In this document: positions 1-64,000 of the stretch, one piece after another
How positions within the stretch are numbered: position 1 is the stretch's first letter
How the letters are laid out: each line of letters begins with the position of its first letter
Source: a bacterium
Lineage (GTDB): Bacteria; Patescibacteriota; Dojkabacteria; JAKAPS01; JAJZLI01
NCBI GenBank assembly: GCA_021816845.1
Contig: JAKAWT010000002.1
Coordinates: 213,329-277,328, forward strand
Length of the DNA stretch: 64,000 bases
Direction: 5' to 3'
Notes under the pieces: generated by a model
Database searches by the model: none
Told to the model about the DNA's origin: nothing
Seen by the model: only the letters and a program-made list of their open reading frames with translations
Program-made: the position numbers and the translations under genes

Positions 1-1271
1 TATCATATGGAAATGCCACATTCTATGGTGATTTATCTCAAATTCCAAATATACCAAATAACCAAGTAGCAGATATGGTTGTTACAGCAAATGATCTAGG
101 ATATTATATTTTAACTAAGGATGGTGGTGTATACACATTTGGTAATGCAGTATTTAGAGGTTCAGTGTTTAATATATCATCTGCTCCAATAAAAAATGCT
201 GTATCTTTAAAATTGACACCTGATGGACTAGGTTATTATGTATTAACAGAAGATGGTGCGGTATATACTTTTGGAGACGCTGTTTTTCAAGGATCAATGT
301 ATAACATACCACAAGCACCAAATAAAGTTCCTGTATCTTTGAGTATCACGCCTAACAATCAAGGTTACTATATTCAAACGGAAGATGGAGGGGTATATAC
401 TTTTGGAAATGCTCAATTCATGGGATCTGTGTACAATATTCCCCAAGCACCCGATAAGAGTGCCATGGGTTTAAAACTAACACCAAATGGGCAAGGTTAT
501 TATATAGAAACTACTGATGGTGGTGTGTATACATTTGGGAATGCACAATTCTATGGTTCTATATATAACATCCCTAAGGCCCCAAGTAGTATAGTTTCTG
601 ATTTAGCTATAACACCAAATGGGCAAGGTTATTATGCTCTAACTGCTGATGGTGGTGTATATACATTTGGAAATGCTGAGTTTGAAGGATCAGATGCAGG
701 AGATGCAGCTGAAAATTCCCTTACTGTTAAGGGGTATATACAGCTTCCCTATAATACTTCTACAAATACTGGTGTAGTTGAAGGTGTAGTACAGAATAAT
801 TCTAATTCTACAATGAGTAACATATCTTTGACAGTTACTGGAGTTTTCGGTTCTCAAAAGGTTACTCCATTTTTCACTACTCTAAATCCTGATCAAAAGA
901 CTCCATTTATATTTTCATATCAAGGGACATATTCACCAACTTTAACATTTTCTGTTACTGGCACTCAGACAAATACATATACCAATCCTTTGAGTATAGG
1001 CAATATTCAAGTAACAAATAATAACAATTCAATAACAGTGTCTGGAGTTGTTACAAATAATTCTTCTATGACTATAAGTAATCCTAAGGTTTCAGTGATA
1101 TTTTATGATTCCAATGAAAATTTTGTATCAGTGTTATATCCAAGTAATTTAAGTAGTTCTATGTTACAACCTGGTGCATCCGCAACATTTAGTGCAACAC
1201 TTACAGGTAGCTATGTATCTCAGGTGTCTACAAATACGGATAACGCAGTGAAAGCATTAGTGACATATTAA
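1..1271 (+). CDS. 5'-partial secreted tandem-repeat protein (about 47-aa GYYxLTxDGGVYTFGNAxFxGS repeats x5+, then two copies of a Thr/Ser/Asn-rich beta-sandwich-like domain)
   Basis: ORF 75..1271. The same frame stays open back to base 3 and encodes another repeat copy (YGNATFYGDLSQIPNIPNN), so the gene starts left of the window. The repeat is paralogous to the C-terminus of the 17366..19177 ORF. A hairpin terminator follows. Confidence 0.6.
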   Translation, partial: SYGNATFYGDLSQIPNIPNNQVADMVVTANDLGYYILTKDGGVYTFGNAVFRGSVFNISSAPIKNAVSLKLTPDGLGYYVLTEDGAVYTFGDAVFQGSMYNIPQAPNKVPVSLSITPNNQGYYIQTEDGGVYTFGNAQFMGSVYNIPQAPDKSAMGLKLTPNGQGYYIETTDGGVYTFGNAQFYGSIYNIPKAPSSIVSDLAITPNGQGYYALTADGGVYTFGNAEFEGSDAGDAAENSLTVKGYIQLPYNTSTNTGVVEGVVQNNSNSTMSNISLTVTGVFGSQKVTPFFTTLNPDQKTPFIFSYQGTYSPTLTFSVTGTQTNTYTNPLSIGNIQVTNNNNSITVSGVVTNNSSMTISNPKVSVIFYDSNENFVSVLYPSNLSSSMLQPGASATFSATLTGSYVSQVSTNTDNAVKALVTY

Positions 1272-1290
1272 CTAGGTTATTAATAAAATA

Positions 1291-1325
1291 GAGTAACTCC
1301 ATTGATGGAGTTACTTTTGTTATTT
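1291..1325 (+). terminator. rho-independent terminator (GTAACTCCA-ttga-TGGAGTTAC followed by TTTTGTTATTTT)
   Basis: Perfect 9-bp inverted repeat plus T-run directly after the stop at 1271. It can also serve the convergent minus-strand gene ending at 1344. Confidence 0.6.
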
Positions 1326-1343
1326 TAGACTGTAAATTTTAAT

Positions 1344-1715
1344 TTATATTTCTACGTAAATATCATTTCCTTTTTTTTCAATCTTGTACACACCTAGTTT
1401 TTTCATAAATCTTTGAGCTATATCTGTCATAACCTTTGGACTTTTTATGTTCAACCCTGGAACTGTCTGTGGTCCTTGAAGTACATCTCCATCCTTAAGA
1501 TTAAATACTGATTTATGATGAGGACAAGTAATTCTGGAATCTTCTACAATCCCTCCTTCAAGAGACAAATTAAGATGTGTGCATTTTAGCCCTGTAGCAA
1601 AGAATTTATTATCACAATTTGTAATTAAAATATCATGTCCTTCAATATTAAAACTCTTAGAAGAGTTTAATGATATATCTTCTATTGTACAAACCTTCTT
1701 TAATTTATTATCCAT
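1344..1715 (-). CDS. Rieske [2Fe-2S] domain protein (NirD/ferredoxin-like)
   Basis: CTH...(17 aa)...CPHH, i.e. the CxH-x15-17-CxxH Rieske cluster-binding signature; 123 aa. Confidence 0.6.
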   Translation of the reverse strand: MDNKLKKVCTIEDISLNSSKSFNIEGHDILITNCDNKFFATGLKCTHLNLSLEGGIVEDSRITCPHHKSVFNLKDGDVLQGPQTVPGLNIKSPKVMTDIAQRFMKKLGVYKIEKKGNDIYVEI

Positions 1716-1878
1716 AATAATATTTTACATATAAATTAAAAATAATAAAAGAGTTTTCTTTAATTCATTTTAATCTACAGATTACTCCTCTACCAAACAT
1801 CCAACCTTTTGAAACATTTTGAAGAAAGGTTGTGTATTATAAAGTATGTAATCAATTTATATTAGAATTTATGCATAT

Positions 1879-2262
1879 ATGAAAAATCAAAAAATAAGAA
1901 ACATTGTTATTTTAGTTGTTGTAGCAATTGCATTTGGTGCTATAGGGTATTTCATACCACACAAAGTTACACATCATAAAGGAAAGAAAGGTGTAGCTGG
2001 TGGTGCTATAAGCGCTACTAAAAATAAAGCATCTTCCAAAGTAAAGCATATAGCTTTAACATACATACAAGGAAGTATAAGTAGTATATCTACCACTGCT
2101 CTTACAGTTAATGGCACAAATATAAAAGTTACAAAAGGTACAAAAATATATAATGCTGGTAATTTAGAAAATGTCAGCTCTCTTTCAAGTGGTAATACGG
2201 TAAGCGTAGTAGGAACACACACACAAAGTGGAATCGTGGCTAGATTCATAATTGTAACGTAA
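1879..2262 (+). CDS. small membrane-anchored hypothetical protein
   Basis: N-terminal TM helix, Lys-rich stretch, C-terminal beta-rich Thr/Val/Gly region; located upstream of the efflux adaptor. Confidence 0.4.
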   Translation: MKNQKIRNIVILVVVAIAFGAIGYFIPHKVTHHKGKKGVAGGAISATKNKASSKVKHIALTYIQGSISSISTTALTVNGTNIKVTKGTKIYNAGNLENVSSLSSGNTVSVVGTHTQSGIVARFIIVT

Positions 2263-2270
2263 AAAAAATA

Positions 2271-3611
2271 ATGAAAAATTTTATAAAGCATCTGGGTGCA
2301 AAGCATAGTCTTATTGCAAAAATAGTACTTGTGGTCCTTGTTTTAGGGCTCATATATCTAGGCTATTCATCAATTGTAAAAACAAAACAAAAAATTGTGA
2401 AACCATATACTGTAAAGAGTGGAAGTATAACTCAAAATGTTTCTGCAGTTGGTAATGTTGTATTTGGTAATATGGCAGAGCTTAATTTTCCAATTTCAGG
2501 GAAACTTTCCCAAGTATATGTTAAAGATGGGCAAAGTGTACAATCTGGAGAAAAACTTGCATCTTTAACTACTACAACGTTAGAGGAGAATGTACAGACA
2601 GCACAAAATAACTATGATATAGCACAGCAAAAAATAAATGCTTTATATGGGCAAGCATCCTCAGATGTACAAACCGCACAAAATGCTCTTAGCCAGGCAC
2701 AAGCTACACTAAATTCAGATCAAACTAATCTTAACTCTACACCTACCACATCTTCAAATTATCAGACCCTTCAGGCAAAAGTACAGACTGATAATACTAC
2801 AGTTAGTGTAGATCAACAGAACCTCCAAAATGCTCAACAAGAACCCCTATATTATAACCTTGCACCTTTAGTAGATTCAAAAAATAATGCATATATAAAT
2901 TTGGAACAGGCACAAAGTGCATTAGCAGAAGCTACTCTAACTTCTCCAATTTCAGGAACTGTTATATTCCTTTCATCTATTGCTCCTAATGAACAAGTGG
3001 GTGCTACAGCTCAAGGTGGATCAAAAGGTATAGCTTCTGCAGAGAGTGGAGTTTCAAATGTTGCAGGTAATTCATTCGTTACAATAGCAAATACTAAATC
3101 TGCACAGATATTTGCATATGTGGATGAAAGTTCTATTGCAAAAGTTAATACAGGACAAAATGTAGATATAACTTTAACTGCTTATCCTAATCGAACATTT
3201 AAAGGTAATGTCATATCTATAGAACCATCATCTACTATAATACAGAATGTAGTAAATTATGGAGTAACTATAAGTATTAACAATGCTCCATCAAGCATTA
3301 AGCTAGGAATGAGTGCTAATGTTAATATAGTAACTGCACAAGCCTCGAATACATTATTAATACCAAATTCTGCGTTAGTATACACAACATCAGGTAAACC
3401 ATTAGTCATATTAGATTCTAATGGTAAATATATCAAAAAACCAATTCAAACTGGGATTAGTAATATATACTTTACTCAGGTTACAAGTGGACTTCAACGT
3501 GGAGACAAGATAGTGGTTAATGGAAACAGTTCGTTTAAAATCAAATCTACTGGCACAAAAGGTGCTCTGGGTGGGAAAGGGAAAGGAATTGGTAAACAGT
3601 TTGGACTATGA
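2271..3611 (+). CDS. efflux periplasmic adaptor, HlyD/MacA family
   Basis: N-terminal TM anchor, long Gln/Ala-rich coiled-coil region, C-terminal beta-barrel/lipoyl-like segments; 4-nt overlap with the downstream ABC ATPase. Confidence 0.7.
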   Translation: MKNFIKHLGAKHSLIAKIVLVVLVLGLIYLGYSSIVKTKQKIVKPYTVKSGSITQNVSAVGNVVFGNMAELNFPISGKLSQVYVKDGQSVQSGEKLASLTTTTLEENVQTAQNNYDIAQQKINALYGQASSDVQTAQNALSQAQATLNSDQTNLNSTPTTSSNYQTLQAKVQTDNTTVSVDQQNLQNAQQEPLYYNLAPLVDSKNNAYINLEQAQSALAEATLTSPISGTVIFLSSIAPNEQVGATAQGGSKGIASAESGVSNVAGNSFVTIANTKSAQIFAYVDESSIAKVNTGQNVDITLTAYPNRTFKGNVISIEPSSTIIQNVVNYGVTISINNAPSSIKLGMSANVNIVTAQASNTLLIPNSALVYTTSGKPLVILDSNGKYIKKPIQTGISNIYFTQVTSGLQRGDKIVVNGNSSFKIKSTGTKGALGGKGKGIGKQFGL

Positions 3612-4297
3612 TCACTTTAAAAGGTATATATAAAATATATGGTGATACTGGAAACGAGGTTACTGCTCTTGATAACATCAATCTTACAATAGAAAAAGGA
3701 GAATATATTAGTATTATGGGGGCAAGTGGCTCAGGCAAATCATCCCTAATGCATATAATGGGACTTTTAGATAAACCAACCAGAGGTGAATATATCTTAG
3801 ATGGAGTAAATACAAAGGATATAAAAGAGAAAGAATTATCCACTGTGAGGAACAAGTATATAGGATTTGTATTTCAAGCATTTAATCTTCTTCCTCGTAC
3901 TACAGTGATGGAAAACGTAATCCTTCCATTAATATATAGAGGAGAAAACAGAGATAGTGCGGAAAAAAAGGCTATGAAGATTCTCCAAAATTTGGGTATT
4001 GGTGAACGTGCTTATTTTAAAACAAATCAAATATCAGGAGGACAACAACAAAGGGTTGCTATAGCAAGGGCTTTAACACAAGAGCCAACTTTAATATTAG
4101 CAGATGAACCCACTGGGAATGTAGATTCAAAAACCACATTAGAGATTATAAAAATCCTCCAAGATTTAAATGATGAAGGACACTCAATTGTTATAGTTAC
4201 TCATGAGGAGGATATAGGAGATAGAGCAAAAAGAAAGATTAAATTAAAAGATGGTTTTTTGATTGAAGATAAAATTATAAAACAAAAAAGGATCTAG
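3608..4297 (+). CDS. ABC transporter ATP-binding protein, MacB/LolD-type
   Basis: Walker [10 protein letters not shown], signature [15 protein letters not shown], Walker [13 protein letters not shown]-loop VTHE. Confidence 0.9.
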
Positions 4298-4321
4298 ATA
4301 ATCATATCTAGATACAAAAAT

Positions 4322-5551
4322 ATGAATTTTAAAGATTTTTTATTTACAGCAATACATTCTCTAACTATTAATATAGGTAGAACTGTCTTATCTGCTCTAG
4401 GTATTATCATAGGTATAGCATCTGTTATCGCGCTTATTTCTGTAGGTCAAGGTGCTCAATCAAAGATTACCCAGAACATTCAAAACCTTGGATCTAATCT
4501 TATTATAGTAACCTCTGGTAATGCAAAAGTGGGGAATGTTAAACAAGGGATAGGCACTGCTGGAACACTAAATCAAAATGATTTGACTGCTCTAGAGAGT
4601 AGAAGTAATACACCAGATGTTGTAGCTGTATCTCCAGTTATAAGTAAGCAAGGTCAACTTATATATAAAAGTCAAAATGCAGTTACTTTAATTGAAGGAG
4701 TAACACCTGCAGCTCAAGTTGTAAATGATATTACAATGTCTAAAGGATCTTTTATTACTGAGCCAGATATTAAAGATAATCTACCAGTTATTGTTTTAGG
4801 TCCTACAGTTGCTAGCGAACTTTTTCCAAACTCTAATCCACTTGGTAAAATTGTTACTATCGGGAATACATCTTTTACAGTAATTGGAGTCACACAAGCT
4901 AAAGGGTCATCAGGAGGAGGTTCATTTAATCAAGATAATCAAGTAGCTGTTCCAATCACTACGGCACAAGCTGAACTATTTGGGAATATTGGATATAGTA
5001 CTATAATAGTACAAGCACAAAGTGCCCAAGCTATGAACAATGCAACAGCAGAAGTGGAAAATACCTTGATGAGAGTACAAGGAATTACCAATATAAATCA
5101 GGCAAACTTCAATATCACTAATCAAACCCAAATTCTTACAACGTTGAACAGTATAACTGGCACATTTACATTACTTTTGGGTGGTATAGCAGGTATATCA
5201 CTTATTGTTGGTGGAATAGGTATTATGAATATTATGCTTGTATCTGTAACAGAGAGAACAAGAGAAATAGGATTGAGAAAAGCAATTGGTGCAAAAAATA
5301 GCGATATATTGTATCAATTTTTAATAGAAGCTATACTAATAACAGTTATAGGTGGATTTATAGGATTAACAATAGGGATATTTATGGACTATCTGATTGC
5401 CACATATATTATAAAAGTTCCATTCATCATATCTTCAATAGCAATAATACTATCTATAACAGTGTCAATCACAATAGGACTTGCTTTTGGTATTTTTCCT
5501 GCATACAAAGCATCAAGATTGTCTCCTATAGAGGCACTAAGATATGAGTAA
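4322..5551 (+). CDS. ABC transporter permease, FtsX/MacB family
   Basis: N-terminal TM, large periplasmic domain, C-terminal 3-TM FtsX domain ending in the typical ...SRLSPIEALRYE tail. Confidence 0.85.
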   Translation: MNFKDFLFTAIHSLTINIGRTVLSALGIIIGIASVIALISVGQGAQSKITQNIQNLGSNLIIVTSGNAKVGNVKQGIGTAGTLNQNDLTALESRSNTPDVVAVSPVISKQGQLIYKSQNAVTLIEGVTPAAQVVNDITMSKGSFITEPDIKDNLPVIVLGPTVASELFPNSNPLGKIVTIGNTSFTVIGVTQAKGSSGGGSFNQDNQVAVPITTAQAELFGNIGYSTIIVQAQSAQAMNNATAEVENTLMRVQGITNINQANFNITNQTQILTTLNSITGTFTLLLGGIAGISLIVGGIGIMNIMLVSVTERTREIGLRKAIGAKNSDILYQFLIEAILITVIGGFIGLTIGIFMDYLIATYIIKVPFIISSIAIILSITVSITIGLAFGIFPAYKASRLSPIEALRYE

Positions 5552-5579
5552 ACTTGAGATTATATATTAAATATGAGTT

Positions 5580-5777
5580 TTAGTAATTATAATCCCAACA
5601 ATAATAAGTAGTAGTAATAGGAATATAAAAGCTGATATACCGACTTGCCTCTTTTATGGGTCTATTACTATCTATAAAATGCCTTTTATATTCCTCATAT
5701 GTAATAAAACCTGACATAGACCCTCCAAGTAAACCAAAGATAAGTCCTATCAAAAAATACATTTTCACTATTACCAT
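5580..5777 (-). CDS. small membrane protein (hypothetical)
   Basis: 65-aa ORF with one clear hydrophobic helix; weak support. Confidence 0.25.
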   Translation of the reverse strand: MVIVKMYFLIGLIFGLLGGSMSGFITYEEYKRHFIDSNRPIKEASRYISFYIPITTTYYCWDYNY

Positions 5778-5801
5778 AATATTTAGTTGGAGTCAATTTT
5801 T

Positions 5802-6074
5802 TTAATTCTGATAATGAAAGTCTAATGTTTCTAGATTTAAACTAACAACATCTTCTGGATAATCGTGAACTATAGTTCTATCTAGTAACAATCTAAATAA
5901 GGCTTCATTTACGGCTATGTGTGAAAATTGACCAGTTTTAGAAAGTTCTCTACAATACTCTCCAATACCTAATATTGGTTGTTTTCTAAGATCATCCACT
6001 ATTCTCCTCCTCAGAATATCTACTTGATTTTTAAATTCTCCTACATTGTGATTATACTTTTCTGGTGCTTCCAT
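5802..6074 (-). CDS. hypothetical protein
   Basis: 90-aa ORF, no recognisable motif. Confidence 0.3.
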   Translation of the reverse strand: MEAPEKYNHNVGEFKNQVDILRRRIVDDLRKQPILGIGEYCRELSKTGQFSHIAVNEALFRLLLDRTIVHDYPEDVVSLNLETLDFHYQN

Positions 6075-6191
6075 CCGTGTTTTATTGTTGTCTTATAATA
6101 TTATATAACCATACTAAAAACAATGCCTATTATATAATGTATGCTATACTCTATTTAGATACTTTGCTATTAATCTCCAAAAGATTTAGAT

Positions 6192-7247
6192 GTGAATATT
6201 TCCAATAATAATTATATGACCAAATTGAATAAACATATTAAAATTGTACGTTCCAGTTTAAGCAGGCTAAGTTCCATGAGTGAAAAATCATGTGAGTCTA
6301 TATATAACGTTCTAGTGAAGAGCTATTCTCATGTTGATATTAGTATTGTGAATAATTTAGAGGATCTAAAAGATTTGATAAACTCTAGACCAGATTTAGT
6401 TTTTTTGGGTATGAAATTTATACCTACAAATACTGGATTATTATCATCAAAAATATGGATAAGTAAATATTTAGATGATAATAACGTTATATATACAGGA
6501 TCAGGTAAATCAGCACATGAACTTGAATATAATAAACATCTTGCAAAACAGAGGATGATAAATTTCGGTATCCAGACTTCCCCATTTTATATTATAAAAC
6601 ACAATGATACTCAAGAAAAATATAATAACATGCTAAGATTTCCTGTATTTATAAAACCAACAAATCGTAGTGGAGGTATGGGAATTGATAGTGATTCAGT
6701 AGCATATAACTTTGAAGATCTATATTTCAAAGTTAATTTAATTTCTACTAAATTAAGATCAGATTCAATAGTAGAAGAGTATTTACCAGGTAGAGAATTT
6801 AGTGTTGCTATATTGAAAAACCATCACTCAAATAGATTTAGTGTAATGCCTATAGAACTAATTGCAATGCCCGATAAAAATGGTATAAGTATGCTTAGTA
6901 AAAAAGTAAAATCATCAAATAGTGAGTGTGTTAAAGAAGTTACTGATAATATTATAAGATCTAATATTATGGAACTTTCAATGAGAGCTTTTAATGCACT
7001 TGGTGCTCGTGATTATGGACGTATAGATATTAGAATGAATGAGAATGGTATCCCACAATTTCTTGAAGCTAATCTCATACCAAGCCTTATTGATAAATAT
7101 GGTTCATTCCCTAAAGCTTGTATGTTAAATATAAGCTTGGGCTATGAACAGATGATATTAAATATTGTAAAATTAGCATTAAATCGTATAACTATAAAAG
7201 AGAAAATTTCTACAGAATCTTATGATTTGATATTAAAAAATTCTTAA
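6192..7247 (+). CDS. ATP-grasp enzyme, D-alanine--D-alanine ligase-like
   Basis: FIKPTNRSGGMGI, EEYLPGREFSVAIL, RIDIRMNENGIPQFLEANLIPSL: motifs of the Ddl-type ATP-grasp fold; the N-terminal domain is atypical. Confidence 0.6.
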   Translation: MNISNNNYMTKLNKHIKIVRSSLSRLSSMSEKSCESIYNVLVKSYSHVDISIVNNLEDLKDLINSRPDLVFLGMKFIPTNTGLLSSKIWISKYLDDNNVIYTGSGKSAHELEYNKHLAKQRMINFGIQTSPFYIIKHNDTQEKYNNMLRFPVFIKPTNRSGGMGIDSDSVAYNFEDLYFKVNLISTKLRSDSIVEEYLPGREFSVAILKNHHSNRFSVMPIELIAMPDKNGISMLSKKVKSSNSECVKEVTDNIIRSNIMELSMRAFNALGARDYGRIDIRMNENGIPQFLEANLIPSLIDKYGSFPKACMLNISLGYEQMILNIVKLALNRITIKEKISTESYDLILKNS

Positions 7248-7283
7248 TATACAATCTTTAAGAATACATATAATATTTAAAAA

Positions 7284-8555
7284 ATGATTAATAATAATGA
7301 AACTCTTCCTCCTAACAATCTTATTAAAAAACGGTGGAGGGATATGGGTGCGGCATTTAAAGTACGTAACTATCGTTGGTATTGGACAACACAATTTCTA
7401 TCAGGAATAGGAACTTGGGCACAAGCTATAGCTCAATCTTGGTTAATCCTTGATCTTACACACTCAGCAATAGCATTAGGTACAATTACAATGTTGCAAT
7501 TTCTACCCATGCTGCTTTTTTCTTTGTTTGGCGGTGTTATTGCTGATAGATTTGAACGTAGACGACTTCTTGTATTTACACAGATTATATTAGCATTACA
7601 AGCAATCATACTAGCTATACTTGTCCTTACTCACGCTATAACTATATTTGAAGTAGGATTTTTAGCGTTACTTTTAGGTACAATAAATGCTTTAAATGGA
7701 CCAGCTCAACAAGCTTTTGTTCCTGAACTTGTAGGTAAGGATCTTGTTCCTAATGCAGTAGCCTTAAATAGTGTTCAATTTAATACTTCAAGAATGATAG
7801 GAGGAGCGATAGGTGGTATAGCTGTAGCTTTATGGGGCATACCAGGAGCTTTATTCTTTAATGCTGCGAGTTTTATCCCTACAATTGTTGTACTCATTAT
7901 AATTAGACCTGCCTATACTGCTATAAAAACATATTTGGAAAAGACATCTGCTATAACTGAACTTATGGAAGGTTTGAAGTATGCATTATCAAATCTATCT
8001 ATTCGTAGAATAGTTTTACTTTTTGGTATTATTGGTCTTTTAGGTTTTAATTGGCAAGTAGCTGTTCCTCTAATAGCTAAATTTTCACTGCATCAAAATG
8101 TTACAGCATTTGGAGATTTAATGGCAGCACTTGGAGCTGGCTCTCTAATTGGTGCAATTATACAAGCTAGAAATAGTAATGCTAGTGAAAAACGTATAAT
8201 ATTGGGTGGAATTGCTTTAGGTATTTCCCTACTGCTACTTGGTCTATCACATTCATATTTATTAAGTCTTATACTTTTAGCTATTGCTGGGTTCTCAGGT
8301 ATTATAGCATCTGTTACAACCAATACTAGATTACAATTAATCACACCTGATAAATTTAGAGGTAGGATTATGGGTATCTATGTATTATTAATGGGGGGCA
8401 CAACACCAATTGGAGCATTCTTATTTGGAGAGATTGCAGGTAATTTTAATACTGGTGTAGCATTGATAATTTTTGGTAGCATCACTGTATTGGGGATAGT
8501 AACAATCGCTCTAACCAACAGACATTTTGCAACACCTGGTTTATTTACTAACTAG
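7284..8555 (+). CDS. MFS transporter (EntS/MFS_3-like, 12 TM)
   Basis: 12 predicted TM helices, Arg-rich loop after TM2 (DRFERRRLL). Confidence 0.7.
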   Translation: MINNNETLPPNNLIKKRWRDMGAAFKVRNYRWYWTTQFLSGIGTWAQAIAQSWLILDLTHSAIALGTITMLQFLPMLLFSLFGGVIADRFERRRLLVFTQIILALQAIILAILVLTHAITIFEVGFLALLLGTINALNGPAQQAFVPELVGKDLVPNAVALNSVQFNTSRMIGGAIGGIAVALWGIPGALFFNAASFIPTIVVLIIIRPAYTAIKTYLEKTSAITELMEGLKYALSNLSIRRIVLLFGIIGLLGFNWQVAVPLIAKFSLHQNVTAFGDLMAALGAGSLIGAIIQARNSNASEKRIILGGIALGISLLLLGLSHSYLLSLILLAIAGFSGIIASVTTNTRLQLITPDKFRGRIMGIYVLLMGGTTPIGAFLFGEIAGNFNTGVALIIFGSITVLGIVTIALTNRHFATPGLFTN

Positions 8556-8557
8556 TC

Positions 8558-8830
8558 TTATCTTTTTTTTAGACGTTTATTTATCATCTCAAATGTAGAA
8601 TTATCTGGTAAACCAAGCGATCTAGCAATAATCTTAAGCTCTTCTTGATAAATTACATGCCATGGAGAATCACTACTAATATTAAGTTTCCTCGTTTCTT
8701 CGACCCTATTAATTTCATCTATTTCATCCCATGTAACATCATCACTAAGACCCAACTTCCTAGCAGCAAGTATTCTACTATTATTATAAATAGCATCTGA
8801 ATCAATGTCACTAATAGTTTCAATGTCCAT
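8558..8830 (-). CDS. small protein with tandem ARxLGL(P/S)xxxxW(D/E)EI repeats
   Basis: Two copies of the about 22-aa module that 9562..9909 carries in four copies. Confidence 0.45.
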   Translation of the reverse strand: MDIETISDIDSDAIYNNSRILAARKLGLSDDVTWDEIDEINRVEETRKLNISSDSPWHVIYQEELKIIARSLGLPDNSTFEMINKRLKKR

Positions 8831-8841
8831 TTTTGTGAATG

Positions 8842-9504
8842 TTAATCTTTCCTGAAGGATATAGGGGGAGTATATGGTTTTACCAGACCGATACCTGTTA
8901 TAGTAAATGATTCAATATGATTATTGTTTGATAATGCGTGTGCCCCTACATCTTCAGATAACATATAACCTTTACTTGATATACATGAAGACGCAAGTTG
9001 TACTAATGAATTTCCAACATCAGTTCTTTTAAAAGTCCATATATGTCCTGTAACCCCAGCTATACTACAAGGTTTACCTTCCAGTAATATTGCACCAGTA
9101 ACATCTTTAAATCCTACAAATTGTTCAACACTTTTTATATATGGTGAGTTTTGATAATTATTAGAACCTTCTTTTTGTCTATACCAAGTATTAGCTAAAT
9201 CTGTATATATATAACCATTTATATGGTACTCAGGTAATGGTTGTTGTGTGCTCCAGTTTTGAGGTGAATAAACTAGTCCTGTAATTGTTAATGAGTTATT
9301 AGTGAAACTAAAAGTGTAGTTTTTAAGATCTATTAATTTAGATAGATTCAATATTGATTTACTAGAAACTGAAGAATTACTGTTTATTAAATTAGAATTT
9401 TTTGTTGATATATTATTGTTTTTTGGAGTAATTAGATAAAGGATAATAACTATAACTGCAACAAGTGGTAATATTACATATATAATTGTTCTTTTTGAAG
9501 TCAT
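8842..9504 (-). CDS. membrane-anchored extracytoplasmic hypothetical protein
   Basis: N-terminal TM helix, Asn/Ser-rich linker, globular C-terminal domain. Confidence 0.45.
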   Translation of the reverse strand: MTSKRTIIYVILPLVAVIVIILYLITPKNNNISTKNSNLINSNSSVSSKSILNLSKLIDLKNYTFSFTNNSLTITGLVYSPQNWSTQQPLPEYHINGYIYTDLANTWYRQKEGSNNYQNSPYIKSVEQFVGFKDVTGAILLEGKPCSIAGVTGHIWTFKRTDVGNSLVQLASSCISSKGYMLSEDVGAHALSNNNHIESFTITGIGLVKPYTPPISFRKD

Positions 9505-9561
9505 ATTTTCTATCTCTAATTATTGCAGAAATAGTATATTGTTTTTATATTATTGTCAATG

Positions 9562-9909
9562 CTAATTTAGCTGTATTCTTCTTTCTAGATCTCTTTTTGC
9601 TCTCAATACATCTTCATAACTAGAATCATAAGGTAAGCCTAATATTCTTGCATTAATCATTCTTTCTTCATTATGTATTTCTGACCAAGTAGCTGTGTAA
9701 TCAAGCCCTATATTTCTTGCAGCAAATACCCTTTCTATGTCATCTATAACTTCCCAAGATGTGTTTTCTGGAAGACCAAGTCTTCTTGCAGCATCTATCC
9801 TTTCTTGATTGTGTATCTGACCCCATGAAGCACCCTCAGGTAACCCCAACATTCTAGAACATATTGTCCTTTCTAACATATCATTTATTTCTGTATTATC
9901 CTTTTCCAT
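9562..9909 (-). CDS. small protein with 4 tandem ARRLGLPxxxSWxxIxxxER repeats
   Basis: RRLGLPENTSWEVIDDIER / ARNIGLDYTATWSEIHNEER / ARILGLPYDSSYEDV...: internally repeated about 22-aa module shared with 8558..8830. Confidence 0.45.
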   Translation of the reverse strand: MEKDNTEINDMLERTICSRMLGLPEGASWGQIHNQERIDAARRLGLPENTSWEVIDDIERVFAARNIGLDYTATWSEIHNEERMINARILGLPYDSSYEDVLRAKRDLERRIQLN

Positions 9910-10176
9910 AGATCTATCTATATAGATTGTTAATATAAACCATCATGAGTACCTATATCATAAACAATGATTGTACTATTTGATACCCCTTTATATATTA
10001 ATCGCACATTATATTCTATTGATAATTTTTTAAACTCTTAAAATCCGGATTATCAATAAATTAATATTACTCATATTATTGATAAATATATACTAAACGA
10101 TACTATTTTGATTGAAATTTATCAAGTATAATCTTCTATAAAATCATCAAGTTTCGATAATTTCTGAAAGATATTG

Positions 10177-11805
10177 CTATTCTGAAATTCTTATTATCTC
10201 CCCCTTTAGTTTTTTTACGAAATAACTATCATGAGATACATATAATATACCTCCGTGGAAATCTTTTAGGATATTTTCTAGTTCTTCTATAGATGGTAAA
10301 TCTAAATGATTAGTTGGCTCATCTAAAATAAGGAGATTAGGATTATTTGATAGCATTTTTATTATTTGGAATCTTGATTTTTGTCCACCAGATAAGTTTT
10401 TTACTAATAAGTCTCTATCCAATGATGGATTAAATAGATAATCATTCAAGATTTTATTAACATTAGGCATAGGTATATCACCTAACTGATATACCTCTTC
10501 AACGGCTTTCTCAAGTGTCATATTAAAATAGTAATTATCAATCTCCTGCTCATAAATACCAAGTTTTATCTTATTATCTGGTATGATTTCTCCCTCATAT
10601 ATTTTTGCCTCACAATGACTATTCTCTATAGCAGATATGATTGTTTTTATTAAAGATGTCTTTCCAGCACCATTTCTTCCCTTAAGATGGACTTTATCTC
10701 CTGGGGATAATATGAAACTAATATTACTAAATAATGGATACTTATAACCTATGGAAATTTTCTTAACTTTTAATAAAACATTACTTTGTATATCATGATC
10801 TGTAATTTTTATTGATATATTCTTATCTTTATATTTTTCATATTTATCAGCAATTTTTTTGTTTACATCTTTAATTGATTCCTCATCAATCCATATAGAT
10901 GGTTTTTCTAAATTTTTCTTTACCTTGTCATACTCTCTCCCTACCCTCTCATACATTACTCTAGTTGATGCATGTGCACCTCTTTTTTTGATACTTTCTA
11001 CCTGTTTTTTTAATCTGTCCAGTGATTTTAATGAACCTTCATAAGCCTGAATTTTAGTTACATTTGTAATACTATTTTGGCTTAGGTATGAATCATAGTT
11101 TCCAGGAAATGTAAAAGCTTTTTTATCTTTTATCTCTATTATCTTATCTACATAGTTTAAAACATCTCTATCATGAGTTATTACACATATCCCGTGAGTT
11201 GTATTTTTAAACCAAGAAATAAAATCATTCTTTCCTATATCATCCATATGATTTGTAGGTTCATCAATAAGTGCTATATCACAATCTGAATACATAATCT
11301 TTACTAATTCAACAAATCTTTTCTCTCCTCCAGATAATTTTATAAGGGGCATTAATGCTCTTGCTTTATCTATCTTGTATTTCAAAAGGGAGTTTAAAAC
11401 CTGATCCTCAATGTTATAGTATCCATACTCACTGAAAAGATTTATAGCTTTAGTATAAATATCTATCAAATCCATGTCAGATCCCATAATATCAGGGTAC
11501 TTATCTATTATATTCTTTAAGTCTATATATTCTGGTAAGCTTTGCATCACATAATCGAGGGAGGATATTGAGTCCTCAATAGAATATTCTTGTTTGGTCA
11601 ATATTATTTTTGTATCTTTCTTAATATCAATAACACCTTTATAATCCTTATCTTCTCCTGAAATAATTTTAAAAAGTGTTGTTTTCCCCGTACCATTCCT
11701 GCCAATGAAACCAACTTTTTCATTCAAATTTACAAAAAAAGACATATTTTCATATAAAACCTTATTATTAATAGATTTTTCATCAATCTTTACATTTAAA
11801 ATCAT
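10177..11805 (-). CDS. ABC-F family ATPase (two tandem ABC domains, no TM)
   Basis: Two Walker A (GRNGTGKTT, GRNGAGKTS), two LSGG signatures, two DEPTNH Walker B motifs and a charged inter-domain linker. Start placed at the internal Met (MILNVK); the ORF extends upstream to 11859 through a GGATC-repeat copy. Confidence 0.8.
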   Translation of the reverse strand: MILNVKIDEKSINNKVLYENMSFFVNLNEKVGFIGRNGTGKTTLFKIISGEDKDYKGVIDIKKDTKIILTKQEYSIEDSISSLDYVMQSLPEYIDLKNIIDKYPDIMGSDMDLIDIYTKAINLFSEYGYYNIEDQVLNSLLKYKIDKARALMPLIKLSGGEKRFVELVKIMYSDCDIALIDEPTNHMDDIGKNDFISWFKNTTHGICVITHDRDVLNYVDKIIEIKDKKAFTFPGNYDSYLSQNSITNVTKIQAYEGSLKSLDRLKKQVESIKKRGAHASTRVMYERVGREYDKVKKNLEKPSIWIDEESIKDVNKKIADKYEKYKDKNISIKITDHDIQSNVLLKVKKISIGYKYPLFSNISFILSPGDKVHLKGRNGAGKTSLIKTIISAIENSHCEAKIYEGEIIPDNKIKLGIYEQEIDNYYFNMTLEKAVEEVYQLGDIPMPNVNKILNDYLFNPSLDRDLLVKNLSGGQKSRFQIIKMLSNNPNLLILDEPTNHLDLPSIEELENILKDFHGGILYVSHDSYFVKKLKGEIIRISE

Positions 11806-11831
11806 TATTTTTAGATATATAAATATTTTCA

Positions 11832-11858
11832 GGATTAGAATCCAAGGATCTTGATCCA
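11832..11858. repeat. GGATC-palindrome tandem repeat copy (GGATTAGAATCC aa GGATCTTGATCC)
   Basis: Member of the dispersed GGATCYRGATCC family; lies at the 5' boundary of the ABC-F ORF. Confidence 0.6.
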
Positions 11859-11919
11859 ACCTTGTGATTTTAACATATTTATAGAAGATAATTGTATTTT
11901 AATATATAATTGTGGAATT

Positions 11920-12870
11920 ATGACAAATTTTTGGTTGAGTCTTAAAAAACCTTTTTTCGTCCTTGCTCCAATGGATGATGTAACAGATATTGTGTTTCGT
12001 GATGTTGTAGAGAAAGTATATCCTCCTGATGTTTTTTTTACTGAATTTGTATCTATAGAGGGTCTAGCTTCTAAAGGTCGAGAAAATGTTATAAGGAAGC
12101 TTAAAAGAAATATTAAAAGCAACAAACCTCTAGTTGCTCAAATATGGGGTAGAAATTTAGATGATTATATTAAAGCTACTAAAGATATTAGAAAGATGGG
12201 ATTTGATGGTATTGATATAAATATGGGATGCCCTGAACGAGGTATTGTAAGACGTGGTTATTGCGGAGGATTAATAGGACAATATTCTGAAGTTGAATCT
12301 ATCATTAAAGCAGCAAAAAAAGGTGCAGGTACTATTCCAGTTAGTGTTAAAACTAGAATAGGTATAGATCATGCTATTACCAATGATTGGTTCAGTTTTC
12401 TCCTAAAACAAGATCTTGCTGCTATAACAGTTCATGCTCGTACTGTAAAAGAGATGAGCAAGGTTGAAGCTCACTACGATGAAATTAAAAAAGTAGTGAA
12501 ACTTCGTGATGAATTATCCAAAAATACTTTGATCATTGGTAATGGGGATATTACAAGTTATAAGAAAGGTCTAGATCTAGTAAAAGAAACTGGAGTTGAT
12601 GGTGTGATGATAGGAAGAGGGATTTTTAAAGATATATTTATATTTGATCCTAAGAAGAAAGAACATACACTAAAAGAGATGATAGATATACTCACTTATC
12701 ATCTAGATAAATATGAAGATAATACAGATTATAAATCTTTTCAAATACTTAAAAAATTTTTTAAGATATATGTTAATAATTTTGATGGAGCTAATGATTT
12801 ACGTATTGAATTAATGCAAACAAATTCTGTAAGGGAAGTGAAGAATATTTTAGTAAATAGAGATTTTTAA
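11920..12870 (+). CDS. tRNA-dihydrouridine synthase (Dus family)
   Basis: FVLAPMDDVTD, GFDGIDINMGCP (FMN/TIM-barrel Dus motifs); start chosen at the ATG at 11920 inside ORF 11851..12870. Confidence 0.8.
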   Translation: MTNFWLSLKKPFFVLAPMDDVTDIVFRDVVEKVYPPDVFFTEFVSIEGLASKGRENVIRKLKRNIKSNKPLVAQIWGRNLDDYIKATKDIRKMGFDGIDINMGCPERGIVRRGYCGGLIGQYSEVESIIKAAKKGAGTIPVSVKTRIGIDHAITNDWFSFLLKQDLAAITVHARTVKEMSKVEAHYDEIKKVVKLRDELSKNTLIIGNGDITSYKKGLDLVKETGVDGVMIGRGIFKDIFIFDPKKKEHTLKEMIDILTYHLDKYEDNTDYKSFQILKKFFKIYVNNFDGANDLRIELMQTNSVREVKNILVNRDF

Positions 12871-13467
12871 ATGAATGATATTAAAATAACTATTAATGTT
12901 TATAATAACAGAGCCAAAGAACTTTCAGATTACTATGATACATATGATAGAAGTGGAGACATAAAAAGAGTCTTTTCATATATTAAAAAACCTAACCCTA
13001 GAGTTTTAGAGATTGGATGTGGAGGAGGTAGAGATGCAGTAGAAATATTAAAATATACAAAAGATTATATTGGAATGGATATATCATCAAATATGTTAGA
13101 TTTAGCTAAATCTAGACTACCTAATGCTGTATTTGAACTTGGAGATATAAACACTTACAATCTACCTTTAAATATAGATATTATTTATTCATCAGCATCA
13201 CTACTGCATTCCAATAAGAATGTAGTTAAAAACGTATTAAAACGTTGTCATCGTGTACTTAATATTGATGGTATTGTATATATATCTTTAAAATATGGTA
13301 CTTATAAAAAAATAATAAAGAAAGATAGGTTTGGAGAAAGACTATTTTATTTGTATACCCCAGAGGATATTAAAAAATTAGCATTGAGTATGTATCAGGC
13401 TATTTATGAAGATACACAAACCATAGAACACACAAAATGGTTCACACTCGTACTTAGAAAGGTATAA
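12871..13467 (+). CDS. class I SAM-dependent methyltransferase
   Basis: Motif I VLEIGCGGGRD, motif II-like region, 198 aa. Confidence 0.7.
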   Translation: MNDIKITINVYNNRAKELSDYYDTYDRSGDIKRVFSYIKKPNPRVLEIGCGGGRDAVEILKYTKDYIGMDISSNMLDLAKSRLPNAVFELGDINTYNLPLNIDIIYSSASLLHSNKNVVKNVLKRCHRVLNIDGIVYISLKYGTYKKIIKKDRFGERLFYLYTPEDIKKLALSMYQAIYEDTQTIEHTKWFTLVLRKV

Positions 13468-13572
13468 AATAATATTTTAAAAATCCTTATATTTAACTTC
13501 TCTGTATGAATAAATATAACAAACAACTCACATCGCTTTGAAACGAGTGAGCTGTTTATTTAAAAGTACTGA

Positions 13573-14115
13573 TTACTGAGCAAAAACTGATCCGTAACCA
13601 TTTGGAGTTGCCAATGTACATAATTGGTGTCCACCTCCATTTATACTTGTAGTACAGTAATCATAACTATCATTTCCTTGATCCATAATTACCTCATAAT
13701 TACCCCAAATAGAGTAACCACCTTGTAACCAATATGGACTAGAAGATGCTGCTGAACCTACCCATATAATTTTATAATGCCATACTCCACCAGAACCATT
13801 AGGTACATTACCATTAAATTCATTGTCTACCCAGGCTCCTAAACAATAAGTAGGATTATTATATCCATTAGCATTACAATTATCCCATTGAGCATTCCAT
13901 TTCATAACAAGCTGATCATTAGGATTACCGTCACAATTTGAAGGAGCATTCATTGATGCACAAAAACTAGCATTAGTACCGTTAAAAATTCTAGCTCCAT
14001 AATTATATCCATATTGATTGAATCCCTTTGTTCCTGCTGCAAATGTGAAAACAGCTCCTAAACTCAACATTAAAGCTCCTACGGCTCCCCCTATTAAAAA
14101 TTTTTTAATATTCAT
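13573..14115 (-). CDS. secreted cysteine-rich hypothetical protein
   Basis: Signal peptide/TM at the N-terminus; 8 Cys; Gly/Asn/Trp/Tyr-rich mature part (lectin- or bacteriocin-like composition). Confidence 0.45.
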   Translation of the reverse strand: MNIKKFLIGGAVGALMLSLGAVFTFAAGTKGFNQYGYNYGARIFNGTNASFCASMNAPSNCDGNPNDQLVMKWNAQWDNCNANGYNNPTYCLGAWVDNEFNGNVPNGSGGVWHYKIIWVGSAASSSPYWLQGGYSIWGNYEVIMDQGNDSYDYCTTSINGGGHQLCTLATPNGYGSVFAQ

Positions 14116-14403
14116 AATTATTCACCTCCTAAATGTACACCAATATGTTATTCCTATAGGACTACAATGTCAATAATTTATATATTCCATTATTATGATA
14201 ATATATTGAATACTACATTTGTTATTAATAATCCTATTGGGTGATTAGAAGTATATGTTGGTTTAAATTTTTATACTTTTTTCACTACTATACTACATAA
14301 TACACATTTGAAACTTAGGGTATCAATTCTAATTTATATTGGGAACTAGTTTGAGCCTATATGTAGATAACTTCTGATATTTTAGACAATGTGTTGACCT
14401 TTA

Positions 14404-14961
14404 TTACATCAAATCTTCCATCCACTTATCACTAGTTATAACATTTGCTTGTCTTGGAAATATTTTATTAATAAGTACTGAGTGAACTTCTGGGTCACTA
14501 TCAAAACAAAGATCTGAAAGTATAGTGATTGTAAAATCCTTATCTGCAGCTTCTCTTGTAGTTGAGAGTACTACTCCACTTGTAGATATTCCTGAGAGTA
14601 TAATATTTTCAAAACCACCTGCTCTAAGAATCATATCTAAATCACTTCCACTGAAAGCACTAATTCTATGTTTAGTAACTAATATATCATTATCTTTAAT
14701 ATCTATTATAGGAGTAACACCAACCATTGAACTTGAAGCCCTTTCTTTCATAGCACTAAATGATTTATTAGAAGAGCTAATTTCTGGAGCTCCTTTACGG
14801 AAACTAACCACAACATAGATTACTTGGATATTATTTTTATGAGCAAAATCAACGGTAGCATTAACTTTTTTCAAAAATTCATCCTTATTATCTAGATTAT
14901 CAACTATTCCAGGTTGTATATCCATCACAAGTAATGCAGTTTTTTCCGATTTATTATTCAT
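14404..14961 (-). CDS. isochorismatase-family cysteine hydrolase
   Basis: ALLVMDIQ...., VIYVV, ILSGISTSGVVLSTTREA pattern with catalytic Cys (DLC). Confidence 0.7.
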   Translation of the reverse strand: MNNKSEKTALLVMDIQPGIVDNLDNKDEFLKKVNATVDFAHKNNIQVIYVVVSFRKGAPEISSSNKSFSAMKERASSSMVGVTPIIDIKDNDILVTKHRISAFSGSDLDMILRAGGFENIILSGISTSGVVLSTTREAADKDFTITILSDLCFDSDPEVHSVLINKIFPRQANVITSDKWMEDLM

Positions 14962-15479
14962 GATTTCATTATAGCATATGCTACTGATCAGGGTAAATTA
15001 TTGAATTGAAATATCATAGGTTGATTAAAATTGAACCTAATTGAAGGAAACATTCTTAATTAAAACCAATTTCTTAAATAAATAGAGAAAAATAATATTT
15101 AATAAATAAGAATATATACACTCAAAAATTAGAATCACACTACCTCATCAAATGAAATTTATCATACTAGGATGTTAATATATTATTTATTTTCCTTTTT
15201 TTTAAGAGTACAATTCAATTAAGAAATAATATTGAAATTATGAGTAAAAATCTAATAAACATAATTTATATTGTTGCTATGATATCTACGATAGTTATTG
15301 TAGATATACTTTTCTTTAGGAATCAATTCTGGCCACGATTAATGTCGAATATTGGAATTATTCTTATATACACAGCTTTCTATCTAGTATTTTTTATAAA
15401 TCGCTAAAAAGTATATAAATGCACACATCTCCATGAGTATCGTAGGCGACGTTAAAACCTTTTCATATATATTCAGATA

Positions 15480-16208
15480 CTAACGTTTTTTGAAATTATT
15501 ATAGATATAGTTTTTAATTAATTTTTCTAAATCCATTATTTCATTATTTTTTAGGCATTTTTTTAAATCATCTAAAAAATCCTTATCATATCTCTTAATA
15601 TAGTAATCATGTTGAAATTTGTGATTATATAAAAATTTGTATCTTTTATCTTCATGTGAGAAAGGAATTTCTTCTCCATATATTTTACAATACATTGGAA
15701 GAATATTCCAATATATTATACTTATATACATACCTTTATAGTTAGGATTATCTTGGTAATATTTTTTCATAAGATTCATTTTTTTATATAGATACTTATA
15801 TTCTATCTCCTTAATCTCTCTTTTTACAAAATTTTCTTGTATATGCACACTACTTTTATCTTTCAAATCTTTAATAATATTTTTATTATCTTTAACTATT
15901 TCTCCTATATAGAACATTCTTGATGTCACTTTAGTATTACAATTATAATCTTTAGCAAATCGATCCTGAACACCTTTAGTAGTAGATATAAATAAATCTA
16001 TATTCAATTTTCGATTTTTAATATGAGTAAAAAAATTATATTTGTGATTATCTGTAATAATTATAATATCTATATCTGATCCTTTCGTATTTAATCCCAA
16101 AACATAGCTACCAGTAATAATATATCCAATCAATGGAAATATTTCATACTCAGATCCATTATTATTAATAAAATTTTCAATTTTTTTATAGGGAATATTC
16201 TTTTTCAA
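15480..16208 (-). CDS. Pol-beta-superfamily nucleotidyltransferase (KNTase/Lnu-like) with C-terminal helical domain
   Basis: GSYVLGLNTKGSDIDIIIIT = G[GS]-x9-13-DhD signature; 242 aa; extremely Lys/Asn/Ile/Tyr-rich. Confidence 0.55.
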   Translation of the reverse strand: MKKNIPYKKIENFINNNGSEYEIFPLIGYIITGSYVLGLNTKGSDIDIIIITDNHKYNFFTHIKNRKLNIDLFISTTKGVQDRFAKDYNCNTKVTSRMFYIGEIVKDNKNIIKDLKDKSSVHIQENFVKREIKEIEYKYLYKKMNLMKKYYQDNPNYKGMYISIIYWNILPMYCKIYGEEIPFSHEDKRYKFLYNHKFQHDYYIKRYDKDFLDDLKKCLKNNEIMDLEKLIKNYIYNNFKKR

Positions 16209-16214
16209 TATAAA

Positions 16215-17339
16215 CTATATGTTAAAAGTATATTTATCTATTTTGGATTTATCACCTTGTGCTATTTTATAATAATTCCCATAGTGTTTATTTGAACTTA
16301 ATGTCTTTTGTAAATACTCTTTCATTTTCAAAAGATAATTATTTGCTTGTGCTTGATCTTTTGATAATTGTGCTTGAGCATTACTCAGAGTATTTTGATC
16401 TCTATTTACAGTTGCTTGATCATCTTGTACATTTAATTGATCTTGCTTTATAGTCCCTGCTTCCAATGAAGCACCAACACTATATCCTAATTCATTTATA
16501 TATGCATTATTTTGTGCCTCATCTACTTGTAGTTGATTCTGATCTGTTTGTAATTGACTTTGATCAGTACTTAACTGACTCTGATCTGAGCTAACATTAC
16601 TTCTATCATTAGGAATTGTCGTTTCTTCTATAGGGAGTGCTTGAATTAATTCATTCATTCCAAACAAGTAATATACACATTCATTTTGCAAATTATTTAT
16701 AAGAAATTTTAGATTACTATTTATATTAGGACTATAATAACTTTTAGGATAATTCCTCAGAGTATTAATATTTGTATTATCACAATTATTTTCAAAATAA
16801 TTCATAGAATTTCCTATATATGAGCTTAATTGACTATTTGTCATAGTATCACTTTTAGAAAAAATTCTACTATTGATAGTGACTATATGGCTGTCTATAG
16901 AATGTATATTTGAGAGTAGATTATCGTATTTAGACACTTTATTTTGATAACTTAAATATGGAAGTAATACAAAATACCCTAATAAAGCTAAAATCACTAA
17001 TAGAACTATTAATATAGAAATACTTTTCTTATTAATTAATCGTTTAGGATTAAACTTTTGTCTATTTGTTATTTTTGATTTTACTATATTAAAATTTCTA
17101 AGTTCTGTTGTTATATATTTTTTATATTCCTTATTATATTCAATTCTTTGAATAGGATTACTTAATACTTCGTATGCCTCATTAATATCTTTCATTTTTT
17201 CTTCAATTTTAAGATCCTCTCTTACTTTGTCTGGATGATATTTACTAATTAAATCCTTATATGATTCTTTTATTTCTTCTGATGAAGAGTTAATAGAAAC
17301 TCTTAAGATATTATAATAATCTTTAAATTTGTCATTCAT
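16215..17339 (-). CDS. J-domain (DnaJ-like) membrane protein with C-terminal coiled-coil/Q-rich domain
   Basis: N-terminal J domain DYYNILRV...KYHPDK (HPD motif), one TM helix, DQSQL repeats near the C-terminus. Confidence 0.6.
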   Translation of the reverse strand: MNDKFKDYYNILRVSINSSSEEIKESYKDLISKYHPDKVREDLKIEEKMKDINEAYEVLSNPIQRIEYNKEYKKYITTELRNFNIVKSKITNRQKFNPKRLINKKSISILIVLLVILALLGYFVLLPYLSYQNKVSKYDNLLSNIHSIDSHIVTINSRIFSKSDTMTNSQLSSYIGNSMNYFENNCDNTNINTLRNYPKSYYSPNINSNLKFLINNLQNECVYYLFGMNELIQALPIEETTIPNDRSNVSSDQSQLSTDQSQLQTDQNQLQVDEAQNNAYINELGYSVGASLEAGTIKQDQLNVQDDQATVNRDQNTLSNAQAQLSKDQAQANNYLLKMKEYLQKTLSSNKHYGNYYKIAQGDKSKIDKYTFNI

Positions 17340-17365
17340 AACATATATAAAAATATTCCCTAGAT

Positions 17366-19177
17366 TTATTGTATAGCAGTAGGTGTAGCAACTCCTGCAA
17401 TACTACCTAAGAAATTTGCGTCTCCAAATGTATATACTCCTCCATCTGCTGTTACCATATAATAACCTAACCCATCTATTGATAATTTAAATGCAACTGG
17501 TGTTCTTACTGGTGGATTTGTTATATTAAACATTGATCCATAGAATTGAGCATCTCCAAACGTATATACCCCTCCATCTGCTGTTACCATATAATACCCA
17601 TTCCCATCATTTGTTACAGCAAATGCTACCGTAGTCTTTACTGGGGCATTTGGTATATTATATGTAGATCCATGAAATTGAGCATCTCCAAATGTATATA
17701 CTGCTCCATTCTGAGTTACTATGTAATATCCACCCCCATCTGGTGTTACTCCAAATGCCACAGGTGTTTTATCAGGTATGGCTGATTGGGGTATGTTAAA
17801 TAACGATCCATGGAATACTGCATCTCCAAATGTATATACACCCCCATCTGCAGTAAGAACATAATATCCATTACCATCTGGAGTGGCCACAATAGCCACG
17901 GGAGTCTTCACTGGAGCGTTTGGAATATTATATACTGATCCATAGAATTGAGCATTTCCAAATGTATATATTCCCCCATCTGAAGTTAGAATGTAGTACC
18001 CAGTATCAGTTGGATTTTCAGCAAATCCCACACCTTGCTTCGAAGGTACACCATTAGGAATATTACTCATATCTCCATAATTATTAGTTCCAAAATTGTA
18101 TAAATTACCGGTTAAAGATAATATTGAATAACCATCACGTAATTGAGATACATATACAGCATTAGAGTATGAATAAGATGTTCCAATTGTGTTGTTACAT
18201 TGGGCAGAATCATATGTTCCACCTCCTAATATATATGCAATATTATTATATGTAGCAACACTCTCACCTGAAATTCCAACAAATGCACAAGTAGAATTTG
18301 ATTGAGAATAATAATTCCAAGTTCCTAATGTTCCATTAGAATTTATATTAGAATAAACCATTCCAGTATTTCCTCCTATGCCATAAATATATCCATTAAT
18401 AATGAAATAATTTGATGGGTATATCCAATCTGAATAACTATTACTTGGATAAAAATGGTTTGTAGAGTTCCATACACCTAATGTACCATTACTCTGTATT
18501 TGCGAGTAATATATACTTAATTGTGAAGGGATAGTCCCTGTATAAATATAATATATATCCCCATTATATGCTAAAGACACTGCATCATAATCATCTACAG
18601 GAAGAGAAGTAGTAGAGTTCCATACACCTAATGTACCATTACTCTGTATTTGAGAATAATATACTGTATTTAGATAATTGTAATTTAAAGTTCCATTTAT
18701 TTGATTGTATCCACCAAGTTTATATATATATCCACCATAAGCCGCTATACTAGGATTATTAATATTTTGTGAAATAGATGATGTGGAATTCCAAATACTA
18801 AGTGTACCATTACTTTGTATTTGCGAGTAATATACTGTATTTCCTAATAAATATATATATCCATTAGACTCAACAGCTAAATTACTAACATTATTGGGTA
18901 TAGAAGTAGTAGAATTCCAATTTCCCAAAGTATGATTGCTTTGTATTCGGGCATAGTAAACTGAGTTTACACTATTTGGCATTCCATTTATTAATATATT
19001 CCCTCCTACTTCGTAAATATACCCATTATAAGTTATAGAAGAAGAATTACTAATTTCTTGAGGTAGAGAAGTTGTATTTTTCCAATTTAGATAATGAGCA
19101 TAGGATCCATGTGAAAAAATAAAACCATAAATTAGTAATAAAGCAAAAGAAAAAAATATATTTTTTATAAATTTCAC
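17366..19177 (-). CDS. secreted beta-propeller-like repeat protein (Kelch-like N-terminal repeats plus 5 C-terminal GYYxLTxDGGVYTFGNAQF repeats)
   Basis: Signal peptide; repeated YYSQIQSNGTLGxWNSTTS blades; C-terminal 47-aa repeats paralogous to the 1..1271 protein. Confidence 0.6.
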   Translation of the reverse strand: MKFIKNIFFSFALLLIYGFIFSHGSYAHYLNWKNTTSLPQEISNSSSITYNGYIYEVGGNILINGMPNSVNSVYYARIQSNHTLGNWNSTTSIPNNVSNLAVESNGYIYLLGNTVYYSQIQSNGTLSIWNSTSSISQNINNPSIAAYGGYIYKLGGYNQINGTLNYNYLNTVYYSQIQSNGTLGVWNSTTSLPVDDYDAVSLAYNGDIYYIYTGTIPSQLSIYYSQIQSNGTLGVWNSTNHFYPSNSYSDWIYPSNYFIINGYIYGIGGNTGMVYSNINSNGTLGTWNYYSQSNSTCAFVGISGESVATYNNIAYILGGGTYDSAQCNNTIGTSYSYSNAVYVSQLRDGYSILSLTGNLYNFGTNNYGDMSNIPNGVPSKQGVGFAENPTDTGYYILTSDGGIYTFGNAQFYGSVYNIPNAPVKTPVAIVATPDGNGYYVLTADGGVYTFGDAVFHGSLFNIPQSAIPDKTPVAFGVTPDGGGYYIVTQNGAVYTFGDAQFHGSTYNIPNAPVKTTVAFAVTNDGNGYYMVTADGGVYTFGDAQFYGSMFNITNPPVRTPVAFKLSIDGLGYYMVTADGGVYTFGDANFLGSIAGVATPTAIQ

Positions 19178-19350
19178 TTAATTAATTACCAAAATAATTA
19201 TCTTAGATTCTACTCCTTACTTTTAAAAAAACAATATGAGTATATAAAAGATATATTGTATATAAATAAATTAAAACGATATTTTTATACTATAAAATTC
19301 AAATTATCCTAATTGTATTTTGCTGAATTAGTCTTCCTCATATACTATAA

Positions 19351-22104
19351 TTATACGAGTTTTCTTGAATTTAATCTCATATTTACCAACTGTAATAAAG
19401 AATTAATAACATCTCTTTTTATGCCTGATAAACCATAACATCTTAGTACTACGTCTTCAAATTCTATTCTATCTTTTTGAACTAATTCTTTAGTTATAGG
19501 AAAAACTTCTCTTTCTAATAATGGTTGAAATTTATTTAGTATTAAATTCTTTTGTCCATTTGATAAAAATAAAGGGTTTAAAATCATTAGATTCTTTTCT
19601 ATATTATCTTTATTCAAATCTAATACACTATCACCTCTTCCAAAACCTAAAGCTTCTATATAGAATATAGTCAAAAATGAATTCAATAAAGCATGGAGTA
19701 TATCTTTTTCAACATTTTGATGTTTCAGAGAAAATCCAATTAACCTTTGATTAATAAAAGAAGGATTATTCATTCTGGGAATAAAAATTCTTTCTGAAGG
19801 ATTCAAACTCATTGTAAAATCAGCTTTTTTATCCAAACTCATTGAATACCAAAATTTGTTACCTTTACCTAAAATCTGATTTAAAGGTTTTCCTTTTGTA
19901 TTGCTTAGATTTTCAAAAGATTTAATCCACTCTATAGCTCCGAAATGATTTAGTTTTTCTAAATCATTAATAGATAAAATACATGAAAATGCTCTTCCAT
20001 TAGCTTCTGTTGTAAGAGTCTTTACGGATTTTAAATTTTTTAAAAAAGGTTTGAGATATATTTTTTCTATATGATTATTTACTTCAGGATAAAATAATTT
20101 ATCCCATCCTCTTCTTTCTCCTCTATTAATGTCAAAAAATTGATTAACATTTATAACTTTATTCTCTAGTTTCATAACCCATGAGCAATCCGAGAATAAT
20201 CCATTACCACCAATACCATATTGACTTAAAATTTTTAAATCTTTATCTTTATAAGATTTCAAATATAATTCTTCATTATTTAAAAATTCATACTTATAAA
20301 TACTGCTAACAATATATTCAAAGTTATTTGATTTCTCTATATCGCCTTTTAATGTAACATATTTAGTCAAGTTTACATCTTTGTTTTTATTATTAATTTT
20401 TCTTAATATCATTATATTAGTTATAATTTTTACATCTTTAAACCATCTTCTAGAACCTGAAGTTATAACTATATCAATATGAAAGATTTTCCTTAAAGAA
20501 CTAATGAAATTCTTTCCCCATTTTGTTGATTGCCAAGAATTTGATATTATTAAACCTAAAACTCCATCTTTTGATAAGAATTTAACAAAATAAAAAGGTA
20601 AAAATGAATAGAAATCTCCTTTATTATTTAATTGTAAATCAATATTCAATTCTAATCTAATATATTCTCTTATTTCTTTTGCAATATTGGGATATAAAAT
20701 TGAATAAGTTTCTGATTTTATAAAAGGTAAATTTGAAACTACATAATCCATTAATGGCAAGCTAACTTTATAAATATCTCCAGAATAAGATTTATGAATA
20801 TTAATTAACATTCCCGCTTTGATATCAAGAACATCATCTTTGAATATATAAAATTTTTGTTCTTTATTCTCAGGATTAGCAATAGAAAAAGTAGCTAATT
20901 GTAAAGGAAATCCAAATTTATCACTTCCCCATGTAGATGAATAGATTTCTGATATCTTTAATTTATCATCTTCTTTTTTTAAATTAATAATCTCCCTTAG
21001 TATAGTTCCGGTACCACAACATGGGTCAATAACATTGGAATTTTTATTTCTTATAGTTAATTTAACTAAAAATTTTGATAAATATTGAGGTGTAGTAAAC
21101 TGACCTGCAATTTTTCTTTTACTTTTAATGACTAAATTATCTATCAATTCTTGAATAAAATCTTGAGTCATTTCTTGAATATTAGAATCTATTAATAAAT
21201 TATTGAATTCCAATATATTCTCCCAAAATTTATTAGGAATAATATCATCACCTAATTGTCTTACAAAAATATTCCAAAAATCTAATTTTTTAGATATATT
21301 TTCAAAGAATTCTAAAGAACACTTGATTTTATCAATAGTATTAAATTTATCTATTTCATTCGCGTTCATATTAAATTTCTTTATTAAATGTATGAATAGA
21401 AATTTGTTTATTACTGTTAAAAGATTTATTTTTGCAAGTACTATATATTTATCCTCTGTAGGGTATTCATACTGATTAGATTTCCACCAAATATTGATAT
21501 CATCACTAAATTCTGGATATTCATTACTTTTATCTTTAATATTATTAGAATAACTTTCTATATTGTTTTTTATTAAACTATCAATACCAAAAATAGATAT
21601 TGAATCAACTAGTGTTGTACTCTTAATACTTCCATTACTAAAATATATTACTAAATCTTCTAATATCTTATCTAATAAAATATAAATACTGTCTATTTGT
21701 TCAAAAACCTCTTCTCGTGTCTGAATTGTAGAAAGGTCTCTCCATTCTGATAAAATTTCTAAATCTTCATGATTATTAATAGTATATAACCTTGCATATT
21801 TAATATTCCATAATAAGAAACTCTTTAATCCTAAACTATCTGCTTTTTCTTTTGCATTTAAAATAAATTTTGAATCATTTATATCTGTATCAGGTAATTT
21901 GATTTCCCATCCTTGTAGATATGCTCCGGATGTTGAATCTGAATATAAAATTATGTCTGGGAAAAGTTTATTTTGATTTTGATTTGTAATTGTTATCTCA
22001 CCACCAGCTCTCTTTATAATTACATTCCTATTATTAGCCCAATTATTAATATATGAAATTAAATCAATACTTAAACTACGTTCATTTTCTTTAATATTTA
22101 TCAT
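19351..22104 (-). CDS. Type IIG restriction-modification enzyme (Eco57I/MmeI-like: N-terminal PD-ExK nuclease, central gamma-class N6-adenine methyltransferase, C-terminal TRD)
   Basis: N-terminal FPDIILYSD...GWEIK (D...ExK); MTase motif I DPCCGTGTIL followed by motif IV VVSNLPF (gamma order); 917 aa; 9 nt downstream of a separate MTase. Confidence 0.65.
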   Translation of the reverse strand: MINIKENERSLSIDLISYINNWANNRNVIIKRAGGEITITNQNQNKLFPDIILYSDSTSGAYLQGWEIKLPDTDINDSKFILNAKEKADSLGLKSFLLWNIKYARLYTINNHEDLEILSEWRDLSTIQTREEVFEQIDSIYILLDKILEDLVIYFSNGSIKSTTLVDSISIFGIDSLIKNNIESYSNNIKDKSNEYPEFSDDINIWWKSNQYEYPTEDKYIVLAKINLLTVINKFLFIHLIKKFNMNANEIDKFNTIDKIKCSLEFFENISKKLDFWNIFVRQLGDDIIPNKFWENILEFNNLLIDSNIQEMTQDFIQELIDNLVIKSKRKIAGQFTTPQYLSKFLVKLTIRNKNSNVIDPCCGTGTILREIINLKKEDDKLKISEIYSSTWGSDKFGFPLQLATFSIANPENKEQKFYIFKDDVLDIKAGMLINIHKSYSGDIYKVSLPLMDYVVSNLPFIKSETYSILYPNIAKEIREYIRLELNIDLQLNNKGDFYSFLPFYFVKFLSKDGVLGLIISNSWQSTKWGKNFISSLRKIFHIDIVITSGSRRWFKDVKIITNIMILRKINNKNKDVNLTKYVTLKGDIEKSNNFEYIVSSIYKYEFLNNEELYLKSYKDKDLKILSQYGIGGNGLFSDCSWVMKLENKVINVNQFFDINRGERRGWDKLFYPEVNNHIEKIYLKPFLKNLKSVKTLTTEANGRAFSCILSINDLEKLNHFGAIEWIKSFENLSNTKGKPLNQILGKGNKFWYSMSLDKKADFTMSLNPSERIFIPRMNNPSFINQRLIGFSLKHQNVEKDILHALLNSFLTIFYIEALGFGRGDSVLDLNKDNIEKNLMILNPLFLSNGQKNLILNKFQPLLEREVFPITKELVQKDRIEFEDVVLRCYGLSGIKRDVINSLLQLVNMRLNSRKLV

Positions 22105-22112
22105 TCTTAATT

Positions 22113-22919
22113 TTATAAATCAAAAGAATTAAAAAATCCTAGGCTTTTTTTTGCAGCTTCAATCCTTTTGATAGATATATCTATTAAATTTACTTTATTT
22201 TTTTTATGCAAAAGAGTATCTTCATTTTTTTCTATTCCTATAAAGTTTCTATTCTCTAATACAGCACTAACAAGAAAACTTCCACTACCAGAAGTATTAT
22301 CTAAAACAGTATCTCCTTCATTTGTATATGTTCTTATAATATATCTTCCTAATTCCACTGGTTTTTGAGTCGGATGATATACTTTTCCTTCACTTTCAGC
22401 TGTTTTAAAATATATAACATCGCTAGGATATCTTTGTCCATCACTTTGAATTTGTATAGAATTAAAATCCCCGTAACTCCCTGTTAATTGGTCTTTTCTA
22501 ACTCCTTTATCATATGGAACTCCTTCATTCATTTGAGGATTATAAATAGGTTGATTTTTATAGAATATGCAAATATCTTCATGTTTTCTTAACGGCTGTT
22601 TTTTTGCATTTAAAAAGTTTGTTGATTTTGATTTAACCCAAATCAGTTTATATTTAAACAGTTTTTTATTACTCATAATTAATTCTGCACTAAATGCTCC
22701 TTGAGAAGAAAGTGCTATAACTCCATTATCTTTAATTATCCGTTCATATTGTTCCCATAGTTTATCCAAAGGAATAACACTATCCCATATATTCTGTGTT
22801 GTACCATAAGGCAAATCACATAATATTAAATCAATAGACTTGCTATCAATGAAAGGTAAAACCTTTAAACAGTCATTTTCTATAACTTTATTTAAAAATT
22901 CTGTATTAAATTTAGACAT
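22113..22919 (-). CDS. DNA methyltransferase, beta-class (N6-adenine or N4-cytosine), companion to the Type IIG enzyme
   Basis: Motif IV LILCDLPYG preceding motif I DNTSGSGSF (beta-class order); 268 aa. Confidence 0.7.
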   Translation of the reverse strand: MSKFNTEFLNKVIENDCLKVLPFIDSKSIDLILCDLPYGTTQNIWDSVIPLDKLWEQYERIIKDNGVIALSSQGAFSAELIMSNKKLFKYKLIWVKSKSTNFLNAKKQPLRKHEDICIFYKNQPIYNPQMNEGVPYDKGVRKDQLTGSYGDFNSIQIQSDGQRYPSDVIYFKTAESEGKVYHPTQKPVELGRYIIRTYTNEGDTVLDNTSGSGSFLVSAVLENRNFIGIEKNEDTLLHKKNKVNLIDISIKRIEAAKKSLGFFNSFDL

Positions 22920-23359
22920 AATTAAAAGTATATTTATACTTCATCATTATAAACTTTTTGCTTTCTGAAAGGAATTGTTTATATTAATTAAATCATCATA
23001 TATCTTACTAGAGCTTAAATAGTGTTTTATTTTCAAAGATTTTATCAATTGTATATTTAATACAATTATCTTGTCAAATTCCCATCTATAATACCAATTT
23101 TTTTCAGAATAAACTTATGGGGACTGTGGACGATATTCGAACCCTTATTTCAAATAATTTAATTCTTAATATATTTACATAAATTATCTCTTCTTCTAGT
23201 GTAACGAGAACTAAGTCTCTATGAAGAAGAAGTAATTTATTTTTAATAATAAAAAATGAATATATCTAATTATGGTATAATATTTATATAATAATAAATA
23301 TAAATGAATTAAAATAAAAATTCAGGATTAAACTCTTCAGAAGATTATAATGGAAATTT

Positions 23360-23435
23360 AGTATTTATGAAGATACGAGCACCAAAGGACATACAAAATG
23401 GTGTGCACTTGTGCTTAGAAAGTTATAAAATAACA
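23360..23435 (+). pseudogene. remnant copy of the 3' end of the SAM-methyltransferase gene (12871..13467)
   Basis: tttatgaagatac...caaaatggt.cac..gt.cttagaaag.tataaaataa aligns with 13404..13478 at about 75% identity, including the stop codon. Confidence 0.45.
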
Positions 23436-23460
23436 TTATAATATTTATTAGAATAATAGA

Positions 23461-23770
23461 ATGACTAAAAAAGATATTTCAGAGGGGGTAGTACACAAAG
23501 TTCCCCCAGATTTAAAAGAAGCTTTGATTTCTGATTCACAAACTCTAGAAATATGGGAAAGTCTTACTCCTCTTGCACGTAATGAATGGATCTGCTGGAC
23601 TACCTTTGTTTAAAAAACCAGAAACCAGAAAGCAGCATGTTAAAAGGGTTATTACAGAACTTAAAGAAGGCATGCGTAGACCTTGTTGTTGGATAGGCTG
23701 TATACATCGTCTTGATAAACCTGTAAGCCCTTCTATACAACATATTATTAATAAATCTCATATTATCTAA
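23461..23770 (+). pseudogene. frameshifted YdeI/OmpD-associated (DUF1905/PF13376-like) gene
   Basis: Frame 1 encodes MTKKDISEGVVHKVPPDLKEALISDSQTLEIWESLTPLARNEWICWTT then stops. Frame 2 continues KKPETRKQHVKRVITELKEGMRRP. The shift occurs at an A6 homopolymer near 23616. Confidence 0.5.
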
Positions 23771-23845
23771 TTAAATTACACTTTATCCCTTATTAATAAA
23801 AATAATTATATTGATATTGTATGACTTTTGTATTAATATGAATTT

Positions 23846-24067
23846 ATGAGAAAATCATACAAATCATGGACAATATATAGTATTGGACTTTTTATGGCTT
23901 GGGGAATTATTTTTCTTATCAGATGGAGACTTAAATCCTATCCAAGCCTACAAGATTTAGCCTTAGTATTCTTTGGTTATTTTATAGGATGGTTATCAGC
24001 AACTATAAAATTTGTTCTGGTTAGTAATAAAATTTATGGTATCGTATCTTTTAAACCAGACAAATAA
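23846..24067 (+). CDS. small 2-TM membrane protein (hypothetical)
   Basis: 73 aa, two hydrophobic helices. Confidence 0.3.
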   Translation: MRKSYKSWTIYSIGLFMAWGIIFLIRWRLKSYPSLQDLALVFFGYFIGWLSATIKFVLVSNKIYGIVSFKPDK

Positions 24068-24359
24068 TATTGTAAGTTGGTACTTTTTTAATAGATTCCA
24101 TTTTAATACAATAATTTAGATATTAGTAAAATTTCATGTTAACATTAAAATTAATAAAAGAGCAATTGAAAAGTTCTAGAGAGATTTTTGAAGGAGAAAT
24201 TGCAACTCTGCCTCAATATATTACTGGTATTTTAAGCATTTTAGTCTTTATTACCTCAATACAGCAATTACTGAAAGATTTTGCAATAAATAAAAGGGTA
24301 TCATAAAAAGACTGTGTAATTCAAAAAATAAATAACAGATAATTAAAACTTAGGAAGTT

Positions 24360-25649
24360 TTACTCGTATCTAAGTGCTTCTATAGGATCTTTTCTACTAG
24401 CTCTTAAAGCAGGTAGAGCTCCTGCTAGAAATGCAATAATCATAATGCCAACTATTACAGAAACAATAGTATTTAATGGAAAAGTAAGTAATGATAAACC
24501 AGGAAAAGCTTTAAGAAAACTATGTTTACCTATTGCATTAACTGAACTACCAATTAAAAATGCAAAAACTACACCTAAAAGGCTTCCCCAAAAACCAATT
24601 AGTATTGCTTCAATACTAAAGAGAGCAAATATTCTGTGTGGGCTCATACCAAGTGCCTTCATTAATCCTATTTCTTTTGTTCTTTCTTGTACAGACATAA
24701 ATAAAGTGTTAATAATACCAAATGAAGCTGCTAATAAGGCAATAATTCCAAATATATCAAATACAATAATAATAGCACTGATTACTGAAAACAGAGTACT
24801 CTCCTCATCTTTTATTGTCATTCCAGTAAATCCTTTAGCAGTTAGTTGACTTTTTATTTTATTAATTTGATTTGTAGTTAAGTTTTTTGGAAAGGTAGCA
24901 TAAGCGGTTAGAAATGTATTAGTAAGAGTTTTTGGTATTCCTGTAGTTCTAATATGGTATATATTATTTGCTAAAGTAGTATTAGCAAAAGAGGTAGATT
25001 CTCCTATTAAATTTTTCTGCTGGACTCCCGTAACAGTTGCAATAACATTGAAATGAATGTTTCTAGGATTAGTAACTCCTATTGTAACTGTTTTACCAAT
25101 AATAGATTTATTACTACTATAACCAAGAACACTAACATAACTTTCTGGGATACTAATTTGATTTTGAGTACTATTATTATTAACCCCGCTACCCACAACC
25201 ATATCAGAAGTAGCGTTACCGAACTGTTGCTCTAATGTTAGTTGATACTTACTACCTGTCCCTTGAATATAATCTGGAGAAAGTGAGTGGGCTGGTACAA
25301 CACTGGTAATATTATGAATAGATTTAATTTTTGCTATATCCTCTAGATTCATGAGTAATTGTTCTTTACCTAGACCTCCTGAAGATACAGTAACGTTTGG
25401 ATTATATGCATATTTTACTGGCCCATTTGTTGGTGATGCAGCCTTAGTAGTTAAAGTTACTAATAAGATATTAGAAGCTCCTAGATTACCAATCTGTTGA
25501 TTTAAGTAAGTTTTTATGCCAGTACCAATTCCATTCGTTAGAGTAATTGTCATAGCTCCTATTACTATAGCAATAATAGTTAAAAGAGTCCTAACCTTAG
25601 AGCGTAACATATTGCTACTAGCGGTCTGTAATATATCTCTAAAATTCAT
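24360..25649 (-). CDS. ABC transporter permease, FtsX/MacB family (second copy)
   Basis: N-terminal TM, extracytoplasmic domain, C-terminal FtsX 3-TM domain ending ...SRKDPIEALRYE; 4-nt overlap with the upstream ATPase. Confidence 0.85.
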   Translation of the reverse strand: MNFRDILQTASSNMLRSKVRTLLTIIAIVIGAMTITLTNGIGTGIKTYLNQQIGNLGASNILLVTLTTKAASPTNGPVKYAYNPNVTVSSGGLGKEQLLMNLEDIAKIKSIHNITSVVPAHSLSPDYIQGTGSKYQLTLEQQFGNATSDMVVGSGVNNNSTQNQISIPESYVSVLGYSSNKSIIGKTVTIGVTNPRNIHFNVIATVTGVQQKNLIGESTSFANTTLANNIYHIRTTGIPKTLTNTFLTAYATFPKNLTTNQINKIKSQLTAKGFTGMTIKDEESTLFSVISAIIIVFDIFGIIALLAASFGIINTLFMSVQERTKEIGLMKALGMSPHRIFALFSIEAILIGFWGSLLGVVFAFLIGSSVNAIGKHSFLKAFPGLSLLTFPLNTIVSVIVGIMIIAFLAGALPALRASRKDPIEALRYE

Positions 25650-26353
25650 ATGTTTTTATCTCCATCAATTAATTTACCATCTAAAATATGCATTTGTCTT
25701 TGACAACGCGCTGCAATATCTTTATCATGAGTAACAATAATAAGAGTAATATCATGTTCTTTATTCAATTTAAACAGTAAGTCTTCTACAATCTTCCCAG
25801 TATGGCTATCAAGATTTCCTGTTGGCTCATCAGCAAATATTATACTAGGGTTATTAATTAGCGCCCTTGCAATACATACTCTTTGTTTTTGCCCCCCACT
25901 TAAATTTACAGCCTTTGTATTTGCTTTATCAACTAATTCTACAGTCTTAAGTGATTTCATGCCTTTTTCTCTACGCTCCTTACGTCCAACTTTTGCAATT
26001 TTAAGCGGAAGAACTACATTGTTTAATACTGTGTCATTACTATTTAAAAAGAATTGTTGAAAAACAAAACCATAACTTTTATTACGCAAACTTTCAATTT
26101 GCCTATTAGTTAACTTAGATGTATCTTGATCACCAACGAAAACTATTCCTTTGGTGGGACTATCAAGTAATGCTAGCATATGCATTAATGTACTCTTACC
26201 CGAACCACTCTTACCTAAAATAGCAACAGATTCTCCAGATATAATAGAAATATTAATATCATTAAGTGCCGTAAAAGCAACTTCTCCTTTACCATAGATT
26301 TTAGTAACATTTTTTGTACCTACAACTTGAGGTTTATCTAGTAATTTAGCCAT
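25646..26353 (-). CDS. ABC transporter ATP-binding protein, MacB/FtsE-type (second copy)
   Basis: GKSGSGKST Walker A, LSGGQKQRVCIARAL, IFADEPTGNLD, VTHD. Confidence 0.9.
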   Translation of the reverse strand: MAKLLDKPQVVGTKNVTKIYGKGEVAFTALNDINISIISGESVAILGKSGSGKSTLMHMLALLDSPTKGIVFVGDQDTSKLTNRQIESLRNKSYGFVFQQFFLNSNDTVLNNVVLPLKIAKVGRKERREKGMKSLKTVELVDKANTKAVNLSGGQKQRVCIARALINNPSIIFADEPTGNLDSHTGKIVEDLLFKLNKEHDITLIIVTHDKDIAARCQRQMHILDGKLIDGDKNI

Positions 26354-26511
26354 TAATGTTTATTCTACTATAAAATGCAATGATTAACAATCACCTTTAT
26401 AGAGATAAATTTCTAGAATTATTTATTATATTGGAACTATTTTTACTAAAACTTGACAACTTTACTAATAGTAAAGTATAATACTATTATTAAATTAATA
26501 TAATAAAAATT

Positions 26512-26937
26512 ATGGATAAGTTAGATTTGAATCAAGAAGGTAATAATATGTTAAATCGGATTAAAGATACTCAAGAGGTAATAAAAAATAAGGGTGTCAA
26601 AGGATATCTTCCTTGGTTTTTTTGGGGGTTATTTGTACTTATAACTTATCCTTCATTTGATTTTATTAAAAGTTTTATTTGGTATATTATAGCAATAATT
26701 ATATTTATAGTAGGCATAGTTTTGTCATATTACTATTATATTATTGTCAATAGGCATATCCATAGTGTATCTCACTCTCCCTGGTACATGTCTTTGTTAT
26801 ATTTTATATTAATAGCAATAACAATATTACTTGCTAATATATTTCAACCAAACTTCCATTATTCTTGGGTTTTAGGTGGCATAATACTTGCAGCTTTATT
26901 TTTTATGTACGGTTTCTACTTAAAGCTAAAATATTAA
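26512..26937 (+). CDS. membrane protein (4 TM), partner of a winged-helix regulator
   Basis: Hydrophobic 141-aa ORF immediately upstream of an HTH_34-type regulator. Confidence 0.45.
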   Translation: MDKLDLNQEGNNMLNRIKDTQEVIKNKGVKGYLPWFFWGLFVLITYPSFDFIKSFIWYIIAIIIFIVGIVLSYYYYIIVNRHIHSVSHSPWYMSLLYFILIAITILLANIFQPNFHYSWVLGGIILAALFFMYGFYLKLKY

Positions 26938-26941
26938 AATC

Positions 26942-27244
26942 ATGGATCTATCATACCACAAACTTGACCCAATTATTCATCAACCAGCACGCCTTTCAAT
27001 TATGGCGGCTTTAGCTGTTACTCTGGAAGTAGAATTTATTGTTATACGAGATACAATAAAAATTAGCGATTCATTATTATCCAGATATATTTCAGTTTTA
27101 GAAAAAGCTGGATATATATACGTACGTAAAGTTTTTGTTAATAAAAGACCAAAAACATGGCTTTCTCTAACAAAAAAAGGACACATAGCTTTTAACAAAT
27201 ATATTCAGGATTTAGAAAGTATAGTTAGTCGGAAATCTCAATAA
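26942..27244 (+). CDS. winged-helix transcriptional regulator (HTH_34/PF13601-like)
   Basis: LDPIIHQPARLSIMAAL ... KRPKTWLSLTKKGHIAFNKYIQDLE pattern. Confidence 0.55.
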   Translation: MDLSYHKLDPIIHQPARLSIMAALAVTLEVEFIVIRDTIKISDSLLSRYISVLEKAGYIYVRKVFVNKRPKTWLSLTKKGHIAFNKYIQDLESIVSRKSQ

Positions 27245-27295
27245 AATTAAATATAAAATATACGCAAATGTTAAACGTAGAAACTTTACTATTAA

Positions 27296-27532
27296 TCAGT
27301 CCTCTGGCAGAGAAGCAAAAATCTTCTTTGTTTTCATATACCATCCCATTCCCGATATGGGATTCTTCCACCTAGACTGCATACTCTTAAGTGCACTTTT
27401 GTGTATTTCATCACCATTAGCAACCATTTCTTTTAAATGTTTATCTTGTGCCTTGATAACTTCATTAGCATCATTACCATGAAACTTGGTATCACATGGT
27501 CCTCCCATTTGTTTACATGTCATTGTTTTCAT
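27296..27532 (-). CDS. DUF1059-family small metal-binding protein
   Basis: MKTMTCKQMGGPCDTKFHGNDANEV...H: the CxxMGxxCD...H signature. Confidence 0.55.
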   Translation of the reverse strand: MKTMTCKQMGGPCDTKFHGNDANEVIKAQDKHLKEMVANGDEIHKSALKSMQSRWKNPISGMGWYMKTKKIFASLPED

Positions 27533-27564
27533 ATTTATTACTTACTGTTAGTATTTTAGCTAAA

Positions 27565-27813
27565 TCACTTTACCATTTTCTTTCTGTATAAATAGGCTAT
27601 TGCACTTGTTACCCAAGAAATTATCAACCCAACAGCAACTCCTCTCAAATATCTGTTACTTGTAAGATATGACAATGAAAGGAATATCACACTTAAAATT
27701 AACTCAAATAATATAAGTGTCATATCCAACCTTCCTAAAATTCTTTTTCTCCATTCCTTCATATCTCCACCTTTTATCATTATGTAGAATCTCTCTGTTG
27801 TTTTTGCACTCAT
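27565..27813 (-). CDS. small 2-TM membrane protein (hypothetical)
   Basis: 82 aa, hydrophobic. Confidence 0.3.
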   Translation of the reverse strand: MSAKTTERFYIMIKGGDMKEWRKRILGRLDMTLILFELILSVIFLSLSYLTSNRYLRGVAVGLIISWVTSAIAYLYRKKMVK

Positions 27814-27864
27814 TATACATCTAATTTATAAAAAATATTTTACGTAACTTAGTTCCTTATTCTT

Positions 27865-28392
27865 TTAATCAATAGTCTTTATTATACAATTTTTTAAGTA
27901 AATTGTAGAACCAGATACTTTTTCTATTATTCCCCTAACCATAAGGTGGTCATAACGATTCATTCTATTCAAAAAATTATACATATTCTTTTGTACTGAA
28001 AAACATACATAACAACTAAACTTGTCTAAAGATACAGTAAAAACATTTGACCTATCATTATCAAAAGTATCATCATTTAAACTAAACAATTTGACTTCCC
28101 ATGTAATTTTATAATCTATATATCCACTAGCAATAATTTTTTGGGCTGATAAAGGATGATTATCAATATCATTTATAATATCCCTAGGAGATTTTTTAGA
28201 TAAAGTAAATTTTTTAAATTTTTCTTTATTTGTAGTTATACTTCCATTGTTTTCAATTTGATTTTGATGCTGTATTTTATTATCTTTACTTCTATCTTTA
28301 CCTATGCCAAAACCATAATACAAGATTAAGCCTGCAATTACAGTACCTCCTATTCCTATAACCCATGGATTATTCATTAATATATTTATCAT
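27865..28392 (-). CDS. membrane-anchored hypothetical protein
   Basis: Real start placed at MINILMNNPWV (28392). The upstream part of ORF 27865..28707 is an artefact that reads through tRNA-Gln/Gly/Phe. Confidence 0.45.
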   Translation of the reverse strand: MINILMNNPWVIGIGGTVIAGLILYYGFGIGKDRSKDNKIQHQNQIENNGSITTNKEKFKKFTLSKKSPRDIINDIDNHPLSAQKIIASGYIDYKITWEVKLFSLNDDTFDNDRSNVFTVSLDKFSCYVCFSVQKNMYNFLNRMNRYDHLMVRGIIEKVSGSTIYLKNCIIKTID

Positions 28393-28413
28393 AGTAATAA
28401 AAATAATAAAGCA

Positions 28414-28484
28414 CTGGGATGCAGGGATTCGAACCCCAAACTTCAGGACCAAAACCTGGCGTGATGCCATTTCACCACATCCCA
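28414..28484 (-). tRNA. tRNA-Gln(TTG)
   Basis: Acceptor TGGGATG/CATCCCA, anticodon loop TTTTGGT, T-loop GGTTCGAATCC; no encoded CCA. Confidence 0.75.
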
Positions 28485-28493
28485 AAATAAATA

Positions 28494-28566
28494 AGCGGAA
28501 GACGGGGTTCAAACCCGCGACCTTATCCTTGGCAAGGATACGCTCTATCAACTGAGCTACTTCCGC
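28494..28566 (-). tRNA. tRNA-Gly(GCC)
   Basis: Acceptor GCGGAAG/CTTCCGC, anticodon stem TATCC/GGATA with loop TTGCCAA, T-loop GGTTTGAACCC. Confidence 0.8.
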
Positions 28567-28571
28567 AGATA

Positions 28572-28644
28572 TGCCACAGGTGGGGCTCGGACCCACGACA
28601 CAAGGCTCTTCAGGCCTCTGCTCTACCAGCTGAGCTACCGTGGC
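28572..28644 (-). tRNA. tRNA-Phe(GAA)
   Basis: Acceptor GCCACGG/CTGTGGC, D-arm AGCTCAGCTGGTAGAGC, anticodon loop CTGAAGA. Confidence 0.8.
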
Positions 28645-28709
28645 ATAAAACATTAAGAGTATACCAAATTTTTTTAATATTGAAAATTTATTTAATGGAG
28701 AAAACACAT

Positions 28710-28782
28710 TGGGTGGTACAGGGATCGGACCTGTGACATCTACGGTGTAAACGTAGCGCTCTACCAGCTGAGCTAACCACCC
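28710..28782 (-). tRNA. tRNA-Val(TAC)
   Basis: Acceptor GGGTGGT/ACCACCC, anticodon stem CTACG/CGTAG with loop TTTACAC. Confidence 0.8.
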
Positions 28783-28797
28783 AAATTAAATCTACAA

Positions 28798-28886
28798 TGG
28801 GCAGAAGAGGACTTGAACCTCCATGCCACTAAATAAGGGGCACAACCACCTCAAGGTTGCGTGTCTACCGATTCCACCATCTGCCC
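28798..28886 (-). tRNA. tRNA-Leu(GAG)
   Basis: Acceptor GGGCAGA/TCTGCCC, long variable arm, anticodon stem CAACC/GGTTG with loop TTGAGGT. Confidence 0.75.
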
Positions 28887-28947
28887 AAAATCTATATTAA
28901 AGACACAGGCATATTATATTTAAAAAAAACAAATTTTGCAATGAATT

Positions 28948-29029
28948 TGCCAGAGAGAGGACTTGAACCTCCAAATCTTTCGATACAGCGTTCTGAACAC
29001 TGCGTGTATACCAATTTCACCACTCTGGC
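28948..29029 (-). tRNA. tRNA-Leu(CAG)
   Basis: Acceptor GCCAGAG/CTCTGGC, long variable arm, anticodon stem CAGTG/CGCTG with loop TTCAGAA. Confidence 0.7.
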
Positions 29030-29030
29030 A

Positions 29031-30599
29031 CTATATTCTCCAATCCTCAACAGACTGATATCTTTGGTGAGGATATGCAATGTTGTTGAAGTTTAATCCT
29101 GTTATATCTTTATTCTCAAGATATATAAAGTTTCTACTATAAAGAAATACTGCAGGAGCTAGAGATATAAGGTTCTGTTGGAATAGCTGATAAGCTAATT
29201 TTCTCGTTTTTCTGTTTATTGAATTTATACCAATCAATAAAAGTCTATCTATATTTGAATTTGATAGGTGTGATATATTTTTATAACTTCTTGAATACCA
29301 CAGACTGAAATTATTAGGATCCACACTTCCCTTTATATTGGTCAGAATTGCATCATACTTTCCACTCTTTATAATTTTGTTAATACCATCCTTACTTTTT
29401 TTTATAAATCCTACATTGATTCCTATATTACTCCAAGTATTTTTAAGATAATTGATTATAGAGTATGGTACATTATCATAATATACAAAAAGATTGTTTT
29501 GGGATAAACTTGTTGAACTTGTTTGTAGATAGTGTTGTGCCAAAATAGGATTATATGTAAAATGTAACATTGATTTTGAGTTATAATAAGCCCATGAAGT
29601 TTTAGATATAGGTCCATATATTGGTACTGCGTTATTATTAAGATATTTTTGTACAATAGTATTTCTTGATATAGAGTATTCCATTGCATATCTAAAATTA
29701 ATATCTGTTATTTTATTAAGGTTAAAAAATAATGCAGTATATGAATATGGCATTTGTGATTCATATACATTTATATTAGAGGATAATTTATTTTTATTAA
29801 TATACTGTACATACGCACCATCTATTTCATCATATTTGAGAGCTTTAAGAACATCATTCTCATTTTTAAATATTTGTATTTTAAAATATTTAAAATGAGG
29901 TTTACCAAGGAAGTAATTGTCAAATCTTCTAAAATTAATTTCACTGTCCGTAACAGATGTAATAATATATGGTCCTGTTCCTATTATATTTGATGTATGT
30001 TCAAGATAATTTGCTCCATATGGAACAACATTAAACCCTATATCCTCAAAAAAAGTAACATCTATCTGTTGTAGAACAAATTCAATACTATATTTTGAAA
30101 GTTTTTTTACCTCTATGTTAGATAATACTGATGAAGGGAAATTTTCTTTTTCAAAATTAAAAGAATATATAACATCAGATGCTGTAAGTTTCTGTCCATT
30201 TTGGAATAGAATATTGTGTTTTAAATATATGATATATTTTGTACCTTTATTTTCTTTTTTGTATGATTGTGCAAGTACCCCTTTTATATTTCCATTTGAT
30301 TGCACTTCAAATAATTTATTAAAGACTAATTGATTAATATCATTCTCCAAAGTCATATTGGATCCACTGTATGGGTTATATAAAGTTGTTTGTGCAATAA
30401 TACCTTCACTGTAGGTACTTGAAGTTAAAAATTGAAGATTAAAGAAGTTATTCTGATATAGGATAAATGTAAGAATTATTGCAAGTATTATATAAAAAAC
30501 GATATATGATTTCGGAGAATATTTTCTAAAAAATGAGTGTATAGTATAGGGATAATCCCATAAACCTTCTCTAAACTTAAGAAATAATGATTTAAACAT
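29031..30599 (-). CDS. ABC transporter substrate-binding protein, family 5 (peptide/nickel SBP-like), membrane-anchored
   Basis: N-terminal TM, IGTGPYIITS motif typical of SBP_bac_5, 522 aa. Confidence 0.6.
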   Translation of the reverse strand: MFKSLFLKFREGLWDYPYTIHSFFRKYSPKSYIVFYIILAIILTFILYQNNFFNLQFLTSSTYSEGIIAQTTLYNPYSGSNMTLENDINQLVFNKLFEVQSNGNIKGVLAQSYKKENKGTKYIIYLKHNILFQNGQKLTASDVIYSFNFEKENFPSSVLSNIEVKKLSKYSIEFVLQQIDVTFFEDIGFNVVPYGANYLEHTSNIIGTGPYIITSVTDSEINFRRFDNYFLGKPHFKYFKIQIFKNENDVLKALKYDEIDGAYVQYINKNKLSSNINVYESQMPYSYTALFFNLNKITDINFRYAMEYSISRNTIVQKYLNNNAVPIYGPISKTSWAYYNSKSMLHFTYNPILAQHYLQTSSTSLSQNNLFVYYDNVPYSIINYLKNTWSNIGINVGFIKKSKDGINKIIKSGKYDAILTNIKGSVDPNNFSLWYSRSYKNISHLSNSNIDRLLLIGINSINRKTRKLAYQLFQQNLISLAPAVFLYSRNFIYLENKDITGLNFNNIAYPHQRYQSVEDWRI

Positions 30600-30611
30600 A
30601 GGATCTTACTA

Positions 30612-30875
30612 TTAACCCTGCTTTGCTACAACTAAAGATAGAATAGTACTTGTTACAAATAATACACCAAGAATAATAGTTGCATAGAGAAGAAGTTTAT
30701 CAAAACCTCTTCTTGATCTATATGATTCTCCACCAGATGATCCACCAAAAGCTACGGACAAGCCGGCACCTCTATTTTGTAGTATAATAACTATAATAAG
30801 AAGTGATGCTAGAACTATTTGTAATATATCAAGTTGATTCGAATTCATATATAAGATAATATCAATAATATGCAA
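30612..30875 (-). CDS. secG: preprotein translocase subunit SecG
   Basis: VIILQNRGAGLSVAFGGSSGG...TIILGVLFVTSTILSL: the SecG LLQxGKG / FGGG signature between two TM helices. Confidence 0.65.
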   Translation of the reverse strand: MHIIDIILYMNSNQLDILQIVLASLLIIVIILQNRGAGLSVAFGGSSGGESYRSRRGFDKLLLYATIILGVLFVTSTILSLVVAKQG

Positions 30876-32834
30876 AAAATAAAAATTGCTACTACAATAG
30901 TTATTTTGACTATTTCCGTTTTAACATTTTTTCACAGTGTTGACCATGTATATGCTCAAACCTTAGGCACTGGTACCTCAGGTACTGGTACCTCTCCATT
31001 TAGTGTTGATTATAACATTTTATACAACATATCAAAAGATGGTACTGCAACAGTATCATATGATATCAAACTTGTAAACCTAACCCCTACTACCTATGCA
31101 TCATCTTATTCAATTGCCCTAACATCAACTGATGCTTCTTCAATATCCGTAGTCTCATCTTCAGGATCTAATCTCCCCTTTACTGTAACTAAGGGAGCAA
31201 CATCAACTTCAATTTTAACTAAATTCCCGAATTCAGTATATGGTTATGGTACATATCAGGAATGGACTATTAATTTTACAACTAACCAGATATCTAAGAT
31301 GCAGGGAGATTTGATGAATATTATGATTCCTGGATTTCAGCAAAAGAGTCTTATATCTCAGGTTACAACAACTGTAGAAGTTCCATCATCTCTAGGTCCA
31401 ATTAATTTTGCATCTCCTCAATTCCCTCAGATTGCTACAAATGGAAGTAATACAACATATACATATAACTCAAGTCAATCTTATTCTCAAAGAGGTATAT
31501 TGTTAATACTTGGTAGTTATCAAATTTATAAATTTAAATTTCATTACAAATTACAGAATCCTAATTTTTTTTCAAAAGAATCATATAAGATAGTTGTACC
31601 TGCAGACTACAAAACACAGTCAGTGATATTCTCAAAGATATATCCACAACCCACAAAGACATACATAGATTCTGATGGTAATTATATAGTGGAATATGTA
31701 TTATCTCCAAGGGCAAGTTTTACAACCACAATTGAAGGAGAAGCTAAAGTTTTTTCTACATATAATAATTTTAAGAATGCTTTACCCCAAAAACAATATT
31801 TATCTAAAAGTGACATAAAGATATATACTGCTAGTCAGCCTTACTGGCAAACTACAAACACATATATAAAGAATCTAGCTAAGAGCATTATAAAGGGTGA
31901 TACAACAACATTACAAAAGGCTCAATCTATAGAAAATTATGTAGCAGGAAAACTTGTATATAATCAAAAAGCAATCTTTGACCCTCAAAGAAAAAGATTG
32001 GGTGCAATAGTTGCTCTAGAAGAGCCTAATAACGCAATATGCCAAGAATATGTAGATGTTTTTGTAACACTTGCAAGAGCAGATGGAATACCCGCTCGTA
32101 TGATAGCAGGATATGGGGATCCTCCTGATATTAATGTAAATCCTTTGCCTCCAGATATTTTGCATGCCTGGGTACAATTTTACACACCATCTTTTGGTTG
32201 GGTAACTGCTGATCCAACATGGCAATCTACATCAGGTGGATTTAACTTTTTTGGTAATATTGGATCTAATCATCTAATCCTTGCAAGATATGGGCATAGC
32301 TCTGTAAATCCTCCTCTCATATTATCATTTGTAAGGGAGAAAAATCCTCAAAACAACATTAATATAGAAGCAGTTAATGCTCCATTTGTAGTTCATCCAA
32401 ATTTCAGCCTTACAGTATTGAATGATAATAGTCTAGTTTCAGGATTTGAAAATATACTAGAAATTAATATAAAAAATACTGGAAATCAAGTTTTACGTGG
32501 ACATGATATCACAGTGTCATCTAACCAAGGTGTAACAATAGGAAAAATTAATATTTCCAGTAATGCTATTTTTCCAGGATCTTCAGAGGTCATAAAGATA
32601 CCTATAAAAACAAATGATTATTTCTCAAGTGGAACAAAAGAAATCAATATAGATGCAACATTCTATACATACCACAAAAAAGCTGTAAATGAAAAGATCA
32701 ATAGTCTTCTAACATTTAATCCTTTGTTTGTATCAGGAATAGTACCTTGGATTCTAATTATTATCATATTCATACTCTCTATAATATTTGTAGACCTACT
32801 TTTTAGGTTTAAAAACACTAAAAGCAAGAGTTAA
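30870..32834 (+). CDS. transglutaminase-like cysteine protease-fold protein, secreted with C-terminal TM anchor
   Basis: Signal peptide; core CQEYVDVFVTLARADGIPARMIAGY ... HAWVQFYTPSFGWVTADPT (Cys-His-Asp transglutaminase triad context); C-terminal hydrophobic helix. Confidence 0.65.
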   Translation: MQKIKIATTIVILTISVLTFFHSVDHVYAQTLGTGTSGTGTSPFSVDYNILYNISKDGTATVSYDIKLVNLTPTTYASSYSIALTSTDASSISVVSSSGSNLPFTVTKGATSTSILTKFPNSVYGYGTYQEWTINFTTNQISKMQGDLMNIMIPGFQQKSLISQVTTTVEVPSSLGPINFASPQFPQIATNGSNTTYTYNSSQSYSQRGILLILGSYQIYKFKFHYKLQNPNFFSKESYKIVVPADYKTQSVIFSKIYPQPTKTYIDSDGNYIVEYVLSPRASFTTTIEGEAKVFSTYNNFKNALPQKQYLSKSDIKIYTASQPYWQTTNTYIKNLAKSIIKGDTTTLQKAQSIENYVAGKLVYNQKAIFDPQRKRLGAIVALEEPNNAICQEYVDVFVTLARADGIPARMIAGYGDPPDINVNPLPPDILHAWVQFYTPSFGWVTADPTWQSTSGGFNFFGNIGSNHLILARYGHSSVNPPLILSFVREKNPQNNINIEAVNAPFVVHPNFSLTVLNDNSLVSGFENILEINIKNTGNQVLRGHDITVSSNQGVTIGKINISSNAIFPGSSEVIKIPIKTNDYFSSGTKEINIDATFYTYHKKAVNEKINSLLTFNPLFVSGIVPWILIIIIFILSIIFVDLLFRFKNTKSKS

Positions 32835-32927
32835 TAATACATAAAAAGGCTTAATTCTCTAATTTTTTACATGTTTTAGCAATTATATAGGGTAACTTGA
32901 CAAAAATTCTCCATATCTTTAGAATGG

Positions 32928-35729
32928 ATGTATCCTATGAATAATAATTTAAAGGTTATATATCAATTTAATGAGGTTAGTGGTAGAGATTATATGAAGC
33001 TTGGTGATAAATCTATGAGTATAGGTGCTATATATAATCTATCTATACCTACTCCCCCTGGTTTTATTATTTCAGCTGATGCATATAACTTTTTCATAGA
33101 TATAACTAATTTAAAAGAACAGATAAAGGATCTTTTGGAAAAAACAGATTTTGATGATGAGAATTCTATACAAGAGGTTTCATCTAGGATTGAAGATAGC
33201 ATAATGAAATCAGAAATACCTCCTCAAGCTGAAAGAGAAATTGCTAGAGCTTATTCAAAATTATCTGGATTCTCTGATAGTACAGTTTCAGTAAGATCTT
33301 CATATATCTTTGGAGAGAATGTAGAAATTCCAGATAATATAATTCAGAATACATTTATAAATATAAAAGGTTTAGCAGAACTGACTTTAGCAATAAAAGC
33401 CTGTTGGGCAAGTTTATTTGAACCTGAGGTTTTAAAATATAGGAAAGAAAATAATGTTGATATTGTAAAAACAAGTACATCAATTCTCATACAAAAGATG
33501 GTTCAGGTAGAGGCTTCAGGACTAATGTTTACAGTATCACCTATTGATAGGGATATACATACACTTTCTATACAAGCAATACTTGGTACTATAGATGGAA
33601 TAAAATCTGGAGAGATTACTCCAGACAATTATCATATAGACAAAAAAACTTTAAAGTTTAAGGAGAAAGAAATTTCCAAACAGGAACATATGTTTGTAAA
33701 GAATCATAAATCAAAGAGTAATACTGATGAAAGTATGAAAGTTAAGATTGCATCCAAGTGGCAAGAGAATCAAAAGATAGATAATAAAAATATAATTACG
33801 TTAGCAAGATATGGATTATTATTGGAAGATATGTATAAAAGACCACAAGCTGTAGAGTGGTCTATAGAAAAGGGAAAACTGTGGGTATTAAAATCTCTAA
33901 ATATGCCTAGCTTTGATGAAAATGACCTTTTAAATATGGAGGATAACACAGAAGATAAAAGTATCAAAGCTGAAGAGGAAACAGAGAAAGTATCTCCAGA
34001 GGTAGCACCCCAAGAGGTATCACCTCAAGAAGAAATACCTCTAAAGGAAGTGGCTGATGATAACAACCCTCCTGGAAGTGTAACAGCAGCAATAAGATAT
34101 GATACTAATCTTCTTCTTACAGGATCACCTGCTTATCCTGGTATAGTCTATGGGACAGTTAAAGTAGTTAAAGATCTTAGTGAACAGGATACAGTTGAAA
34201 ATGGGGACATCATTGTCTGTGAGAATATCAATGATGATTGGAGAGAAGTATTAAGAAAAGTTAATGGTCTTATTATAGATAAGGGTAGTATAGATTCTAA
34301 AGCAGTACAAATTGCAAAAGAAATGGATATCCCTTGCATAGTGGGTGCAGAAATAGGCACAAAGGTACTTGTAAGTGGAGAGAAAATATTTTTTGATGGA
34401 TCTGTAGGAAGAATATATAAAGATAATAGTATAGGATCAACTAATAAAACTGATACTATTGATTATAAAATTGAAGACGTATCACCTATTAAAGAAAGTG
34501 AGGGAACTTCAGAGAAACCTCAAGAAACAATGCCTACAGAGGAAGTAGATAAAAAGGTTGAAAATTTAGAGGATGAGAAAACAACAGTAGATACCAAGGA
34601 ACAGATTTCTGAACCAGTCATAGAATCAGAGGTTCCAGAACCAGTTCCAGAACAAAGTCCAGAACCAGTGCCAGAACAAGAGGCTCCTGAAACAATCATA
34701 AATAATGGTGTAGAGCAAGCTCCTGAAACTGCCCCGGAGCTTGCCCAAGAACCAGAGGTTCCAGAACCAGTTCCAGAACAAAAGGTAGTTATAGATAATG
34801 ATAGCCACAAAAAGTCAAAAAATGAGAAGAGTATTTTAACCGCAACAAAGGTATATACAACAATATTTGATAGCAAACTATCAAAGGAGATACCAAAAAC
34901 AAACTTAGATGGAGTTGTAGTTTATGCAGACGATTTAATTCTCGATCTAAAGGTACATCCTAAACAGATACTATCTATACAAAAAAATAAAGAATATATA
35001 GAGGATATATCAAAAAAGGTTATAGAAATATGTGATAGTGTAACCAACTCGAGGAATGTTATATATACCCTATCTAATTTTACATCCAATGAATTTTTAC
35101 AACTAGAAGGAGGGGTTCAATTTGAAATACAAGAAGAGAATCCTTTAATAGGTTACAGAGGAACATTAAGAAATATAAAAGAGATAGAAGTTCTAAATAT
35201 GGAACTTGAAATTATAAAAAATGTGAGGAATAAACATGGTTATAAAAACCTTTGGATTATGATTCCATATGTAAGGACTCCAGAAGAATTAGTAGAGATG
35301 AAGAAAATTATATCATCTCAAAATTTAAAACGCTCATCAACATTTAAGATATTTATTGATCTACAAGTACCTTCCAACATTATTGCAATAGATGATCTTC
35401 TAGATATTGGTGTTGATGGGATTAACATAAACCTTGATGAACTATCCCAAATGGTATTGGGAATAGATTATAAAAACCCTAAGATACAAAAGGAAGTTAT
35501 ATCGACAAATAGTATAATGAGAAAAGCAATAGAGTCAATTTTGAAAAGCTCAAATGAACATAAAATATTAAACTCTATATCAGGAAGGAATATATCTGAT
35601 GATCAAGAATTTTTAGAATTCCTTATTAAGCATGGGATGAATATCATAAATGCTGAAACTGATAAAGTATATAGTGTCAAAGAAAAGCTTGCACAAATAG
35701 AAAGAGAATATATACTAAAGAAATCTTAG
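32928..35729 (+). CDS. PEP synthase/pyruvate phosphate dikinase-like protein with degenerate phospho-His site and Pro/Glu-rich repeat insertion
   Basis: N-terminal PPDK_N-like ATP-grasp (IPTPPGFIISADAY), PEP-utilizer mobile domain (GSIDSKAVQIAKEMDIPCIVG, His position occupied by Ser), C-terminal PEP-utilizers TIM barrel (LWIMIPYVRTPEEL, IGVDGININLDELSQ); EPVPEQ repeats at 34550-34800. Start may be the Met at 32994. Confidence 0.6.
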   Translation: MYPMNNNLKVIYQFNEVSGRDYMKLGDKSMSIGAIYNLSIPTPPGFIISADAYNFFIDITNLKEQIKDLLEKTDFDDENSIQEVSSRIEDSIMKSEIPPQAEREIARAYSKLSGFSDSTVSVRSSYIFGENVEIPDNIIQNTFINIKGLAELTLAIKACWASLFEPEVLKYRKENNVDIVKTSTSILIQKMVQVEASGLMFTVSPIDRDIHTLSIQAILGTIDGIKSGEITPDNYHIDKKTLKFKEKEISKQEHMFVKNHKSKSNTDESMKVKIASKWQENQKIDNKNIITLARYGLLLEDMYKRPQAVEWSIEKGKLWVLKSLNMPSFDENDLLNMEDNTEDKSIKAEEETEKVSPEVAPQEVSPQEEIPLKEVADDNNPPGSVTAAIRYDTNLLLTGSPAYPGIVYGTVKVVKDLSEQDTVENGDIIVCENINDDWREVLRKVNGLIIDKGSIDSKAVQIAKEMDIPCIVGAEIGTKVLVSGEKIFFDGSVGRIYKDNSIGSTNKTDTIDYKIEDVSPIKESEGTSEKPQETMPTEEVDKKVENLEDEKTTVDTKEQISEPVIESEVPEPVPEQSPEPVPEQEAPETIINNGVEQAPETAPELAQEPEVPEPVPEQKVVIDNDSHKKSKNEKSILTATKVYTTIFDSKLSKEIPKTNLDGVVVYADDLILDLKVHPKQILSIQKNKEYIEDISKKVIEICDSVTNSRNVIYTLSNFTSNEFLQLEGGVQFEIQEENPLIGYRGTLRNIKEIEVLNMELEIIKNVRNKHGYKNLWIMIPYVRTPEELVEMKKIISSQNLKRSSTFKIFIDLQVPSNIIAIDDLLDIGVDGININLDELSQMVLGIDYKNPKIQKEVISTNSIMRKAIESILKSSNEHKILNSISGRNISDDQEFLEFLIKHGMNIINAETDKVYSVKEKLAQIEREYILKKS
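34600..34800 (+). repeat. in-frame tandem nucleotide repeat (gaaccagttccagaacaa-type units) encoding an (E/S)PEPVPEQ low-complexity linker
   Basis: Visible direct repeats ccagaaccagttccagaacaa...ccagaaccagtgccagaacaa...ccagaaccagttccagaacaa; they generate spurious antisense ORFs 34520..34876 and 34626..34808. Confidence 0.7.
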
Positions 35730-35758
35730 ACTGAGTAATATTATTAGTAAGGAAAATT

Positions 35759-37282
35759 ATGACTCCACAAAATACAGTGCATAGAGATACTCTGTATCGG
35801 GATACCGTTCTTGTCATACTAGATGGATTTGGAATATCAGAGAAAAGGAAAGGTAATGCAGTAATATCAGCTAACACCCCATTTTTAGATTCTATATATC
35901 AAAAGAGTTACTACTCAGAACTTGAGGCTTCTGGAGAATATGTTGGACTTGAAAAGAATGTTATGGGAAATAGTGAAGTTGGTCACTTAAACATAGGGGC
36001 AGGTAGGATTGTAAAACAATACTCTTTAATGATAGATGAGGATATAAAGAATAACAATTTTTTTGAGAACAAAGAAATAGATAAAGCTATACACAATGTA
36101 GAGACAAACAGGAGTAATATGCATATAATGGGACTTTTATCAGATGGCAAAGTACATTCTGACATCTCAAATTTTTATGCAATATTAAAGTATTTAAAAC
36201 AAAATGGTATAGATAAAGTTTATGTTCATATATTTTCAGATGGAAGGGATGCTGGTTATGAAAGTGTAAAAAGTTATATAAAGAAACTAGAGTCACACTC
36301 ACCAAAAAATTATATACTATCCTCCATCGTGGGCAGATATTATGCTATGGATAGAGATAATAGATGGGATAGAACAGAGAAAGCATTTAGATTACTAAGA
36401 TCACACTTTGGAATTGAGGTATCAAACATAAATGATGCTATAGATGAATCTTATAAAGAAGAGATATCTGATGAGTTTATAAAACCATACTATGTTAGAG
36501 GTACTCCAGAGGTTAAAGATAATGATTCTATGATATTCCTAAATTTTAGAGAAGACAGAGCAAGACAAATATCCAAACTTTTTATACAAAATACAAAAGT
36601 ATATTTTTTATCTATGATTCAATATGATAACTATGTTAAAAGATATATATACCCTAGTGTAAAAGTAAAAGACTCTTTATCTGAAGTAATATCCACAAAT
36701 AATCTCAAACAATTAAAGATTGCAGAAACAGAAAAATATGCCCATATAACATATTTTCTAAATGGAGGATATGAAAAAGCTTTTAGAGGAGAAGATAGAA
36801 TACTAGTACCATCACTTAAGGTTGCAACATATGATTTGGCTCCTCAAATGAGAACGCCGGAGATAACAGAAAAACTTATCTTAAGTTTAGAAAAAACTAA
36901 ATACTCTTTTGTTGCTATAAATTTTGCAGCAGCGGATATGGTTGGCCATACAGGAAATTTCAAAGCTGTGGTTGAAGCTATTGAGACTATAGATAGAAAT
37001 TTAAAACTTATATATGACGAATGTGTCAAAAAAAAGGATCTCAATTTAATCATTACTGCAGATCATGGAAATGCTGAAGAGATGATAAAGGACGAAGAAA
37101 TTTATAAGGAACATACTACAAATAAAGTACCATTCATATTCACCAATCAATCTATATCAAGAGGAAAAAGAATCAATGATGGGATACTTTCTGATATTGC
37201 ACCTACAATATTATATCTTCTAGGATTAGAAAAACCCAAAACAATGACAGGATCAAATCTTCTTGGTAAAATATATACATAA
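35759..37282 (+). CDS. gpmI: 2,3-bisphosphoglycerate-independent phosphoglycerate mutase
   Basis: MGNSEVGHLNIGAGR, DGRD, ADHGN motifs of iPGM; 507 aa. Confidence 0.85.
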   Translation: MTPQNTVHRDTLYRDTVLVILDGFGISEKRKGNAVISANTPFLDSIYQKSYYSELEASGEYVGLEKNVMGNSEVGHLNIGAGRIVKQYSLMIDEDIKNNNFFENKEIDKAIHNVETNRSNMHIMGLLSDGKVHSDISNFYAILKYLKQNGIDKVYVHIFSDGRDAGYESVKSYIKKLESHSPKNYILSSIVGRYYAMDRDNRWDRTEKAFRLLRSHFGIEVSNINDAIDESYKEEISDEFIKPYYVRGTPEVKDNDSMIFLNFREDRARQISKLFIQNTKVYFLSMIQYDNYVKRYIYPSVKVKDSLSEVISTNNLKQLKIAETEKYAHITYFLNGGYEKAFRGEDRILVPSLKVATYDLAPQMRTPEITEKLILSLEKTKYSFVAINFAAADMVGHTGNFKAVVEAIETIDRNLKLIYDECVKKKDLNLIITADHGNAEEMIKDEEIYKEHTTNKVPFIFTNQSISRGKRINDGILSDIAPTILYLLGLEKPKTMTGSNLLGKIYT

Positions 37283-38265
37283 TGCATGAATATAGAATTT
37301 CAAATAAGGAAGAGATAGAAGAATTACAGAAAGAATTTAAATCCAATTTTCTCCAGACTACATATTGGGCTGAATTTAAAAATTGGGATACTCACTACCT
37401 AGTTTTTGAAGACAATTCTAAAGTATATGGATATTGTGTTTTATTAATAGAGAAAAAATACTTTTTTAAATTAGCATATGTGCCACGAGGACCAATTTTA
37501 AATGATTATTCAAAGATTCTAGATTCTAAGTTTAAAAGTGCTATATCAAGTATTGAGGATTTTGCAAAAACACAACACGTGTCACTTTTAAAAATAGAAC
37601 CAGACCACTCTGATATTAACCATCAAGATGGCAACCATCCAGATGGCAACATCAACTACTCTGATATATTCAAAGGGTATATCAAGGTTAATGATTTCAT
37701 ACAACCAGTACAAACTGCTGTATTAGATGTAGGAGATAGAGATTTTATGATAAAAAATATATCTTCAAAATATAGAGGAAGAATAAGGAATAAATTTAAT
37801 TTAGAATTAAAAACTATTGATGATATAGACAAATTTTTTAAAGTTTATTCAGACACAGCAAATATAAAACACTTTAAACAAAGAAATATAGAATATTTTA
37901 AGAATATGAAATTTTATTTTAAAGATCATATAAAAATCTTTGGGGTCTATTACAATAATATCCTAATAGCAGCATCTTTTAATATATTATGGCAAGATAC
38001 ATTGACTTATCTTTATTCTGGATCAGATAAAAAGTATAACAACATGTATCCAGGATATTTTCTTGTTTTTGAGTCATCATTATCTATGAAAAATAATGGT
38101 ATAAAAATTACAGACTTATGGGGAGTTAGCGATGATAATACTAAATGGCAAGGATTTTCAGAATTCAAGAAAAATATCGGAGGTAGAGTTATTGATTTCC
38201 CAGGAAGTTTTGATTTACCATTAAACAAATTATATTATTCTATATATAAATTGATCAAAAGGTAG
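37282..38265 (+). CDS. FemAB-family peptidoglycan bridge-forming aminoacyltransferase
   Basis: FLQTTYWAEFK, YVPRGP, LTYLYSGS, MYPGYFLVFES, DLWGVSDD...W.GFS.FK motifs; paralogous to the convergent neighbour. Confidence 0.7.
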   Translation: MHEYRISNKEEIEELQKEFKSNFLQTTYWAEFKNWDTHYLVFEDNSKVYGYCVLLIEKKYFFKLAYVPRGPILNDYSKILDSKFKSAISSIEDFAKTQHVSLLKIEPDHSDINHQDGNHPDGNINYSDIFKGYIKVNDFIQPVQTAVLDVGDRDFMIKNISSKYRGRIRNKFNLELKTIDDIDKFFKVYSDTANIKHFKQRNIEYFKNMKFYFKDHIKIFGVYYNNILIAASFNILWQDTLTYLYSGSDKKYNNMYPGYFLVFESSLSMKNNGIKITDLWGVSDDNTKWQGFSEFKKNIGGRVIDFPGSFDLPLNKLYYSIYKLIKR

Positions 38266-38271
38266 AAGAAT

Positions 38272-39270
38272 CTATTTTAATGAGATTTCAAAGCTACCAG
38301 GGAAATTTACTACTTTAGATCCCATATTCCTTTTAAAATCGGAGAATCCTTTCCATGTTGGGTTGTCATCACTTACACCCCATAGATCCATCACTGAAGC
38401 TCCTCTATCTCTCATTAATAAGGCAGATTCAAATACCAGGAAATATCCAGGATACATATTATTTTTTTCCCTGATAGACCCAGCATAAAGGTATGTTAAA
38501 GTATGCCCATGTAAGATATTAAAAGAAGCTGCAATAAGTCTACCTTCATGATATACACCAAATATTTTTGTTTTATCTTTTAGGAATCTTTGCATATCTT
38601 CAAAATATGTTATATCTCTTTTTGTAAAATGCTGTCTTTCTGAAGTACTTTGATATACTCTAAAAAAATTATCCACAGTTTCATTTTCTTTGAGTTCAAG
38701 ATTAAACTTATTCTTGACTCTACCTCTATACTTAGAATCTATCTGACTTACCATCTCACTCCTAGATCCTATTTTAAGTAATGCAACTTTAGTAGGTTGC
38801 ACACCAACATCATGATCTACTTTTTTATATTTTCTAAAAATATTTTGATAATCAATATCATCGGAATATTCATCCATAAAATCTGGTTCTATTTTTAAAG
38901 ATGATACATGTTGTGTTTTTGCAAAGTTCTCGATAGCATCTATTGCAGTTCCAAATTGTAAAGGATTTCTCAGTACAGGACCACGAGGAACATATAGTTC
39001 TTTTTTAAATAAGGATTTCCTTTGTGTTAATAATATAGCATAACCAGATACAGACATACCATCTTTAAAAACCATATAATGAGGTATTACACCTTCTTTT
39101 TGTGTTTTAAATTCTGCCCACTCTGTAGTTTGAAGAAAACTAGATTGAAATTCTTCTTGTAGTTTTTTTATTTCTCTCTTATCTGAAAATTGATATTCAG
39201 GAATATTTACAGCTTCAGACATAGAGTTTAATCCAGCTCTAAATTGTTGATATTCAATTTCAGGTTGCAT
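38272..39270 (-). CDS. FemAB-family peptidoglycan bridge-forming aminoacyltransferase (second paralog)
   Basis: Same motif set (FLQTTEWAEFK, YVPRGP, LTYLYAGS, MYPGYFLVFES, DLWGVSDDNPTWKGFSDFK). Confidence 0.7.
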   Translation of the reverse strand: MQPEIEYQQFRAGLNSMSEAVNIPEYQFSDKREIKKLQEEFQSSFLQTTEWAEFKTQKEGVIPHYMVFKDGMSVSGYAILLTQRKSLFKKELYVPRGPVLRNPLQFGTAIDAIENFAKTQHVSSLKIEPDFMDEYSDDIDYQNIFRKYKKVDHDVGVQPTKVALLKIGSRSEMVSQIDSKYRGRVKNKFNLELKENETVDNFFRVYQSTSERQHFTKRDITYFEDMQRFLKDKTKIFGVYHEGRLIAASFNILHGHTLTYLYAGSIREKNNMYPGYFLVFESALLMRDRGASVMDLWGVSDDNPTWKGFSDFKRNMGSKVVNFPGSFEISLK

Positions 39271-39446
39271 GATAACATAGATTATATCATATCTCTACAT
39301 ATAACACTATACTATAGGAGAAATAATGCAGTCGTAAAATAATTGATGGATTAGGAATTCATTTTAATATTTATAACAGAATACTTATTCATGTAGAACA
39401 CATATATTATCAGTATATATTTCTAATATACTGTAATTTATCACAT

Positions 39447-39518
39447 TGAGGGCACCGGGATTCGAACCCGGAACAAACAGCTTAAAAGGCTGATGCTCTA
39501 CCGTTGAGCTATACCCCC
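39447..39518 (-). tRNA. tRNA-Lys(TTT)
   Basis: Acceptor GGGGGTA/TGCCCTC, anticodon loop CTTTTAA, T-loop GGGTTCGAATCCC. Confidence 0.8.
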
Positions 39519-39556
39519 AAATTTGTAATGATGATAACACAAAATCTTAAAATTAT

Positions 39557-40453
39557 TCAATTTCTTCCTGCAATAGATGAATTGATGTTGAGTTTTTTAT
39601 AAATATCATCAAGCTCCTTGTCAGACTCAAAGGCAATATTTATACTACCTTTCCCATAAGAGTTCCTTTTTATTTTAACCTTACCGAAATATGATTTAAG
39701 ATGATTTTCTATAATAAGTGCTCTTTGATCTAAAACATTAGCTTTCTTCACTCCTAACTTTGGATTCATTGCAAGAAGCTTATCTATAAGTTCATGAGCC
39801 TTACTCCCTGAAAGTCCATCCTCTATCATTTTATTAAGAAGACTCTTTTGTAATTTTAAATCTGTAAGTCTCAATAATTCTTCTGCCTGAGATAAAACAA
39901 TCTTATTGTTGTATATAGCCTCTTGAATAAACTGAGGAAGAGATAGTAGTTTTAAATAACTTTCTGCTGTAACCTTAGATATACCAATCTTTTTTGCAAT
40001 ATTCTCAATATCCATATTAAATTGATCTTTAAGGTTAGATATAGCCACTGCTTGTTCCATAACATTTAAATCTTTTCTTTGAAAATTCTCAATTATTGCG
40101 AAAGCTAATAATTCTTCATTGAGAGCTTCTTTTATTATAATAGGAACTTTTGAAAGCCCAAGCTTTTTTGCAGCATTTAGCCTTCTCTCTCCTGCTATCA
40201 GTTGATATTTTCCTTCGCTAGACTTTGTCACAAGTAAAGGGGATAATATACCATTTTCCTTGATTGAAGCTACAAGTTCTTCCAACTCTTTGGATGGTTC
40301 TCTACGTGGTTGATATGGATTTGGTTCTATAAGTGTTAATGATACTTCCTTGTATCCATCTACTGATGCATTTTGAATCAAAGCTGATAGTCCCCTACCC
40401 AAGATCTGTTTTTTTATATCATCTTTTTCAACATTATCTTTTTGATTATCCAT
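39557..40453 (-). CDS. parB: chromosome partitioning protein ParB
   Basis: ParB box LIAGERRLNAAKKLG, HTH region, C-terminal dimerisation domain; immediately downstream of parA. Confidence 0.85.
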   Translation of the reverse strand: MDNQKDNVEKDDIKKQILGRGLSALIQNASVDGYKEVSLTLIEPNPYQPRREPSKELEELVASIKENGILSPLLVTKSSEGKYQLIAGERRLNAAKKLGLSKVPIIIKEALNEELLAFAIIENFQRKDLNVMEQAVAISNLKDQFNMDIENIAKKIGISKVTAESYLKLLSLPQFIQEAIYNNKIVLSQAEELLRLTDLKLQKSLLNKMIEDGLSGSKAHELIDKLLAMNPKLGVKKANVLDQRALIIENHLKSYFGKVKIKRNSYGKGSINIAFESDKELDDIYKKLNINSSIAGRN

Positions 40454-40455
40454 TA

Positions 40456-41226
40456 TTATTTAAATCTTAGTAAAATTTCATCAGCTAGTTTTCTATAACT
40501 TGAAGCTCCTGATGAGGCTGAATCATATTGTTTTATAGTTTGCCCAAAAGAAGGAGCTTCAGCAAGTTTAACGTTTCTAGGTATTATAGTATCAAAAGTT
40601 TTATCTTTAAAAAAGCTCCTTATCTCTGAGGCTACAGATTCAGATATCTTAGTTCTTGTGTCATACATAGTTAAAATAACACCTGATATTTCAAGTTTAG
40701 GATTTAGAGAATCTTTTATCATTGAAACAGTATTTAAAAGTTGGGATATACCTTCTAAAGCAAAATACTCACATTGTACAGGAACAATTATATGATCTGA
40801 TGCAACAAAAGCATTAATAGTAAGCATACCTAAAGATGGAGGTGAATCAATAATTACATAGTCATATTGTGTTGCAAAAGTACTTAGTGTAGATTTTAAT
40901 TTACTTTCTCTTGATATTTGGCTTACAAGTTCAATTTCTGCACCAGCTAAAGATATGTTTGAAGGTATTACATATAAATTTTCTATACCAGATGCTACAA
41001 AAACCTCTTCAGCTTTTTTACCATTTATTATCATATCATATACTGAAGGAGCTCTTACACCATCAGTTTCAGAGTTTAATAATCCTAACCCCGAAGTTAA
41101 ATTACTCTGAGGATCAAAGTCAACAAGGAGAACCTTTTTTCCTGATTCTGCAAGGTATGCACCTATGTTAAGTGCAGAAGTAGTCTTCCCCACCCCACCT
41201 TTTTGATTTGCAATAGTTATTATCAT
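40456..41226 (-). CDS. parA: chromosome partitioning ATPase ParA/Soj
   Basis: Deviant Walker A NQKGGVGKTT, DFDPQ, IIDSPPS motifs. Confidence 0.9.
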   Translation of the reverse strand: MIITIANQKGGVGKTTSALNIGAYLAESGKKVLLVDFDPQSNLTSGLGLLNSETDGVRAPSVYDMIINGKKAEEVFVASGIENLYVIPSNISLAGAEIELVSQISRESKLKSTLSTFATQYDYVIIDSPPSLGMLTINAFVASDHIIVPVQCEYFALEGISQLLNTVSMIKDSLNPKLEISGVILTMYDTRTKISESVASEIRSFFKDKTFDTIIPRNVKLAEAPSFGQTIKQYDSASSGASSYRKLADEILLRFK

Positions 41227-41837
41227 TAGTTAAGTATAGAATAAATTTGATTATTCTTAGTATAATAATGTACAGTAGGAACAAATCCAAACCTGTTTAG
41301 AGGCCAATATACAAACCAAGCTTCACCTTTTATCGCTGATCTTTTTACAAACCCCCATTCTCTTGAATCAGAACTATTTTCTCTATTATCACCCATAACA
41401 AAATATTCACCTTTAGGCACTGTAATAGTTACATTATTAGGCAGGAATGCCATACCGAAAGTTTTTACAGATTTTTTTAGGTATGCTCCTTCATGAAGTA
41501 ATTCTCCATTTACGTATACGGAACCATTTTTAACTTCTATAGTATCCCCTGGGAGACCAATTATTCTTTTTATATATTCCTCTGTTGGAGAATAATTGAA
41601 AATAATAACTTGCCCTCTTTGAGGTTCTGAATAAGTATAGATAAGTTTGTTTGTAAGAAGGTATTCATGATTTAGAAAATTAGGCATCATAGATTCTCCC
41701 ACTACTACATGTGGGGATGCTATAAATATATATATTACAATTGCTATAGCAAGGGTAATAACTACAGTTTCTAGAAAATCAACCAAAAAAAATTTTAATA
41801 AGCTATTCAAAAAGGACTTAGGGTCTTTATTCTTCAT
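41226..41837 (-). CDS. lepB: signal peptidase I
   Basis: N-terminal TM, catalytic Ser box VVGESMMPN, Lys box YIKRIIGLPGD, GDNRENSSDSR. Confidence 0.85.
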   Translation of the reverse strand: MKNKDPKSFLNSLLKFFLVDFLETVVITLAIAIVIYIFIASPHVVVGESMMPNFLNHEYLLTNKLIYTYSEPQRGQVIIFNYSPTEEYIKRIIGLPGDTIEVKNGSVYVNGELLHEGAYLKKSVKTFGMAFLPNNVTITVPKGEYFVMGDNRENSSDSREWGFVKRSAIKGEAWFVYWPLNRFGFVPTVHYYTKNNQIYSILN

Positions 41838-41866
41838 AATGTGTCATATTAAATTAAGGAATTGTT

Positions 41867-41907
41867 GGATCTAGATCCTCGGATCTAAATCCTAGGATCC
41901 AGATCCT
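41867..41907. repeat. GGATC-palindrome tandem repeat (GGATCTAGATCC tc GGATCTAAATCC ta GGATCCAGATCC)
   Basis: Three 14-bp units in the lepB-PBP intergenic region. Confidence 0.7.
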
Positions 41908-41947
41908 TTTGTATAATATAACAAATGTTAATATTATTCAATTAATA

Positions 41948-44044
41948 TCATAAAAAAGTACCAGAATAGTAATTATAATTCCATAAACTCAAATCAAAAT
42001 TAGTTTTTTTATAATATTTCAATGCTTGAATCATAAAATTATTCCATATAGGTGCTGCGGTAGTCTCCCCCCATGTATTATTGGATGTAAAAGAATAATT
42101 ATCATTGCCAGACCAAACTACTGCTGTAAGGTTTGGAGAAAACCCTGCAAAAATATTATCTATATGGTTATTAGATGTACCAGTTTTACCTGCTACCTGA
42201 TATCCTTGATCAATAACAGGTGCCATAGTGTAATAATGTTTAATTATACTTATGACCATCTCTGTGTAAAGTTTACTAAATACTTTTGTACCTTTCGGAT
42301 TTGTATCGTTATACACCAATTTGTTATATTTGTTATATATTTTATCTATTGGGGATGCCTTATAAAAAGTTCCATAATTAGCTAGTGTATCGTAAGCCTG
42401 AGCTTCCTCAAGAGTTGTTATATCACAACCACCAATGACTGCAGTATATCCACAATGATTAATACTCTGATTTGTAAACTCACTTAATCCTACACTCCTA
42501 AAAGTTTGGAATACACTTTGTAAGCTTACAAGTTCAGCTGTCCTTATTGCAGGTATATTTCTTGACTGTAACAGTGCTGTAGCTACAGTTATAGCACCCA
42601 TATATGTGCCATTCCAATCAGTAGGCTGCCATCCTCCAATATCAAGTGGCGTATCATAAACAATAGAATTTGGAGTTAATAATTTTTTCTCAAATGCAGT
42701 TATATATACAAATGGTTTTAGAGAGGATCCTGGAGATACAAGAGATAAAGTAGAATTAACAGCACCTTTTACATATGTAGTATTTGCATTGTAATTTACA
42801 GACCCGACCATAGCAAGCACATGACCATTTTTAGGATTTAAAGCAACCAGGGAAGAATTATGAGTATTATAACCTTGATTTATCAATGTATTAACCCCAC
42901 TGGTTACAGCATTCTGCGCGATATTTTGTAGTTTTAGACTTAAAGTTGTGTATACTCTAAAACCTCCCTCATCTACTTTTTTAGTTCCATACATTGAGTC
43001 AAGATATGCCCTTGTGTAATATATAAACCAAGGAGCAACAAGGTTATTCAAGGTGGTATTAAATGTTAATTTTGTATTTTCTGCTGTCTTTATTGAAGAT
43101 ACAGGGATTTGTACTATATTTTGATGTACCAACATTTGATTTAATACGTAGTGTTGTCTTTGAAATGCTAATTCAGGATGAGTACCATATAATGGGGAAT
43201 ACACTCCTGGGGCCTGTACTATACCTGCAAGAAGTGATGATTGTGCAACATTAAGATCTTTTGCTGGTATACCAAAATACGTTTCAGCTGCCATTTGTAT
43301 ACCATATACATCTCCACCAAAAGAAATATCATTTAGATATGCTTGCAATATCTGTTTTTTTGAATATTGTGATGAAACCTCCAGAGTCAAAAATAAACCT
43401 CTCACCTTCCTTCTTAGTGACTGTGTATCTGATAAAGCTGTCAACTTAACTAATTGTTGAGTAATAGTACTGCCTCCCTGTATACCAGCTTGAGAATGGA
43501 AAAGGTCATCATATAAAGCACGTAAAATACCAACAGGGTCTATACCAAGATTTTCACTAAAGAAGTGTACATCTTCTGCTGATATCATTGCTTTGATCAT
43601 ATAGGGAGATATTTGATTATATTTTACATACTCTCTGTTCTGATTGCCATATATAGTGTCAATCAATGTACCATTCCTGGAGTATATAAGGGTGTTTTCT
43701 GAATGATTACGAAGAAGTGGAACTGTAACCTTTGGCAACCCTTTTAAATATACACTAGATACTATTGCTAGAGATATAACCATCAAAGTTATAAGTGTAA
43801 TTGATACTGTTATTAAAACTGTAAAAGTTATATATATTACTCTTAGAGTTTTATTATTTTTATTCTTTTTTTTATCTAAAGCCTTTTGTATTATTTTTCT
43901 ACTACTAGAATTTGTTAAAATTGGTTTTACCTTTGTAGATTTTTTTAAAAATTTTGATCTCAAGGGCTTCAATAGAAAAAAACCTTTTGGTTTAGACTCA
44001 TTATGTTGCTTTGGTTGAGGATCTTTGGATTCCATATAAATCAT
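41948..44044 (-). CDS. class A penicillin-binding protein (PBP1A-type transglycosylase/transpeptidase)
   Basis: GT51 motifs EDVHFFSENLGID, GGSTITQQLVK; transpeptidase SxxK (GSSLKPF), SRN, KTGT; N-terminal TM. Confidence 0.85.
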   Translation of the reverse strand: MIYMESKDPQPKQHNESKPKGFFLLKPLRSKFLKKSTKVKPILTNSSSRKIIQKALDKKKNKNNKTLRVIYITFTVLITVSITLITLMVISLAIVSSVYLKGLPKVTVPLLRNHSENTLIYSRNGTLIDTIYGNQNREYVKYNQISPYMIKAMISAEDVHFFSENLGIDPVGILRALYDDLFHSQAGIQGGSTITQQLVKLTALSDTQSLRRKVRGLFLTLEVSSQYSKKQILQAYLNDISFGGDVYGIQMAAETYFGIPAKDLNVAQSSLLAGIVQAPGVYSPLYGTHPELAFQRQHYVLNQMLVHQNIVQIPVSSIKTAENTKLTFNTTLNNLVAPWFIYYTRAYLDSMYGTKKVDEGGFRVYTTLSLKLQNIAQNAVTSGVNTLINQGYNTHNSSLVALNPKNGHVLAMVGSVNYNANTTYVKGAVNSTLSLVSPGSSLKPFVYITAFEKKLLTPNSIVYDTPLDIGGWQPTDWNGTYMGAITVATALLQSRNIPAIRTAELVSLQSVFQTFRSVGLSEFTNQSINHCGYTAVIGGCDITTLEEAQAYDTLANYGTFYKASPIDKIYNKYNKLVYNDTNPKGTKVFSKLYTEMVISIIKHYYTMAPVIDQGYQVAGKTGTSNNHIDNIFAGFSPNLTAVVWSGNDNYSFTSNNTWGETTAAPIWNNFMIQALKYYKKTNFDLSLWNYNYYSGTFL

Positions 44045-44116
44045 TATATATGAATCCCATAAAAAGGAAAATTAATGTATACAAAGACATATCTATTTGT
44101 TATAATAAAATAGAAT

Positions 44117-44165
44117 CAAGACGGAAAGGGGCGGTTTAAGACTCCATGCTTAAACAGAACCTTTC
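44117..44165. promoter_or_regulatory. nested stem-loop (GGAAAGG...GTTTAAG-n8-CTTAAAC...CCTTTCC) between the NYN gene and the PBP gene
   Basis: Inverted repeats seen directly; orientation and T-run do not make a clean terminator for the minus-strand gene, so function is unclear. Confidence 0.25.
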
Positions 44166-44183
44166 CTCTTTTCTTGATCTATT

Positions 44184-44738
44184 CTAAATAGAAATGCCAT
44201 CCTTGGGCCTAGACTCATTAGGTTTAGATCCCCTGGACCTAGACCCCCTGGATTTAGATCCTGTATATTCTAACTTCAACCTTAAATCATTCACAAACCA
44301 TTTTTTTCCATTAGCCACTTTTTTAAAAAGACTACTATAGAGATTTTTATTAGGAATTAATAATACTTTAAGTTTAGATCTAGTATCTAGATAGTCTACC
44401 AGACAATAAAAATCTCCATCCCCTGTAACTATTATTGCTTGATCATAGTTAGCTATTTCAATCATCGTTTGTAAAACTAGTTCTGCATCACAGTTTCCTT
44501 TAACTGTACCTTGTCTTGTGAGTGTAGGTTTGAAAATAATGATATAACCCATTTTCTGCAAAGCAGTATACATAGATTGATTTTCATCAATAAAACCAAT
44601 AAATAAAAAACATTTAGTAGCTGAATATTTGTTTTCTAAATATTTTTTGAATTTCTCAAAATCTAATATCCATCCCTGATCTCTCACGGCTAAATTTAAA
44701 TTTTGACTATCTATAAATGCGTAATTGTTATTTTCCAT
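44184..44738 (-). CDS. NYN-domain (LabA/PIN-like) protein with repeat-encoded Ser/Arg/Lys-rich C-terminal tail
   Basis: NYAFIDSQNL, CFLFIGF, AIIVTGDGDFYCLVDYL: the NYN/LabA pattern; C-terminal GSKSRGSRSRGSKPNE is encoded by a GGATC-repeat locus. Confidence 0.65.
   Translation of the reverse strand: MENNNYAFIDSQNLNLAVRDQGWILDFEKFKKYLENKYSATKCFLFIGFIDENQSMYTALQKMGYIIIFKPTLTRQGTVKGNCDAELVLQTMIEIANYDQAIIVTGDGDFYCLVDYLDTRSKLKVLLIPNKNLYSSLFKKVANGKKWFVNDLRLKLEYTGSKSRGSRSRGSKPNESRPKDGISI
44200..44263. repeat. GGATC-palindrome tandem repeat, degenerate (GGCCTAGACTC.. GGTTTAGATCC cct GGACCTAGACCC cct GGATTTAGATCC)
   Basis: 15-bp periodic units encoding the NYN protein C-terminal tail. Confidence 0.65.
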
Positions 44739-44835
44739 TAATTTTTATATTATATTACAAAGTTTGATTAATAACTAATATTTAATGCATATTTTTGATA
44801 ATATATAGGAATTAATATATAATCTTTTCGTAATT

Positions 44836-44917
44836 GCTGGGGTGGCGGAACTGGCATACGCGACGGACTTAAAATCCGTTGGAGCAATCCATGAGGGTCC
44901 GAGTCCCTCTCTCAGCA
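44836..44917 (+). tRNA. tRNA-Leu(TAA)
   Basis: Acceptor GCTGGGG/TCTCAGC (two G-U pairs), anticodon stem ACGGA/TCCGT with loop CTTAAAA, long variable arm TGGAGCAATCCA. Confidence 0.75.
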
Positions 44918-44926
44918 TATGTAGTT

Positions 44927-45000
44927 CGGAATGTAGTTCAGTTGGCTAGAACGCTTGCTTTGGGAGCAAGAGGTCGCTGGTTCGAGTCCAGTCATTCCGA
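44927..45000 (+). tRNA. tRNA-Pro(TGG)
   Basis: Acceptor CGGAATG/CATTCCG, anticodon stem CTTGC/GCAAG with loop TTTGGGA, T-loop GGTTCGAGTCC. Confidence 0.8.
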
Positions 45001-45070
45001 TTTAACTTTACAACACTATTTTTTTTGAAATATGCTATGATAATATCAGTAAGAAATAATTATTATACTT

Positions 45071-45424
45071 ATGTGCATAATAATAAAAGAGATTAGTGAA
45101 CTAAAATTTTCTTCAGCTCATGGAGGTTCTGGGAGAAAAAGAGAGATTATTAACGGTTCAGAGATTAATAATGAAAATCTTGAAATTCTCAATAAGGATT
45201 ATCTTTCTAAAGGTAAAATATTTGATTGGCATATGCATGAGAATGCTGATGAAATAGCATTGGTATTAGAAGGAAAAGGAATAATATATTATATAGATGA
45301 GAATCACCAAAAGAATTTTTCTACGAATGATGTAATAGTTTTTGAGAAGAGGGAGATGCATAAAATCAAAGCTTTAAGTAATTGTAAATTTTATTTTCTG
45401 AGGATTATTAAGAACTTACAGTAG
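45071..45424 (+). CDS. cupin-domain protein
   Basis: DWHMHENADEIALVLEGKGIIYY: cupin motif 1 (H.H...E) context; 117 aa. Confidence 0.5.
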   Translation: MCIIIKEISELKFSSAHGGSGRKREIINGSEINNENLEILNKDYLSKGKIFDWHMHENADEIALVLEGKGIIYYIDENHQKNFSTNDVIVFEKREMHKIKALSNCKFYFLRIIKNLQ

Positions 45425-45962
45425 GATGATTCAACACTCTCAATAAAAGCAGAATTGCAATTATAACTGCAATCACATAGAAAACCACTGCAACCACCAA
45501 AGCTACACTCCCTACAACACTAAAAGCATATATTGTTAGTAATAGACCTATTAGTGTATCACCCTTAAATACAGTTGCAACTTCATTTTGAAGTTTGATA
45601 TTCTTTGGATTTGCTATAGCCATGGTGCTTAGTTCAGCATATGTTTTACCACCAGCTATCTCCGATAGATGGACTGCAATAAAGTGATTAGCATAAGCTT
45701 TAGCTTGATTTCCTGTAAGTAATTGTTCTCCTGCATATTTATTTAAATAAGGTCCAATTTTAGGACTTGATAGAGCTGAACTGCCTTTAGGTGGAAAATA
45801 TATTTTTTGGACAGCTAATTGGCTACTCACAGTTGAATTTATAAAAAAAGAAGCCCATAAAGCTACACTTCCAATTACAAGTAAAGAAAAAACGGTAATA
45901 ACTTCTAAAGTGGAAAAAACTTTACTAATAATATGACGTTCATTTAACATAGTTTCATTCAT
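45408..45962 (-). CDS. membrane protein (hypothetical)
   Basis: 184 aa, N- and C-terminal TM helices with an extracytoplasmic middle. Confidence 0.4.
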   Translation of the reverse strand: MNETMLNERHIISKVFSTLEVITVFSLLVIGSVALWASFFINSTVSSQLAVQKIYFPPKGSSALSSPKIGPYLNKYAGEQLLTGNQAKAYANHFIAVHLSEIAGGKTYAELSTMAIANPKNIKLQNEVATVFKGDTLIGLLLTIYAFSVVGSVALVVAVVFYVIAVIIAILLLLRVLNHPTVSS

Positions 45963-46047
45963 TTGTTGCTTTATAACATCAATACTATTATTATATAACT
46001 TAGTAGGAATAAAACAATAGGTATGCTTCCTACAGGCTAAACATATA

Positions 46048-47238
46048 ATGAGTACTACTCTAAAAAATCATATATATACGAATAATAAGTCTTTAATATT
46101 GACAGTAAATGCTGGCTCATCTAGTCTCAAATTTGATTTATTTTCCATTAATCCGATTGTAAAAGTTACTAGTGGTGTTATAGATAAAATTGGACAAGAT
46201 AAATCTTTATTTGCCATTGACAATTTATCCAAGGAAGTATCTTTAAATACATATAATGATGCAATTAATCTATTTATAGAATGGTTGGGAAATAATACAC
46301 AAAATGTAATTGCAATAGGCCACCGTATAGTACATGGAGGACCTAAATATTTTGAACCTTGTCTAGCTACCAGAGATATTATTGATGATTTGGAAAAATT
46401 TATACCATTTGATACTGAACATCTACCTAATGAATTATTAATCCTTAAAAAAATTCAATCATTGTTCCATGATATCCCCAATATATTATGTTTTGATACA
46501 TCATTTTACAAAGACTTACCAATTGAATCAAAAATGTTGCCTATCCCAAGGCATTATTTTGAAGATGGCTTAAGGCGTTATGGATTCCACGGATTATCTT
46601 ACCAATTTGTTTTTCAGAAATTACAACAAATTTATGGAGAAAAAATATTATCTAGTAGATTAATTATTGCACACATTGGTAGTGGCGTAAGCTTAAGTGC
46701 AATAAGAGAAGGAAAACCAATAGATACAACAATGGGGTTTACTCCAACAGGTGGTGTACCTATGGGGACTAGATCTGGAGATATTGATCCAGGAATAATA
46801 TCATATATAGAAAATACGAAGAATCTAAATATCAACCAGATTGATCATATGTTTAATTTTGAATCAGGACTTCTAGGTATATCCGAAACAACATCTGATA
46901 TGAAATCACTTTTAGACAATGAATCTACAGATAAAAGAATATCTGATGCTATAAATATTTTTTGTTACAATATAAAAAAAACAATTGGAGGATTTATTGC
47001 AATACTTGGTGGTATTGATAAAATTGTATTTACTGGTGGTATTGGTGAAAATTCCCCAGAGATACGTAGAAGAATATGTCAAAACCTAGATTTTATGGGG
47101 ATTGTAATAGATCAAAATAATAACAATAATAATAAAGATATTATTTCTAAAAAAACGAGTAAAGTAGAAATCAGGGTTATTAATACAGATGAAGCTCAAA
47201 TTATTGTTCAAAATGTAATAAATATTTTAAATATATGA
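46048..47238 (+). CDS. ackA: acetate kinase
   Basis: [52 protein letters not shown] motifs. Confidence 0.9.
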
Positions 47239-49610
47239 TAATTAATAAAAAACCTTTAAACAAGAAAACATTACAAAAAATGGATAGATATTGGAGAGCT
47301 ACGAATTATCTTTCAGTTGGACAAATCTATCTTTGTGATAATCCATTACTACGTAAACCTTTAGAACTTTCCCATATAAAAAAATTGCTTTTAGGACATT
47401 GGGGTACTACACCTGGACAAAATTTTATATATGTTCATTTAAATCGTATTATAAAAAAACATAATCTCAATATGATATATATCTCAGGACCAGGACATGG
47501 AGGACCAGCTTTGATTAGTAACGTTTATCTTGAAGGTACATATAGTGAAGTTTACCCTAGTATCACTCAAGATGAAGCTGGGCTGAAAAAATTATTCAAG
47601 CAATTTTCATTTCCAGGAGGTATCTCAAGCCATGTTTCCCCTCAAACGCCAGGATCAATACATGAAGGAGGAGAATTAGGATATTCTTTGTCTCATGCAT
47701 TTGGTGCGGTATTTGATAACCCAGATTTAATCGCAGCATGCGTTGTAGGAGATGGAGAAGCAGAAACTGGACCTCTTGCTACGGCTTGGCATTCAAATAA
47801 ATTTTTAAATCCTTTAACTGATGGTGTGGTCTTACCAATTTTACATCTTAATGGATATAAGATTTCAAATCCCACAGTTTTATCTCGTATTACTCATAAA
47901 GAACTAGAGCAATTGTTTATAGGATATGGGTGGAAACCATATTTTGTAGAAGGATATGATCCTCAATTGATGCATCAAAAAATGGCCCAAATACTAGACA
48001 AATGTATAAAAGATATACACGATATAAAACATAAAGCACATTCTAAAAAAAATATGGAAAGACCTCGTTTCCCCATGATTATTCTGCGATCACCAAAGGG
48101 TTGGACAGGACCTAAAATATTAGATGGAAAACCTATTGAAAATTCATTCCGTTCTCATCAAGTTCCAATATTAATAACGGATAAAACACCTCCAGAAAAT
48201 ATTAAGGAGTTGGAAAATTGGCTTAAAAGTTATAAACCAGAAGAACTCTTTGATGAAAAAGGAAAATTAAAATCAGATTTAGCCGATCTAGCCCCTATTG
48301 GTAATCACAGAATGGGTGCCAATCCTCATACTAATGGAGGATATCTACTACAAGCACTAAATATGCCAGATTTCAAGGATTATGCTATCAAAATAGACAA
48401 ACCGGCAACTATAGCTACCAGTAATATGGAGGTATTAGGACCTTTCCTACGTGACATTATTGTTAAAAATGAGCATAATTTCCGTATCTTTAGTCCTGAT
48501 GAAACTATTTCAAATAAGCTTGAAGCAGTATTTGAAGCAACTAATCGTCAATGGGACGCCAACATTAAACCTAGCGATGAATTCCTATCAAATAAAGGTC
48601 GAGTATTTGATTCAATGCTTAGTGAACATCAATGTGAAGGATGGCTGGAGGGATATTTATTAACTGGACGTCATGGTTTATTCCATAGTTATGAAGCATT
48701 TATTAGAATTATAGACTCTATGCTTACACAACACGCAAAATGGCTCAAGATGAGTAATGAGTTACCTTGGAGACAAAAAATTGCTTCCTTAAATTATTTA
48801 TTAACCTCACACGCTTGGAGACAAGACCATAATGGATTTACACATCAAGATCCAGGATTTATTGACCATATAATTAATAAAAAGAGTCAAACAGTACGTA
48901 TTTACCTGCCTCCTGATGCAAATTGCCTATTATCAACTATGGACCATTGTCTCAGAAGCTCTAATTATATTAATCTAATAATCAGTGGTAAACATGATGA
49001 GGCTCTGCAGTTTCTTAATATAGATGAAGCTATTGCTCATTGTAATCAAGGTATTGGTATTTGGCAATGGGCAAGTAATGATAGTGAGACTGGCCCAGAC
49101 GTAGTTATGGCATGTGCGGGTGATGTTCCAACAGTTGAGACACTCGCTGCAGTATCCATTTTAAGATCATATCTTAAAGATTTGAAAATACGAGTGGTGA
49201 ACATTGTAGATTTGATGAAATTAGAACCTGAAAGTGAAGGTCCACACGGGCTAAGTGATACTGATTATGACTCTATATTTACAAAAGACAAGAATATAAT
49301 TTTTGCTTTCCACGGATATCCTTGGTTAATACATAGACTCACATATCGCCGTAACAATCGTAATTTGCATGTACGTGGTTATAAAGAAGAAGGAACAATA
49401 ACTACGGCATTTGACATGGCTGTATTAAACAATATTGATAGGTTTCATCTTGTTATAGATACAATTGATCGTTTACCTCAAATTGGGACAAAAGGTGATT
49501 ATTTAAAACAACTCATGGAAGAAAAATTAATACAACATAGACAATTTATAAATGAAAATGGAATAGATATGCCTGAGATACGTAATTGGAGATGGGAAAG
49601 AGAGGATTAA
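47235..49610 (+). CDS. xfp: xylulose-5-phosphate/fructose-6-phosphate phosphoketolase
   Basis: [11 protein letters not shown], ThDP-binding [12 protein letters not shown], 791 aa; 4-nt overlap with ackA (operon). Confidence 0.9.
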
Positions 49611-49943
49611 TTGTTTTTCTAACAATTAATAATTTTTACTCCTATAAATACTTTGCAAGTTAACAAGAATCTTTCAAATAAAAGACTAATACTAACTACT
49701 CCAATAAAAAAGAAGAAACTGTAAACAATTTACATGGGTTCTCCCAAATTATTAATAATGATTTCATAAAGACAATCCAGAAAATTATATTATTAAATAG
49801 AATTACAATCATTTAAAAGTTTAAATGGAGTGTATAAGGAGTGCGAGTATTCAAGGGCTTATTTAACCTATATGATAAATATTACTAAACACCATTGTCA
49901 AAAATCTAGATTAGGCCTTTAGAATATGTTATCATCATATTAG

Positions 49944-50849
49944 ATGAAGATGAGAAATACTATCCTTATAGTCATACTGATTGTTCTTATAGCAATTTTG
50001 GTATATTCTTTGTATTCTGCTTTTTTCTACAAAAATCACCAACTTCAAAACATATCTACCATATCCAAAAATCTAACAAGCTGTAATAATGGATCTAGAT
50101 CCAATGGATCAAGATCCATTGATTGGATGATAACTTATCAGAATATTAAAAATTTATCTAAAATAAATAAAACTATTGTAAATAGTATTTTTGACTCTCA
50201 AAATACTTATATAATGGAGTCACCATTAAAGTTTCAATATAATCCTTATGGAACATTTGTTGCCGTTTTTCAAAGTTATCAAACATTTAAAACAGACTTA
50301 TTAAATCATACTATTAATCCTCACTTTAAGTGGGTTTTATATGATAATGAACATTGGTCAAAAACTCCAGTTGTCGAGCAACAGAATCCAGTTTTATATG
50401 AGGAACTATTCACTAATCTTGCACATCAATATGGATACAAAGTAATTTTATCTCCCTCTCAAGATTTGTTTATAGAATCAAAAAATAATTTCAATGGGAA
50501 TTTATATCTAAATTCTGGTATTGTTAAATCAACTTATAATTATGCTGATATATATGAAGTACAAGCTCAATCATTCGAACAGTCAAGATATAGAAGTAAT
50601 AATGTATTTACAACTTTTGTAGATAATGTTCTTAAACAGATACCAAATCATACGAAACCTATCATTGTAGGACTTGGTACAAGTAGAGTTCAGAATTCCA
50701 CTCAACTCTACAATGATTTTTTAAGCGTTATGGGATCTGTACAAGGATTTTGGTTGAACATTCCAGGATCAACAGCCAAGAGACTTAATATAGGGATACA
50801 ATTCTTACAAATGGTTGGATCCAGATCCTTTGAGAATTCGTGTAAATAA
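49944..50849 (+). CDS. membrane-anchored extracytoplasmic hypothetical protein with in-frame GSRSNGSRS repeat insertion
   Basis: N-terminal TM; the GGATC-repeat locus at 50091-50120 is translated in-frame as NGSRSNGSRS; a second repeat copy lies at the 3' end (MVGSRSFE). Confidence 0.45.
   Translation: MKMRNTILIVILIVLIAILVYSLYSAFFYKNHQLQNISTISKNLTSCNNGSRSNGSRSIDWMITYQNIKNLSKINKTIVNSIFDSQNTYIMESPLKFQYNPYGTFVAVFQSYQTFKTDLLNHTINPHFKWVLYDNEHWSKTPVVEQQNPVLYEELFTNLAHQYGYKVILSPSQDLFIESKNNFNGNLYLNSGIVKSTYNYADIYEVQAQSFEQSRYRSNNVFTTFVDNVLKQIPNHTKPIIVGLGTSRVQNSTQLYNDFLSVMGSVQGFWLNIPGSTAKRLNIGIQFLQMVGSRSFENSCK
50091..50120. repeat. GGATC-palindrome tandem repeat (GGATCTAGATCC aat GGATCAAGATCC)
   Basis: Two 15-bp units, in-frame inside CDS 49944..50849; an extra single unit GGATCCAGATCC lies at 50817..50828. 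Confidence 0.7.
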
Positions 50850-50852
50850 ATA

Positions 50853-51260
50853 TTACTTAATCTTCTTTAGTGTATCAATAACAAGTGACAGATTATCTTT
50901 TAATACTAGTTTATCCTCTTTAGATAAAGTAGCAATTTTATCCTTCATCTCACTTCGCATAAGTTTAGAGAATTCTTTCATCCTATCTTTACCAGTATCA
51001 GTTATAGAAACTATTTTTTCTCTTTTATTATCACCTTCTTCCTTATGTATAAAACCTTGATTTTCAAGTTTAAATAATGCTTCTGTTACTGAAGGAGGGG
51101 ATATATTCATTTTTCTTGATATATCAATTACTCTTATATGTTTATTTTCACTGATTATTTTTAAAAGTAACGCCGATGAGATAAAACTATTCCCATATAT
51201 GAAATGAGTTTTCATTTCCATTATAAGGTCAATTATTTTATCTTCAATAGTACTATCCAT
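50853..51260 (-). CDS. MarR-family transcriptional regulator
   Basis: Winged-helix core with ISPPSVTEALFKLENQGFI and the wing SITDTGKD; 135 aa; upstream of an MFS efflux pump. Confidence 0.7.
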   Translation of the reverse strand: MDSTIEDKIIDLIMEMKTHFIYGNSFISSALLLKIISENKHIRVIDISRKMNISPPSVTEALFKLENQGFIHKEEGDNKREKIVSITDTGKDRMKEFSKLMRSEMKDKIATLSKEDKLVLKDNLSLVIDTLKKIK

Positions 51261-52821
51261 TTCTATTATCAGTCCTTAGAGGTATCTCCTTTACAAGTAT
51301 AGCAAAAATTAGCGCTATTGCAACAACAACTGCTGCAAATAAAAGCAGATAACTGATTGATTGAGTTAGAGATAGGTATACTGCATGAGTTATTTCATGT
51401 ACATATTTTTCTAAATATTTTGGTACATGACTTGCTCCATTAATCGTAGTAGAAAATGATGTATTAGTACTTGAAAAAGAATGTTGTACAGCATCATACT
51501 GTCTGGAGAAAGCTAATGGTAGATTTTTTGGTTTATTATAAGATAATCTCGATATAAGTGAATTGTTCAAAATTGTTCCCATAGCAGCAAGTCCGACTGC
51601 ACTAGCAATATTCCTAAAAAACTGTAATGTTCCTGTAACTACACCAACTTCTTGTACAGGGAAGAAGTTTTGGGCTACAATAGTTAAAATTGGTAATAGC
51701 ACTCCAAGGCCGATACCCGTAATAAACATATGTACCATCATTAAAAGTATATTTGTTGTTGGGGTCAATGTTGATAAAAGGAAAAATCCTACACTGGTAA
51801 TTATTATAGATACTATAATTAAATATTTATATTTTCCATATTTAGTAAGCAGTAATCCACCTCCAATTGCAGTTGATATAAGACCCAATACTAAAGATGT
51901 GATGTATAACCCAGACATTGTTGGAGATGCACCTCTAACATACTGAAAATATATTGGTAGATAGACTATACCACCCAAAAAACCAAAAGATGTAAGAAAC
52001 GCAATCACATTAATATATATAAATGATTTATTTTTAAAAAGATGTAAAGGTAACAATGGGTATTTTGCCTTTGTTTGATATACTATAAATATAACAAGGA
52101 AGACAATAAAAGTTCCTATAAGAGAAAATTCCTGTATAGAATTCCAGGCAAACAGAGATCCTCCAAATATTAAAGCTGATATTAAAGCCACCGTAAATAT
52201 TGAGAATAGTGATATACCAATATAGTCCACAGTTTCTCCCTTATCATGTTTTATTACAGGATATTCTCTTAGAATTAATATAAATGCAAGTATACCTATA
52301 GGTACATTAATATAAAATATCCAGTGCCATGATAGTGAATCTGTAAGATAACCTCCTATTAGAGGACCTACAACTGCTGCGATACCAAAACTAGAAGATA
52401 TAATACCTTGCCATTTTCCACGCTCCCTAGGTGAGAATAAATCTCCTACAGAGGCAAAAGCTAAAGATGTTAGAGCTCCTCCACCAAACCCTTGTAACGC
52501 CCTAAAAATTATTAACTCTGTTATATTTTGTGATAAACCAGATAAAATTGACCCAAATACAAATATACCTATTCCCCATAGGTAAAATAACTTTCTTCCA
52601 TAAATATCTGACAGTCTACCCACAACCAATATTGCTATTGTAGATGTAAGTATGTACGCTGCGTATATCCAGCTTAAAAGGTTAAAACCTCCCAAATCTT
52701 TCAAAATTGTAGGTAGTGCTGTTGATACTATTGTCTGGTCTAAAGAAGACATAAACATAGATATCAAAATAGCTGCCATAAGAAATTTCAACCTTCCAGG
52801 TTTTATATGTTCATTTATCAT
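51253..52821 (-). CDS. MFS drug:H+ antiporter, DHA2 (14-TM EmrB-like) family
   Basis: 14 predicted TM helices, motif A GRLSDIYGRK after TM2; operon with MarR. Confidence 0.75.
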   Translation of the reverse strand: MINEHIKPGRLKFLMAAILISMFMSSLDQTIVSTALPTILKDLGGFNLLSWIYAAYILTSTIAILVVGRLSDIYGRKLFYLWGIGIFVFGSILSGLSQNITELIIFRALQGFGGGALTSLAFASVGDLFSPRERGKWQGIISSSFGIAAVVGPLIGGYLTDSLSWHWIFYINVPIGILAFILILREYPVIKHDKGETVDYIGISLFSIFTVALISALIFGGSLFAWNSIQEFSLIGTFIVFLVIFIVYQTKAKYPLLPLHLFKNKSFIYINVIAFLTSFGFLGGIVYLPIYFQYVRGASPTMSGLYITSLVLGLISTAIGGGLLLTKYGKYKYLIIVSIIITSVGFFLLSTLTPTTNILLMMVHMFITGIGLGVLLPILTIVAQNFFPVQEVGVVTGTLQFFRNIASAVGLAAMGTILNNSLISRLSYNKPKNLPLAFSRQYDAVQHSFSSTNTSFSTTINGASHVPKYLEKYVHEITHAVYLSLTQSISYLLLFAAVVVAIALIFAILVKEIPLRTDNRNG

Positions 52822-52912
52822 AATAGTAAGTGTCCAATTATGTACCTAATTATTAGGCAACCTATGTATAAGATTTAAGTATATCATAGATATCATTTAT
52901 GTCAAACATGTA

Positions 52913-53590
52913 CTACGAAACTATTCTTAGTATAGATTGATAAGCGTTATTAAGTTCTTTAAATTTCGTATCATCTTGATTCCTTGTAAAATCTGGATGA
53001 AGAACTCTAGCCTTCTCTCTAAATGCCTTTTTAATTTCATCAAGTGGTGCACCTTTTCTTACTCCAAGTATAGAATATGCTTCATCAAGTTCATCCTTAC
53101 TCTCTGTTTTCTGGGATTTTGTACTTTCCCTAGATTGTTTAAAAGAGTTATATAGATTAAATATAACTTCACTAGAAAATTTAAATCGTGATTTTAATAC
53201 TGCGGAAAATTCAAGCAATGTTTTTGACTTTACAAATACAGTGTATATGTATTCATAGTTATCTATAACAGTCTCCTCTATTTCTGCATTCTCATTAATA
53301 ATTCTACGTATTTTAAAGTAATATAGATTTAATTCTCTAAAAAAATCTATTCCTCCTATTAAAAGGGCAATTACAATAAATAAGAAGTCTCTAGTAAATA
53401 GAGTGACCCAAGCACCAACTGTAAGTATTAAAGAATTATTAAATAACCTTCCAAGGAGTGCACTTCTGTATTGCTCTGCTTTAAGTTTTGAATTTTTTTT
53501 TGGTGATAGATATAATATTAGAGATATAAATGTTGTAACAAAAACCAAAATCAAATAAACAAAAAATGTATCAAGTCCGTTTATATTCAT
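52913..53590 (-). CDS. membrane-anchored J-domain protein (DjlA-like)
   Basis: N-terminal TM helices and a C-terminal J domain DEAYSILGVRKGAPLDEIKKAFREKARVLHPD (HPD). Confidence 0.6.
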   Translation of the reverse strand: MNINGLDTFFVYLILVFVTTFISLILYLSPKKNSKLKAEQYRSALLGRLFNNSLILTVGAWVTLFTRDFLFIVIALLIGGIDFFRELNLYYFKIRRIINENAEIEETVIDNYEYIYTVFVKSKTLLEFSAVLKSRFKFSSEVIFNLYNSFKQSRESTKSQKTESKDELDEAYSILGVRKGAPLDEIKKAFREKARVLHPDFTRNQDDTKFKELNNAYQSILRIVS

Positions 53591-53606
53591 ATTATAATTT
53601 CAAATT

Positions 53607-53680
53607 TGACCTCGGCGGGATTCGAACCCGCGATTTCCAGGATGAAAACCTGATGTCCTAGACCACTAGACGACGAGGCC
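53607..53680 (-). tRNA. tRNA-Glu(TTC)
   Basis: Acceptor GGCCTCG/CGAGGTC, D-arm GTCTAGTGGTCTAGGAC, anticodon stem TCAGG/CCTGG with loop TTTTCAT. Confidence 0.75.
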
Positions 53681-53798
53681 AAAAACAATAAAAATATACC
53701 AGAAATAAGGGTTTTTTGCAAATACAATGTTCAGTAATTTGAGTTTTGGAAATTTTTAGTATACAATGAGCTAGGGATGTGCCCAACCTATGCAGCCT

Positions 53799-53843
53799 TG
53801 GATCCGGATCCTTGAATCCAGATTATTAGATCTAGATCTTTGG
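53799..53843. repeat. GGATC-palindrome tandem repeat (GGATCCGGATCC tt GAATCCAGATTATTAGATCTAGATCTTTGG)
   Basis: Intergenic, between tRNA-Glu and the AI-2E transporter gene. Confidence 0.6.
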
Positions 53844-53862
53844 AGTTGTATATCATTAATAA

Positions 53863-54909
53863 ATGAAAAGTCAAACAATTGAGATTTCTACAAAGACAAT
53901 ATTCATAGTTATAGCTACACTAGTAGGAATATATTTCTTTTTGAAAATAGCATTTGTTTTTGTCCTCATATTCCTTTCTTTCATTTTAATGTCAGCAATT
54001 GACCCATTAGTGGTATGGTTTGAAAAAAGAAAACTGCCAAGAGGAATATCAGTAATATTTAGTATGCTTATTATAATAATTGTAGTGGGCTTCTTCTTTT
54101 ATATAACAATATCTCCTATAACAAATCAGATAGATCAAATTGTAGCAGCTTTTTCAACTATTCCACAAAAACTAGCCCATATATTCCCATTCATAAAATC
54201 TAATTCCACAGTAAAAATTGGAGGTTTTAATTTATATAAATATATATTTAATAACTTCCATAACTTTGTAGTATCAGGAGCTGTTAATGTATCACAGACA
54301 ACTATAAATGTAATTACTTTTATAGCATATATAGTATTTATACTTGTGATGTCTATATACATGCTTATTTATAAGGAACATTTTTATTCAACTACATTAA
54401 ATTTCATACCAAAACAAGAAAGACAAAGGATAGATCATATGTTAAGAAGAATAGAGATACAACTAGGAAGATGGTTGAGAGGACAATTACTAATAAGTTT
54501 GTTTGTAGGAATTTTATTCTGGATTTATCTTACAATCCTAGGCATCCCTTATGCTATACCTCTTAGTCTATTTGCAGCATTTTGTGAGGCTATACCTTTC
54601 GTAGGACCAATAGTATCTGGAGTTGTAGCTTCATTAGTAGTATTTTTCATTTTCCCTAATTTGTTTTTATTATCTGTTATTGCCGTAATAATAATACAGC
54701 AATTGGAAGCAAATCTAATAGCACCAAAAATCATGGAGAGAGTTATAGGAATAAATCCTTTAATTGTAGTTATAGGAATATTTATAGGTACAGAAATCGG
54801 AGGCCTTCTTGGGGCACTAATTGTACTACCTATAATTACAGTAATTCAACTTTTAATTTATGATATATGGGGAGAAGGAAAAGATGATAGTCTATCTAAA
54901 AACAATTAA
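53863..54909 (+). CDS. AI-2E family transporter (PerM/UPF0118)
   Basis: 8 TM helices, conserved C-terminal LIAPKIMERVIGINPLIVVIGIF... region. Confidence 0.7.
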   Translation: MKSQTIEISTKTIFIVIATLVGIYFFLKIAFVFVLIFLSFILMSAIDPLVVWFEKRKLPRGISVIFSMLIIIIVVGFFFYITISPITNQIDQIVAAFSTIPQKLAHIFPFIKSNSTVKIGGFNLYKYIFNNFHNFVVSGAVNVSQTTINVITFIAYIVFILVMSIYMLIYKEHFYSTTLNFIPKQERQRIDHMLRRIEIQLGRWLRGQLLISLFVGILFWIYLTILGIPYAIPLSLFAAFCEAIPFVGPIVSGVVASLVVFFIFPNLFLLSVIAVIIIQQLEANLIAPKIMERVIGINPLIVVIGIFIGTEIGGLLGALIVLPIITVIQLLIYDIWGEGKDDSLSKNN

Positions 54910-55714
54910 TGGTATTAAAGTTCAATGTACTGATACAGAAAATAAACTTCTGCAGTTGAATAATGATATCTCTATACACAAAATACTAGATAGAAATCTA
55001 GAGGAGATGAAACACGTTATATTAAACAACCAACTCCTATACCCAAAACTATTTTATACTGAATATTTCCATATCTTAAAAAATGACCATAAAGATCTTT
55101 TTAAAGAACATGGATTAAGACATGATATAACAATAATGTCCGGAAACCTAGCAGGAATAGAATTTATGAAAACATATGGGCATTACCATGACCTTTTGAA
55201 TAGTAAAAGAAATACCGCACCTGAAGTCATAGAAATTTTATATGGACAAGCATTAATACTTCTACAAAAACCTAAAATGGTGAGCTCTAAATATGCTTTA
55301 GGACAATCTTTGGAAAGCATGTGTGATTTCTCTCATATAGAAGAATTTACATATTTTAAACTTAACAAAGGTGATGTGTTTGTAATACCGCCTGGATATG
55401 GCCATATTCTAATAAACCAGAAACCTGGGGCATTAATATTTTCAAGTTTAATTTCATCAAGAGCTAAAAGTCTATATAAAAGTATTTTTGATTTTAGGGG
55501 GGGAGCATATTATATAATTAAAAAGAATGCAAAACAGGTATTTGTACAAAATCCTAATTATAAAAATGTACCTAAAGTAAAGAAACAAAGGAAATGGGCA
55601 TATAGCAATCTTGTAGATAAAAAAGATCCTATATATCTATCATTTGTTAATGATCCTAAAAGATATCATTGGTTAAACGATCCAGATAGCATAAATTGGG
55701 AAAATTTTGCATAA
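54860..55714 (+). CDS. cupin-type protein, candidate cupin glucose-6-phosphate isomerase
   Basis: TYGHYHDL...EVIEILYGQALIL...VIPPGYGHILIN matches the TxGHxH...E.Y...P..H metal-site spacing of archaeal-type cupin PGI; overlaps the upstream gene by 50 nt (alternative start Met at 54884). Confidence 0.4.
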   Translation: MIYGEKEKMIVYLKTINGIKVQCTDTENKLLQLNNDISIHKILDRNLEEMKHVILNNQLLYPKLFYTEYFHILKNDHKDLFKEHGLRHDITIMSGNLAGIEFMKTYGHYHDLLNSKRNTAPEVIEILYGQALILLQKPKMVSSKYALGQSLESMCDFSHIEEFTYFKLNKGDVFVIPPGYGHILINQKPGALIFSSLISSRAKSLYKSIFDFRGGAYYIIKKNAKQVFVQNPNYKNVPKVKKQRKWAYSNLVDKKDPIYLSFVNDPKRYHWLNDPDSINWENFA

Positions 55715-55757
55715 TAACAAGAGTTATGATGTTCACATTGGAGTATATGAATCGTAA

Positions 55758-55840
55758 TGCCTGGAAAAGGACTCGAACCTTCACACTTTTTCAAGTACTA
55801 GCTCCTAAGGCTAGCGTGTCTACCATTCCACCATCCAGGC
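55758..55840 (-). tRNA. tRNA-Leu(TAG)
   Basis: Acceptor GCCTGGA/TCCAGGC, long variable arm, anticodon stem CTAGC/GCTAG with loop CTTAGGA. Confidence 0.75.
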
Positions 55841-55880
55841 TCATAACAAAGTACCTAGAAATTATACCACATAAAATCAT

Positions 55881-56645
55881 TTATAGTTGATTAATATAGC
55901 TTTGAACATTCGGAGCCCATGACGGATTAGGAGGGTCATATACAGGTTGCATTTGATATGGACTTTCATTTTGATATGAGCTACCTATTCCTGCGGCAAT
56001 ACTATTAATAGCATTTGGCCACGATCCAAATCCAGAGAATCCACTAAATTCACTTCCTCCCCCTGTCCATCCCCAACCATTATAGGATAATGCTCCACTT
56101 GTACTCTCTGGAATAACTCTTCCAAATCCAGATTCCACACCTGATATTGCAACGAGTAGTTTCCAACTAACACCGTATTTTGCACCAGCAGATATAAAGT
56201 CTCCTGCATAGGGAGCCATAGGAGAACCATGTGATATTAGGAAATTATATAAAATTTGGATATTTGCATTAGATGTAGTTGTTATGGAGGATGATATTTC
56301 ATTATTCTTACTTGGTATAACAGCTGCAAGCATCCTTGCATGTTCAATATTAGGGTTTATGATATTAACTCCAGCTAGCTTATCAAGATTTGATAAACTT
56401 TTATTTCTTATTGAATAAACATTAGCAGCCATAACTTGTTTGGACAAAAATACTTTACCTTCTATATTTGCAAATATATTTAGTGGACTTTTAAATATAA
56501 AAAGCGAGGAAATGACAAACAGTGATATAACTAGATATATATATATACGTAACCTCTTTTTGACTATTTTGTCTATCTTTTTTATATAATGCGAATCCTC
56601 GAGGCTAGTATTTTTTGACAAACTATCATTGTTTAGGAAATTCAT
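55881..56645 (-). CDS. membrane-anchored putative peptidoglycan hydrolase (glucosaminidase/lytic transglycosylase-like)
   Basis: N-terminal TM; C-terminal KLLVAISGVESGFGR motif resembling ES-containing muramidase/glucosaminidase active-site regions. Confidence 0.4.
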   Translation of the reverse strand: MNFLNNDSLSKNTSLEDSHYIKKIDKIVKKRLRIYIYLVISLFVISSLFIFKSPLNIFANIEGKVFLSKQVMAANVYSIRNKSLSNLDKLAGVNIINPNIEHARMLAAVIPSKNNEISSSITTTSNANIQILYNFLISHGSPMAPYAGDFISAGAKYGVSWKLLVAISGVESGFGRVIPESTSGALSYNGWGWTGGGSEFSGFSGFGSWPNAINSIAAGIGSSYQNESPYQMQPVYDPPNPSWAPNVQSYINQL

Positions 56646-56725
56646 ATATATATACTAGAGAGTTTTACAACAAAAGTCAATATATTAGCATTTAAATAGG
56701 AATTTTTTTAGATGAGGAATCAAAA

Positions 56726-56798
56726 AGCAGAAGACGGGGCTCGAACCCGCGACAACTAGTTTGGAAAACTAGTACTCTACCAACTGAGTTACTTCTGC
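56726..56798 (-). tRNA. tRNA-Gly(TCC)
   Basis: Acceptor GCAGAAG/CTTCTGC, anticodon stem CTAGT/ACTAG with loop TTTCCAA, T-loop GGGTTCGAGCCCC. Confidence 0.8.
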
Positions 56799-56872
56799 AT
56801 AAAAACCATTATTCAAGCAATTATACTATATATTTACCCCCTGTATCTAGATTATCCTAGATTTAAAGATCC

Positions 56873-57439
56873 CTACTTACAATTTTGGAATTGGTTATAT
56901 AAAACGAGAGATTTTAAGAGACTATCTAAAACTTGTATTTTTTGTGTACTAGAATAATTTAGAACTAAAGAAAAGCCTGGGTTATAAAAGGATAATATAT
57001 TTTTACTAGATACTAGATATCCTGTGTATAAACCTTCAGTTTCTTTCGTTATAGATCCTCCAGAGCTAGCTCCAGAACTAGATACTTTACCAGTATATGG
57101 TGTCATACTCTGGCATTTACTATATACTGTTATTGTTTCGCTGTTAGTAACACTCTTAAATGTTGCAGATTCAGAATTAGGAGTCTCACTAGCACTAGTC
57201 ATAGTCCATCCTTGTATATAATTTATATCAAAAGAAGGAGTACCATTATATGTTCCTTTAAATAAAGAATATGTTATTGGTGGAGTAACAAGTTTGGGTG
57301 TCGGTGCAACATTGGAAACATAAGAATTAGAGCTTTGTGTACTTATTTTTTGTAATTCTTCAGCATATTTTGTAGTTATGTATAAAACAACTATTATAAG
57401 AAGAGCAAAAATCACAATAAATAATGTTTTTGTTTTCAT
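56873..57439 (-). CDS. secreted hypothetical protein
   Basis: N-terminal signal/TM, Ser/Thr-rich mature part, 188 aa. Confidence 0.4.
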   Translation of the reverse strand: MKTKTLFIVIFALLIIVVLYITTKYAEELQKISTQSSNSYVSNVAPTPKLVTPPITYSLFKGTYNGTPSFDINYIQGWTMTSASETPNSESATFKSVTNSETITVYSKCQSMTPYTGKVSSSGASSGGSITKETEGLYTGYLVSSKNILSFYNPGFSLVLNYSSTQKIQVLDSLLKSLVLYNQFQNCK

Positions 57440-57473
57440 ATATATATGATATATCTTTTTTAAAATTTCATCA

Positions 57474-57527
57474 AGGATTAAAATCCAAAGATCTTGATCC
57501 GGGGATCTTGATCCGGGGATCTAGGTA
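57474..57527. repeat. GGATC-palindrome tandem repeat (GGATTAAAATCC aaa GATCTTGATCC ggg GATCTTGATCC ggg GATCTAGG)
   Basis: 14-bp period, intergenic between the secreted-protein gene and the surface-protein gene. Confidence 0.65.
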
Positions 57528-57552
57528 GAAAACAACTTATATAATAATTCAA

Positions 57553-57585
57553 AAAAAGGAGGCGAACCTCCTTTTTCTTTATTAA
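57553..57585 (-). terminator. bidirectional rho-independent terminator (AAAAAGGAGG-cgaa-CCTCCTTTTT)
   Basis: GC-rich 5-bp stem flanked by an A-run and a T-run, immediately 3' of the 858-aa surface protein gene. Confidence 0.6.
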
Positions 57586-57593
57586 TAATGTAA

Positions 57594-60170
57594 TTAGAGC
57601 ATCATCAATCCAACTCCTATTGCTATTATCAATCCTCCTACTGCAGCAAACATTTCTATTGGTGATGTTCCTGCTGTTTGTGGAAGTTGCTGTACTGTTG
57701 GAGTTACAACTGCTGGAACACAATCTCCTGATACTGATGATGTTGTCATCACATTTGTCTTTGCTCCTCCAGCATTTACTAACCATCCAGATACTTGGTA
57801 ACTATCTTTACCATTAGATCCTTGCCATATATATGCACCTAGGTTAGCATCTGTATTTGGTATTGTTGCTACCTCTGTTCCTGTTGTAGTATCTAATATT
57901 ATTCCTGTAAACATCTCTCCACTTGGTACATTAGTTGCTTTCCAATTTATCAACAAATCATTTGTAGTATTGTTCTGACATGCTAATGATATAGATGTCA
58001 TTGCCGGACTTACAGGTGCCTGACATGATGTTACATTCTCACTTGATGATGTAACAACGCTACTTTTACCATTAGTACCCTCTATGTACCCGGATACTGT
58101 GTAGTTATCAGTTGTGTTTGCTCCTGTCCATGTGTAAGTACCTAATGATGCTGGTACATTAAAGGTTGCTACTTGTGTATTTGTTGTTGTATCTTCTATT
58201 GTCCCATAAAATGTATCACCACTTACTAAGCTTGAAGCTGTATCTTGCCATTGTATAGCCATATTAACTGATGATTGTACACATGCTAGTGACACAGATA
58301 TAATTACTGGAGGATGTTGTACACAGTTATAAAAACTTACAGCACTCGATGTAGCAGTATTTCCACCCTGTACACTCATTGTTGCAGAATAGTTATCATT
58401 GCTATTTTCTAATGACTGTACAAATGAATTGTATACTCCTGTAGATGTATTTTGTGTTGGTATTGACAATGCCTCTGTACCTGTAGTCATGTTCGTAATA
58501 TATCCTGTTATCGCATCTTGTGAGACGTAGTTTGTTGTACTCCATGATACTCCTTGACAATTTAGTGAAACTGTTATTACAGGTGGTTGTGTATGTGTCA
58601 CACAGTTATAAAAATTAAATTCACTTGATGTGGAACTATTGCCTCCTGCAACTGACATAGTTACAGTATAATTATCATGACTATTAGTTAGAGCTGATAC
58701 AAATGAATTCACTGTTCCTGTAGATACATTCTCTGTTGGAATTGTAGCTACTTTCTGATTTGTTGTTGTATCTTCTACATATCCTGTTATTGCATCTTGT
58801 GAGACGTAGTTTGTTGTTGTCCATGATGCCCCCTGACAATCCAGAGTCACAGCTATTGTTGGAGCTTTTGTATGTGTTACACAGTTATAGAAATTAAATG
58901 ATCCAGATGTTGCACTATTTCCATTCTGTACTGACATCATAACTTCATAATTATCACTACTATTTGTCAGAGATGATACAAATGAGTTGACTGTACCAGA
59001 TGCTGAAGTTTCTGTTGGGAATGTATAAACATTCTGACCTGTAGTCATATCCTCTACATATCCTGTTATTGCATCTGTGGATACGTAGTTTGTTGTACTC
59101 CATGTTGCCCCCTCACAATTTAGTGTTACTGATATTGTAGGTGGTTGTGTATGTGTCACACAGTTATAAAAATTAAACTGTGGAGAATAGTTGCTTCCAA
59201 TAGGACCACTAGGTGAATATATATTCATTAAAAAGTCATATGTGTCATTTGTTTGTGTAGCTCCAGATACGAATGAATTTACTGTACCAGATGCTGTAGC
59301 TTGTGTAGGAACTGTTAATATAGTTTTACCAGTTGTCACATCAGTAACATAACCTGCAACTGTGTCTCCAGATTGAAAATTAGTTGTTGTCCATGATGCT
59401 CCTTGACAATTCAGCGAAACTTTTATTGTAGGTGTAACTGGTGCTGGAGGTGTTACTGTTATAGTCTCCGTTACTAGCTCACCATTCTGTACCTGAACTG
59501 TTACATTATTACCGCTTACAGACCACCCAGATGGTAATCCAGATAAGGCATAACTTACAGGTGAAAAATTACAATCAATTATCTCATAATATTTAATATC
59601 ACTTTCACTAACAGTTCCAGATGAAACATTATTAGTTCTTGTAATATTACCGTGTAGTGAGCTACATAAACCAAATCCAGTTGATGGACATGAAAATACT
59701 GTCCCACTACCCTGGGTTTGACCTACACTTACTGTTGGCATAACTTGATATGTTGTTGGTGGTGTATCATTGTGGTTCTTGTAATAACCCATTATGTCTG
59801 CAGGTCCTATGTATGAACCAGGATTAATCTGTGGAGATTGTACTAATGGATCTTGTAATGCACCATTATAACCAGAATCCCATACAAACCCATTATCATA
59901 ACCATCTGTACATTGAGCTGTATGCATAGATAGATTCAAATTTGGTAACGCTACTTGCGAGCTAGATGTCTTAATATCAATTTGTATTGATGCATTGTGT
60001 GTAGCAGAATATGTAGTCAAATTACTTGGTAATTGACAATTAGGTGCAGCACTAACTACTACTGGCTTACCTAAATTACCCATAGCTAAAAATGCTATAA
60101 AAGATATATTTAACAGTATAAATACAGATATAACTAAATGTATTTTCTTGAAATGTAACTTATTAAACAT
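57594..60170 (-). CDS. LPxTG-type sortase-anchored surface protein with about 5 tandem Ig-like repeats of roughly 97 aa
   Basis: Signal peptide; repeats NFYNCVTHTQPP.I.V.L.C.G.SW.TTNYVS.DAITGY......; C-terminal LPQTAG plus hydrophobic helix plus short tail = sorting signal. Confidence 0.7.
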   Translation of the reverse strand: MFNKLHFKKIHLVISVFILLNISFIAFLAMGNLGKPVVVSAAPNCQLPSNLTTYSATHNASIQIDIKTSSSQVALPNLNLSMHTAQCTDGYDNGFVWDSGYNGALQDPLVQSPQINPGSYIGPADIMGYYKNHNDTPPTTYQVMPTVSVGQTQGSGTVFSCPSTGFGLCSSLHGNITRTNNVSSGTVSESDIKYYEIIDCNFSPVSYALSGLPSGWSVSGNNVTVQVQNGELVTETITVTPPAPVTPTIKVSLNCQGASWTTTNFQSGDTVAGYVTDVTTGKTILTVPTQATASGTVNSFVSGATQTNDTYDFLMNIYSPSGPIGSNYSPQFNFYNCVTHTQPPTISVTLNCEGATWSTTNYVSTDAITGYVEDMTTGQNVYTFPTETSASGTVNSFVSSLTNSSDNYEVMMSVQNGNSATSGSFNFYNCVTHTKAPTIAVTLDCQGASWTTTNYVSQDAITGYVEDTTTNQKVATIPTENVSTGTVNSFVSALTNSHDNYTVTMSVAGGNSSTSSEFNFYNCVTHTQPPVITVSLNCQGVSWSTTNYVSQDAITGYITNMTTGTEALSIPTQNTSTGVYNSFVQSLENSNDNYSATMSVQGGNTATSSAVSFYNCVQHPPVIISVSLACVQSSVNMAIQWQDTASSLVSGDTFYGTIEDTTTNTQVATFNVPASLGTYTWTGANTTDNYTVSGYIEGTNGKSSVVTSSSENVTSCQAPVSPAMTSISLACQNNTTNDLLINWKATNVPSGEMFTGIILDTTTGTEVATIPNTDANLGAYIWQGSNGKDSYQVSGWLVNAGGAKTNVMTTSSVSGDCVPAVVTPTVQQLPQTAGTSPIEMFAAVGGLIIAIGVGLMML
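58000..59500 (-). repeat. about 290-bp tandem DNA repeats inside the surface-protein gene
   Basis: Near-identical blocks, e.g. ggtggttgtgtatgtgtcacacagttataaaaattaaa around 58575, 58870 and 59140. Confidence 0.7.
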
Positions 60171-60279
60171 TTGCCTTATTACCAGAATAAATTAATTATT
60201 GAGAGCATATCACAACATATATAAAATGTCAACCTATAATATTATTACATATATTAAATAATTGAAATCATGATGGTGT

Positions 60280-60870
60280 GTGCATATAATGAAAGATATG
60301 AAGTTTATTATAAATTTTAAGTCAAGAACAAATCTAGTTGCAAATGATGGAGAAAGATTTCTTGCTAAATTAACTTTAAAAAACCCTAAATTGGACTTTA
60401 TAATAGCACCAAACATAATTGATATAAGCAATTTTAAGAGTAAATTTAACTATCCTATAATTTCTCAGCACGTAGATAAGATTGAAACTTTCAGAGCATC
60501 AGGATATGTTTCTCCCAAAGCTCTATCTAAAATTGGAGTCATAGGTGCTATCATAAATTCCCCTTATCACAGACTAGGATATAATAGCATTTGTGACATA
60601 ATAAAAGAGAATAAAAAATACGGTTTATTAACCTTTCTTTATGTATATAATCAAGATGAATACATTCATTCTCTTGTCTTTGATAGTGAATATATAGTAA
60701 TTAAAACAGACAGTTTAGATGATATTTTAAAATTTAAAGGTATTAAACAGAATATTTTCATAGATTACAAAATTAAAGACAAACAGGATATAATATCTAT
60801 TAGAAATTTCAAACCTGCTGGTATCATTATTGAACCAGAAGATTATTTAATCTGGACCCAAAATGTCTAG
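60280..60870 (+). CDS. triosephosphate isomerase-like protein, C-terminally truncated
   Basis: INFKSR (NWK-like), SQHVD...SGYVSPKAL (AQN...TGE.S), GAIINSPYHR (GHSERR-like), IIIEPEDYLIW (catalytic EP(V)WAIGTG position); the ORF stops about 15 aa after the EP motif. Confidence 0.45.
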   Translation: MHIMKDMKFIINFKSRTNLVANDGERFLAKLTLKNPKLDFIIAPNIIDISNFKSKFNYPIISQHVDKIETFRASGYVSPKALSKIGVIGAIINSPYHRLGYNSICDIIKENKKYGLLTFLYVYNQDEYIHSLVFDSEYIVIKTDSLDDILKFKGIKQNIFIDYKIKDKQDIISIRNFKPAGIIIEPEDYLIWTQNV

Positions 60871-60912
60871 CCCAAAAGAATCTACATTCAAAGTGTCTAG
60901 ACAAAAGAAATT

Positions 60913-62397
60913 ATGCTTGACCATTTTATAAAAAAAGGGAAAAAATACGGATATCTTAAAGACAATCATTGGCTAGAAAGCTCAAGTGGTGAGGTGATGC
61001 TATCAATATCCCCTATTAATAATGAGATAGTAGGTTATATGCAAAAAATGACAACAAGTGAAGTAGATGAAACTATCAAGTCATCAAAATTAGCATTCTC
61101 AAGTTGGAAAAATCAACCAATGAACATAAGAGTTCAAATATTAAAGAAAGCATCTAGAATTATATTTGATAACACAGCTCTAATAACAGCTTTGATTATT
61201 AAGGAAATTGCAAAACCATATAATGAGGCACTAGATGAAGTAATAAGGACTGCAGATTTAATATCATTTTATGCGGATGAGGGTTCTAGAATGATTGGAG
61301 AGGTTCTAACTTCAGATCTTTTTCCTAGATACACGAAATCAAAAACAGCAATTGTAGAAAGAGTACCTTTAGGTGTCATTTTATCTATACCTCCGTTTAA
61401 CTACCCTTTTAATGAATCTGCCCCTAAAATAGTTGGTGCGATAATATCTGGAAATACAGTTGTATTAAAACCACCATCTCAAGGGGGAATTACAGCATTA
61501 CTTCTTGGTGAAATATTTAAACTTGCAGGGTTACCTGATGGAGTTTTAAATATAATAACAGGGGATAGCTCGGTAATTGGAGATTTTGCAGTATCACATA
61601 CTGATATAGCAGGGATAAATTTTACAGGTAGTACTAAAACTGCTTTGCATATACAAAAAACCTTAGAAAAAGGAAATAGACTATTACCATTATTACTTAT
61701 GGGACTAGGAGGAAAAGATGCAGCTATTGTACTTGAAGATTCAGATATAAAAAATGCTGCATTAAATATAGCAGATGGAGCATTCACATATTCGGGTCAA
61801 AGATGTACTGCAATAAAAAGAGTATTGTTACAAGATACTATTGCAGATTTATTTTTAAGAGAATTAAAAAATATAGTTTTAAAAAAGTATATATTAGGTA
61901 ATCCCAATGACAAAAGTATAAATATGGGTCCTGTGATTAATGACAAACAGGCAGAGTATATTGAATCTCTTGTTAATGATGCAATCTCGAAAAAAGCTGT
62001 AGTTATATGTGGAGGACAAAGAAGTGGCAGATATATAGAAGCAACTATCCTCGATCATGTCAGCCTTGATTCAAAGCTTGCCTGGGAAGAGCCTTTTGGT
62101 CCAGTACTACCTATAATAAGAGTAAAAAATGTTACAGATGCAATAGATATAGCTAATAAATCAGAATATGGACTACAGAGTAGTGTCTTTACAAGTAATA
62201 TTGATACTGCGTTTGAAGTAGCAGAAAAATTAGAAGTTGGGGTTGTACAAATAAATGGTAAAGATTCAAGAGGTCCAGACAATTTTCCTTTCAACGGTGT
62301 TAAAAATTCCGGATATGGTAATATACAAGGTGCAAAGTATTTAATAGAATCTCTAACGAAACTAAAAACAACTGTAGTAAATAAAATTAATGTTTGA
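60913..62397 (+). CDS. aldehyde dehydrogenase family protein (GapN-like candidate)
   Basis: ALDH motifs: catalytic FTYSGQRCTA, EEPFGPV, glycine-rich GSTKTA; 494 aa. Confidence 0.75.
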   Translation: MLDHFIKKGKKYGYLKDNHWLESSSGEVMLSISPINNEIVGYMQKMTTSEVDETIKSSKLAFSSWKNQPMNIRVQILKKASRIIFDNTALITALIIKEIAKPYNEALDEVIRTADLISFYADEGSRMIGEVLTSDLFPRYTKSKTAIVERVPLGVILSIPPFNYPFNESAPKIVGAIISGNTVVLKPPSQGGITALLLGEIFKLAGLPDGVLNIITGDSSVIGDFAVSHTDIAGINFTGSTKTALHIQKTLEKGNRLLPLLLMGLGGKDAAIVLEDSDIKNAALNIADGAFTYSGQRCTAIKRVLLQDTIADLFLRELKNIVLKKYILGNPNDKSINMGPVINDKQAEYIESLVNDAISKKAVVICGGQRSGRYIEATILDHVSLDSKLAWEEPFGPVLPIIRVKNVTDAIDIANKSEYGLQSSVFTSNIDTAFEVAEKLEVGVVQINGKDSRGPDNFPFNGVKNSGYGNIQGAKYLIESLTKLKTTVVNKINV

Positions 62398-63805
62398 AAA
62401 TTCTATCCCTATAGATCTCAAAAGTAAATTATTCTTAAAAGCAATCCCCTATTCTTGTGGTTGTTATATTTTCACTGGATTTGGATCCAAGGGATCTGGA
62501 TCCAAGGGATCTGGATCCAAAGATAAAGTCTTATACATAGGAAAAGCCAAGAATTTAAGAAAAAGAGTAAGTCAGTATTTCAATATAGGAAATTTACCGA
62601 TAAAAACTCAAAAAATGCTTTCTCTGTCTAAATCTATAACATATATAGAAACAGACAACGAAGCCGAAGCTTTAATATTAGAGAGTAACCTAATAAAAAA
62701 ATATAGACCTAAATATAATATTCTTTTAAAAGATGATAAACAGTATGCCTGGGTAAAAATAACAAATGATGAATTTCCAAAGATTGAGAGAGTTAGAGAA
62801 AAAAAGAATGATAAGGCAACCTATTTTGGACCATATCCAAACGCCTACACTACAATCAAAGTTTTATCAAATCTAAGAAAGATTTTCCCATATAGAACAT
62901 GTAATCTAAAAATTCATGAAAGATCTTCTAGAGATGGAGAAATAACAAAACCCTTGGTACTAGTACCCAGGGTATGTATTTATTATCATATAGGACTTTG
63001 TACTGGACCTTGTGATAACTTACAGTCCAGAGAAGATTATATGAAGAATATAAATAACATAAAGAAGTTTTTTAAAAGTAAGAAACATCAAATTATAAAA
63101 GATTATGAAAAAGAAATGATAAAAGCATCAAAAGAAGAAAGATTTGAAGATGCAATAAAGCTAAGAGACAAGATAGAAGATATTAGGTATGTTACACAGA
63201 ACATAAAAGTAAATTTTGAAGATCCAGATGATCCAGAGAATAGAACATATACAAATAGAAAAAAAGAGAACATAGAAGCTTTAAAAAAGCTATTTTTAAA
63301 ACTCCATATTAAATATAACAATGGAAGGGTAGAATGCTACGATATATCTAATATACAAGGAAAATATCCTGTATCATCAATGGTTGTTTTCAAAGATGGA
63401 GAGATGTCAAAATCTAACTATAGAAAATTCAAAATTAAATCGGATGATACACCAAATGACCCGTTAATGATGTATGAAACACTAACTAGAAGACTCAAAG
63501 AGTCTAGAATCACTAATAAACCTAAAGATGTAAGTTTTAGTGAGGTTCCAGACTTAATTGTTGTAGATGGGGGTAAAACTCAAGTTAGTGCAGGAGCTAG
63601 AGCTTTAGAAGATTTAGGATTAACTATTCCACTTATTGGACTTGCAAAAAGATATGAAGAAATTTACCTACCTAATATAAAAGAGCCTATACGGTTAAAA
63701 CAAAATGACAAATCTTTATTGGTATTAAGACAAATTAGAGATGAAGCACATAGGTTCGCAATAACATTTCACAGACAAATACGATCGAAAGGAATGTATT
63801 CCTAA
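62390..63805 (+). CDS. uvrC: excinuclease ABC subunit C-like protein lacking the C-terminal HhH domain
   Basis: N-terminal GIY-YIG (CGCYIF...LYIGKAKNLRKRVSQYF, E...LE..LIKKYRPKYN), UVR motif (RFEDAIKLRDKIEDIRYV), RNase H-like endonuclease domain (GRVECYDISN, VVDGGKTQV, IGLAKRYEEIY, RDEAHRFAI); ends at 471 aa without the HhH tail; a repeat-encoded GSKGSGSKGSGSK insertion sits in the GIY-YIG loop. Confidence 0.7.
   Translation: MFENSIPIDLKSKLFLKAIPYSCGCYIFTGFGSKGSGSKGSGSKDKVLYIGKAKNLRKRVSQYFNIGNLPIKTQKMLSLSKSITYIETDNEAEALILESNLIKKYRPKYNILLKDDKQYAWVKITNDEFPKIERVREKKNDKATYFGPYPNAYTTIKVLSNLRKIFPYRTCNLKIHERSSRDGEITKPLVLVPRVCIYYHIGLCTGPCDNLQSREDYMKNINNIKKFFKSKKHQIIKDYEKEMIKASKEERFEDAIKLRDKIEDIRYVTQNIKVNFEDPDDPENRTYTNRKKENIEALKKLFLKLHIKYNNGRVECYDISNIQGKYPVSSMVVFKDGEMSKSNYRKFKIKSDDTPNDPLMMYETLTRRLKESRITNKPKDVSFSEVPDLIVVDGGKTQVSAGARALEDLGLTIPLIGLAKRYEEIYLPNIKEPIRLKQNDKSLLVLRQIRDEAHRFAITFHRQIRSKGMYS
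62478..62519. repeat. GGATC-palindrome tandem repeat (GGATTTGGATCC aag GGATCTGGATCC aag GGATCTGGATCC)
   Basis: Three 15-bp units translated in-frame within the uvrC-like gene. Confidence 0.7.
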
Positions 63806-64000
63806 GAATGTGTTCTTCAATAGGATAGGATTACACATTTGATAATATATAATATATATTATAAGGGGTAACCAGCTATAGAAACAGATATATGAAAAAT
63901 TCTAAGTATGTAGATATTGTCAATTAAGATAATGGAGAATACTTAAATATGTGTGTTATATGAATCCTTCTTAACCAATAAATCATATAGAAGAATAGAG

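Follow-up and report, generated by a model that had tools for sequence, protein, structure and literature searches.

Occurrence and structure of the palindromic arrays

The 64,000-nt stretch analysed here ("the window"), which originates from a Patescibacteria MAG with a GC content of about 30%, contains a short palindromic sequence repeated in tandem at scattered sites, and raises the question of what these arrays are and by which process they arise. The repeat unit is a dyad-symmetric 12-mer (5 + 2 + 5 nt), most commonly GGATC-YR-GATCC, with spacers of 2-3 nt between units and array periods of 14 or 15 bp in the window. When a locus is defined by at least two units or a single perfect one, the window contains 8 loci of tandem GGATCNNGATCC units, far above the 0.07 expected from shuffles, and tandem or single palindromic units are indeed present at all eight loci listed in a preliminary description of this DNA. 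Exact GGATCYRGATCC matches were found seven times in the window and never in 100 shuffles, while GGATYYRRATCC with up to one mismatch yielded 20 window matches (1.64 expected); among these, the matches at 28425, 39458 and 53618 are tRNA T-arms unrelated to the arrays. Outside the arrays GATC and GGATCC occur at about the frequency calculated from base composition, the excess being due to tandem arrays only. The following loci were identified in the window:

4290..4315, no strand: degenerate 2-unit array, period 14, GGATCTAGATAA TC ATATCTAGATAC, between ABC ATPase and MacB-like genes; unit 1 provides the TAA stop of the ATPase ORF
11832..11857, no strand: array of two units, period 14, between the divergent ABC-F and Dus genes
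30966..30992, + strand: 2-unit array with variant stem (GGTAC type), period 15, GGCACTGGTACC TCA GGTACTGGTACC, encoding GTGTSGTGTS close to the N-terminus of a transglutaminase-like protein
37620..37646, + strand: 2-unit array with variant stem (CCATC..GATGG), period 15, 2.6 copies by TRF, encoding HQDGNHPDGN (second reading frame) in a FemAB-like protein
41867..41906, no strand: intergenic 3-unit array, period 14, at a distance of 41 nt from the preceding PBP1A stop and 30 nt from the following signal-peptidase ATG; can fold as a single long hairpin (RNA z = -6.6)
44205..44261, - strand: partly decayed 4-unit array, period 15, encoding the GSKSR/GSRSR tail of an NYN-domain protein outside the Pfam domain (residues 8-139)
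50091..50117, + strand: 2-unit array, period 15, encoding NGSRSNGSRS directly after the N-terminal hydrophobic anchor of a 301-aa ORF
50817..50828, + strand: single perfect unit GGATCCAGATCC encoding GSRS in the same 301-aa ORF, six codons before the stop
53800..53839, no strand: array of three units, period 14, located upstream of the gene for the AI-2E transporter
57475..57528, no strand: array of 3-4 units, period 14, flanked by a terminator hairpin (57551-57578) and the ATG of a 188-aa ORF
60878..60904, no strand: possible decayed 2-unit array of uncertain membership, period 15, GAATCTACATTC AAA GTGTCTAGACAA, upstream of an aldehyde dehydrogenase gene
62477..62518, + strand: 3-unit array in UvrC, period 15, encoding GFGSKGSGSKGSGS

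The array first placed at 44200 is real, its coordinates being corrected here to 44205-44261 with four units. Of two suggested partial copies, the one near 4289 corresponds to the degenerate 14-bp 2-unit array, and the one at 63228 is merely a 9-bp direct repeat and not a family member. The arrays at 30966 (GGTAC type) and 37620 (CCATC type) had been overlooked.

A tandem-repeat census that is blind to palindromes revealed additional arrays with the stems GCATC, GTATC, GAACC, CCATC and GGTAC, which are equally palindromic. At least nine distinct perfect stems were detected, most of them sharing N-ATC, which hints at sequence specificity. The conserved property of the arrays is their dyad symmetry and not the GGATC sequence.

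Distribution among related genomes

Arrays were found only in the window species and two close relatives; three syntenic outgroup genomes are without them. In 145 kb of the clade TRF, itself blind to palindromes, reported 53 arrays with periods of 13-16, 26 of which have a perfectly dyad-symmetric consensus, compared with 2.3% expected. The same analysis of 64 kb from the three outgroups gave five such arrays, one of them palindromic and AT-only. Among 185,579 species representatives searched, more than one locus was detected in a single genome, clean1586 (9 loci), and most matches outside the clade were repeats coding for GS or DP in genomes rich in GC. The arrays represent a DNA-level phenomenon restricted to a narrow Patescibacteria clade, and no published description of such palindromic arrays was found in the literature. 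The preliminary description had not recorded the narrow clade, the conserved dyad symmetry or the relation of the 14- and 15-bp periods to coding position.

Reading frame and effects on proteins

The period tracks the coding status: arrays inside ORFs have an in-frame period of 15 bp, whereas the native 14 bp dominates between genes. A period of 15 was found in 22 of the 23 arrays placed in ORFs by an ORF heuristic, the sole exception being the array upstream of ABC-F (L063 1639), which we consider misclassified, while 13 of the 18 non-coding arrays have periods of 13-14 (Fisher p = 5.7e-6). At the window's ABC-F locus MDQDPWILIL had been wrongly taken as the N-terminus of the protein: the start codon that is conserved is situated about 27 nt downstream, and the array is read in another frame in the sister species.

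Depending on the frame, the core is read as GS[RGK]S, DxDP or IxI, and variant stems as YHDT, HPDA or NQGS. The coding arrays are insertions, since the outgroup orthologues are without them; rather than encoding the same linkers by unrelated nucleotides, these orthologues lack the linkers altogether. Five proteins are lengthened by 8-11%. UvrC comprises 441-442 aa in the three outgroups, 455 in the sister species L068 and 471 in the window species; the respective lengths are 459, 487 and 572 aa for a Mur ligase, 412-415, 448 and 432 aa for a second Mur ligase, and 430-431, 493 and 469 aa for EPSP synthase. The UvrC array constitutes a net insertion of 12 aa in the GIY-YIG hairpin loop between beta-strands 1 and 2, which is missing in every homologue, even in one that is 83% identical, and appears as a loop (pLDDT <50) flanked by strands 24-30 and 46-53. 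The coding arrays thereby give proteins that are otherwise conserved additional disordered loop residues. The earlier proposal of a lineage-specific, expanding mini-repeat that acts at the DNA level and is tolerated and translated in proteins agrees with these data, the same core being read in different frames.

Turnover and origin of the arrays

The suggested comparison with relatives revealed that both presence and copy number vary, between species as well as strains. Between sister species filled and empty sites were observed, as well as sites with 1 versus 3.5, 1 versus 4 and 2 versus 3 units; the site of the 57475 array holds a single unit in L068. Within one species we found indels of 30 nt and 15 nt and the replacement of a degenerate unit by the canonical GGATCTAGATCC (5/12 changes). 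Gain, loss and copy-number change of arrays thus take place as species and strains diverge.

Furthermore, the units diverge far faster than their flanks while retaining their own dyad symmetry. The array upstream of the AI-2E gene (53800) and its counterpart in L068 are equal in length and have near-identical flanks, but differ at 15 of 36 unit positions. In this single orthologous array that could be aligned unambiguously (n=1), 4 of 15 pairs are altered on both sides yet complementary (P = 0.0017, simulation).

Some arrays were seeded locally, one of them having grown from a native GTATC 5-mer. The L068 array at 16327 starts at this GTATC, which represents the D-T codons of a conserved DTGLHTTTP motif and which L001 also has at its empty site. 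A new GCATC array of L001 lies 30 nt away from a conserved single GCATC unit. However, purely local birth is insufficient, since the identical 12-mers GGATCTGGATCC and GGATCTAGATCC occur at at least 15 unrelated loci in three species and the local ancestral sequence cannot yield the UvrC array. Thus, inter-locus copying or a sequence-specific factor is needed. The orthologue of the 11832 array in clean1586 (L063 1641-1666) consists of two perfect GGATCTGGATCC units. Spacers are uniform within each array and often present on both flanks too (AA-E-AA-E-AA in L063).

Proposed mechanism and alternative explanations

We consider it probable that the arrays are lineage-specific palindromic minisatellites generated at the DNA level by slippage and template switching, with selection as a filter. 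A unit could originate from a short native sequence of which an inverted copy is made directly beside it, through snap-back or strand-switch synthesis in the course of replication or break repair; alternatively, a unit already present nearby or at another site may provide a microhomology template. The self-complementary unit would then promote replication slippage into tandem copies, and template switching within units (quasi-palindrome correction) may keep them symmetric and homogeneous. Selection would act as a filter only, letting pass in-frame, stop-free and hydrophilic readings in surface loops of proteins; the arrays themselves are probably functionless. Template switching is reported to create and maintain perfect hairpin stems and to produce apparent compensatory changes (PMC8794818). 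A single unit (5-bp stem, 2-nt centre) forms no stable hairpin alone, and for diverged arrays folding is no better than for shuffles; slippage in old arrays thus has a weak physical basis.

The palindrome with its spacer might instead be an ultra-small non-autonomous mobile element copied by a clade-specific trans-acting enzyme. Candidates are a HUH/RAYT-like transposase that acts on hairpins, or else a site-specific nickase or restriction enzyme assisted by a strand-displacing polymerase; arrays would then grow by repeated insertion beside existing units. Such an enzyme would account for canonical units identical at many unrelated loci of three species, the imported UvrC array, the replacement of a degenerate unit by the canonical one, the uniform spacers and the abrupt onset limited to the clade. 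The nickase Nt.AlwI recognises GGATC. Short repeated palindromes containing the nickase site are generated in vitro when nickases, Nt.AlwI among them, are combined with Bst polymerase (PMC10520511). We nevertheless regard this explanation as rather unlikely: no transposase, RAYT or AlwI-type nuclease domains were detected among the about 50 ORFs of the window, and the only R-M-like genes lie in an 11.5-kb block that clean1586 lacks despite having arrays. In addition, six comparisons of filled and empty sites revealed no consistent target-site duplication, stems such as GTATC, GAACC, GGTAC and CCATC are incompatible with one recognition site, at least one stem was seeded from native sequence, and no array-rich viral contig was found in a search. 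For REP/MITE-type transposition, as initially suggested, the 12-bp units, the lack of a consistent target duplication, the not exclusively extragenic location and the window without a transposase are unfavourable. Nor do the results lend support to a role of the restriction sites contained in the units. That the arrays are assembly or sequencing artefacts is extremely improbable even though every source is a MAG or metagenome contig, since they span at most 60 bp, less than a sequencing read, leave reading frames open and recur unchanged when assemblies made independently, from NCBI (two MAGs), Logan (two runs) and JGI (two samples), are compared.

Operators built of tandem palindromic boxes are known, for example MetJ met boxes and omega heptads, and the intergenic arrays might accordingly be operators to which a dimeric DNA-binding protein binds cooperatively, in the style of met boxes or heptad iterons, or serve as RNA hairpins in 5'-UTRs or at 3'-ends, with copy number as a contingency switch. 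Their location 10-40 nt before start codons, the retention of several at orthologous sites in the sister species and the strong hairpins possible in young arrays (z = -3 to -7) fit such a role, which seems very unlikely all the same, since units and stems at orthologous sites differ within near-identical flanks and 22 ORF-internal arrays are built of the same units. The intergenic contexts are mixed (divergent, co-directional and convergent), the spacing varies (13, 14 or 15 bp), diverged arrays fold like shuffles, promoter-like and terminator-like matches are at chance level, an Rfam search of the arrays gave no match, and the outgroups have the same genes without arrays. Selection at the protein level for flexible linkers of Gly/Ser (or Asp/Pro), with palindromy arising incidentally because GGA (Gly) and TCC (Ser) are reverse complements, is even less credible, since the frame and non-coding data already contradict it. 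This explanation is in line with most GGATC-type coding arrays reading GS[RGK]S plus one variable residue and with the chiefly GS/DP coding repeats outside the clade. However, the synonymous codons are invariant (always GGA TCY ... TCC) despite a genomic GC content of 30%, other frames of the same DNA give DQDPG or IQIQ and variant stems YHDTL, HPDAW or NQGS, non-coding DNA contains identical units whose 14-bp period breaks the frame, and the outgroup orthologues do not need a linker at these positions.

Comparison with known repeat systems

Bacterial minisatellites or VNTRs such as the mycobacterial MIRUs resemble the arrays in being a short unit family in tandem at many dispersed loci, with copy numbers that vary by strain or species and translated lengths in multiples of three. 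MIRU units measure 46-101 bp, whereas the arrays have palindromic units of 14-15 bp with stems that diversify while symmetry is kept, many of them lie inside essential enzyme genes, and the family does not extend beyond one small CPR clade. GC-rich palindromic clusters are known from AT-rich fungal mitochondrial genomes and low-complexity loop insertions from Plasmodium proteins. The former likewise are relatively GC-rich palindromic mini-elements spread in a small AT-rich genome, also into genes, but lack the 14/15-bp tandem architecture. In the latter a mutational process similarly inflates housekeeping proteins with non-globular loops, although the inserts are not palindromic. Both systems belong to other hosts (organelle or eukaryote) and differ from the arrays in unit size and sequence.

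Rickettsia palindromic elements (RPE) and in-frame MITEs, for instance of Coxiella (PMC5896051), are also palindromic, selfish-looking, in-frame in conserved genes and tolerated there as added surface peptide segments. They are discrete elements of 100-150 bp or more with one copy per site, unlike the tandem, sometimes locally seeded 12-bp units, which lack a terminal-repeat/target-duplication anatomy. REP and BIME sequences mobilised by RAYT transposases (PMC3733652) share the short clustered palindromes, short linkers, lineage specificity and variable copy number; REPs are extragenic imperfect palindromes of 20-40 bp with a GTAG or CGTC tag, whereas the present units have 12 bp and no tag, half of the arrays are intragenic and the window has no RAYT gene. 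HIP1 of cyanobacteria (PMC5861425) is likewise a GATC-containing palindrome over-represented in one lineage, genic and intergenic, with no known function, but represents a single 8-mer scattered genome-wide, while here only tandem arrays are in excess. The 'ab initio' synthesis by nickases or restriction enzymes with polymerase (PMC10520511) also yields short repeated palindromes with the recognition site, and the commonest unit here corresponds to two inverted GGATC sites; it is, however, a test-tube reaction, a corresponding enzyme was not identified in the clade, and many stems of the arrays are without GGATC. Quasi-palindrome template switching (PMC8794818, PMC7202029, PMC8604942) causes multi-nucleotide changes that perfect inverted repeats, also in coding sequence, and thereby apparent compensatory substitutions without selection, and is known as a sporadic mutation class; here it would act genome-wide and, combined with tandem amplification, give rise to a recognisable repeat family.

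Frequency of the arrays in the window

The exact core GGATCYRGATCC was matched seven times in the window and not once in 100 dinucleotide-preserving shuffles, and the looser pattern GGATYYRRATCC, with one mismatch allowed, was matched 20 times against 1.64 expected, three of the 20 matches being tRNA T-arms which are unrelated to the arrays. When a locus was defined either by at least two adjacent units with up to two mismatches to GGATCNNGATCC or by one perfect unit, eight loci were obtained, compared with 0.07 in shuffles. These are exactly the eight loci named in the preliminary description, and all three counts lie far above those in the shuffles. The arrays have a period of 14 or 15 bp with two to four copies at each locus according to TRF. 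The array previously placed at 44200 was recovered with a corrected span of 44205-44261, comprising four units in the tail of the NYN protein. Regarding the two partial copies formerly proposed, the one near 4289 represents a decayed two-unit member with a 14-bp period, but that near 63228 is merely a 9-bp direct repeat and was rejected as a member of the family.

GATC occurs 168 times in the window (about 176 calculated from base composition) and GGATCC five times outside the arrays in 64 kb (about four calculated). Thus, it is the tandem arrays that are in excess, rather than the restriction sites themselves.

The PPDK gene contains a repeat with a 12-bp period (34632-34677), which starts with the perfect palindrome GGTTCCAGAACC and continues without spacer into imperfect copies (VPEPVPEQ...), and a repeat with a 15-bp period (PEVAPQEVSPQE) at 33998-34030. 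Both are possible relatives of the family that differ in period, an assignment that is uncertain.

Stem diversity and dyad symmetry

TRF, which is blind to palindromes, was applied to 145 kb of clade DNA comprising the window species, its extension beyond the right end of the window (L001), the sister species (L068) and the relative clean1586. It detected 53 arrays with a period of 13-16 bp and a sharp peak at 14 and 15 bp. The consensus is a perfect 5+2+5 palindrome in 26 of these arrays and deviates by one mismatch in 18 more; among random 14/15-mers a perfect palindrome is expected in only 2.3%. The three outgroups yielded five arrays of period 13-16 in 64 kb, one of them an AT-only palindrome. 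The stems observed in the clade include GGATC as the commonest, GCATC, GTATC, GAATC, GGGTC, GGGCC, GAGCC, GAACC, GTTAC, GGTAC and CCATC, and the census of variant stems adds window arrays at 30966 and 37620. Hence, the family is wider than GGATC and dyad symmetry is its defining property.

The array upstream of the AI-2E transporter gene (53800-53839) differs between the window species and the sister species at 15 of 36 unit positions, its flanks being almost identical. Four of the 15 symmetric pairs are altered on both sides and yet complementary (e.g. GAATCCAGATTA vs GAGCCCAGGCTC), which is matched in only 0.17% of simulations placing an equal number of changes randomly in this array. The symmetry of the arrays is actively maintained, the compensatory figure being derived from this one orthologous array. 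The set of perfect units differs between the two species, a pattern more consistent with stochastic re-symmetrisation that is still under way than with purifying selection acting on fixed sites.

Folding predictions yielded long hairpins for young homogeneous arrays, and diverged arrays folded no better than shuffles; a conserved long hairpin was rejected on the latter grounds. A single 5-bp stem with a 2-nt centre cannot form a stable hairpin, and the freedom of the stem sequence is hard to reconcile with a sequence-specific binding protein. The symmetry data are best accounted for by a half-unit templating its other half. According to previous studies, template switching creates and preserves perfect stems and mimics compensatory evolution (PMC8794818, PMC7202029, PMC8604942).

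Phylogenetic range

The window has a GC content of about 30% and carries ordinary bacterial housekeeping genes, and its UvrC groups with proteins of Patescibacteria/Dojkabacteria. It forms part of a 287-kb contig in the MAG GCA_027425355.1, and its sequence was also detected in a second NCBI MAG and in two Logan assemblies. The array-bearing species number three and are represented by GCA_027425355.1, the JGI bins Ga0495008/Ga0604561 and clean1586. An explanation of the arrays as assembly artefacts is contradicted, since they are identical across independent assemblies.

In a scan of one genome per species, covering 185,579 species with two perfect tandem units as query, the only multi-locus genome was that of “bacterium isolate clean1586” (DAHXLB01) with nine loci; where this genome overlaps with the window, the identity is 84-87%. 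The remaining hits are single loci, mostly in GC-rich taxa, and represent GS/DP coding repeats or an alphaproteobacterial 26-mer. The latter, GGATCTTGATCCA(C/G)GGATCGCGATCC or its reverse complement, is common to several Alphaproteobacteria (L024, L033, L036, L044, L060; L039, L045, L064) and lies within long open frames. These 14-bp hits were rejected as arrays, because a conserved 26-mer segment of an orthologous gene mimics a 14-bp array.

No array of the family was detected in the three syntenic outgroups (GCA_027425255.1, GCA_027424915.1 and GCA_027425295.1), in which palindromic 12-mers occur roughly at chance. The outgroups keep the same genes without arrays and in the same order, their UvrC being 54-59% identical to that of the window. 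The phenomenon is therefore recent and limited to a narrow clade. Literature searches retrieved no account of arrays of this type, either from Patescibacteria or from other organisms.

Insertions into conserved proteins

The inserts in UvrC, two Mur ligases, the EPSP synthase and the 283-aa protein are absent from the orthologues of all three outgroups, which speaks against the convergence of linkers considered in the preliminary description. Five syntenic housekeeping proteins are 8-11% longer than their outgroup versions, and the positions of the inserts differ between the window species and the sister species.

Table. Length (aa) of array-bearing proteins and their orthologues
Protein; outgroups; sister species (L068); window species
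UvrC; 441-442; 455; 471
Mur ligase; 459; 487; 572
Second Mur ligase; 412-415; 448; 432
258-aa protein (283-aa protein of the window species); 257-259; 278; 283
EPSP synthase; 430-431; 493; 469

The insert in UvrC (array 62477-62518) lies in the context YIF-TGFGSKGSGSKGSGSK-DKVLYIGKA. All UvrC homologues, including one that is 83% identical, have a turn of 5-6 residues in its place, and alignments with solved GIY-YIG domains start only at the residue just past the insert. In the AlphaFold model residues 34-43 (pLDDT <50) form a loop between the strands 24-30 and 46-53.

The Mur ligase of the window species (L001 15830-16010) has a C-terminal extension reaching about 65 aa past that of the sister species and about 85 aa past those of the outgroups, all of which lack it. 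The extension, which is located behind an array unit, is rich in cysteine (…CSVC…C..WC…C…); it may represent a gene fusion in which an array removed a stop codon.

The coding status of 41 arrays was assigned by an ORF-span heuristic. A 15-bp period was found in 22 of the 23 arrays classified as coding, the exception being the array upstream of the ABC-F gene (L063 1639, in clean1586), which we consider misclassified. The non-coding group comprises 18 arrays, 13 with periods of 13-14 bp and five with 15 bp (Fisher p = 5.7e-6). This relation of period and frame argues that the arrays are translated and not bypassed. Translation of in-frame copies had already been proposed from the first inspection, and the 22 period-15 arrays within ORFs bear it out: coding arrays of the GGATC type are nearly always read as GGA-TCN-NGA-TCC, i.e. 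GS[RGK]S plus one free residue, and some as DxDP or IxI. Variant stems are translated as YHDTL, HPDAW or NQGS. The array formerly assigned to the N-terminus of the ABC-F protein has to be withdrawn from this list, as a conserved ATG is located about 27 nt downstream of it and the sister species uses a different frame. Since several frames and unrelated peptides are involved, the constraint acts on the DNA, and the protein takes the product of the palindrome if the frame holds. Selection for protein linkers as an explanation is contradicted.

Turnover between species and strains

The variation in presence and copy number anticipated in the preliminary description was found both between the sister species and between strains. 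At 75-89% nucleotide identity to the sister species, arrays present in one species and absent from the other are those in UvrC and the 283-aa protein and three arrays specific to L068, and unit counts at the same locus differ by 1 vs 3.5, 1 vs 4 and 2 vs 3. Other arrays keep their position and length but have strongly diverged. Within the window species one array has two vs four units (L001 vs L002 and L003, two other assemblies of this species); the differences between two strains are a 30-nt (two-unit) indel in the EPSP synthase gene, a 15-nt indel and 5/12 changes in one unit. These strain differences fall in a recombined tract with a background divergence of 1-3%.

The two MAGs L001 and L002 share an identical sequence over 16.98 kb and diverge by 1-3% thereafter (positions 16983-21416); the divergent stretch resembles a tract acquired by homologous recombination with a diverged strain. 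The replacement by a canonical unit seen between L001 and L002 is suggestive at most, its polarity being ambiguous because L002 carries the recombined divergent tract.

Origin of the arrays

In the sister species an array of three GTATCGTGATAC units begins at a native GTATC, which represents the Asp-Thr codons of the conserved motif DTGLHTTTP; the GTATC 5-mer is present at the matching empty site in L001. This points to local seeding from a native 5-mer. L001 has a new GCATC array at a distance of 30 nt from a lone GCATC unit that both species retain, and this array was apparently copied from that unit. The UvrC array is built from canonical GGATCTGGATCC-AAG units which are not derivable from the ancestral AAAGATAAAGAC, and GGATCTGGATCC or GGATCTAGATCC recurs at at least 15 loci in three species. 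Thus, units are also copied between loci, or the process prefers certain sequences, most stems being N-ATC. No consistent target-site duplication was detected in six comparisons of filled and empty sites.

We consider it most likely, with moderate confidence, that units would arise by inverted copying, grow in tandem by slippage amplification and be homogenised by template switching, the trigger being a change in replication or repair peculiar to the clade. The arrays are regarded as the selfish or neutral outcome of a mutational process, for which selection acts as a filter.

The main rival to this slippage and template-switching origin is the active mobilisation of the units by a clade-specific enzyme, which appears rather unlikely. 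The nickase Nt.AlwI recognises GGATC. An in-vitro parallel exists insofar as nickases including Nt.AlwI generate, together with a strand-displacing polymerase, short repeated palindromes bearing the nickase site (PMC10520511). However, neither a transposase nor an RE_AlwI domain was found by Pfam among about 50 ORFs of the window, and a viral contig scan revealed no phage vector, its one hit being unrelated (69% GC). The window also encodes two methylases:

19351-22104, minus strand, N6_Mtase-domain protein of 917 aa
22113-22919, minus strand, N6_N4_Mtase of 268 aa, adjoining the 917-aa protein

This methylase block is missing from clean1586, which still has arrays, so that the N6/N4 methylase genes (19351-22919) were rejected as the cause. 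Still more doubtful is a specific form of the enzymatic scenario, in which the arrays would be the trace left in vivo by a hitherto undescribed, repeated nick-displace-snap-back copying of the 12-bp palindrome by a clade-specific enzyme and a strand-displacing polymerase; the candidate would be a site-specific nickase or restriction-type enzyme (GGATC or N-ATC) or an equivalent hairpin-acting enzyme. An explanation of the arrays as operators or RNA structures is contradicted, given that the orthologous AI-2E arrays diverge between near-identical flanks and that units occur inside ORFs and in all intergenic contexts, be they divergent, co-directional or convergent. Promoter and terminator scans gave counts equal to the shuffle expectation with only one array flagged as terminator-like and thus support no regulatory inference, and an Rfam scan of the window matched tRNAs only and none of the arrays. 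A regulatory side-effect is conceivable at individual loci.

The two methylase genes belong to a block of 11.5 kb (12874-24359) which is missing in clean1586, its region L063 joining window position 12874 to 24359. The block also holds an RCC1-like repeat protein, a DnaJ-domain protein and an isochorismatase, and contains no palindromic arrays. The whole block probably represents a genomic island that includes an R-M-like module.

Comparison with known repeat families

With head-to-tail units in the 10-100-bp size range, copy-number polymorphism at the same locus and many dispersed loci the arrays fall under the definition of minisatellites (VNTR). They lack the defining features of REP/BIME, MITE, RPE, HIP1, PARCEL and operator arrays. 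REP elements are imperfect palindromes of 20-40 bp which are tagged at one end by GTAG or CGTC (PMC3733652). In contrast, the units here are 12 bp long, begin with G[GCTA]ATC, are untagged and have AA/TT-type spacer flanks, and while REP/BIME are extragenic, the 22 period-15 arrays lie inside ORFs. No RAYT (IS200/IS605-like) transposase was detected by Pfam among about 50 window ORFs. MITEs are discrete elements of about 50-500 bp whose terminal inverted repeats are related to an IS, whereas the whole unit here measures 12 bp, a consistent target-site duplication was not seen at six filled/empty sites and the window yielded no IS. Taken together, these features do not bear out the REP/MITE-like nature initially suggested.

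Similar to RPEs, the arrays are inserted in frame into conserved genes and absent from orthologues. However, RPEs form a conserved family of 100-150 bp, and the inserts described here are multiples of a 15-bp unit with heterogeneous stems. The likeness to RPEs and in-frame MITEs thus concerns the effect on proteins, that to quasi-palindrome template switching the mutational signature. Unlike HIP1, an isolated palindrome over-represented genome-wide, isolated GGATCC and GATC occur here at base-composition frequency. In PARCEL, dyad-symmetric DNA within functionally uncharacterised ORFs encodes an amphipathic repeat of 25 residues (PMC2996958); compared with its 75 bp, the unit here encodes five non-amphipathic residues and occurs in housekeeping enzymes as well as in non-coding DNA.

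Significance

Genomes of CPR/Patescibacteria are regarded as streamlined. One narrow clade runs opposite to this trend, with proteins and intergenic DNA both lengthened by a single recognisable mutational process. Its distinguishing features are the density of the arrays, their spread into essential genes of a streamlined genome, the sharp phylogenetic onset and a symmetry kept without function. Filled and empty sites in sister species and strains, and none in the outgroups, provide a natural experiment suited to study the birth, amplification and symmetry upkeep of palindromes as well as the tolerance of essential enzymes to insertions. Apparent “compensatory evolution” can arise without structural selection, which is a caveat for the covariation-based prediction of RNAs and operators. 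If driven by an enzyme, the units would constitute a new, extremely small class of mobile DNA; if nick-and-copy propagation were true, they would be the smallest known self-propagating DNA element, invading essential genes and lengthening the examined proteins by about 10% in a symbiont lineage with reduced genomes. The arrays are also usable as VNTR markers for strain typing in this uncultured lineage.

Further features of the region

The window contains 12 tRNAs in 64 kb, including a cluster of six (Gln, Gly, Phe, Val, Leu, Leu; 28413-29030, minus strand). Long in-frame tandem repeats occur in two minus-strand ORFs without clear Pfam family, namely 279 bp x 2.5 (58474-59177, ORF 57594-60170) and 132 bp x 4.3 (17421-17988, ORF 17366-19177). 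Orthologues of the 858-aa protein range from 670 to 858 aa, two samples of the same species (L068 and L069) showing 670 vs 856 aa. A strong bidirectional intrinsic-terminator hairpin (57551-57578, GGAGGCGAACCTCC) with A/T runs on both sides is located between the 858-aa ORF and the array at 57475. Directly after this array a promoter-like TTGATG-17-TATCAT (57446-57474, minus strand) was detected; the distance from the end of its -10 element to the ATG of the 188-aa ORF is 6 nt, which suggests a leaderless mRNA or one with a very short leader.

Follow-up and report, generated by a model that had tools for sequence, protein, structure and literature searches.

We conclude that positions 19351-22919 of the window (the whole 64-kb stretch of DNA analysed here) very probably encode an intact restriction-modification operon of Type IIG, made up of two genes and belonging to the BseMII-like family, as judged from sequence comparison and structural modelling (Table 1). 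The larger gene is predicted to fuse a PD-ExK nuclease, a gamma-class methyltransferase and a recognition domain in a single chain, and the smaller to encode a separate beta-class methyltransferase; this combination points to one of those Type IIG systems in which a second methylase is required. Both open reading frames of the first-pass annotation were recovered on the minus strand where it had placed them. The gap between the two genes, given there as 9 nt, measures 8 nt, and spacing this short implies a single transcript.

Table 1. Features of the candidate Type IIG module and its flanks (window coordinates)
Feature	Position	Strand	Basis
Large ORF, 917 aa; predicted Type IIG (IIC/IIS) bifunctional enzyme, BseMII-like	19351-22104	-	ORF list; PADLOC, homologues, AlphaFold
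Predicted PD-(D/E)XK nuclease domain, aa 1-125, P49-D50...E67-I-K69	21730-22104	-	Alignment and model
All-helical connector, aa 126-330	21115-21729	-	AlphaFold secondary structure
Predicted gamma-class N6-adenine methyltransferase domain, aa 331-600; motif I DPCCGTGT 360, motif IV NLPF 458	20305-21114	-	Pfam N6_Mtase
Putative C-terminal target-recognition region, aa 601-917	19351-20304	-	Structure alignment and family profile
Spacer, methylase stop codon to large-gene start codon, 8 nt	22105-22112	-	Read from sequence
Companion methylase ORF, 268 aa; predicted beta-class DNA methyltransferase	22113-22919	-	ORF list; Pfam N6_N4_Mtase and PADLOC MTase_II
AT-rich non-coding leader	22920-23361		ORF, Rfam and promoter scans
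Remnant, 3' end of a class-I SAM methyltransferase paralogue: last 22 codons, stop codon, 22 nt beyond	23362-23450	+	blastn/tblastn
Remnant counterpart, 3' end of the intact 198-aa class-I methyltransferase gene (12871-13467)	13401-13489	+	Repeat pair
OmdA/YdeI gene, +1 frameshift at TTTGTTTAAAAAA (23605-23617)	23461-23770	+	ORFs of 50 and 65 aa

The 917-aa protein matches the PADLOC model REase_MTase_IIG (PDLC03606) almost from end to end (E 3.4e-274; residues 4-912 against profile positions 7-930 of 935), the other PADLOC Type IIG models giving weak matches to the methylase core only. It has more than 500 homologues, the closest 42 % identical. The motifs of both proteins lie exactly where the first-pass annotation had located them; in the large protein these are PD at 49-50 and EIK at 67-69, with 16 residues between D50 and E67, followed by DPCCGTGTIL at 360 and NLPF at 458. 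Across an alignment of 42 homologues no variation occurs at P49, D50, E67 or K69, nor at D360, P361, C363, G364, G366, T367 and N458-L-P-F461; this invariance and the PADLOC match show that the motifs are not a product of chance. All residues expected for catalysis and SAM binding are present in the sequence. Nuclease and methyltransferase occupy one polypeptide with the PD-(D/E)XK motif at its N-terminus, and motif I precedes motif IV with the recognition domain C-terminal, the arrangement of the gamma-class N6-adenine methyltransferases of Type IIG enzymes. Identity to the homologues is greatest in the nuclease domain (49 % on average), whose alpha/beta core in the AlphaFold model has its strands at residues 51-54, 62-68, 95-99 and 104-109, and lowest in the connector (33 %). 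The Pfam N6_Mtase domain covers residues 327-581 (E 3.6e-16), and the recognition region is 41 % identical to its homologues, with a conserved RGERRGWD at 661.

Structural comparison leads to the same reading. The AlphaFold model of the large protein (pLDDT 83, pTM 0.74) finds its best full-length Foldseek match in the Type IIG enzyme BpuSI (PDB 3S1S, E 3.4e-23), followed by the methylases CamA and M.BseCI and by DrdV and MmeI. Superposed on the methyltransferase and recognition domains of CamA and M.BseCI, the model reaches a TM-score on target of 0.65-0.70, its C-terminal 300 aa aligning with their recognition domains. BpuSI, MmeI and DrdV are related to the 917-aa protein by fold only: a phmmer search of solved structures returned a Type I methylase fragment as its sole match, with neither BpuSI nor MmeI, and the family profile, run against solved Type IIG-related sequences, reached only M.BseCI, over positions 326-673. 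Identification as a methylase of a BREX (PglX-like) or MADS (Mad2-like) system was considered and rejected, the matches being low-scoring and confined to the methylase core and the partner genes absent. The PADLOC match, the invariant motif residues and the structural match together uphold the claim that a fused nuclease, methyltransferase and recognition domain accompanied by a separate methyltransferase represents a Type IIG architecture. Nothing that the first-pass annotation had named as speaking against its own reading was found, be it a lack of similarity to such enzymes, a loss of the PD-ExK residues or an average composition combined with conserved synteny.

It could nevertheless be argued that the locus is a decayed or inactive remnant whose nuclease is dead, leaving a pair of DNA methyltransferases engaged in epigenetic regulation and not in defence. 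The flanks do contain a gene fragment and a frameshifted gene, and the 917-aa protein is the most divergent of the 42 sequences (its identity to the other members is 37-43 %, whereas all-pairs means computed per domain are 39-57 %) with the highest combined asparagine, lysine and isoleucine content of that sample. Yet both reading frames are full length against their profiles, every invariant family residue is kept, PD...ExK included, the domain that should have decayed is the best-conserved part of the protein, and the AlphaFold model is a confident one. We regard a dead nuclease as very improbable, and take the module to be what it appears: an ordinary, intact defence system from a known and well-populated Type IIG family.

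The 268-aa protein is, as the first-pass annotation had it, a beta-class methyltransferase. Pfam N6_N4_Mtase (PF01555) covers residues 29-234 (E 4e-27), PADLOC MTase_II (PDLC03251) matches with an E-value of 2e-68, and DLPYG at 35 and SGSGSF at 210 follow the beta-class order, with motif IV N-terminal and motif I C-terminal. In sequence it is related to the solved enzymes M.RsrI, M.MboIIA and CcrM. The target base is probably N6-adenine, the best NCBIfam and PDB relatives of the protein being adenine enzymes.

To what extent does this second methylase belong to the system? Among the 14 systems sampled, that of the window included, a companion methylase adjoins the large gene in every case; it is upstream, co-directional and beta-class in 11, convergent and beta-class in one, and gamma-class in the remaining two, where it measures 660 aa (the Bacillus and archaeal systems sampled). 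The window system has the adjacent separate methylase gene that characterises the BseMII-like family. Its methylase is 67-70 % identical to the companions of four other BseMII-like systems, the large enzymes of which are 38-42 % identical, and companions remain about 60 % identical where the large enzymes have fallen to 27-33 %. Across Patescibacteria, Bacteroidota, Bacillota, Proteobacteria and plasmids, companion identity is 60-70 % and that of the large enzyme 27-42 % over the same set. This uneven conservation of companion and cutting enzyme may be considered a minor evolutionary curiosity.

These observations bear on another possibility, namely that the large protein is a solitary MmeI-like (Type IIL) enzyme relying on single-strand protection, and that the methylase gene next to it has no connection with it, as would be the case for an orphan or a gene of phage origin. 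MmeI is nearly equal in length, shares the domain order and appears among the structural matches (E 4e-12), while relatives of the 268-aa methylase are frequent as stand-alone phage genes (346 phage records, 45-54 % identity). Against this stand the companion found in all 14 systems, 11 of which have a companion of this beta-class family at the corresponding position, and the mere 8 nt that separate the two genes in the window. Moreover, the 917-aa protein has no sequence-level match to MmeI or to Pfam MmeI_Mtase, and BpuSI is a far better structural match. A solitary enzyme is thus scarcely credible, and we retain the two-gene Type IIG operon as our interpretation.

The behaviour of BseMII, Eco57I and BpuSI suggests how such an operon may work. 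The recognition domain of the large enzyme would bind a short asymmetric site, where the SAM-bound enzyme would methylate one adenine on one strand; unmodified foreign DNA would instead suffer a double-strand cut displaced from the site by roughly one turn of the helix, on one side (10/8 in BseMII). With a single strand methylated, replication would yield one daughter duplex lacking the mark; the companion methylase would therefore be expected to modify the other strand, or both, keeping the host DNA safe. With the methylase gene first in the operon, protection would be made before or together with the nuclease. It is by analogy that we infer the activity, cut distance and site, and the division of strands between the two methylases. 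To propose CTCAG, as in BseMII, for the window system would be a mere guess. A k-mer scan of the 64-kb window revealed no clearly avoided site: the lowest of 437 five-mers, GTTAA, has a z of -3.7, and none survives correction for multiple testing. CTCAG occurs 44 times in the same window against 53 expected, which is no depletion and is uninformative on specificity either way.

The surroundings of the operon are largely as the first-pass annotation described them. The region upstream (22920-23460), said to be non-coding and AT-rich, has no ORF of at least 50 aa and a GC content of 21 %. Its best promoter-like site, a predicted TTGACA-18-TACAAT on the minus strand (23077-23048), agrees with the consensus at 11 of 12 positions; the agreement is with the consensus alone, and such sites are overall no more numerous than expected from shuffling. 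The Rfam scan gave no credible match in the leader, its single match (E 0.8) lying elsewhere, at 24255-24310. The reported remnant of another gene's 3' end was recovered as an 89-nt copy, 79 % identical to its counterpart (blastn E 2e-16); in tblastn it is 68 % identical over 22 aa, with the stop codon in the same place, and it still reads SIYEDTSTKGHTKWCALVLRKL-stop. The intact 198-aa gene matches Pfam Methyltransf_25/11. The two copies are in direct orientation 9,961 nt apart, and their longest exact core is 15 nt. The YdeI-like gene is indeed broken by a single base in a run of T: with one T fewer at 23609-23611, the frame reads through to a 102-aa protein matching Pfam OmdA (PF13376) over positions 3-60 of 60 (E 5e-16), and the split is called identically in two assemblies.

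The host of the module is an uncultured Patescibacteria-like bacterium with an AT-rich genome (30 % GC). Window genes average 30 % GC and the large gene has 23 % (z about -2); as an argument from composition this is modest, at about 2 SD for the large gene and about 1 SD for the small one. The claim that both genes are markedly rich in asparagine, lysine and isoleucine was overstated: these residues make up 31.7 % of the large protein against a window-gene mean of 25.9 +/- 4.5 % (z about +1.3), and an unremarkable 27.2 % of the small one. Third-position GC of the module matches that of the host. Homologues of the large gene are found on plasmids, and the phage collection yielded none. No integrase or phage structural gene was detected near the module, nor any tRNA-derived repeat. 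Horizontal acquisition some time ago, with local decay, is a plausible account. Synteny with the nearest available relatives is absent at this locus, so that no insertion boundary could be placed: a contig scan with the Dus protein led to a nearest species representative (L008) that is 75 % identical and carries entirely different genes downstream of Dus, and a metagenome scan with the FtsX permease led to relatives at most 71 % identical that share only the ABC-FtsX pair.

The direct repeats invite a further hypothesis, which concerns the origin of the module and not its function. In E. coli, the elements e14 and phage 21 insert at icd and bring a substitute 3' end with them. In like manner, the operon may be part of an integrated island of about 10 kb (13.4-23.45 kb) that entered the class-I methyltransferase gene at its 3' end, supplied a substitute end and left the original as the remnant at 23362-23450. 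The repeats coincide exactly with the final 22 codons, the stop codon and the following 22 nt; of the eight genes they enclose, four are low in GC (20.6, 24.6, 23.4 and 27.0 %, against a mean of 30.1 %), and in the nearest relative the region downstream of Dus is wholly different. However, integrase, recombinase and phage genes are absent between the repeats, the exact core is just 15 nt long and the module shares the third-position GC of its host. Furthermore, one gene of the interval, for an isochorismatase, looks native: it has counterparts near Dus in L008 (80 % identity) and near FtsX in a second relative, L158 (60 % identity). We consider the island unlikely.

Beyond annotation, the significance of the module is slight: one divergent member, its nearest relative 42 % identical, is added to the Type IIG family. 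It is an established view that Patescibacteria, with their small genomes, depend on restriction-modification for defence; the window module fits this view and provides a Patescibacteria-like genome with an apparently functional restriction system. The window enzyme may prove to have a new specificity, which could interest enzyme vendors, and its m6A motif may serve as a binning signal for the lineage in long-read metagenomes. It is tempting to speculate further. Provided that the specificities of the large enzymes have drifted apart, the companion may act as a generalist on a short degenerate palindrome that spans many asymmetric sites, such that one conserved methylase could protect the hosts of many Type IIG specificities. 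CTNAG, which includes CTCAG and CTGAG, is an example of such a palindrome. This proposal, and separately that of an integrase-less 10-kb island lodged in a Patescibacteria genome at the 3' end of a protein-coding gene, we hold to be decidedly improbable.

Of the characterised systems, it is BseMII that stands nearest to the module, by name at least. MmeI (Type IIL, PDB 5HR4) resembles the large enzyme in length (about 919 aa), in domain order and in the structural match already described; it acts without a companion methylase (PMC3039593), unlike the present family, in which every sampled system has one. BpuSI (PDB 3S1S; Type IIS/C/G, GGGAC 10/14), the best full-length structural match, has the same four-part architecture but is just 13 % identical and gives no sequence-level match, and a global TM-score of 0.39-0.40 indicates that its domains are arranged differently. 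Two of the components of its system are companion methylases. The BpuSI system comprises three components in all (PMC3817140).

With Eco57I, AcuI and BpmI the window system shares domain order and the requirement for a second methylase, and in this respect the designation 'Eco57I-like' of the first-pass annotation was apt as to architecture. As to family it was not: by name, the closest characterised system is BseMII. Compared with the 917-aa protein, Eco57I has about 80 aa more, and it is accompanied by a gamma-class methylase of about 540 aa. The 917-aa protein has no match to the Pfam Eco57I family (PF07669) at E <= 0.01, the matches there being N6_Mtase and, weakly, UPF0020; a precomputed PF07669 match, often weak or faint, is present in the methylase core of many of its homologues. 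Among the REBASE-derived PADLOC clusters it matches a single one over its full length, and a homologue about 40 % identical (P0116) was deposited as 'Restriction endonuclease BseMII'. The PD-ExK site of BseMII resembles that of Eco57I (PMC3045609); the 2008 classification gave BseMII a family of its own, separate from Eco57I (PMC2441816). Taken together, the fit to one PADLOC model, PF07669 not being reached, the name of the homologue and that classification make 'BseMII-like' the better name, on the strength of a depositor's annotation and an unnamed PADLOC cluster.

BseMII itself is a Type IIG/IIS enzyme that recognises CTCAG (10/8), requires AdoMet, produces m6A and is accompanied by a separate M gene (PMC3039593); its source is Geobacillus stearothermophilus Isl 15-111. 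The window system is like it in joining nuclease, gamma-class m6A methylase and recognition domain in a single chain next to a separate methylase gene. Homologues from Bacillaceae, 930-932 aa long, show 41-42 % identity to the 917-aa protein. The window system differs in its uncultured Patescibacteria-like host and in its 268-aa beta-class companion, where the two Bacillus and archaeal systems sampled have a gamma-class companion of 660 aa. Since the nearest homologue of any kind is only 42 % identical, the specificity of the window enzyme may differ from that of BseMII.

The two-gene organisation described in the first-pass annotation is confirmed, and its interpretation as a Type IIG restriction-modification module with a separate methylase is supported, with corrections to the family name, to the compositional contrast and to the standing of horizontal acquisition. 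The two ORFs are separated by 8 nt, not the nine originally given, and every motif that had been claimed was found at a plausible place: the large protein has PD at residues 49-50, EIK at 67-69 (leaving a gap of sixteen residues from D50 to E67), DPCCGTGTIL at 360 and NLPF at 458, and the small one has DLPYG at 35 with SGSGSF at 210.

Features of the module, its surroundings and comparison loci (window positions unless a locus is named)
Feature	Position	Strand	Detail	GC (%)	Third-position GC (%)
Large gene	19351-22104	minus	917-aa ORF, by ORF reading	23.4 (z about -2.1)	13.5
Small gene	22113-22919	minus	268-aa ORF, by ORF reading	27.0 (z about -1)	13.0
Window genes, mean +/- SD				30.1 +/- 3.2	17.8 +/- 2.9
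Upstream non-coding region	22920-23460		541 bases	21	
Promoter-like site	23077-23048		TTGACA-18-TACAAT		
Gene remnant	23362-23450		89 nt		
Remnant counterpart	13401-13489		89 nt		
Class-I SAM methyltransferase gene	12871-13467		198 aa		
Frameshifted OmdA/YdeI-like gene	23461-23770	plus	two overlapping ORFs		
Small hydrophobic ORFs	23846-24306	plus	73 and 56 aa		
Three downstream genes	15480-19177	minus	co-oriented		
Repeats in RCC1-like gene	17390-18032, 18434-18976		internal DNA repeats		
tRNA cluster	28413-29030	minus	Gln, Gly, Phe, Val, Leu, Leu		
280-aa ORF	27865-28707				
Gamma-class companion, Bacillus safensis	L088 7835-9832		660 aa; Pfam N6_Mtase, MmeI_Mtase, Eco57I, TaqI_C		
Gamma-class companion, Altiarchaeia archaeon	L089 2967-4952		660 aa; same Pfam models		
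RadC-fused companion	L006 4387-5994		535 aa		
DUF2779 gene	L004 3668-5095				
DUF2779 gene	L006 11439-12938				

The large protein is matched end to end by the PADLOC Type IIG model PDLC03606 (E 3.4e-274; residues 4-912 against profile positions 7-930 of 935), while other PADLOC Type IIG, Type I and Type II methylase models cover the SAM-binding and catalytic core only, and the Pfam N6_Mtase domain spans residues 327-581. A search of 5.8 billion proteins returned more than 500 relatives, all of about 905-932 aa, the closest sharing only 42 % identity; most come from Patescibacteria metagenome bins, and others from Bacillaceae (Robertmurraya, Bacillus safensis, Virgibacillus), Bacteroidota and one Altiarchaeia archaeon. 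In an alignment of 42 sequences, P49, D50, E67 and K69 are invariant, as are D360, P361, C363, G364, G366, T367 and N458-L459-P460-F461; hence the nuclease, SAM-binding and catalytic motifs are all intact.

The same alignment yielded a confident AlphaFold model (mean pLDDT 83, pTM 0.74), which resolves an alpha/beta domain at the N-terminus, then a long helical connector and a Rossmann-type methylase, and at the C-terminus a mixed domain. Among PDB structures BpuSI, a Type IIG enzyme, gives the best full-length match to the model (E 3e-23). CamA and M.BseCI, both gamma-class methylases, come second and align over the methylase and recognition domains (TM-score 0.65-0.70 on the target), ahead of DrdV, MmeI and BREX PglX. 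None of the solved structures compared by sequence belongs to the family, whose profile reaches M.BseCI only. Mean identity to homologues is highest in the nuclease (49 %) and lowest in the connector (33 %), with the methylase (40 %) and the recognition region (41 %) in between, and by this comparison the protein has no hypervariable recognition domain.

The 268-aa companion is a beta-class PF01555 methyltransferase (Pfam E 4e-27), also matched by PADLOC MTase_II PDLC03251 (E 2e-68), and its solved relatives M.RsrI, M.MboIIA and CcrM are all adenine enzymes. Its pairing with the large gene is conserved. Among 14 systems sampled, the window included, a beta-class methylase lies directly upstream on the same strand in 11, namely the window, four metagenomic or genomic loci (one RadC-fused) and six plasmids; in one further system it is downstream and convergent, and in no sampled system was a companion methylase lacking. 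Since the remaining two, from Bacillus safensis and the Altiarchaeia archaeon, carry a 660-aa gamma-class methylase in its place, the family has two interchangeable kinds of companion. Mildly unexpectedly, the companion is far better conserved than the cutting enzyme: companions share 67-70 % identity where the large proteins share 38-42 %, and plasmid companions are about 60 % identical although the large proteins there share only 27-33 %. Phages commonly carry relatives of the companion as stand-alone methylases (45-54 % identity, 346 records; phrog_67). In the candidate-phyla locus L006 the companion has a RadC/UPF0758 domain fused to its N-terminus, its methylase part being 70 % identical to the companion in the window. 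A DUF2779 gene, absent from the window, stands a few kilobases from the BseMII-like module in L006 and in a second Patescibacteria locus, L004, and could be a recurrent neighbour.

The upstream region is indeed non-coding and AT-rich, as first proposed, having no ORF of at least 50 aa; it contains no credible RNA family, since the single Rfam match that the scan gave (E 0.8) falls outside it. The top promoter-like site, a candidate by consensus match only, precedes the start of the methylase gene by about 130 nt. At the far end of the region the gene remnant is likewise borne out, matching its counterpart at 79 % over 89 nt (blastn E 2e-16). The counterpart takes in the final 22 codons of the class-I SAM methyltransferase gene, its stop and the 22 bases that follow, and the remnant still translates as SIYEDTSTKGHTKWCALVLRKL-stop. 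The adjoining YdeI-like gene is frameshifted, as had been reported: removal of one T at 23609-23611 (context TTTGTTTAAAAAA) restores a 102-aa protein that spans the Pfam OmdA/YdeI model in full (E 5e-16). The identical split is called in two assemblies, and the frameshift could yet be a homopolymer read error. Between this broken gene and a MacB/FtsX-ABC transporter pair lie two small hydrophobic ORFs, both called as genes in public assemblies and matching nothing in Pfam or PHROG.

The remnant and its counterpart form direct repeats 9,961 nt apart, bracketing a ten-kilobase stretch in which the restriction module lies. The repeats might mark a 10-kb island whose integration into the 3' end of the class-I methyltransferase gene provided that gene with a replacement end. 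We consider this improbable, however, as no integrase lies between the repeats and an isochorismatase gene inside the interval appears native, occurring 80 % identical near Dus in the nearest species representative and 60 % identical near FtsX in a metagenome relative. No genome close enough to reveal an empty site was found among the relatives recovered. The repeats may date from an old island boundary, or they may just reflect a paralogue that has been destroyed.

The three genes immediately downstream of the module encode a 242-aa PF01909 nucleotidyltransferase (20.6 % GC, the window minimum; weak PADLOC PDC-S09 match), a 374-aa protein that has a DnaJ domain and Gln-rich repeats, and a 603-aa RCC1/beta-propeller-like repeat protein. 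Further away lies a cluster of six tRNA genes, three of which are overlapped by the 280-aa ORF, so that this ORF is at least partly an artefact. The rest of the window showed no tRNA-derived repeat.

The family is mobile: it is distributed patchily across phyla, is present on conjugative and mobilizable plasmids, and its members elsewhere adjoin integrases, resolvases and other defence genes. The source contig, DAIBVT010000001.1 of assembly GCA_027425355.1, has as its nearest relatives Patescibacteria bins of the Daviesbacteria/Levybacteria kind. Acquisition of the module by horizontal transfer is plausible but unproven. The compositional contrast claimed for both genes is weaker than supposed, the deviation in GC being about 2 SD for the large gene and about 1 SD for the small one. 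Third-position GC of the module is close to that of the host, and among the 42 family members sampled (23.7 +/- 3.3 %) the large protein is the richest in Asn+Lys+Ile (31.7 %), which suggests that the module is no recent arrival and has either long resided in an AT-rich genome or come from an AT-rich donor.

What the analysis shows is how the large protein is built up of domains, that its catalytic residues are intact, and that the two genes stand in a conserved order, methylase first, with an 8-nt spacer; the mode of action can be proposed from the behaviour of BseMII, Eco57I and BpuSI. By analogy, the large enzyme would recognise a short asymmetric site and modify a single adenine on one strand, and with SAM and Mg2+ present it would cut unmodified DNA at a fixed distance to one side. 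Methylation of one strand would leave one daughter duplex bare after replication, and the companion would therefore modify the other strand, or both. A k-mer avoidance scan of the 64-kb window was uninformative on the recognition sequence.

Systems of this kind are well understood, and the family is populous and already modelled end to end in a defence-system database; the large protein is a divergent, uncharacterised member of it. A homologue about 40 % identical to it (P0116) is deposited as 'Restriction endonuclease BseMII'. BseMII is a Type IIG/IIS enzyme with site CTCAG, cutting at 10/8, whose product is m6A, which is affected by AdoMet and whose M gene is separate (PMC3039593 table 2). 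Its PD-(D/E)XK site closely resembles that of Eco57I (PMC3045609), and a 2008 classification gave BseMII a family of its own, separate from Eco57I (PMC2441816). At E <= 0.01 the window protein gives no match to the Pfam Eco57I model. From these points we infer membership of the BseMII family: the original Eco57I-like label describes the architecture and mechanism well, but for the family BseMII-like is the closer name.

Follow-up and report, generated by a model that had tools for sequence, protein, structure and literature searches.

Does a gene that carries every domain of phosphoenolpyruvate (PEP) synthase still encode a working PEP synthase? The question is raised by a long open reading frame (ORF) in a 64,000-nucleotide stretch of bacterial DNA, which is called the window below. 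It touches on a general practice, as the metabolism of Patescibacteria (CPR) is inferred almost wholly from the presence or absence of HMM matches. No more than about one CPR genome in three has pyruvate kinase, and PEP synthase (PEPS) has been proposed to interconvert PEP and pyruvate there in its place (Jaffe et al. 2020, PMC7304191).

Family membership and domain architecture

To which family does the protein belong? Pfam matches PPDK_N (PF01326, residues 25-323, E 4.7e-64), PEP-utilizers (PF00391, residues 424-494, E 4.1e-14) and PEP-utilizers_C (PF02896, residues 704-925, E 8.8e-29) follow one another in that order, all above the gathering score, so the three domains recognised in a preliminary description of this DNA are indeed there (Table 1). 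The AF2 model gives native-like folds for all three (pLDDT about 85-96), separated by two disordered linkers (pLDDT <50), and in Foldseek searches these folds match the domains of PEPS, PPDK and RPH with TM scores of 0.88-0.91. On the basis of the Pfam domains, the model and the Foldseek matches, the protein is assigned to the PEP-utilising enzyme superfamily by homology and fold. The equivalog cut-offs of NCBIfam for PEP synthase are missed, with 482.8 bits against 598 for NF005057 and 445.1 bits against 739.75 for TIGR01418.

The closest kin are the PEP synthases (PpsA), with which the protein shares the order of ATP-grasp domain, swivelling central domain and TIM-barrel PEP-binding domain. 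The best matches are 8a8e from Pyrococcus furiosus (4.8e-101) and 2ols from Neisseria meningitidis (2.4e-68), and 9dae from Staphylothermus marinus is another structure of this group. PPDK (Clostridium symbiosum 1kbl/1dik, maize 1vbg) belongs to the same superfamily with the same swivelling architecture and fold (Foldseek E 1e-26 to 1e-32), but the sequence similarity is weak (E about 1e-4) and its nucleotide-binding domain is larger. The RPH and PigC/RedH-type enzymes share the ATP-grasp domain (5hv6, TM 0.91; NCBIfam 1e-55 to 1e-57 over residues 10-343), but their His and ATP site are intact and their C-terminal domain is another one, whereas the present protein has a PEPS-type TIM barrel and has lost the His and ATP-site residues, which places it outside these classes. 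Their example indicates that the family is able to change its third domain and acceptor. In PTS Enzyme I the PEP-binding barrel comes after an N-terminal HPr-binding/His domain (PEP-utilisers_N), and there is no ATP-grasp domain; the present protein does have one and is similar to Enzyme I only weakly and in the C domain (E 1e-13 to 1e-16), so it is not an Enzyme I. The P. furiosus PPSA has catalytic Cys756 and His442, forms a 24-mer and coordinates iron through Met799 (preprint on P. furiosus PPSA). An archaeal-type 24-mer core is unsupported here, since this Met799 aligns to Ile.

Table 1. Features of the PEP-synthase-like locus, in window positions
Feature	Position	Strand	Description and evidence
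Sigma-70-like promoter match, best of region	32897..32925	+	TTGACA-17-TAGAAT, 11/12; consensus scan only
PEP-synthase-like ORF	32928..35729	+	933 aa from ATG 32928; orthologue starts, Pfam, NCBIfam, phmmer
N-terminal ATP-grasp (PPDK_N) domain	32943..33941	+	residues ~6-338; Pfam, AF2, Foldseek
Linker 1	33942..34103	+	residues 339-392, acidic, predicted disordered, expanded; AF2, linker-length comparison
Central 'mobile' (PEP-utilizers) domain	34104..34430	+	residues ~393-501, fold kept; Pfam, pLDDT ~85
Former phospho-His motif	34284..34304	+	G453-S-I-D456-S-K458-A, canonical G-G-x-T-[SAC]-H-A; alignments
Linker 2	34431..34823	+	residues 502-632, 131-aa acidic Pro/Glu-rich disordered insertion; AF2, alignment
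Direct and tandem DNA repeats	34603..34786	+	encode PEPVPEQ units; repeat search
C-terminal TIM-barrel (PEP-utilizers_C) domain	34824..35726	+	residues ~633-933; Pfam, Foldseek
Cofactor-independent phosphoglycerate mutase (iPGM) gene	35759..37282	+	starts 29 nt downstream of ORF; AAGGA ribosome-binding site

Loss of the three catalytic sites

Are the catalytic sites retained within these folds? To answer this, 22 positions whose roles were established in PPDK, Enzyme I and PpsA were compared: 10 of the ATP/Mg site, 2 of the His motif and 10 of the PEP/pyruvate site. About 50 canonical homologues score 10, 2 and 10, while the protein scores 4/10, 0/2 and 1/10. Compared with PEP synthase it lacks the phospho-His, the regulatory Thr and the Cys, and has 6/10 ATP/Mg-site and 9/10 PEP/Mg-site residues replaced.

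The ATP-grasp domain keeps its fold (pLDDT ~90, with the 5hv6 match given above). Its ten scored positions are drawn from the Lys of GGK, the Arg of VRSS, ATAED, FAGQQ, the D-x-E of QDIEWA and the Q-x-R of IVQxRP, and those left are K28, R123, Q140 and E310 (motif table, hmmalign to the canonical profile), so the nucleotide/Mg site of a PEP synthase is not intact. GGKGANLGE has become GDKSMSIGA, SSATAED..FAGQQ has become SSYIFGEN..NIIQ, and IVQ[ST]RP has become VLKSLN; the alteration of the GGK motif had been noticed before, and it reads G-D-K. No member of the clade deviates at K28, R123 or Q140. In the ATP-grasp site K28 and R123 are the pair that binds phosphate, and as they are invariant a nucleotide or phosphorylated ligand may still be bound.

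In the central domain, G-S-I-D-S-K-A-V-Q stands in place of the canonical G-G-x-T-[SAC]-H-A-A-I. The phospho-carrier His, which is present in every canonical homologue examined, is replaced by Lys458 (codon 34299-34301), and the regulatory Thr by Asp456. A shifted register with a His as the carrier is ruled out, as three independent alignments (phmmer to PDB 8a8e, MAFFT, and hmmalign to the canonical profile) agree on Lys458 and the motif contains no His. Nor can Asp456 be a general phosphomimetic of the regulatory Thr, since other subclades have Asn, Lys or Glu there.

The TIM barrel superposes on 8a8e_A with a TM score of 0.91 and an rmsd of 1.9 Å, and its fold is thus kept. The ten PEP/pyruvate/Mg-site positions include the Cys of I-C-G-Q, the Glu and Asp that bind Mg and the Arg residues that bind the phosphate; a single one is left, R744 (in GYRG), and the other nine read Y666, T714, N717, T719, Q813, D837, E838, Y848 and S885. 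Among these changes, the catalytic Cys proton donor has become Ser885 (codon 35580-35582), the Mg-ligand Glu has become Gln813, and N-D has become D-E, so this site is not that of a PEP synthase either. The equivalents of the catalytic residues of C. symbiosum PPDK (His455, Cys831, Arg561, Glu745, Asn768/Asp769) are all replaced in the protein. Most of the losses in the ATP and PEP sites had escaped the preliminary description.

The replacements thus take in the carrier His, the proton-donating Cys, the ligands of Mg and the majority of the residues that bind substrate, and we infer from the sequence that the protein would be unable to work as a PEP synthase (EC 2.7.9.2). The preliminary description had arrived at a non-working homologue by way of a His-to-Ser replacement. 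Its conclusion stands, more firmly than it was put, on residue losses in all three domains, and the profile-HMM alignment agrees with it that the His is gone; the replacing residue is Lys, not Ser. Its register was one residue off, Ser457 being the normal residue just before the His.

Expansion of the interdomain linkers

The interdomain linkers of PEP synthase normally let the central domain swivel between two active sites. In 32 canonical sequences their lengths between anchors have medians of 20.5 (16-60) and 24 (16-32) aa, compared with 68 and 140 aa here, so that in place of short swivel-permitting linkers there are two that are 3- to 6-fold longer and of low pLDDT. Linker 2 contains 27 E, 17 P, 8 D and 0 R, with a net charge of about -23 (linker 1, -14), and has PEPVPEQ three times, at residues 570, 578 and 612. 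At the DNA level, two 35-nt direct repeat copies (34622-34656 and 34748-34782) are 97% identical and 12/24-nt tandem units lie at 34632-34681, as expected from the earlier proposal that direct repeats encode this region. Its acidity and its place between the mobile and TIM domains had also been described correctly, but its size (about 131 aa) had been put too low, at ~90 aa. Linker 1 has a 15-nt tandem repeat of its own (33998-34030, encoding EVAPQEVSPQE); this second expanded acidic linker (339-392) was missed earlier.

The length of linker 2 differs among close relatives; between subclades it ranges from 24-47 aa in P0004-P0007 to 134-158 aa in the subclade of the protein. Which linker expands also varies, and one orthologue (P0008) is nearly without linkers.

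Conservation and selection in the orthologues

Has the gene been maintained since the catalytic residues were replaced? In at least 9 orthologues, with identities of 42-87%, the ORF is preserved and still lies upstream of an intact iPGM gene, and uninterrupted ORFs of 830-961 aa are found in at least 10 independent assemblies (NCBI, ENA, JGI). The clade is monophyletic in 100/100 bootstraps of a neighbour-joining tree. The dN/dS is 0.05-0.07 for the ATP-grasp domain, 0.04 for the mobile domain and 0.023 for the TIM barrel, which is the most constrained part of the protein, and 0.14-0.32 and 0.39-0.59 for linkers 1 and 2. The domain values are as low as or below those of the adjacent iPGM (0.08-0.10), ParB and ParA genes.

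The 22 catalytic positions have a pairwise identity of 0.96 in canonical enzymes, against 0.48 overall, whereas in the clade the figures are 0.46 and 0.52. The former catalytic positions of the clade are thus conserved no more than average positions, that is, they have been released from constraint. Together with homology to an enzyme family whose essential residues are replaced, and with purifying selection across species, this is the pattern of a pseudoenzyme.

Orthologues P0002-P0009 and P0081 have lost the same catalytic residues, with substitutes of their own: in place of the His there is K, Y, R or I, or else the mobile domain is missing altogether, and the replaced positions are 34% identical in pairs between subclades. 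These orthologues share the loss of the His, but no particular replacement. The mobile domain is strongly constrained in the subclade of the protein, yet orthologue P0008 (two assemblies) is entirely without it, and the essential part may therefore be just the ATP-grasp and TIM domains.

Gene neighbourhood and transcription

All clade loci have the gene order Transglut_core, PEPS-like, iPGM, FemAB. Canonical Patescibacteria have the ancestral ppsA-eno-gpmI cluster, in which ppsA has the same genomic position and adjoins lower-glycolysis genes; the PEPS-like gene is the positional orthologue of this ppsA. The enolase gene is absent at its position between ppsA and gpmI in the clade. No enolase was found in the 64-kb window or in 274 kb of clade loci, and no pyruvate kinase or PPDK domain in the 64-kb window.

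The iPGM gene has intact catalytic motifs. Because no terminator-like site was found by a sequence scan of the 29-nt gap between the two genes, they are probably co-transcribed. On the upstream side, the best promoter match sits in the intergenic spacer directly 5' of the ORF; as the total number of promoter and terminator sites in the region is not above that in shuffles, this 11/12 site is a hint only. The likelier start codon is ATG 32937, which gives 930 aa opening with MNNNLK as in all orthologues, and if the candidate promoter is used, translation from there would make the mRNA near-leaderless. No signal peptide was found in the protein sequence.

Other degenerate homologues

Two partly degenerate homologues, P0010 (locus L087) and L006 (MAG CRAIB_MAG31), likewise have Transglut_core upstream, enolase and/or iPGM downstream, and expanded acidic linkers (94/69 and 42/104 aa). 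Unlike the present protein they keep the His motif (GGNTSH, GGVTSH), and P0010 keeps the full ATP-grasp site (10/10); only their PEP/pyruvate site is degenerate, with 6/10 or fewer residues and the Cys lost. The enolase gene in L087 is broken into six pieces. The two join the clade in 72/100 neighbour-joining bootstraps, and because long-branch attraction among degenerate sequences may affect such trees, we do not claim a single origin of all degenerate lineages.

How widespread is the degeneration? Among the best 150 representatives of 50%-identity clusters in a clade-profile search, 57 combine a replaced His with degeneration of both sites. The gene of P0137, a fully dead copy, shares 8 nt with an intact enolase gene, and P0048 also adjoins enolase. 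These two, P0083 and the GRKGLSLF...GGLTS[DE] group (P0064/P0183) resemble the present protein in that most have the same three Pfam domains and have lost the His and/or Cys and many site residues, but they are separate lineages with other replacement residues, mostly about 750 aa without linker expansion, and the last group has no recognisable PEP-utilizers_C domain.

Discussion

What, then, does the gene encode? We consider it quite likely that this positional orthologue of ppsA is a pseudoenzyme, which has lost three catalytic sites, kept its folds and taken a non-catalytic role, perhaps that of a regulator or scaffold. Such a protein would no longer transfer phosphate and would work via binding rather than catalysis. 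In this family dimers form through the TIM barrel, which here is also under the strongest constraint, and the most likely mechanism would thus be a homodimer held by this domain. On its long polyanionic tethers the dimer would carry the ATP-grasp-like and mobile-like domains, and its part in lower glycolysis might be that of a structural or regulatory partner. The last step is proposed because of the probable co-transcription with iPGM and because equally dead copies elsewhere are in an operon with enolase. The one line of evidence for a partnership with iPGM or enolase is gene order, and as this order is ancestral it may reflect inertia. The catalytic death probably followed the loss of PEP-node use in the lineage, a proposal beside which we note that enolase is gone from between ppsA and gpmI. 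In the literature searched we found no described PEPS or PPDK pseudoenzyme, and a dead PEP-synthase copy of this kind appears to be undescribed there.

Could the protein instead be a ligand sensor or a new enzyme, in which K28/R123/Q140/E310 or R744 binds a nucleotide or phosphorylated metabolite, either for a new reaction or to report its level? The clade-wide invariance of K28, R123 and Q140, the retention of R744 in GYRG and the very strong constraint on the domains would fit, and P0010 and L006, with the ATP-grasp site and His kept and the PEP site dead, suggest an intermediate with another acceptor. However, the carrier position is K, Y, R, I or deleted, and offers neither a His nor another conserved nucleophile; the residues for Mg and on the adenine side are lost (ATAED; Q and R of IVQxRP); and one lineage has dispensed with the mobile domain. 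A new catalytic activity is made less likely still by the divergence of the former active-site positions from one subclade to another, their 34% identity showing no new conserved constellation. On balance this explanation is rather improbable.

We give still less credence to a purely structural polyanionic protein, whose acidic tethers would serve as spacers or cation/surface binders and whose globular domains would be no more than a stable oligomeric core. All full-length clade members, like the intermediates, have two expanded, strongly acidic linkers, for which disorder is predicted, but linker sequence, length and the choice of which one expands vary by subclade, down to the almost linker-free P0008. 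This variation, with a linker dN/dS of 0.14-0.59, is better explained by relaxed constraint than by a selected function, and without a signal peptide a role at the surface is unlikely. Finally, a pseudogene in decay or an artefact of sequencing or assembly, which three degenerate active sites, slippage-prone repeats in the linkers and the loss of the neighbouring enolase gene might bring to mind, is effectively refuted by the domain dN/dS of 0.02-0.07, by the intact ORFs in independent assemblies, by three confident native-like folds in the AF2 model and by orthologues too divergent to be recent copies of one sequence; true decay looks otherwise, as in the six-piece enolase of L087.

If the pseudoenzyme reading is right, the homologues form a natural series for the death of a three-site enzyme: the PEP site is lost first, then the ATP site and the His; the linkers expand, one lineage drops the central domain, and the folds stay under strong selection throughout. 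Such sustained selection on the fold would point to a non-catalytic function of a central-metabolism protein. There is also a consequence for annotation. JGI labels an 81%-identical relative 'phosphoenolpyruvate synthase/pyruvate phosphate dikinase', and with a dead protein that passes Pfam and dozens of further degenerate 50%-identity clusters, the PEP-pyruvate node may be over-called in many genomes. One may go further and suppose, tentatively and against our own expectation, that dead PEP-synthase homologues are a large unrecognised pseudoenzyme class in Patescibacteria (CPR) and other small genomes, with a non-catalytic role in lower glycolysis. If this were true, reconstructions that count the presence of PEPS as a substitute for pyruvate kinase would be systematically wrong for these lineages, and such copies may scaffold or regulate enolase or iPGM, their operon neighbours.

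Domain structure and catalytic residues

The PEP synthase (PEPS)-like gene is an uninterrupted ORF of 933 aa. All orthologues begin with MNN.., which matches an internal ATG of the query ORF, and just upstream lies the region's best sigma-70-like match (by consensus only). Because the orthologue starts fit this ATG and the promoter match adjoins it, the true product is probably 930 aa long and translated from a near-leaderless mRNA. As the preliminary description had stated, all three domains of PEP-utilizing enzymes are recognisable, and Pfam places them in the order of PEP synthase. Among solved structures, PEP synthases of archaea and bacteria come closest (8a8e, 4.8e-101; 9dae, 2.8e-93; 2ols, 2.4e-68), yet the query falls under both PEP-synthase equivalog cut-offs of NCBIfam (482.8 < 598; 445.1 < 739.75). 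AlphaFold2 with a 34-sequence alignment gave a mean pLDDT of 77.5 and three domains modelled with confidence, in blocks of about 85-96; the structure prediction called for earlier bears out the fold, with a TM of 0.91 for both the C-domain (on 8a8e_A, rmsd 1.9 A) and the N-domain (on 5hv6).

Is there still a phospho-carrier His? Phmmer pairs the query segment liidkGSIDSKAVqiakemdipcivg with ivtdeGGRTSHAAivsrelgipcvvg of P. furiosus PPSA, and MAFFT alignments and hmmalign to a profile built on 25 canonical enzymes give the identical register. Lys458 occupies the carrier position, and Asp456 replaces the Thr two residues ahead of it, which is regulatory in PpsA and PPDK. The alignments therefore uphold the absence of the His but not its replacement by Ser, as first described: that Ser occupies the ordinary [SAC] position, one residue off in register.

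We tabulated 22 positions (10 of the ATP/Mg site, 2 of the His motif, 10 of the PEP/pyruvate/Mg site), whose functions are established in PPDK, Enzyme I and PpsA. A preprint on P. furiosus PPSA names its Cys756 and His442. About 50 canonical homologues are nearly invariable at these positions (KREDQQDEQR / TH / RRDKRENDRC), and the query has KRGEIQAEKL / DK / YTNTRQDEYS. It keeps 4/10 residues of the ATP/Mg site (K28, R123, Q140, E310), 0/2 of the His motif and 1/10 of the PEP site (R744). Ser885 stands in place of the Cys proton donor, Gln813 replaces the Mg-ligand Glu, and the N-D pair has become D-E. In these alignments the loss is global, across the ATP site, the His motif and the PEP site.

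The two linkers are expanded, measuring 68 and 140 aa between conserved anchors, against canonical medians of 20.5 (range 16-60) and 24 (range 16-32; n=32 sequences), and pLDDT drops under 50 in residues 339-392 and 502-632. The Pro/Glu-rich insertion between the mobile and TIM-barrel domains carries PEPVPEQ three times and, as noted before, is encoded by direct repeats; it is longer than the roughly 90 aa first given: 131 residues with 27 Glu, 17 Pro, 8 Asp and 0 Arg.

Features of the window (G+C about 30%) and of compared loci
Feature	Position	Strand	Remark
RCC1-like repeat match	75-1271	+	weak
RCC1-like repeat match	17366-19177	-	weak, far under gathering score
N6_Mtase-domain protein, 917 aa	19351-22104	-	with next, probable defence module by sequence (restriction-modification or related)
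N4/N6 DNA methylase, 268 aa	22113-22919	-	adjoins the preceding
ORF, 280 aa	27865-28707		overlaps four of the tRNA genes below; probably spurious
Tight cluster of six tRNAs (Gln, Gly, Phe, Val, Leu, Leu)	28413-29030	-
TTGACA-17-TAGAAT	32897-32925		sigma-70-like match
PEPS-like ORF	32928-35729	+	residues numbered from 32928
ATG matching orthologue starts	32937	+
PPDK_N	residues 25-323		Pfam E 4.7e-64
PEP-utilizers	residues 424-494		Pfam E 4.1e-14
PEP-utilizers_C	residues 704-925		Pfam E 8.8e-29
15-nt tandem repeat	33998-34030		linker 1
Antisense ORF, 118 aa, Ser/Gly/Thr-rich	34520-34876	-	in Pro/Glu repeat region; almost certainly a by-product of the coding-strand low-complexity repeat
35-nt direct-repeat copies	34622-34656, 34748-34782		linker 2; 97% identical
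12/24-nt tandem units	34632-34681		linker 2
Spacer before iPGM gene	35730-35758		29 nt; eno missing
FemAB-family protein	37282-38265	+	convergent with next
FemAB-family protein, second	38272-39270	-
Acetate kinase	46048-47238	+
Phosphoketolase, full-length (XFP_N/XFP/XFP_C)	47235-49610	+	4-nt overlap with acetate kinase
ORF, 858 aa	57594-60170	-	no Pfam match at E <= 1e-5
eno between ppsA and gpmI	L043:12255-13526
eno between ppsA and gpmI	L006:7575-8897
eno between ppsA and gpmI	L087:9997-11248		six out-of-frame pieces
P0008 gene, 688 aa	L088:3970-6036, L089:4461-6527		central domain missing
P0137 gene	L091:6001-8241		overlaps next by 8 nt
Enolase gene	L091:8234-9496		seemingly intact

Orthologues and selection

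A word-index search found one identical protein (P0001, 100%), two at 81% (P0002, P0003) and six at 42-62% (P0004-P0009; BLASTP segments that span 32-100% of the query); an exhaustive profile search added P0081 to the clade. The orthologue survey proposed in the preliminary description finds the His missing in every one of them, but with differing replacements: the query's subclade has K, P0004-P0006 have Y, P0007 has R, and P0009 and P0081 have I. P0008 has lost the central mobile domain entirely, together with the two long linkers; the deletion is real, since it is present in two independent assemblies with identical neighbours.

Could the gene be a decaying relic? Nei-Gojobori dN/dS of the query against two 81-87% relatives (loci L084, L085; dS 0.5-1.2, high but unsaturated) is 0.05-0.07 in the ATP-grasp domain, 0.04 in the mobile domain, 0.023 in the TIM barrel and 0.14-0.59 in the linkers. 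Neighbours on the same contigs give 0.08-0.10 (iPGM), 0.03-0.06 (ParA) and 0.20-0.22 (second FemAB). Thus the folds are selected as strongly as housekeeping neighbours, and a relic is ruled out by these domain values and the intact orthologues. The mobile domain, with its 0.04 in the query's subclade, is yet dispensable in P0008. At the 22 positions, six representatives of the subclades share a pairwise identity of 0.46, against 0.52 when all columns are counted; canonical enzymes have 0.96 there and 0.48 overall. The special constraint on the former catalytic positions is gone in the clade.

Gene neighbourhood and origin

MAGs carrying the label 'bacterium' or 'Patescibacteria group bacterium' supply the nearest loci. 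Every clade member has the order SBP_bac_5(-), SecG(-), Transglut_core(+), PEPS-like(+), cofactor-independent phosphoglycerate mutase (iPGM)(+), FemAB(+), followed by ParB/ParA, signal peptidase and PBP1. The iPGM start, with an AAGGA ribosome-binding site, lies 29 nt past the PEPS-like stop, no terminator-like site was seen in a scan of this spacer, and the two genes probably form an operon. The iPGM looks fully functional by sequence (406 bits against S. aureus iPGM; all motifs present, including the catalytic GNSEVGH Ser). After it stand two genes of the FemAB family (peptidoglycan interpeptide-bridge), the second evolving about twice as fast as its neighbours (dN/dS about 0.20).

Where did the gene come from? 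In L043 (Woesebacteria), enolase comes directly after a PEPS with 22/22 residues and iPGM comes next; enolase also follows PEPS in L015, L027, L035, L037, L039, L040 and L049. From these canonical Patescibacteria genomes, ppsA-eno-gpmI is likely the ancestral cluster. The PEPS-like gene of L006, which keeps the His but has a dead PEP site, precedes intact enolase and iPGM. In L087 (protein P0010) the ATP site and His are intact, the PEP site is 6/10 without the Cys, and enolase is broken. Within the query's clade every site is dead and enolase has gone from its position; it was found neither in the 64-kb window nor in 274 kb of clade loci, and iPGM is kept despite this. On a neighbour-joining tree the clade (100/100 bootstraps) is joined by L006 and P0010 (72/100) and adjoins canonical Patescibacteria enzymes. 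The simplest reading of these sequences is a stepwise death of ppsA in place, the PEP site being lost first.

The clade profile, searched against 1.84 billion cluster representatives, returned only four of the tight clade and then many further PEPS-like proteins. By the 22-position test, the best 150 comprise 57 with the His replaced and both sites degenerate, 28 canonical, 21 with the His kept and both sites degenerate, 14 with the ATP site alone and 9 with the PEP site alone degenerate, and 9 without the central motif; the list is biased to query-like sequences, so these are cluster counts, not frequencies. Judged by these residues, degenerate PEPS-like proteins are widespread. Degenerate and canonical forms are intermixed on a tree, where long-branch effects bar counting of origins. 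P0137 is fully dead (His to Gln; sites 3/10 and 1/10), and its overlap with the enolase gene suggests translational coupling. Another dead gene, P0048, is also followed by enolase. Enolase loss is therefore no precondition for PEPS death, and together with the clade these cases show that the operon link of dead PEPS-like genes with lower-glycolysis genes recurs. A separate group of 830-1040 aa (P0064, P0065, P0138, P0173, P0174, P0183, P0186; further P0192, P0200, P0206, P0208, P0210, P0219) has an N-terminal GRKGLSLF and a central GGLTS[DE]xAIxCRE (His to Asp or Glu); PEP-utilizers_C is unrecognisable in P0064 and P0065, the only two members with precomputed Pfam domains.

Possible function

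What does such a protein do? Pseudoenzymes are well known as a class. Full-text literature searches returned nothing relevant on a described PEPS or PPDK pseudoenzyme, and the literature on CPR metabolism takes PEPS as a working stand-in for pyruvate kinase (PMC7304191). For the query we count the retained fold, the lost catalytic residues, the expanded linkers and the strong selection as established, and with good confidence we regard it as a selected, non-catalytic PEPS derivative. The earlier proposal of a non-catalytic or neofunctionalised (regulatory or scaffold) homolog stands in its first part, with catalytic residues gone and folds kept under selection, while a neofunctionalised enzyme becomes the main rival. 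By that rival, the protein would be a ligand sensor or new enzyme acting through K28 and R123, which with Q140 stay invariant in the clade although the remaining ATP site is gone; the six subclade representatives show no new conserved constellation at the 22 former catalytic positions, and we think this rival improbable. As a non-catalytic derivative, the protein would act through binding, without phosphate transfer. It would most probably dimerise via the TIM-barrel domain, proposed because PPSA and PPDK dimerise through this domain (preprint on P. furiosus PPSA) and because it is the most constrained part of the query, with the remaining domains held on long polyanionic tethers. Its role may be tied to lower glycolysis, although a specific partner there is doubtful. 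The window holds neither pyruvate kinase nor canonical PEPS; it does code for an aldehyde dehydrogenase and for a glucose-6-phosphate isomerase of the cupin type. Acetate kinase and phosphoketolase indicate, as predicted from their genes, a phosphoketolase-to-acetate ATP route in the bacterium, which could render the PEP-to-pyruvate end of glycolysis dispensable.
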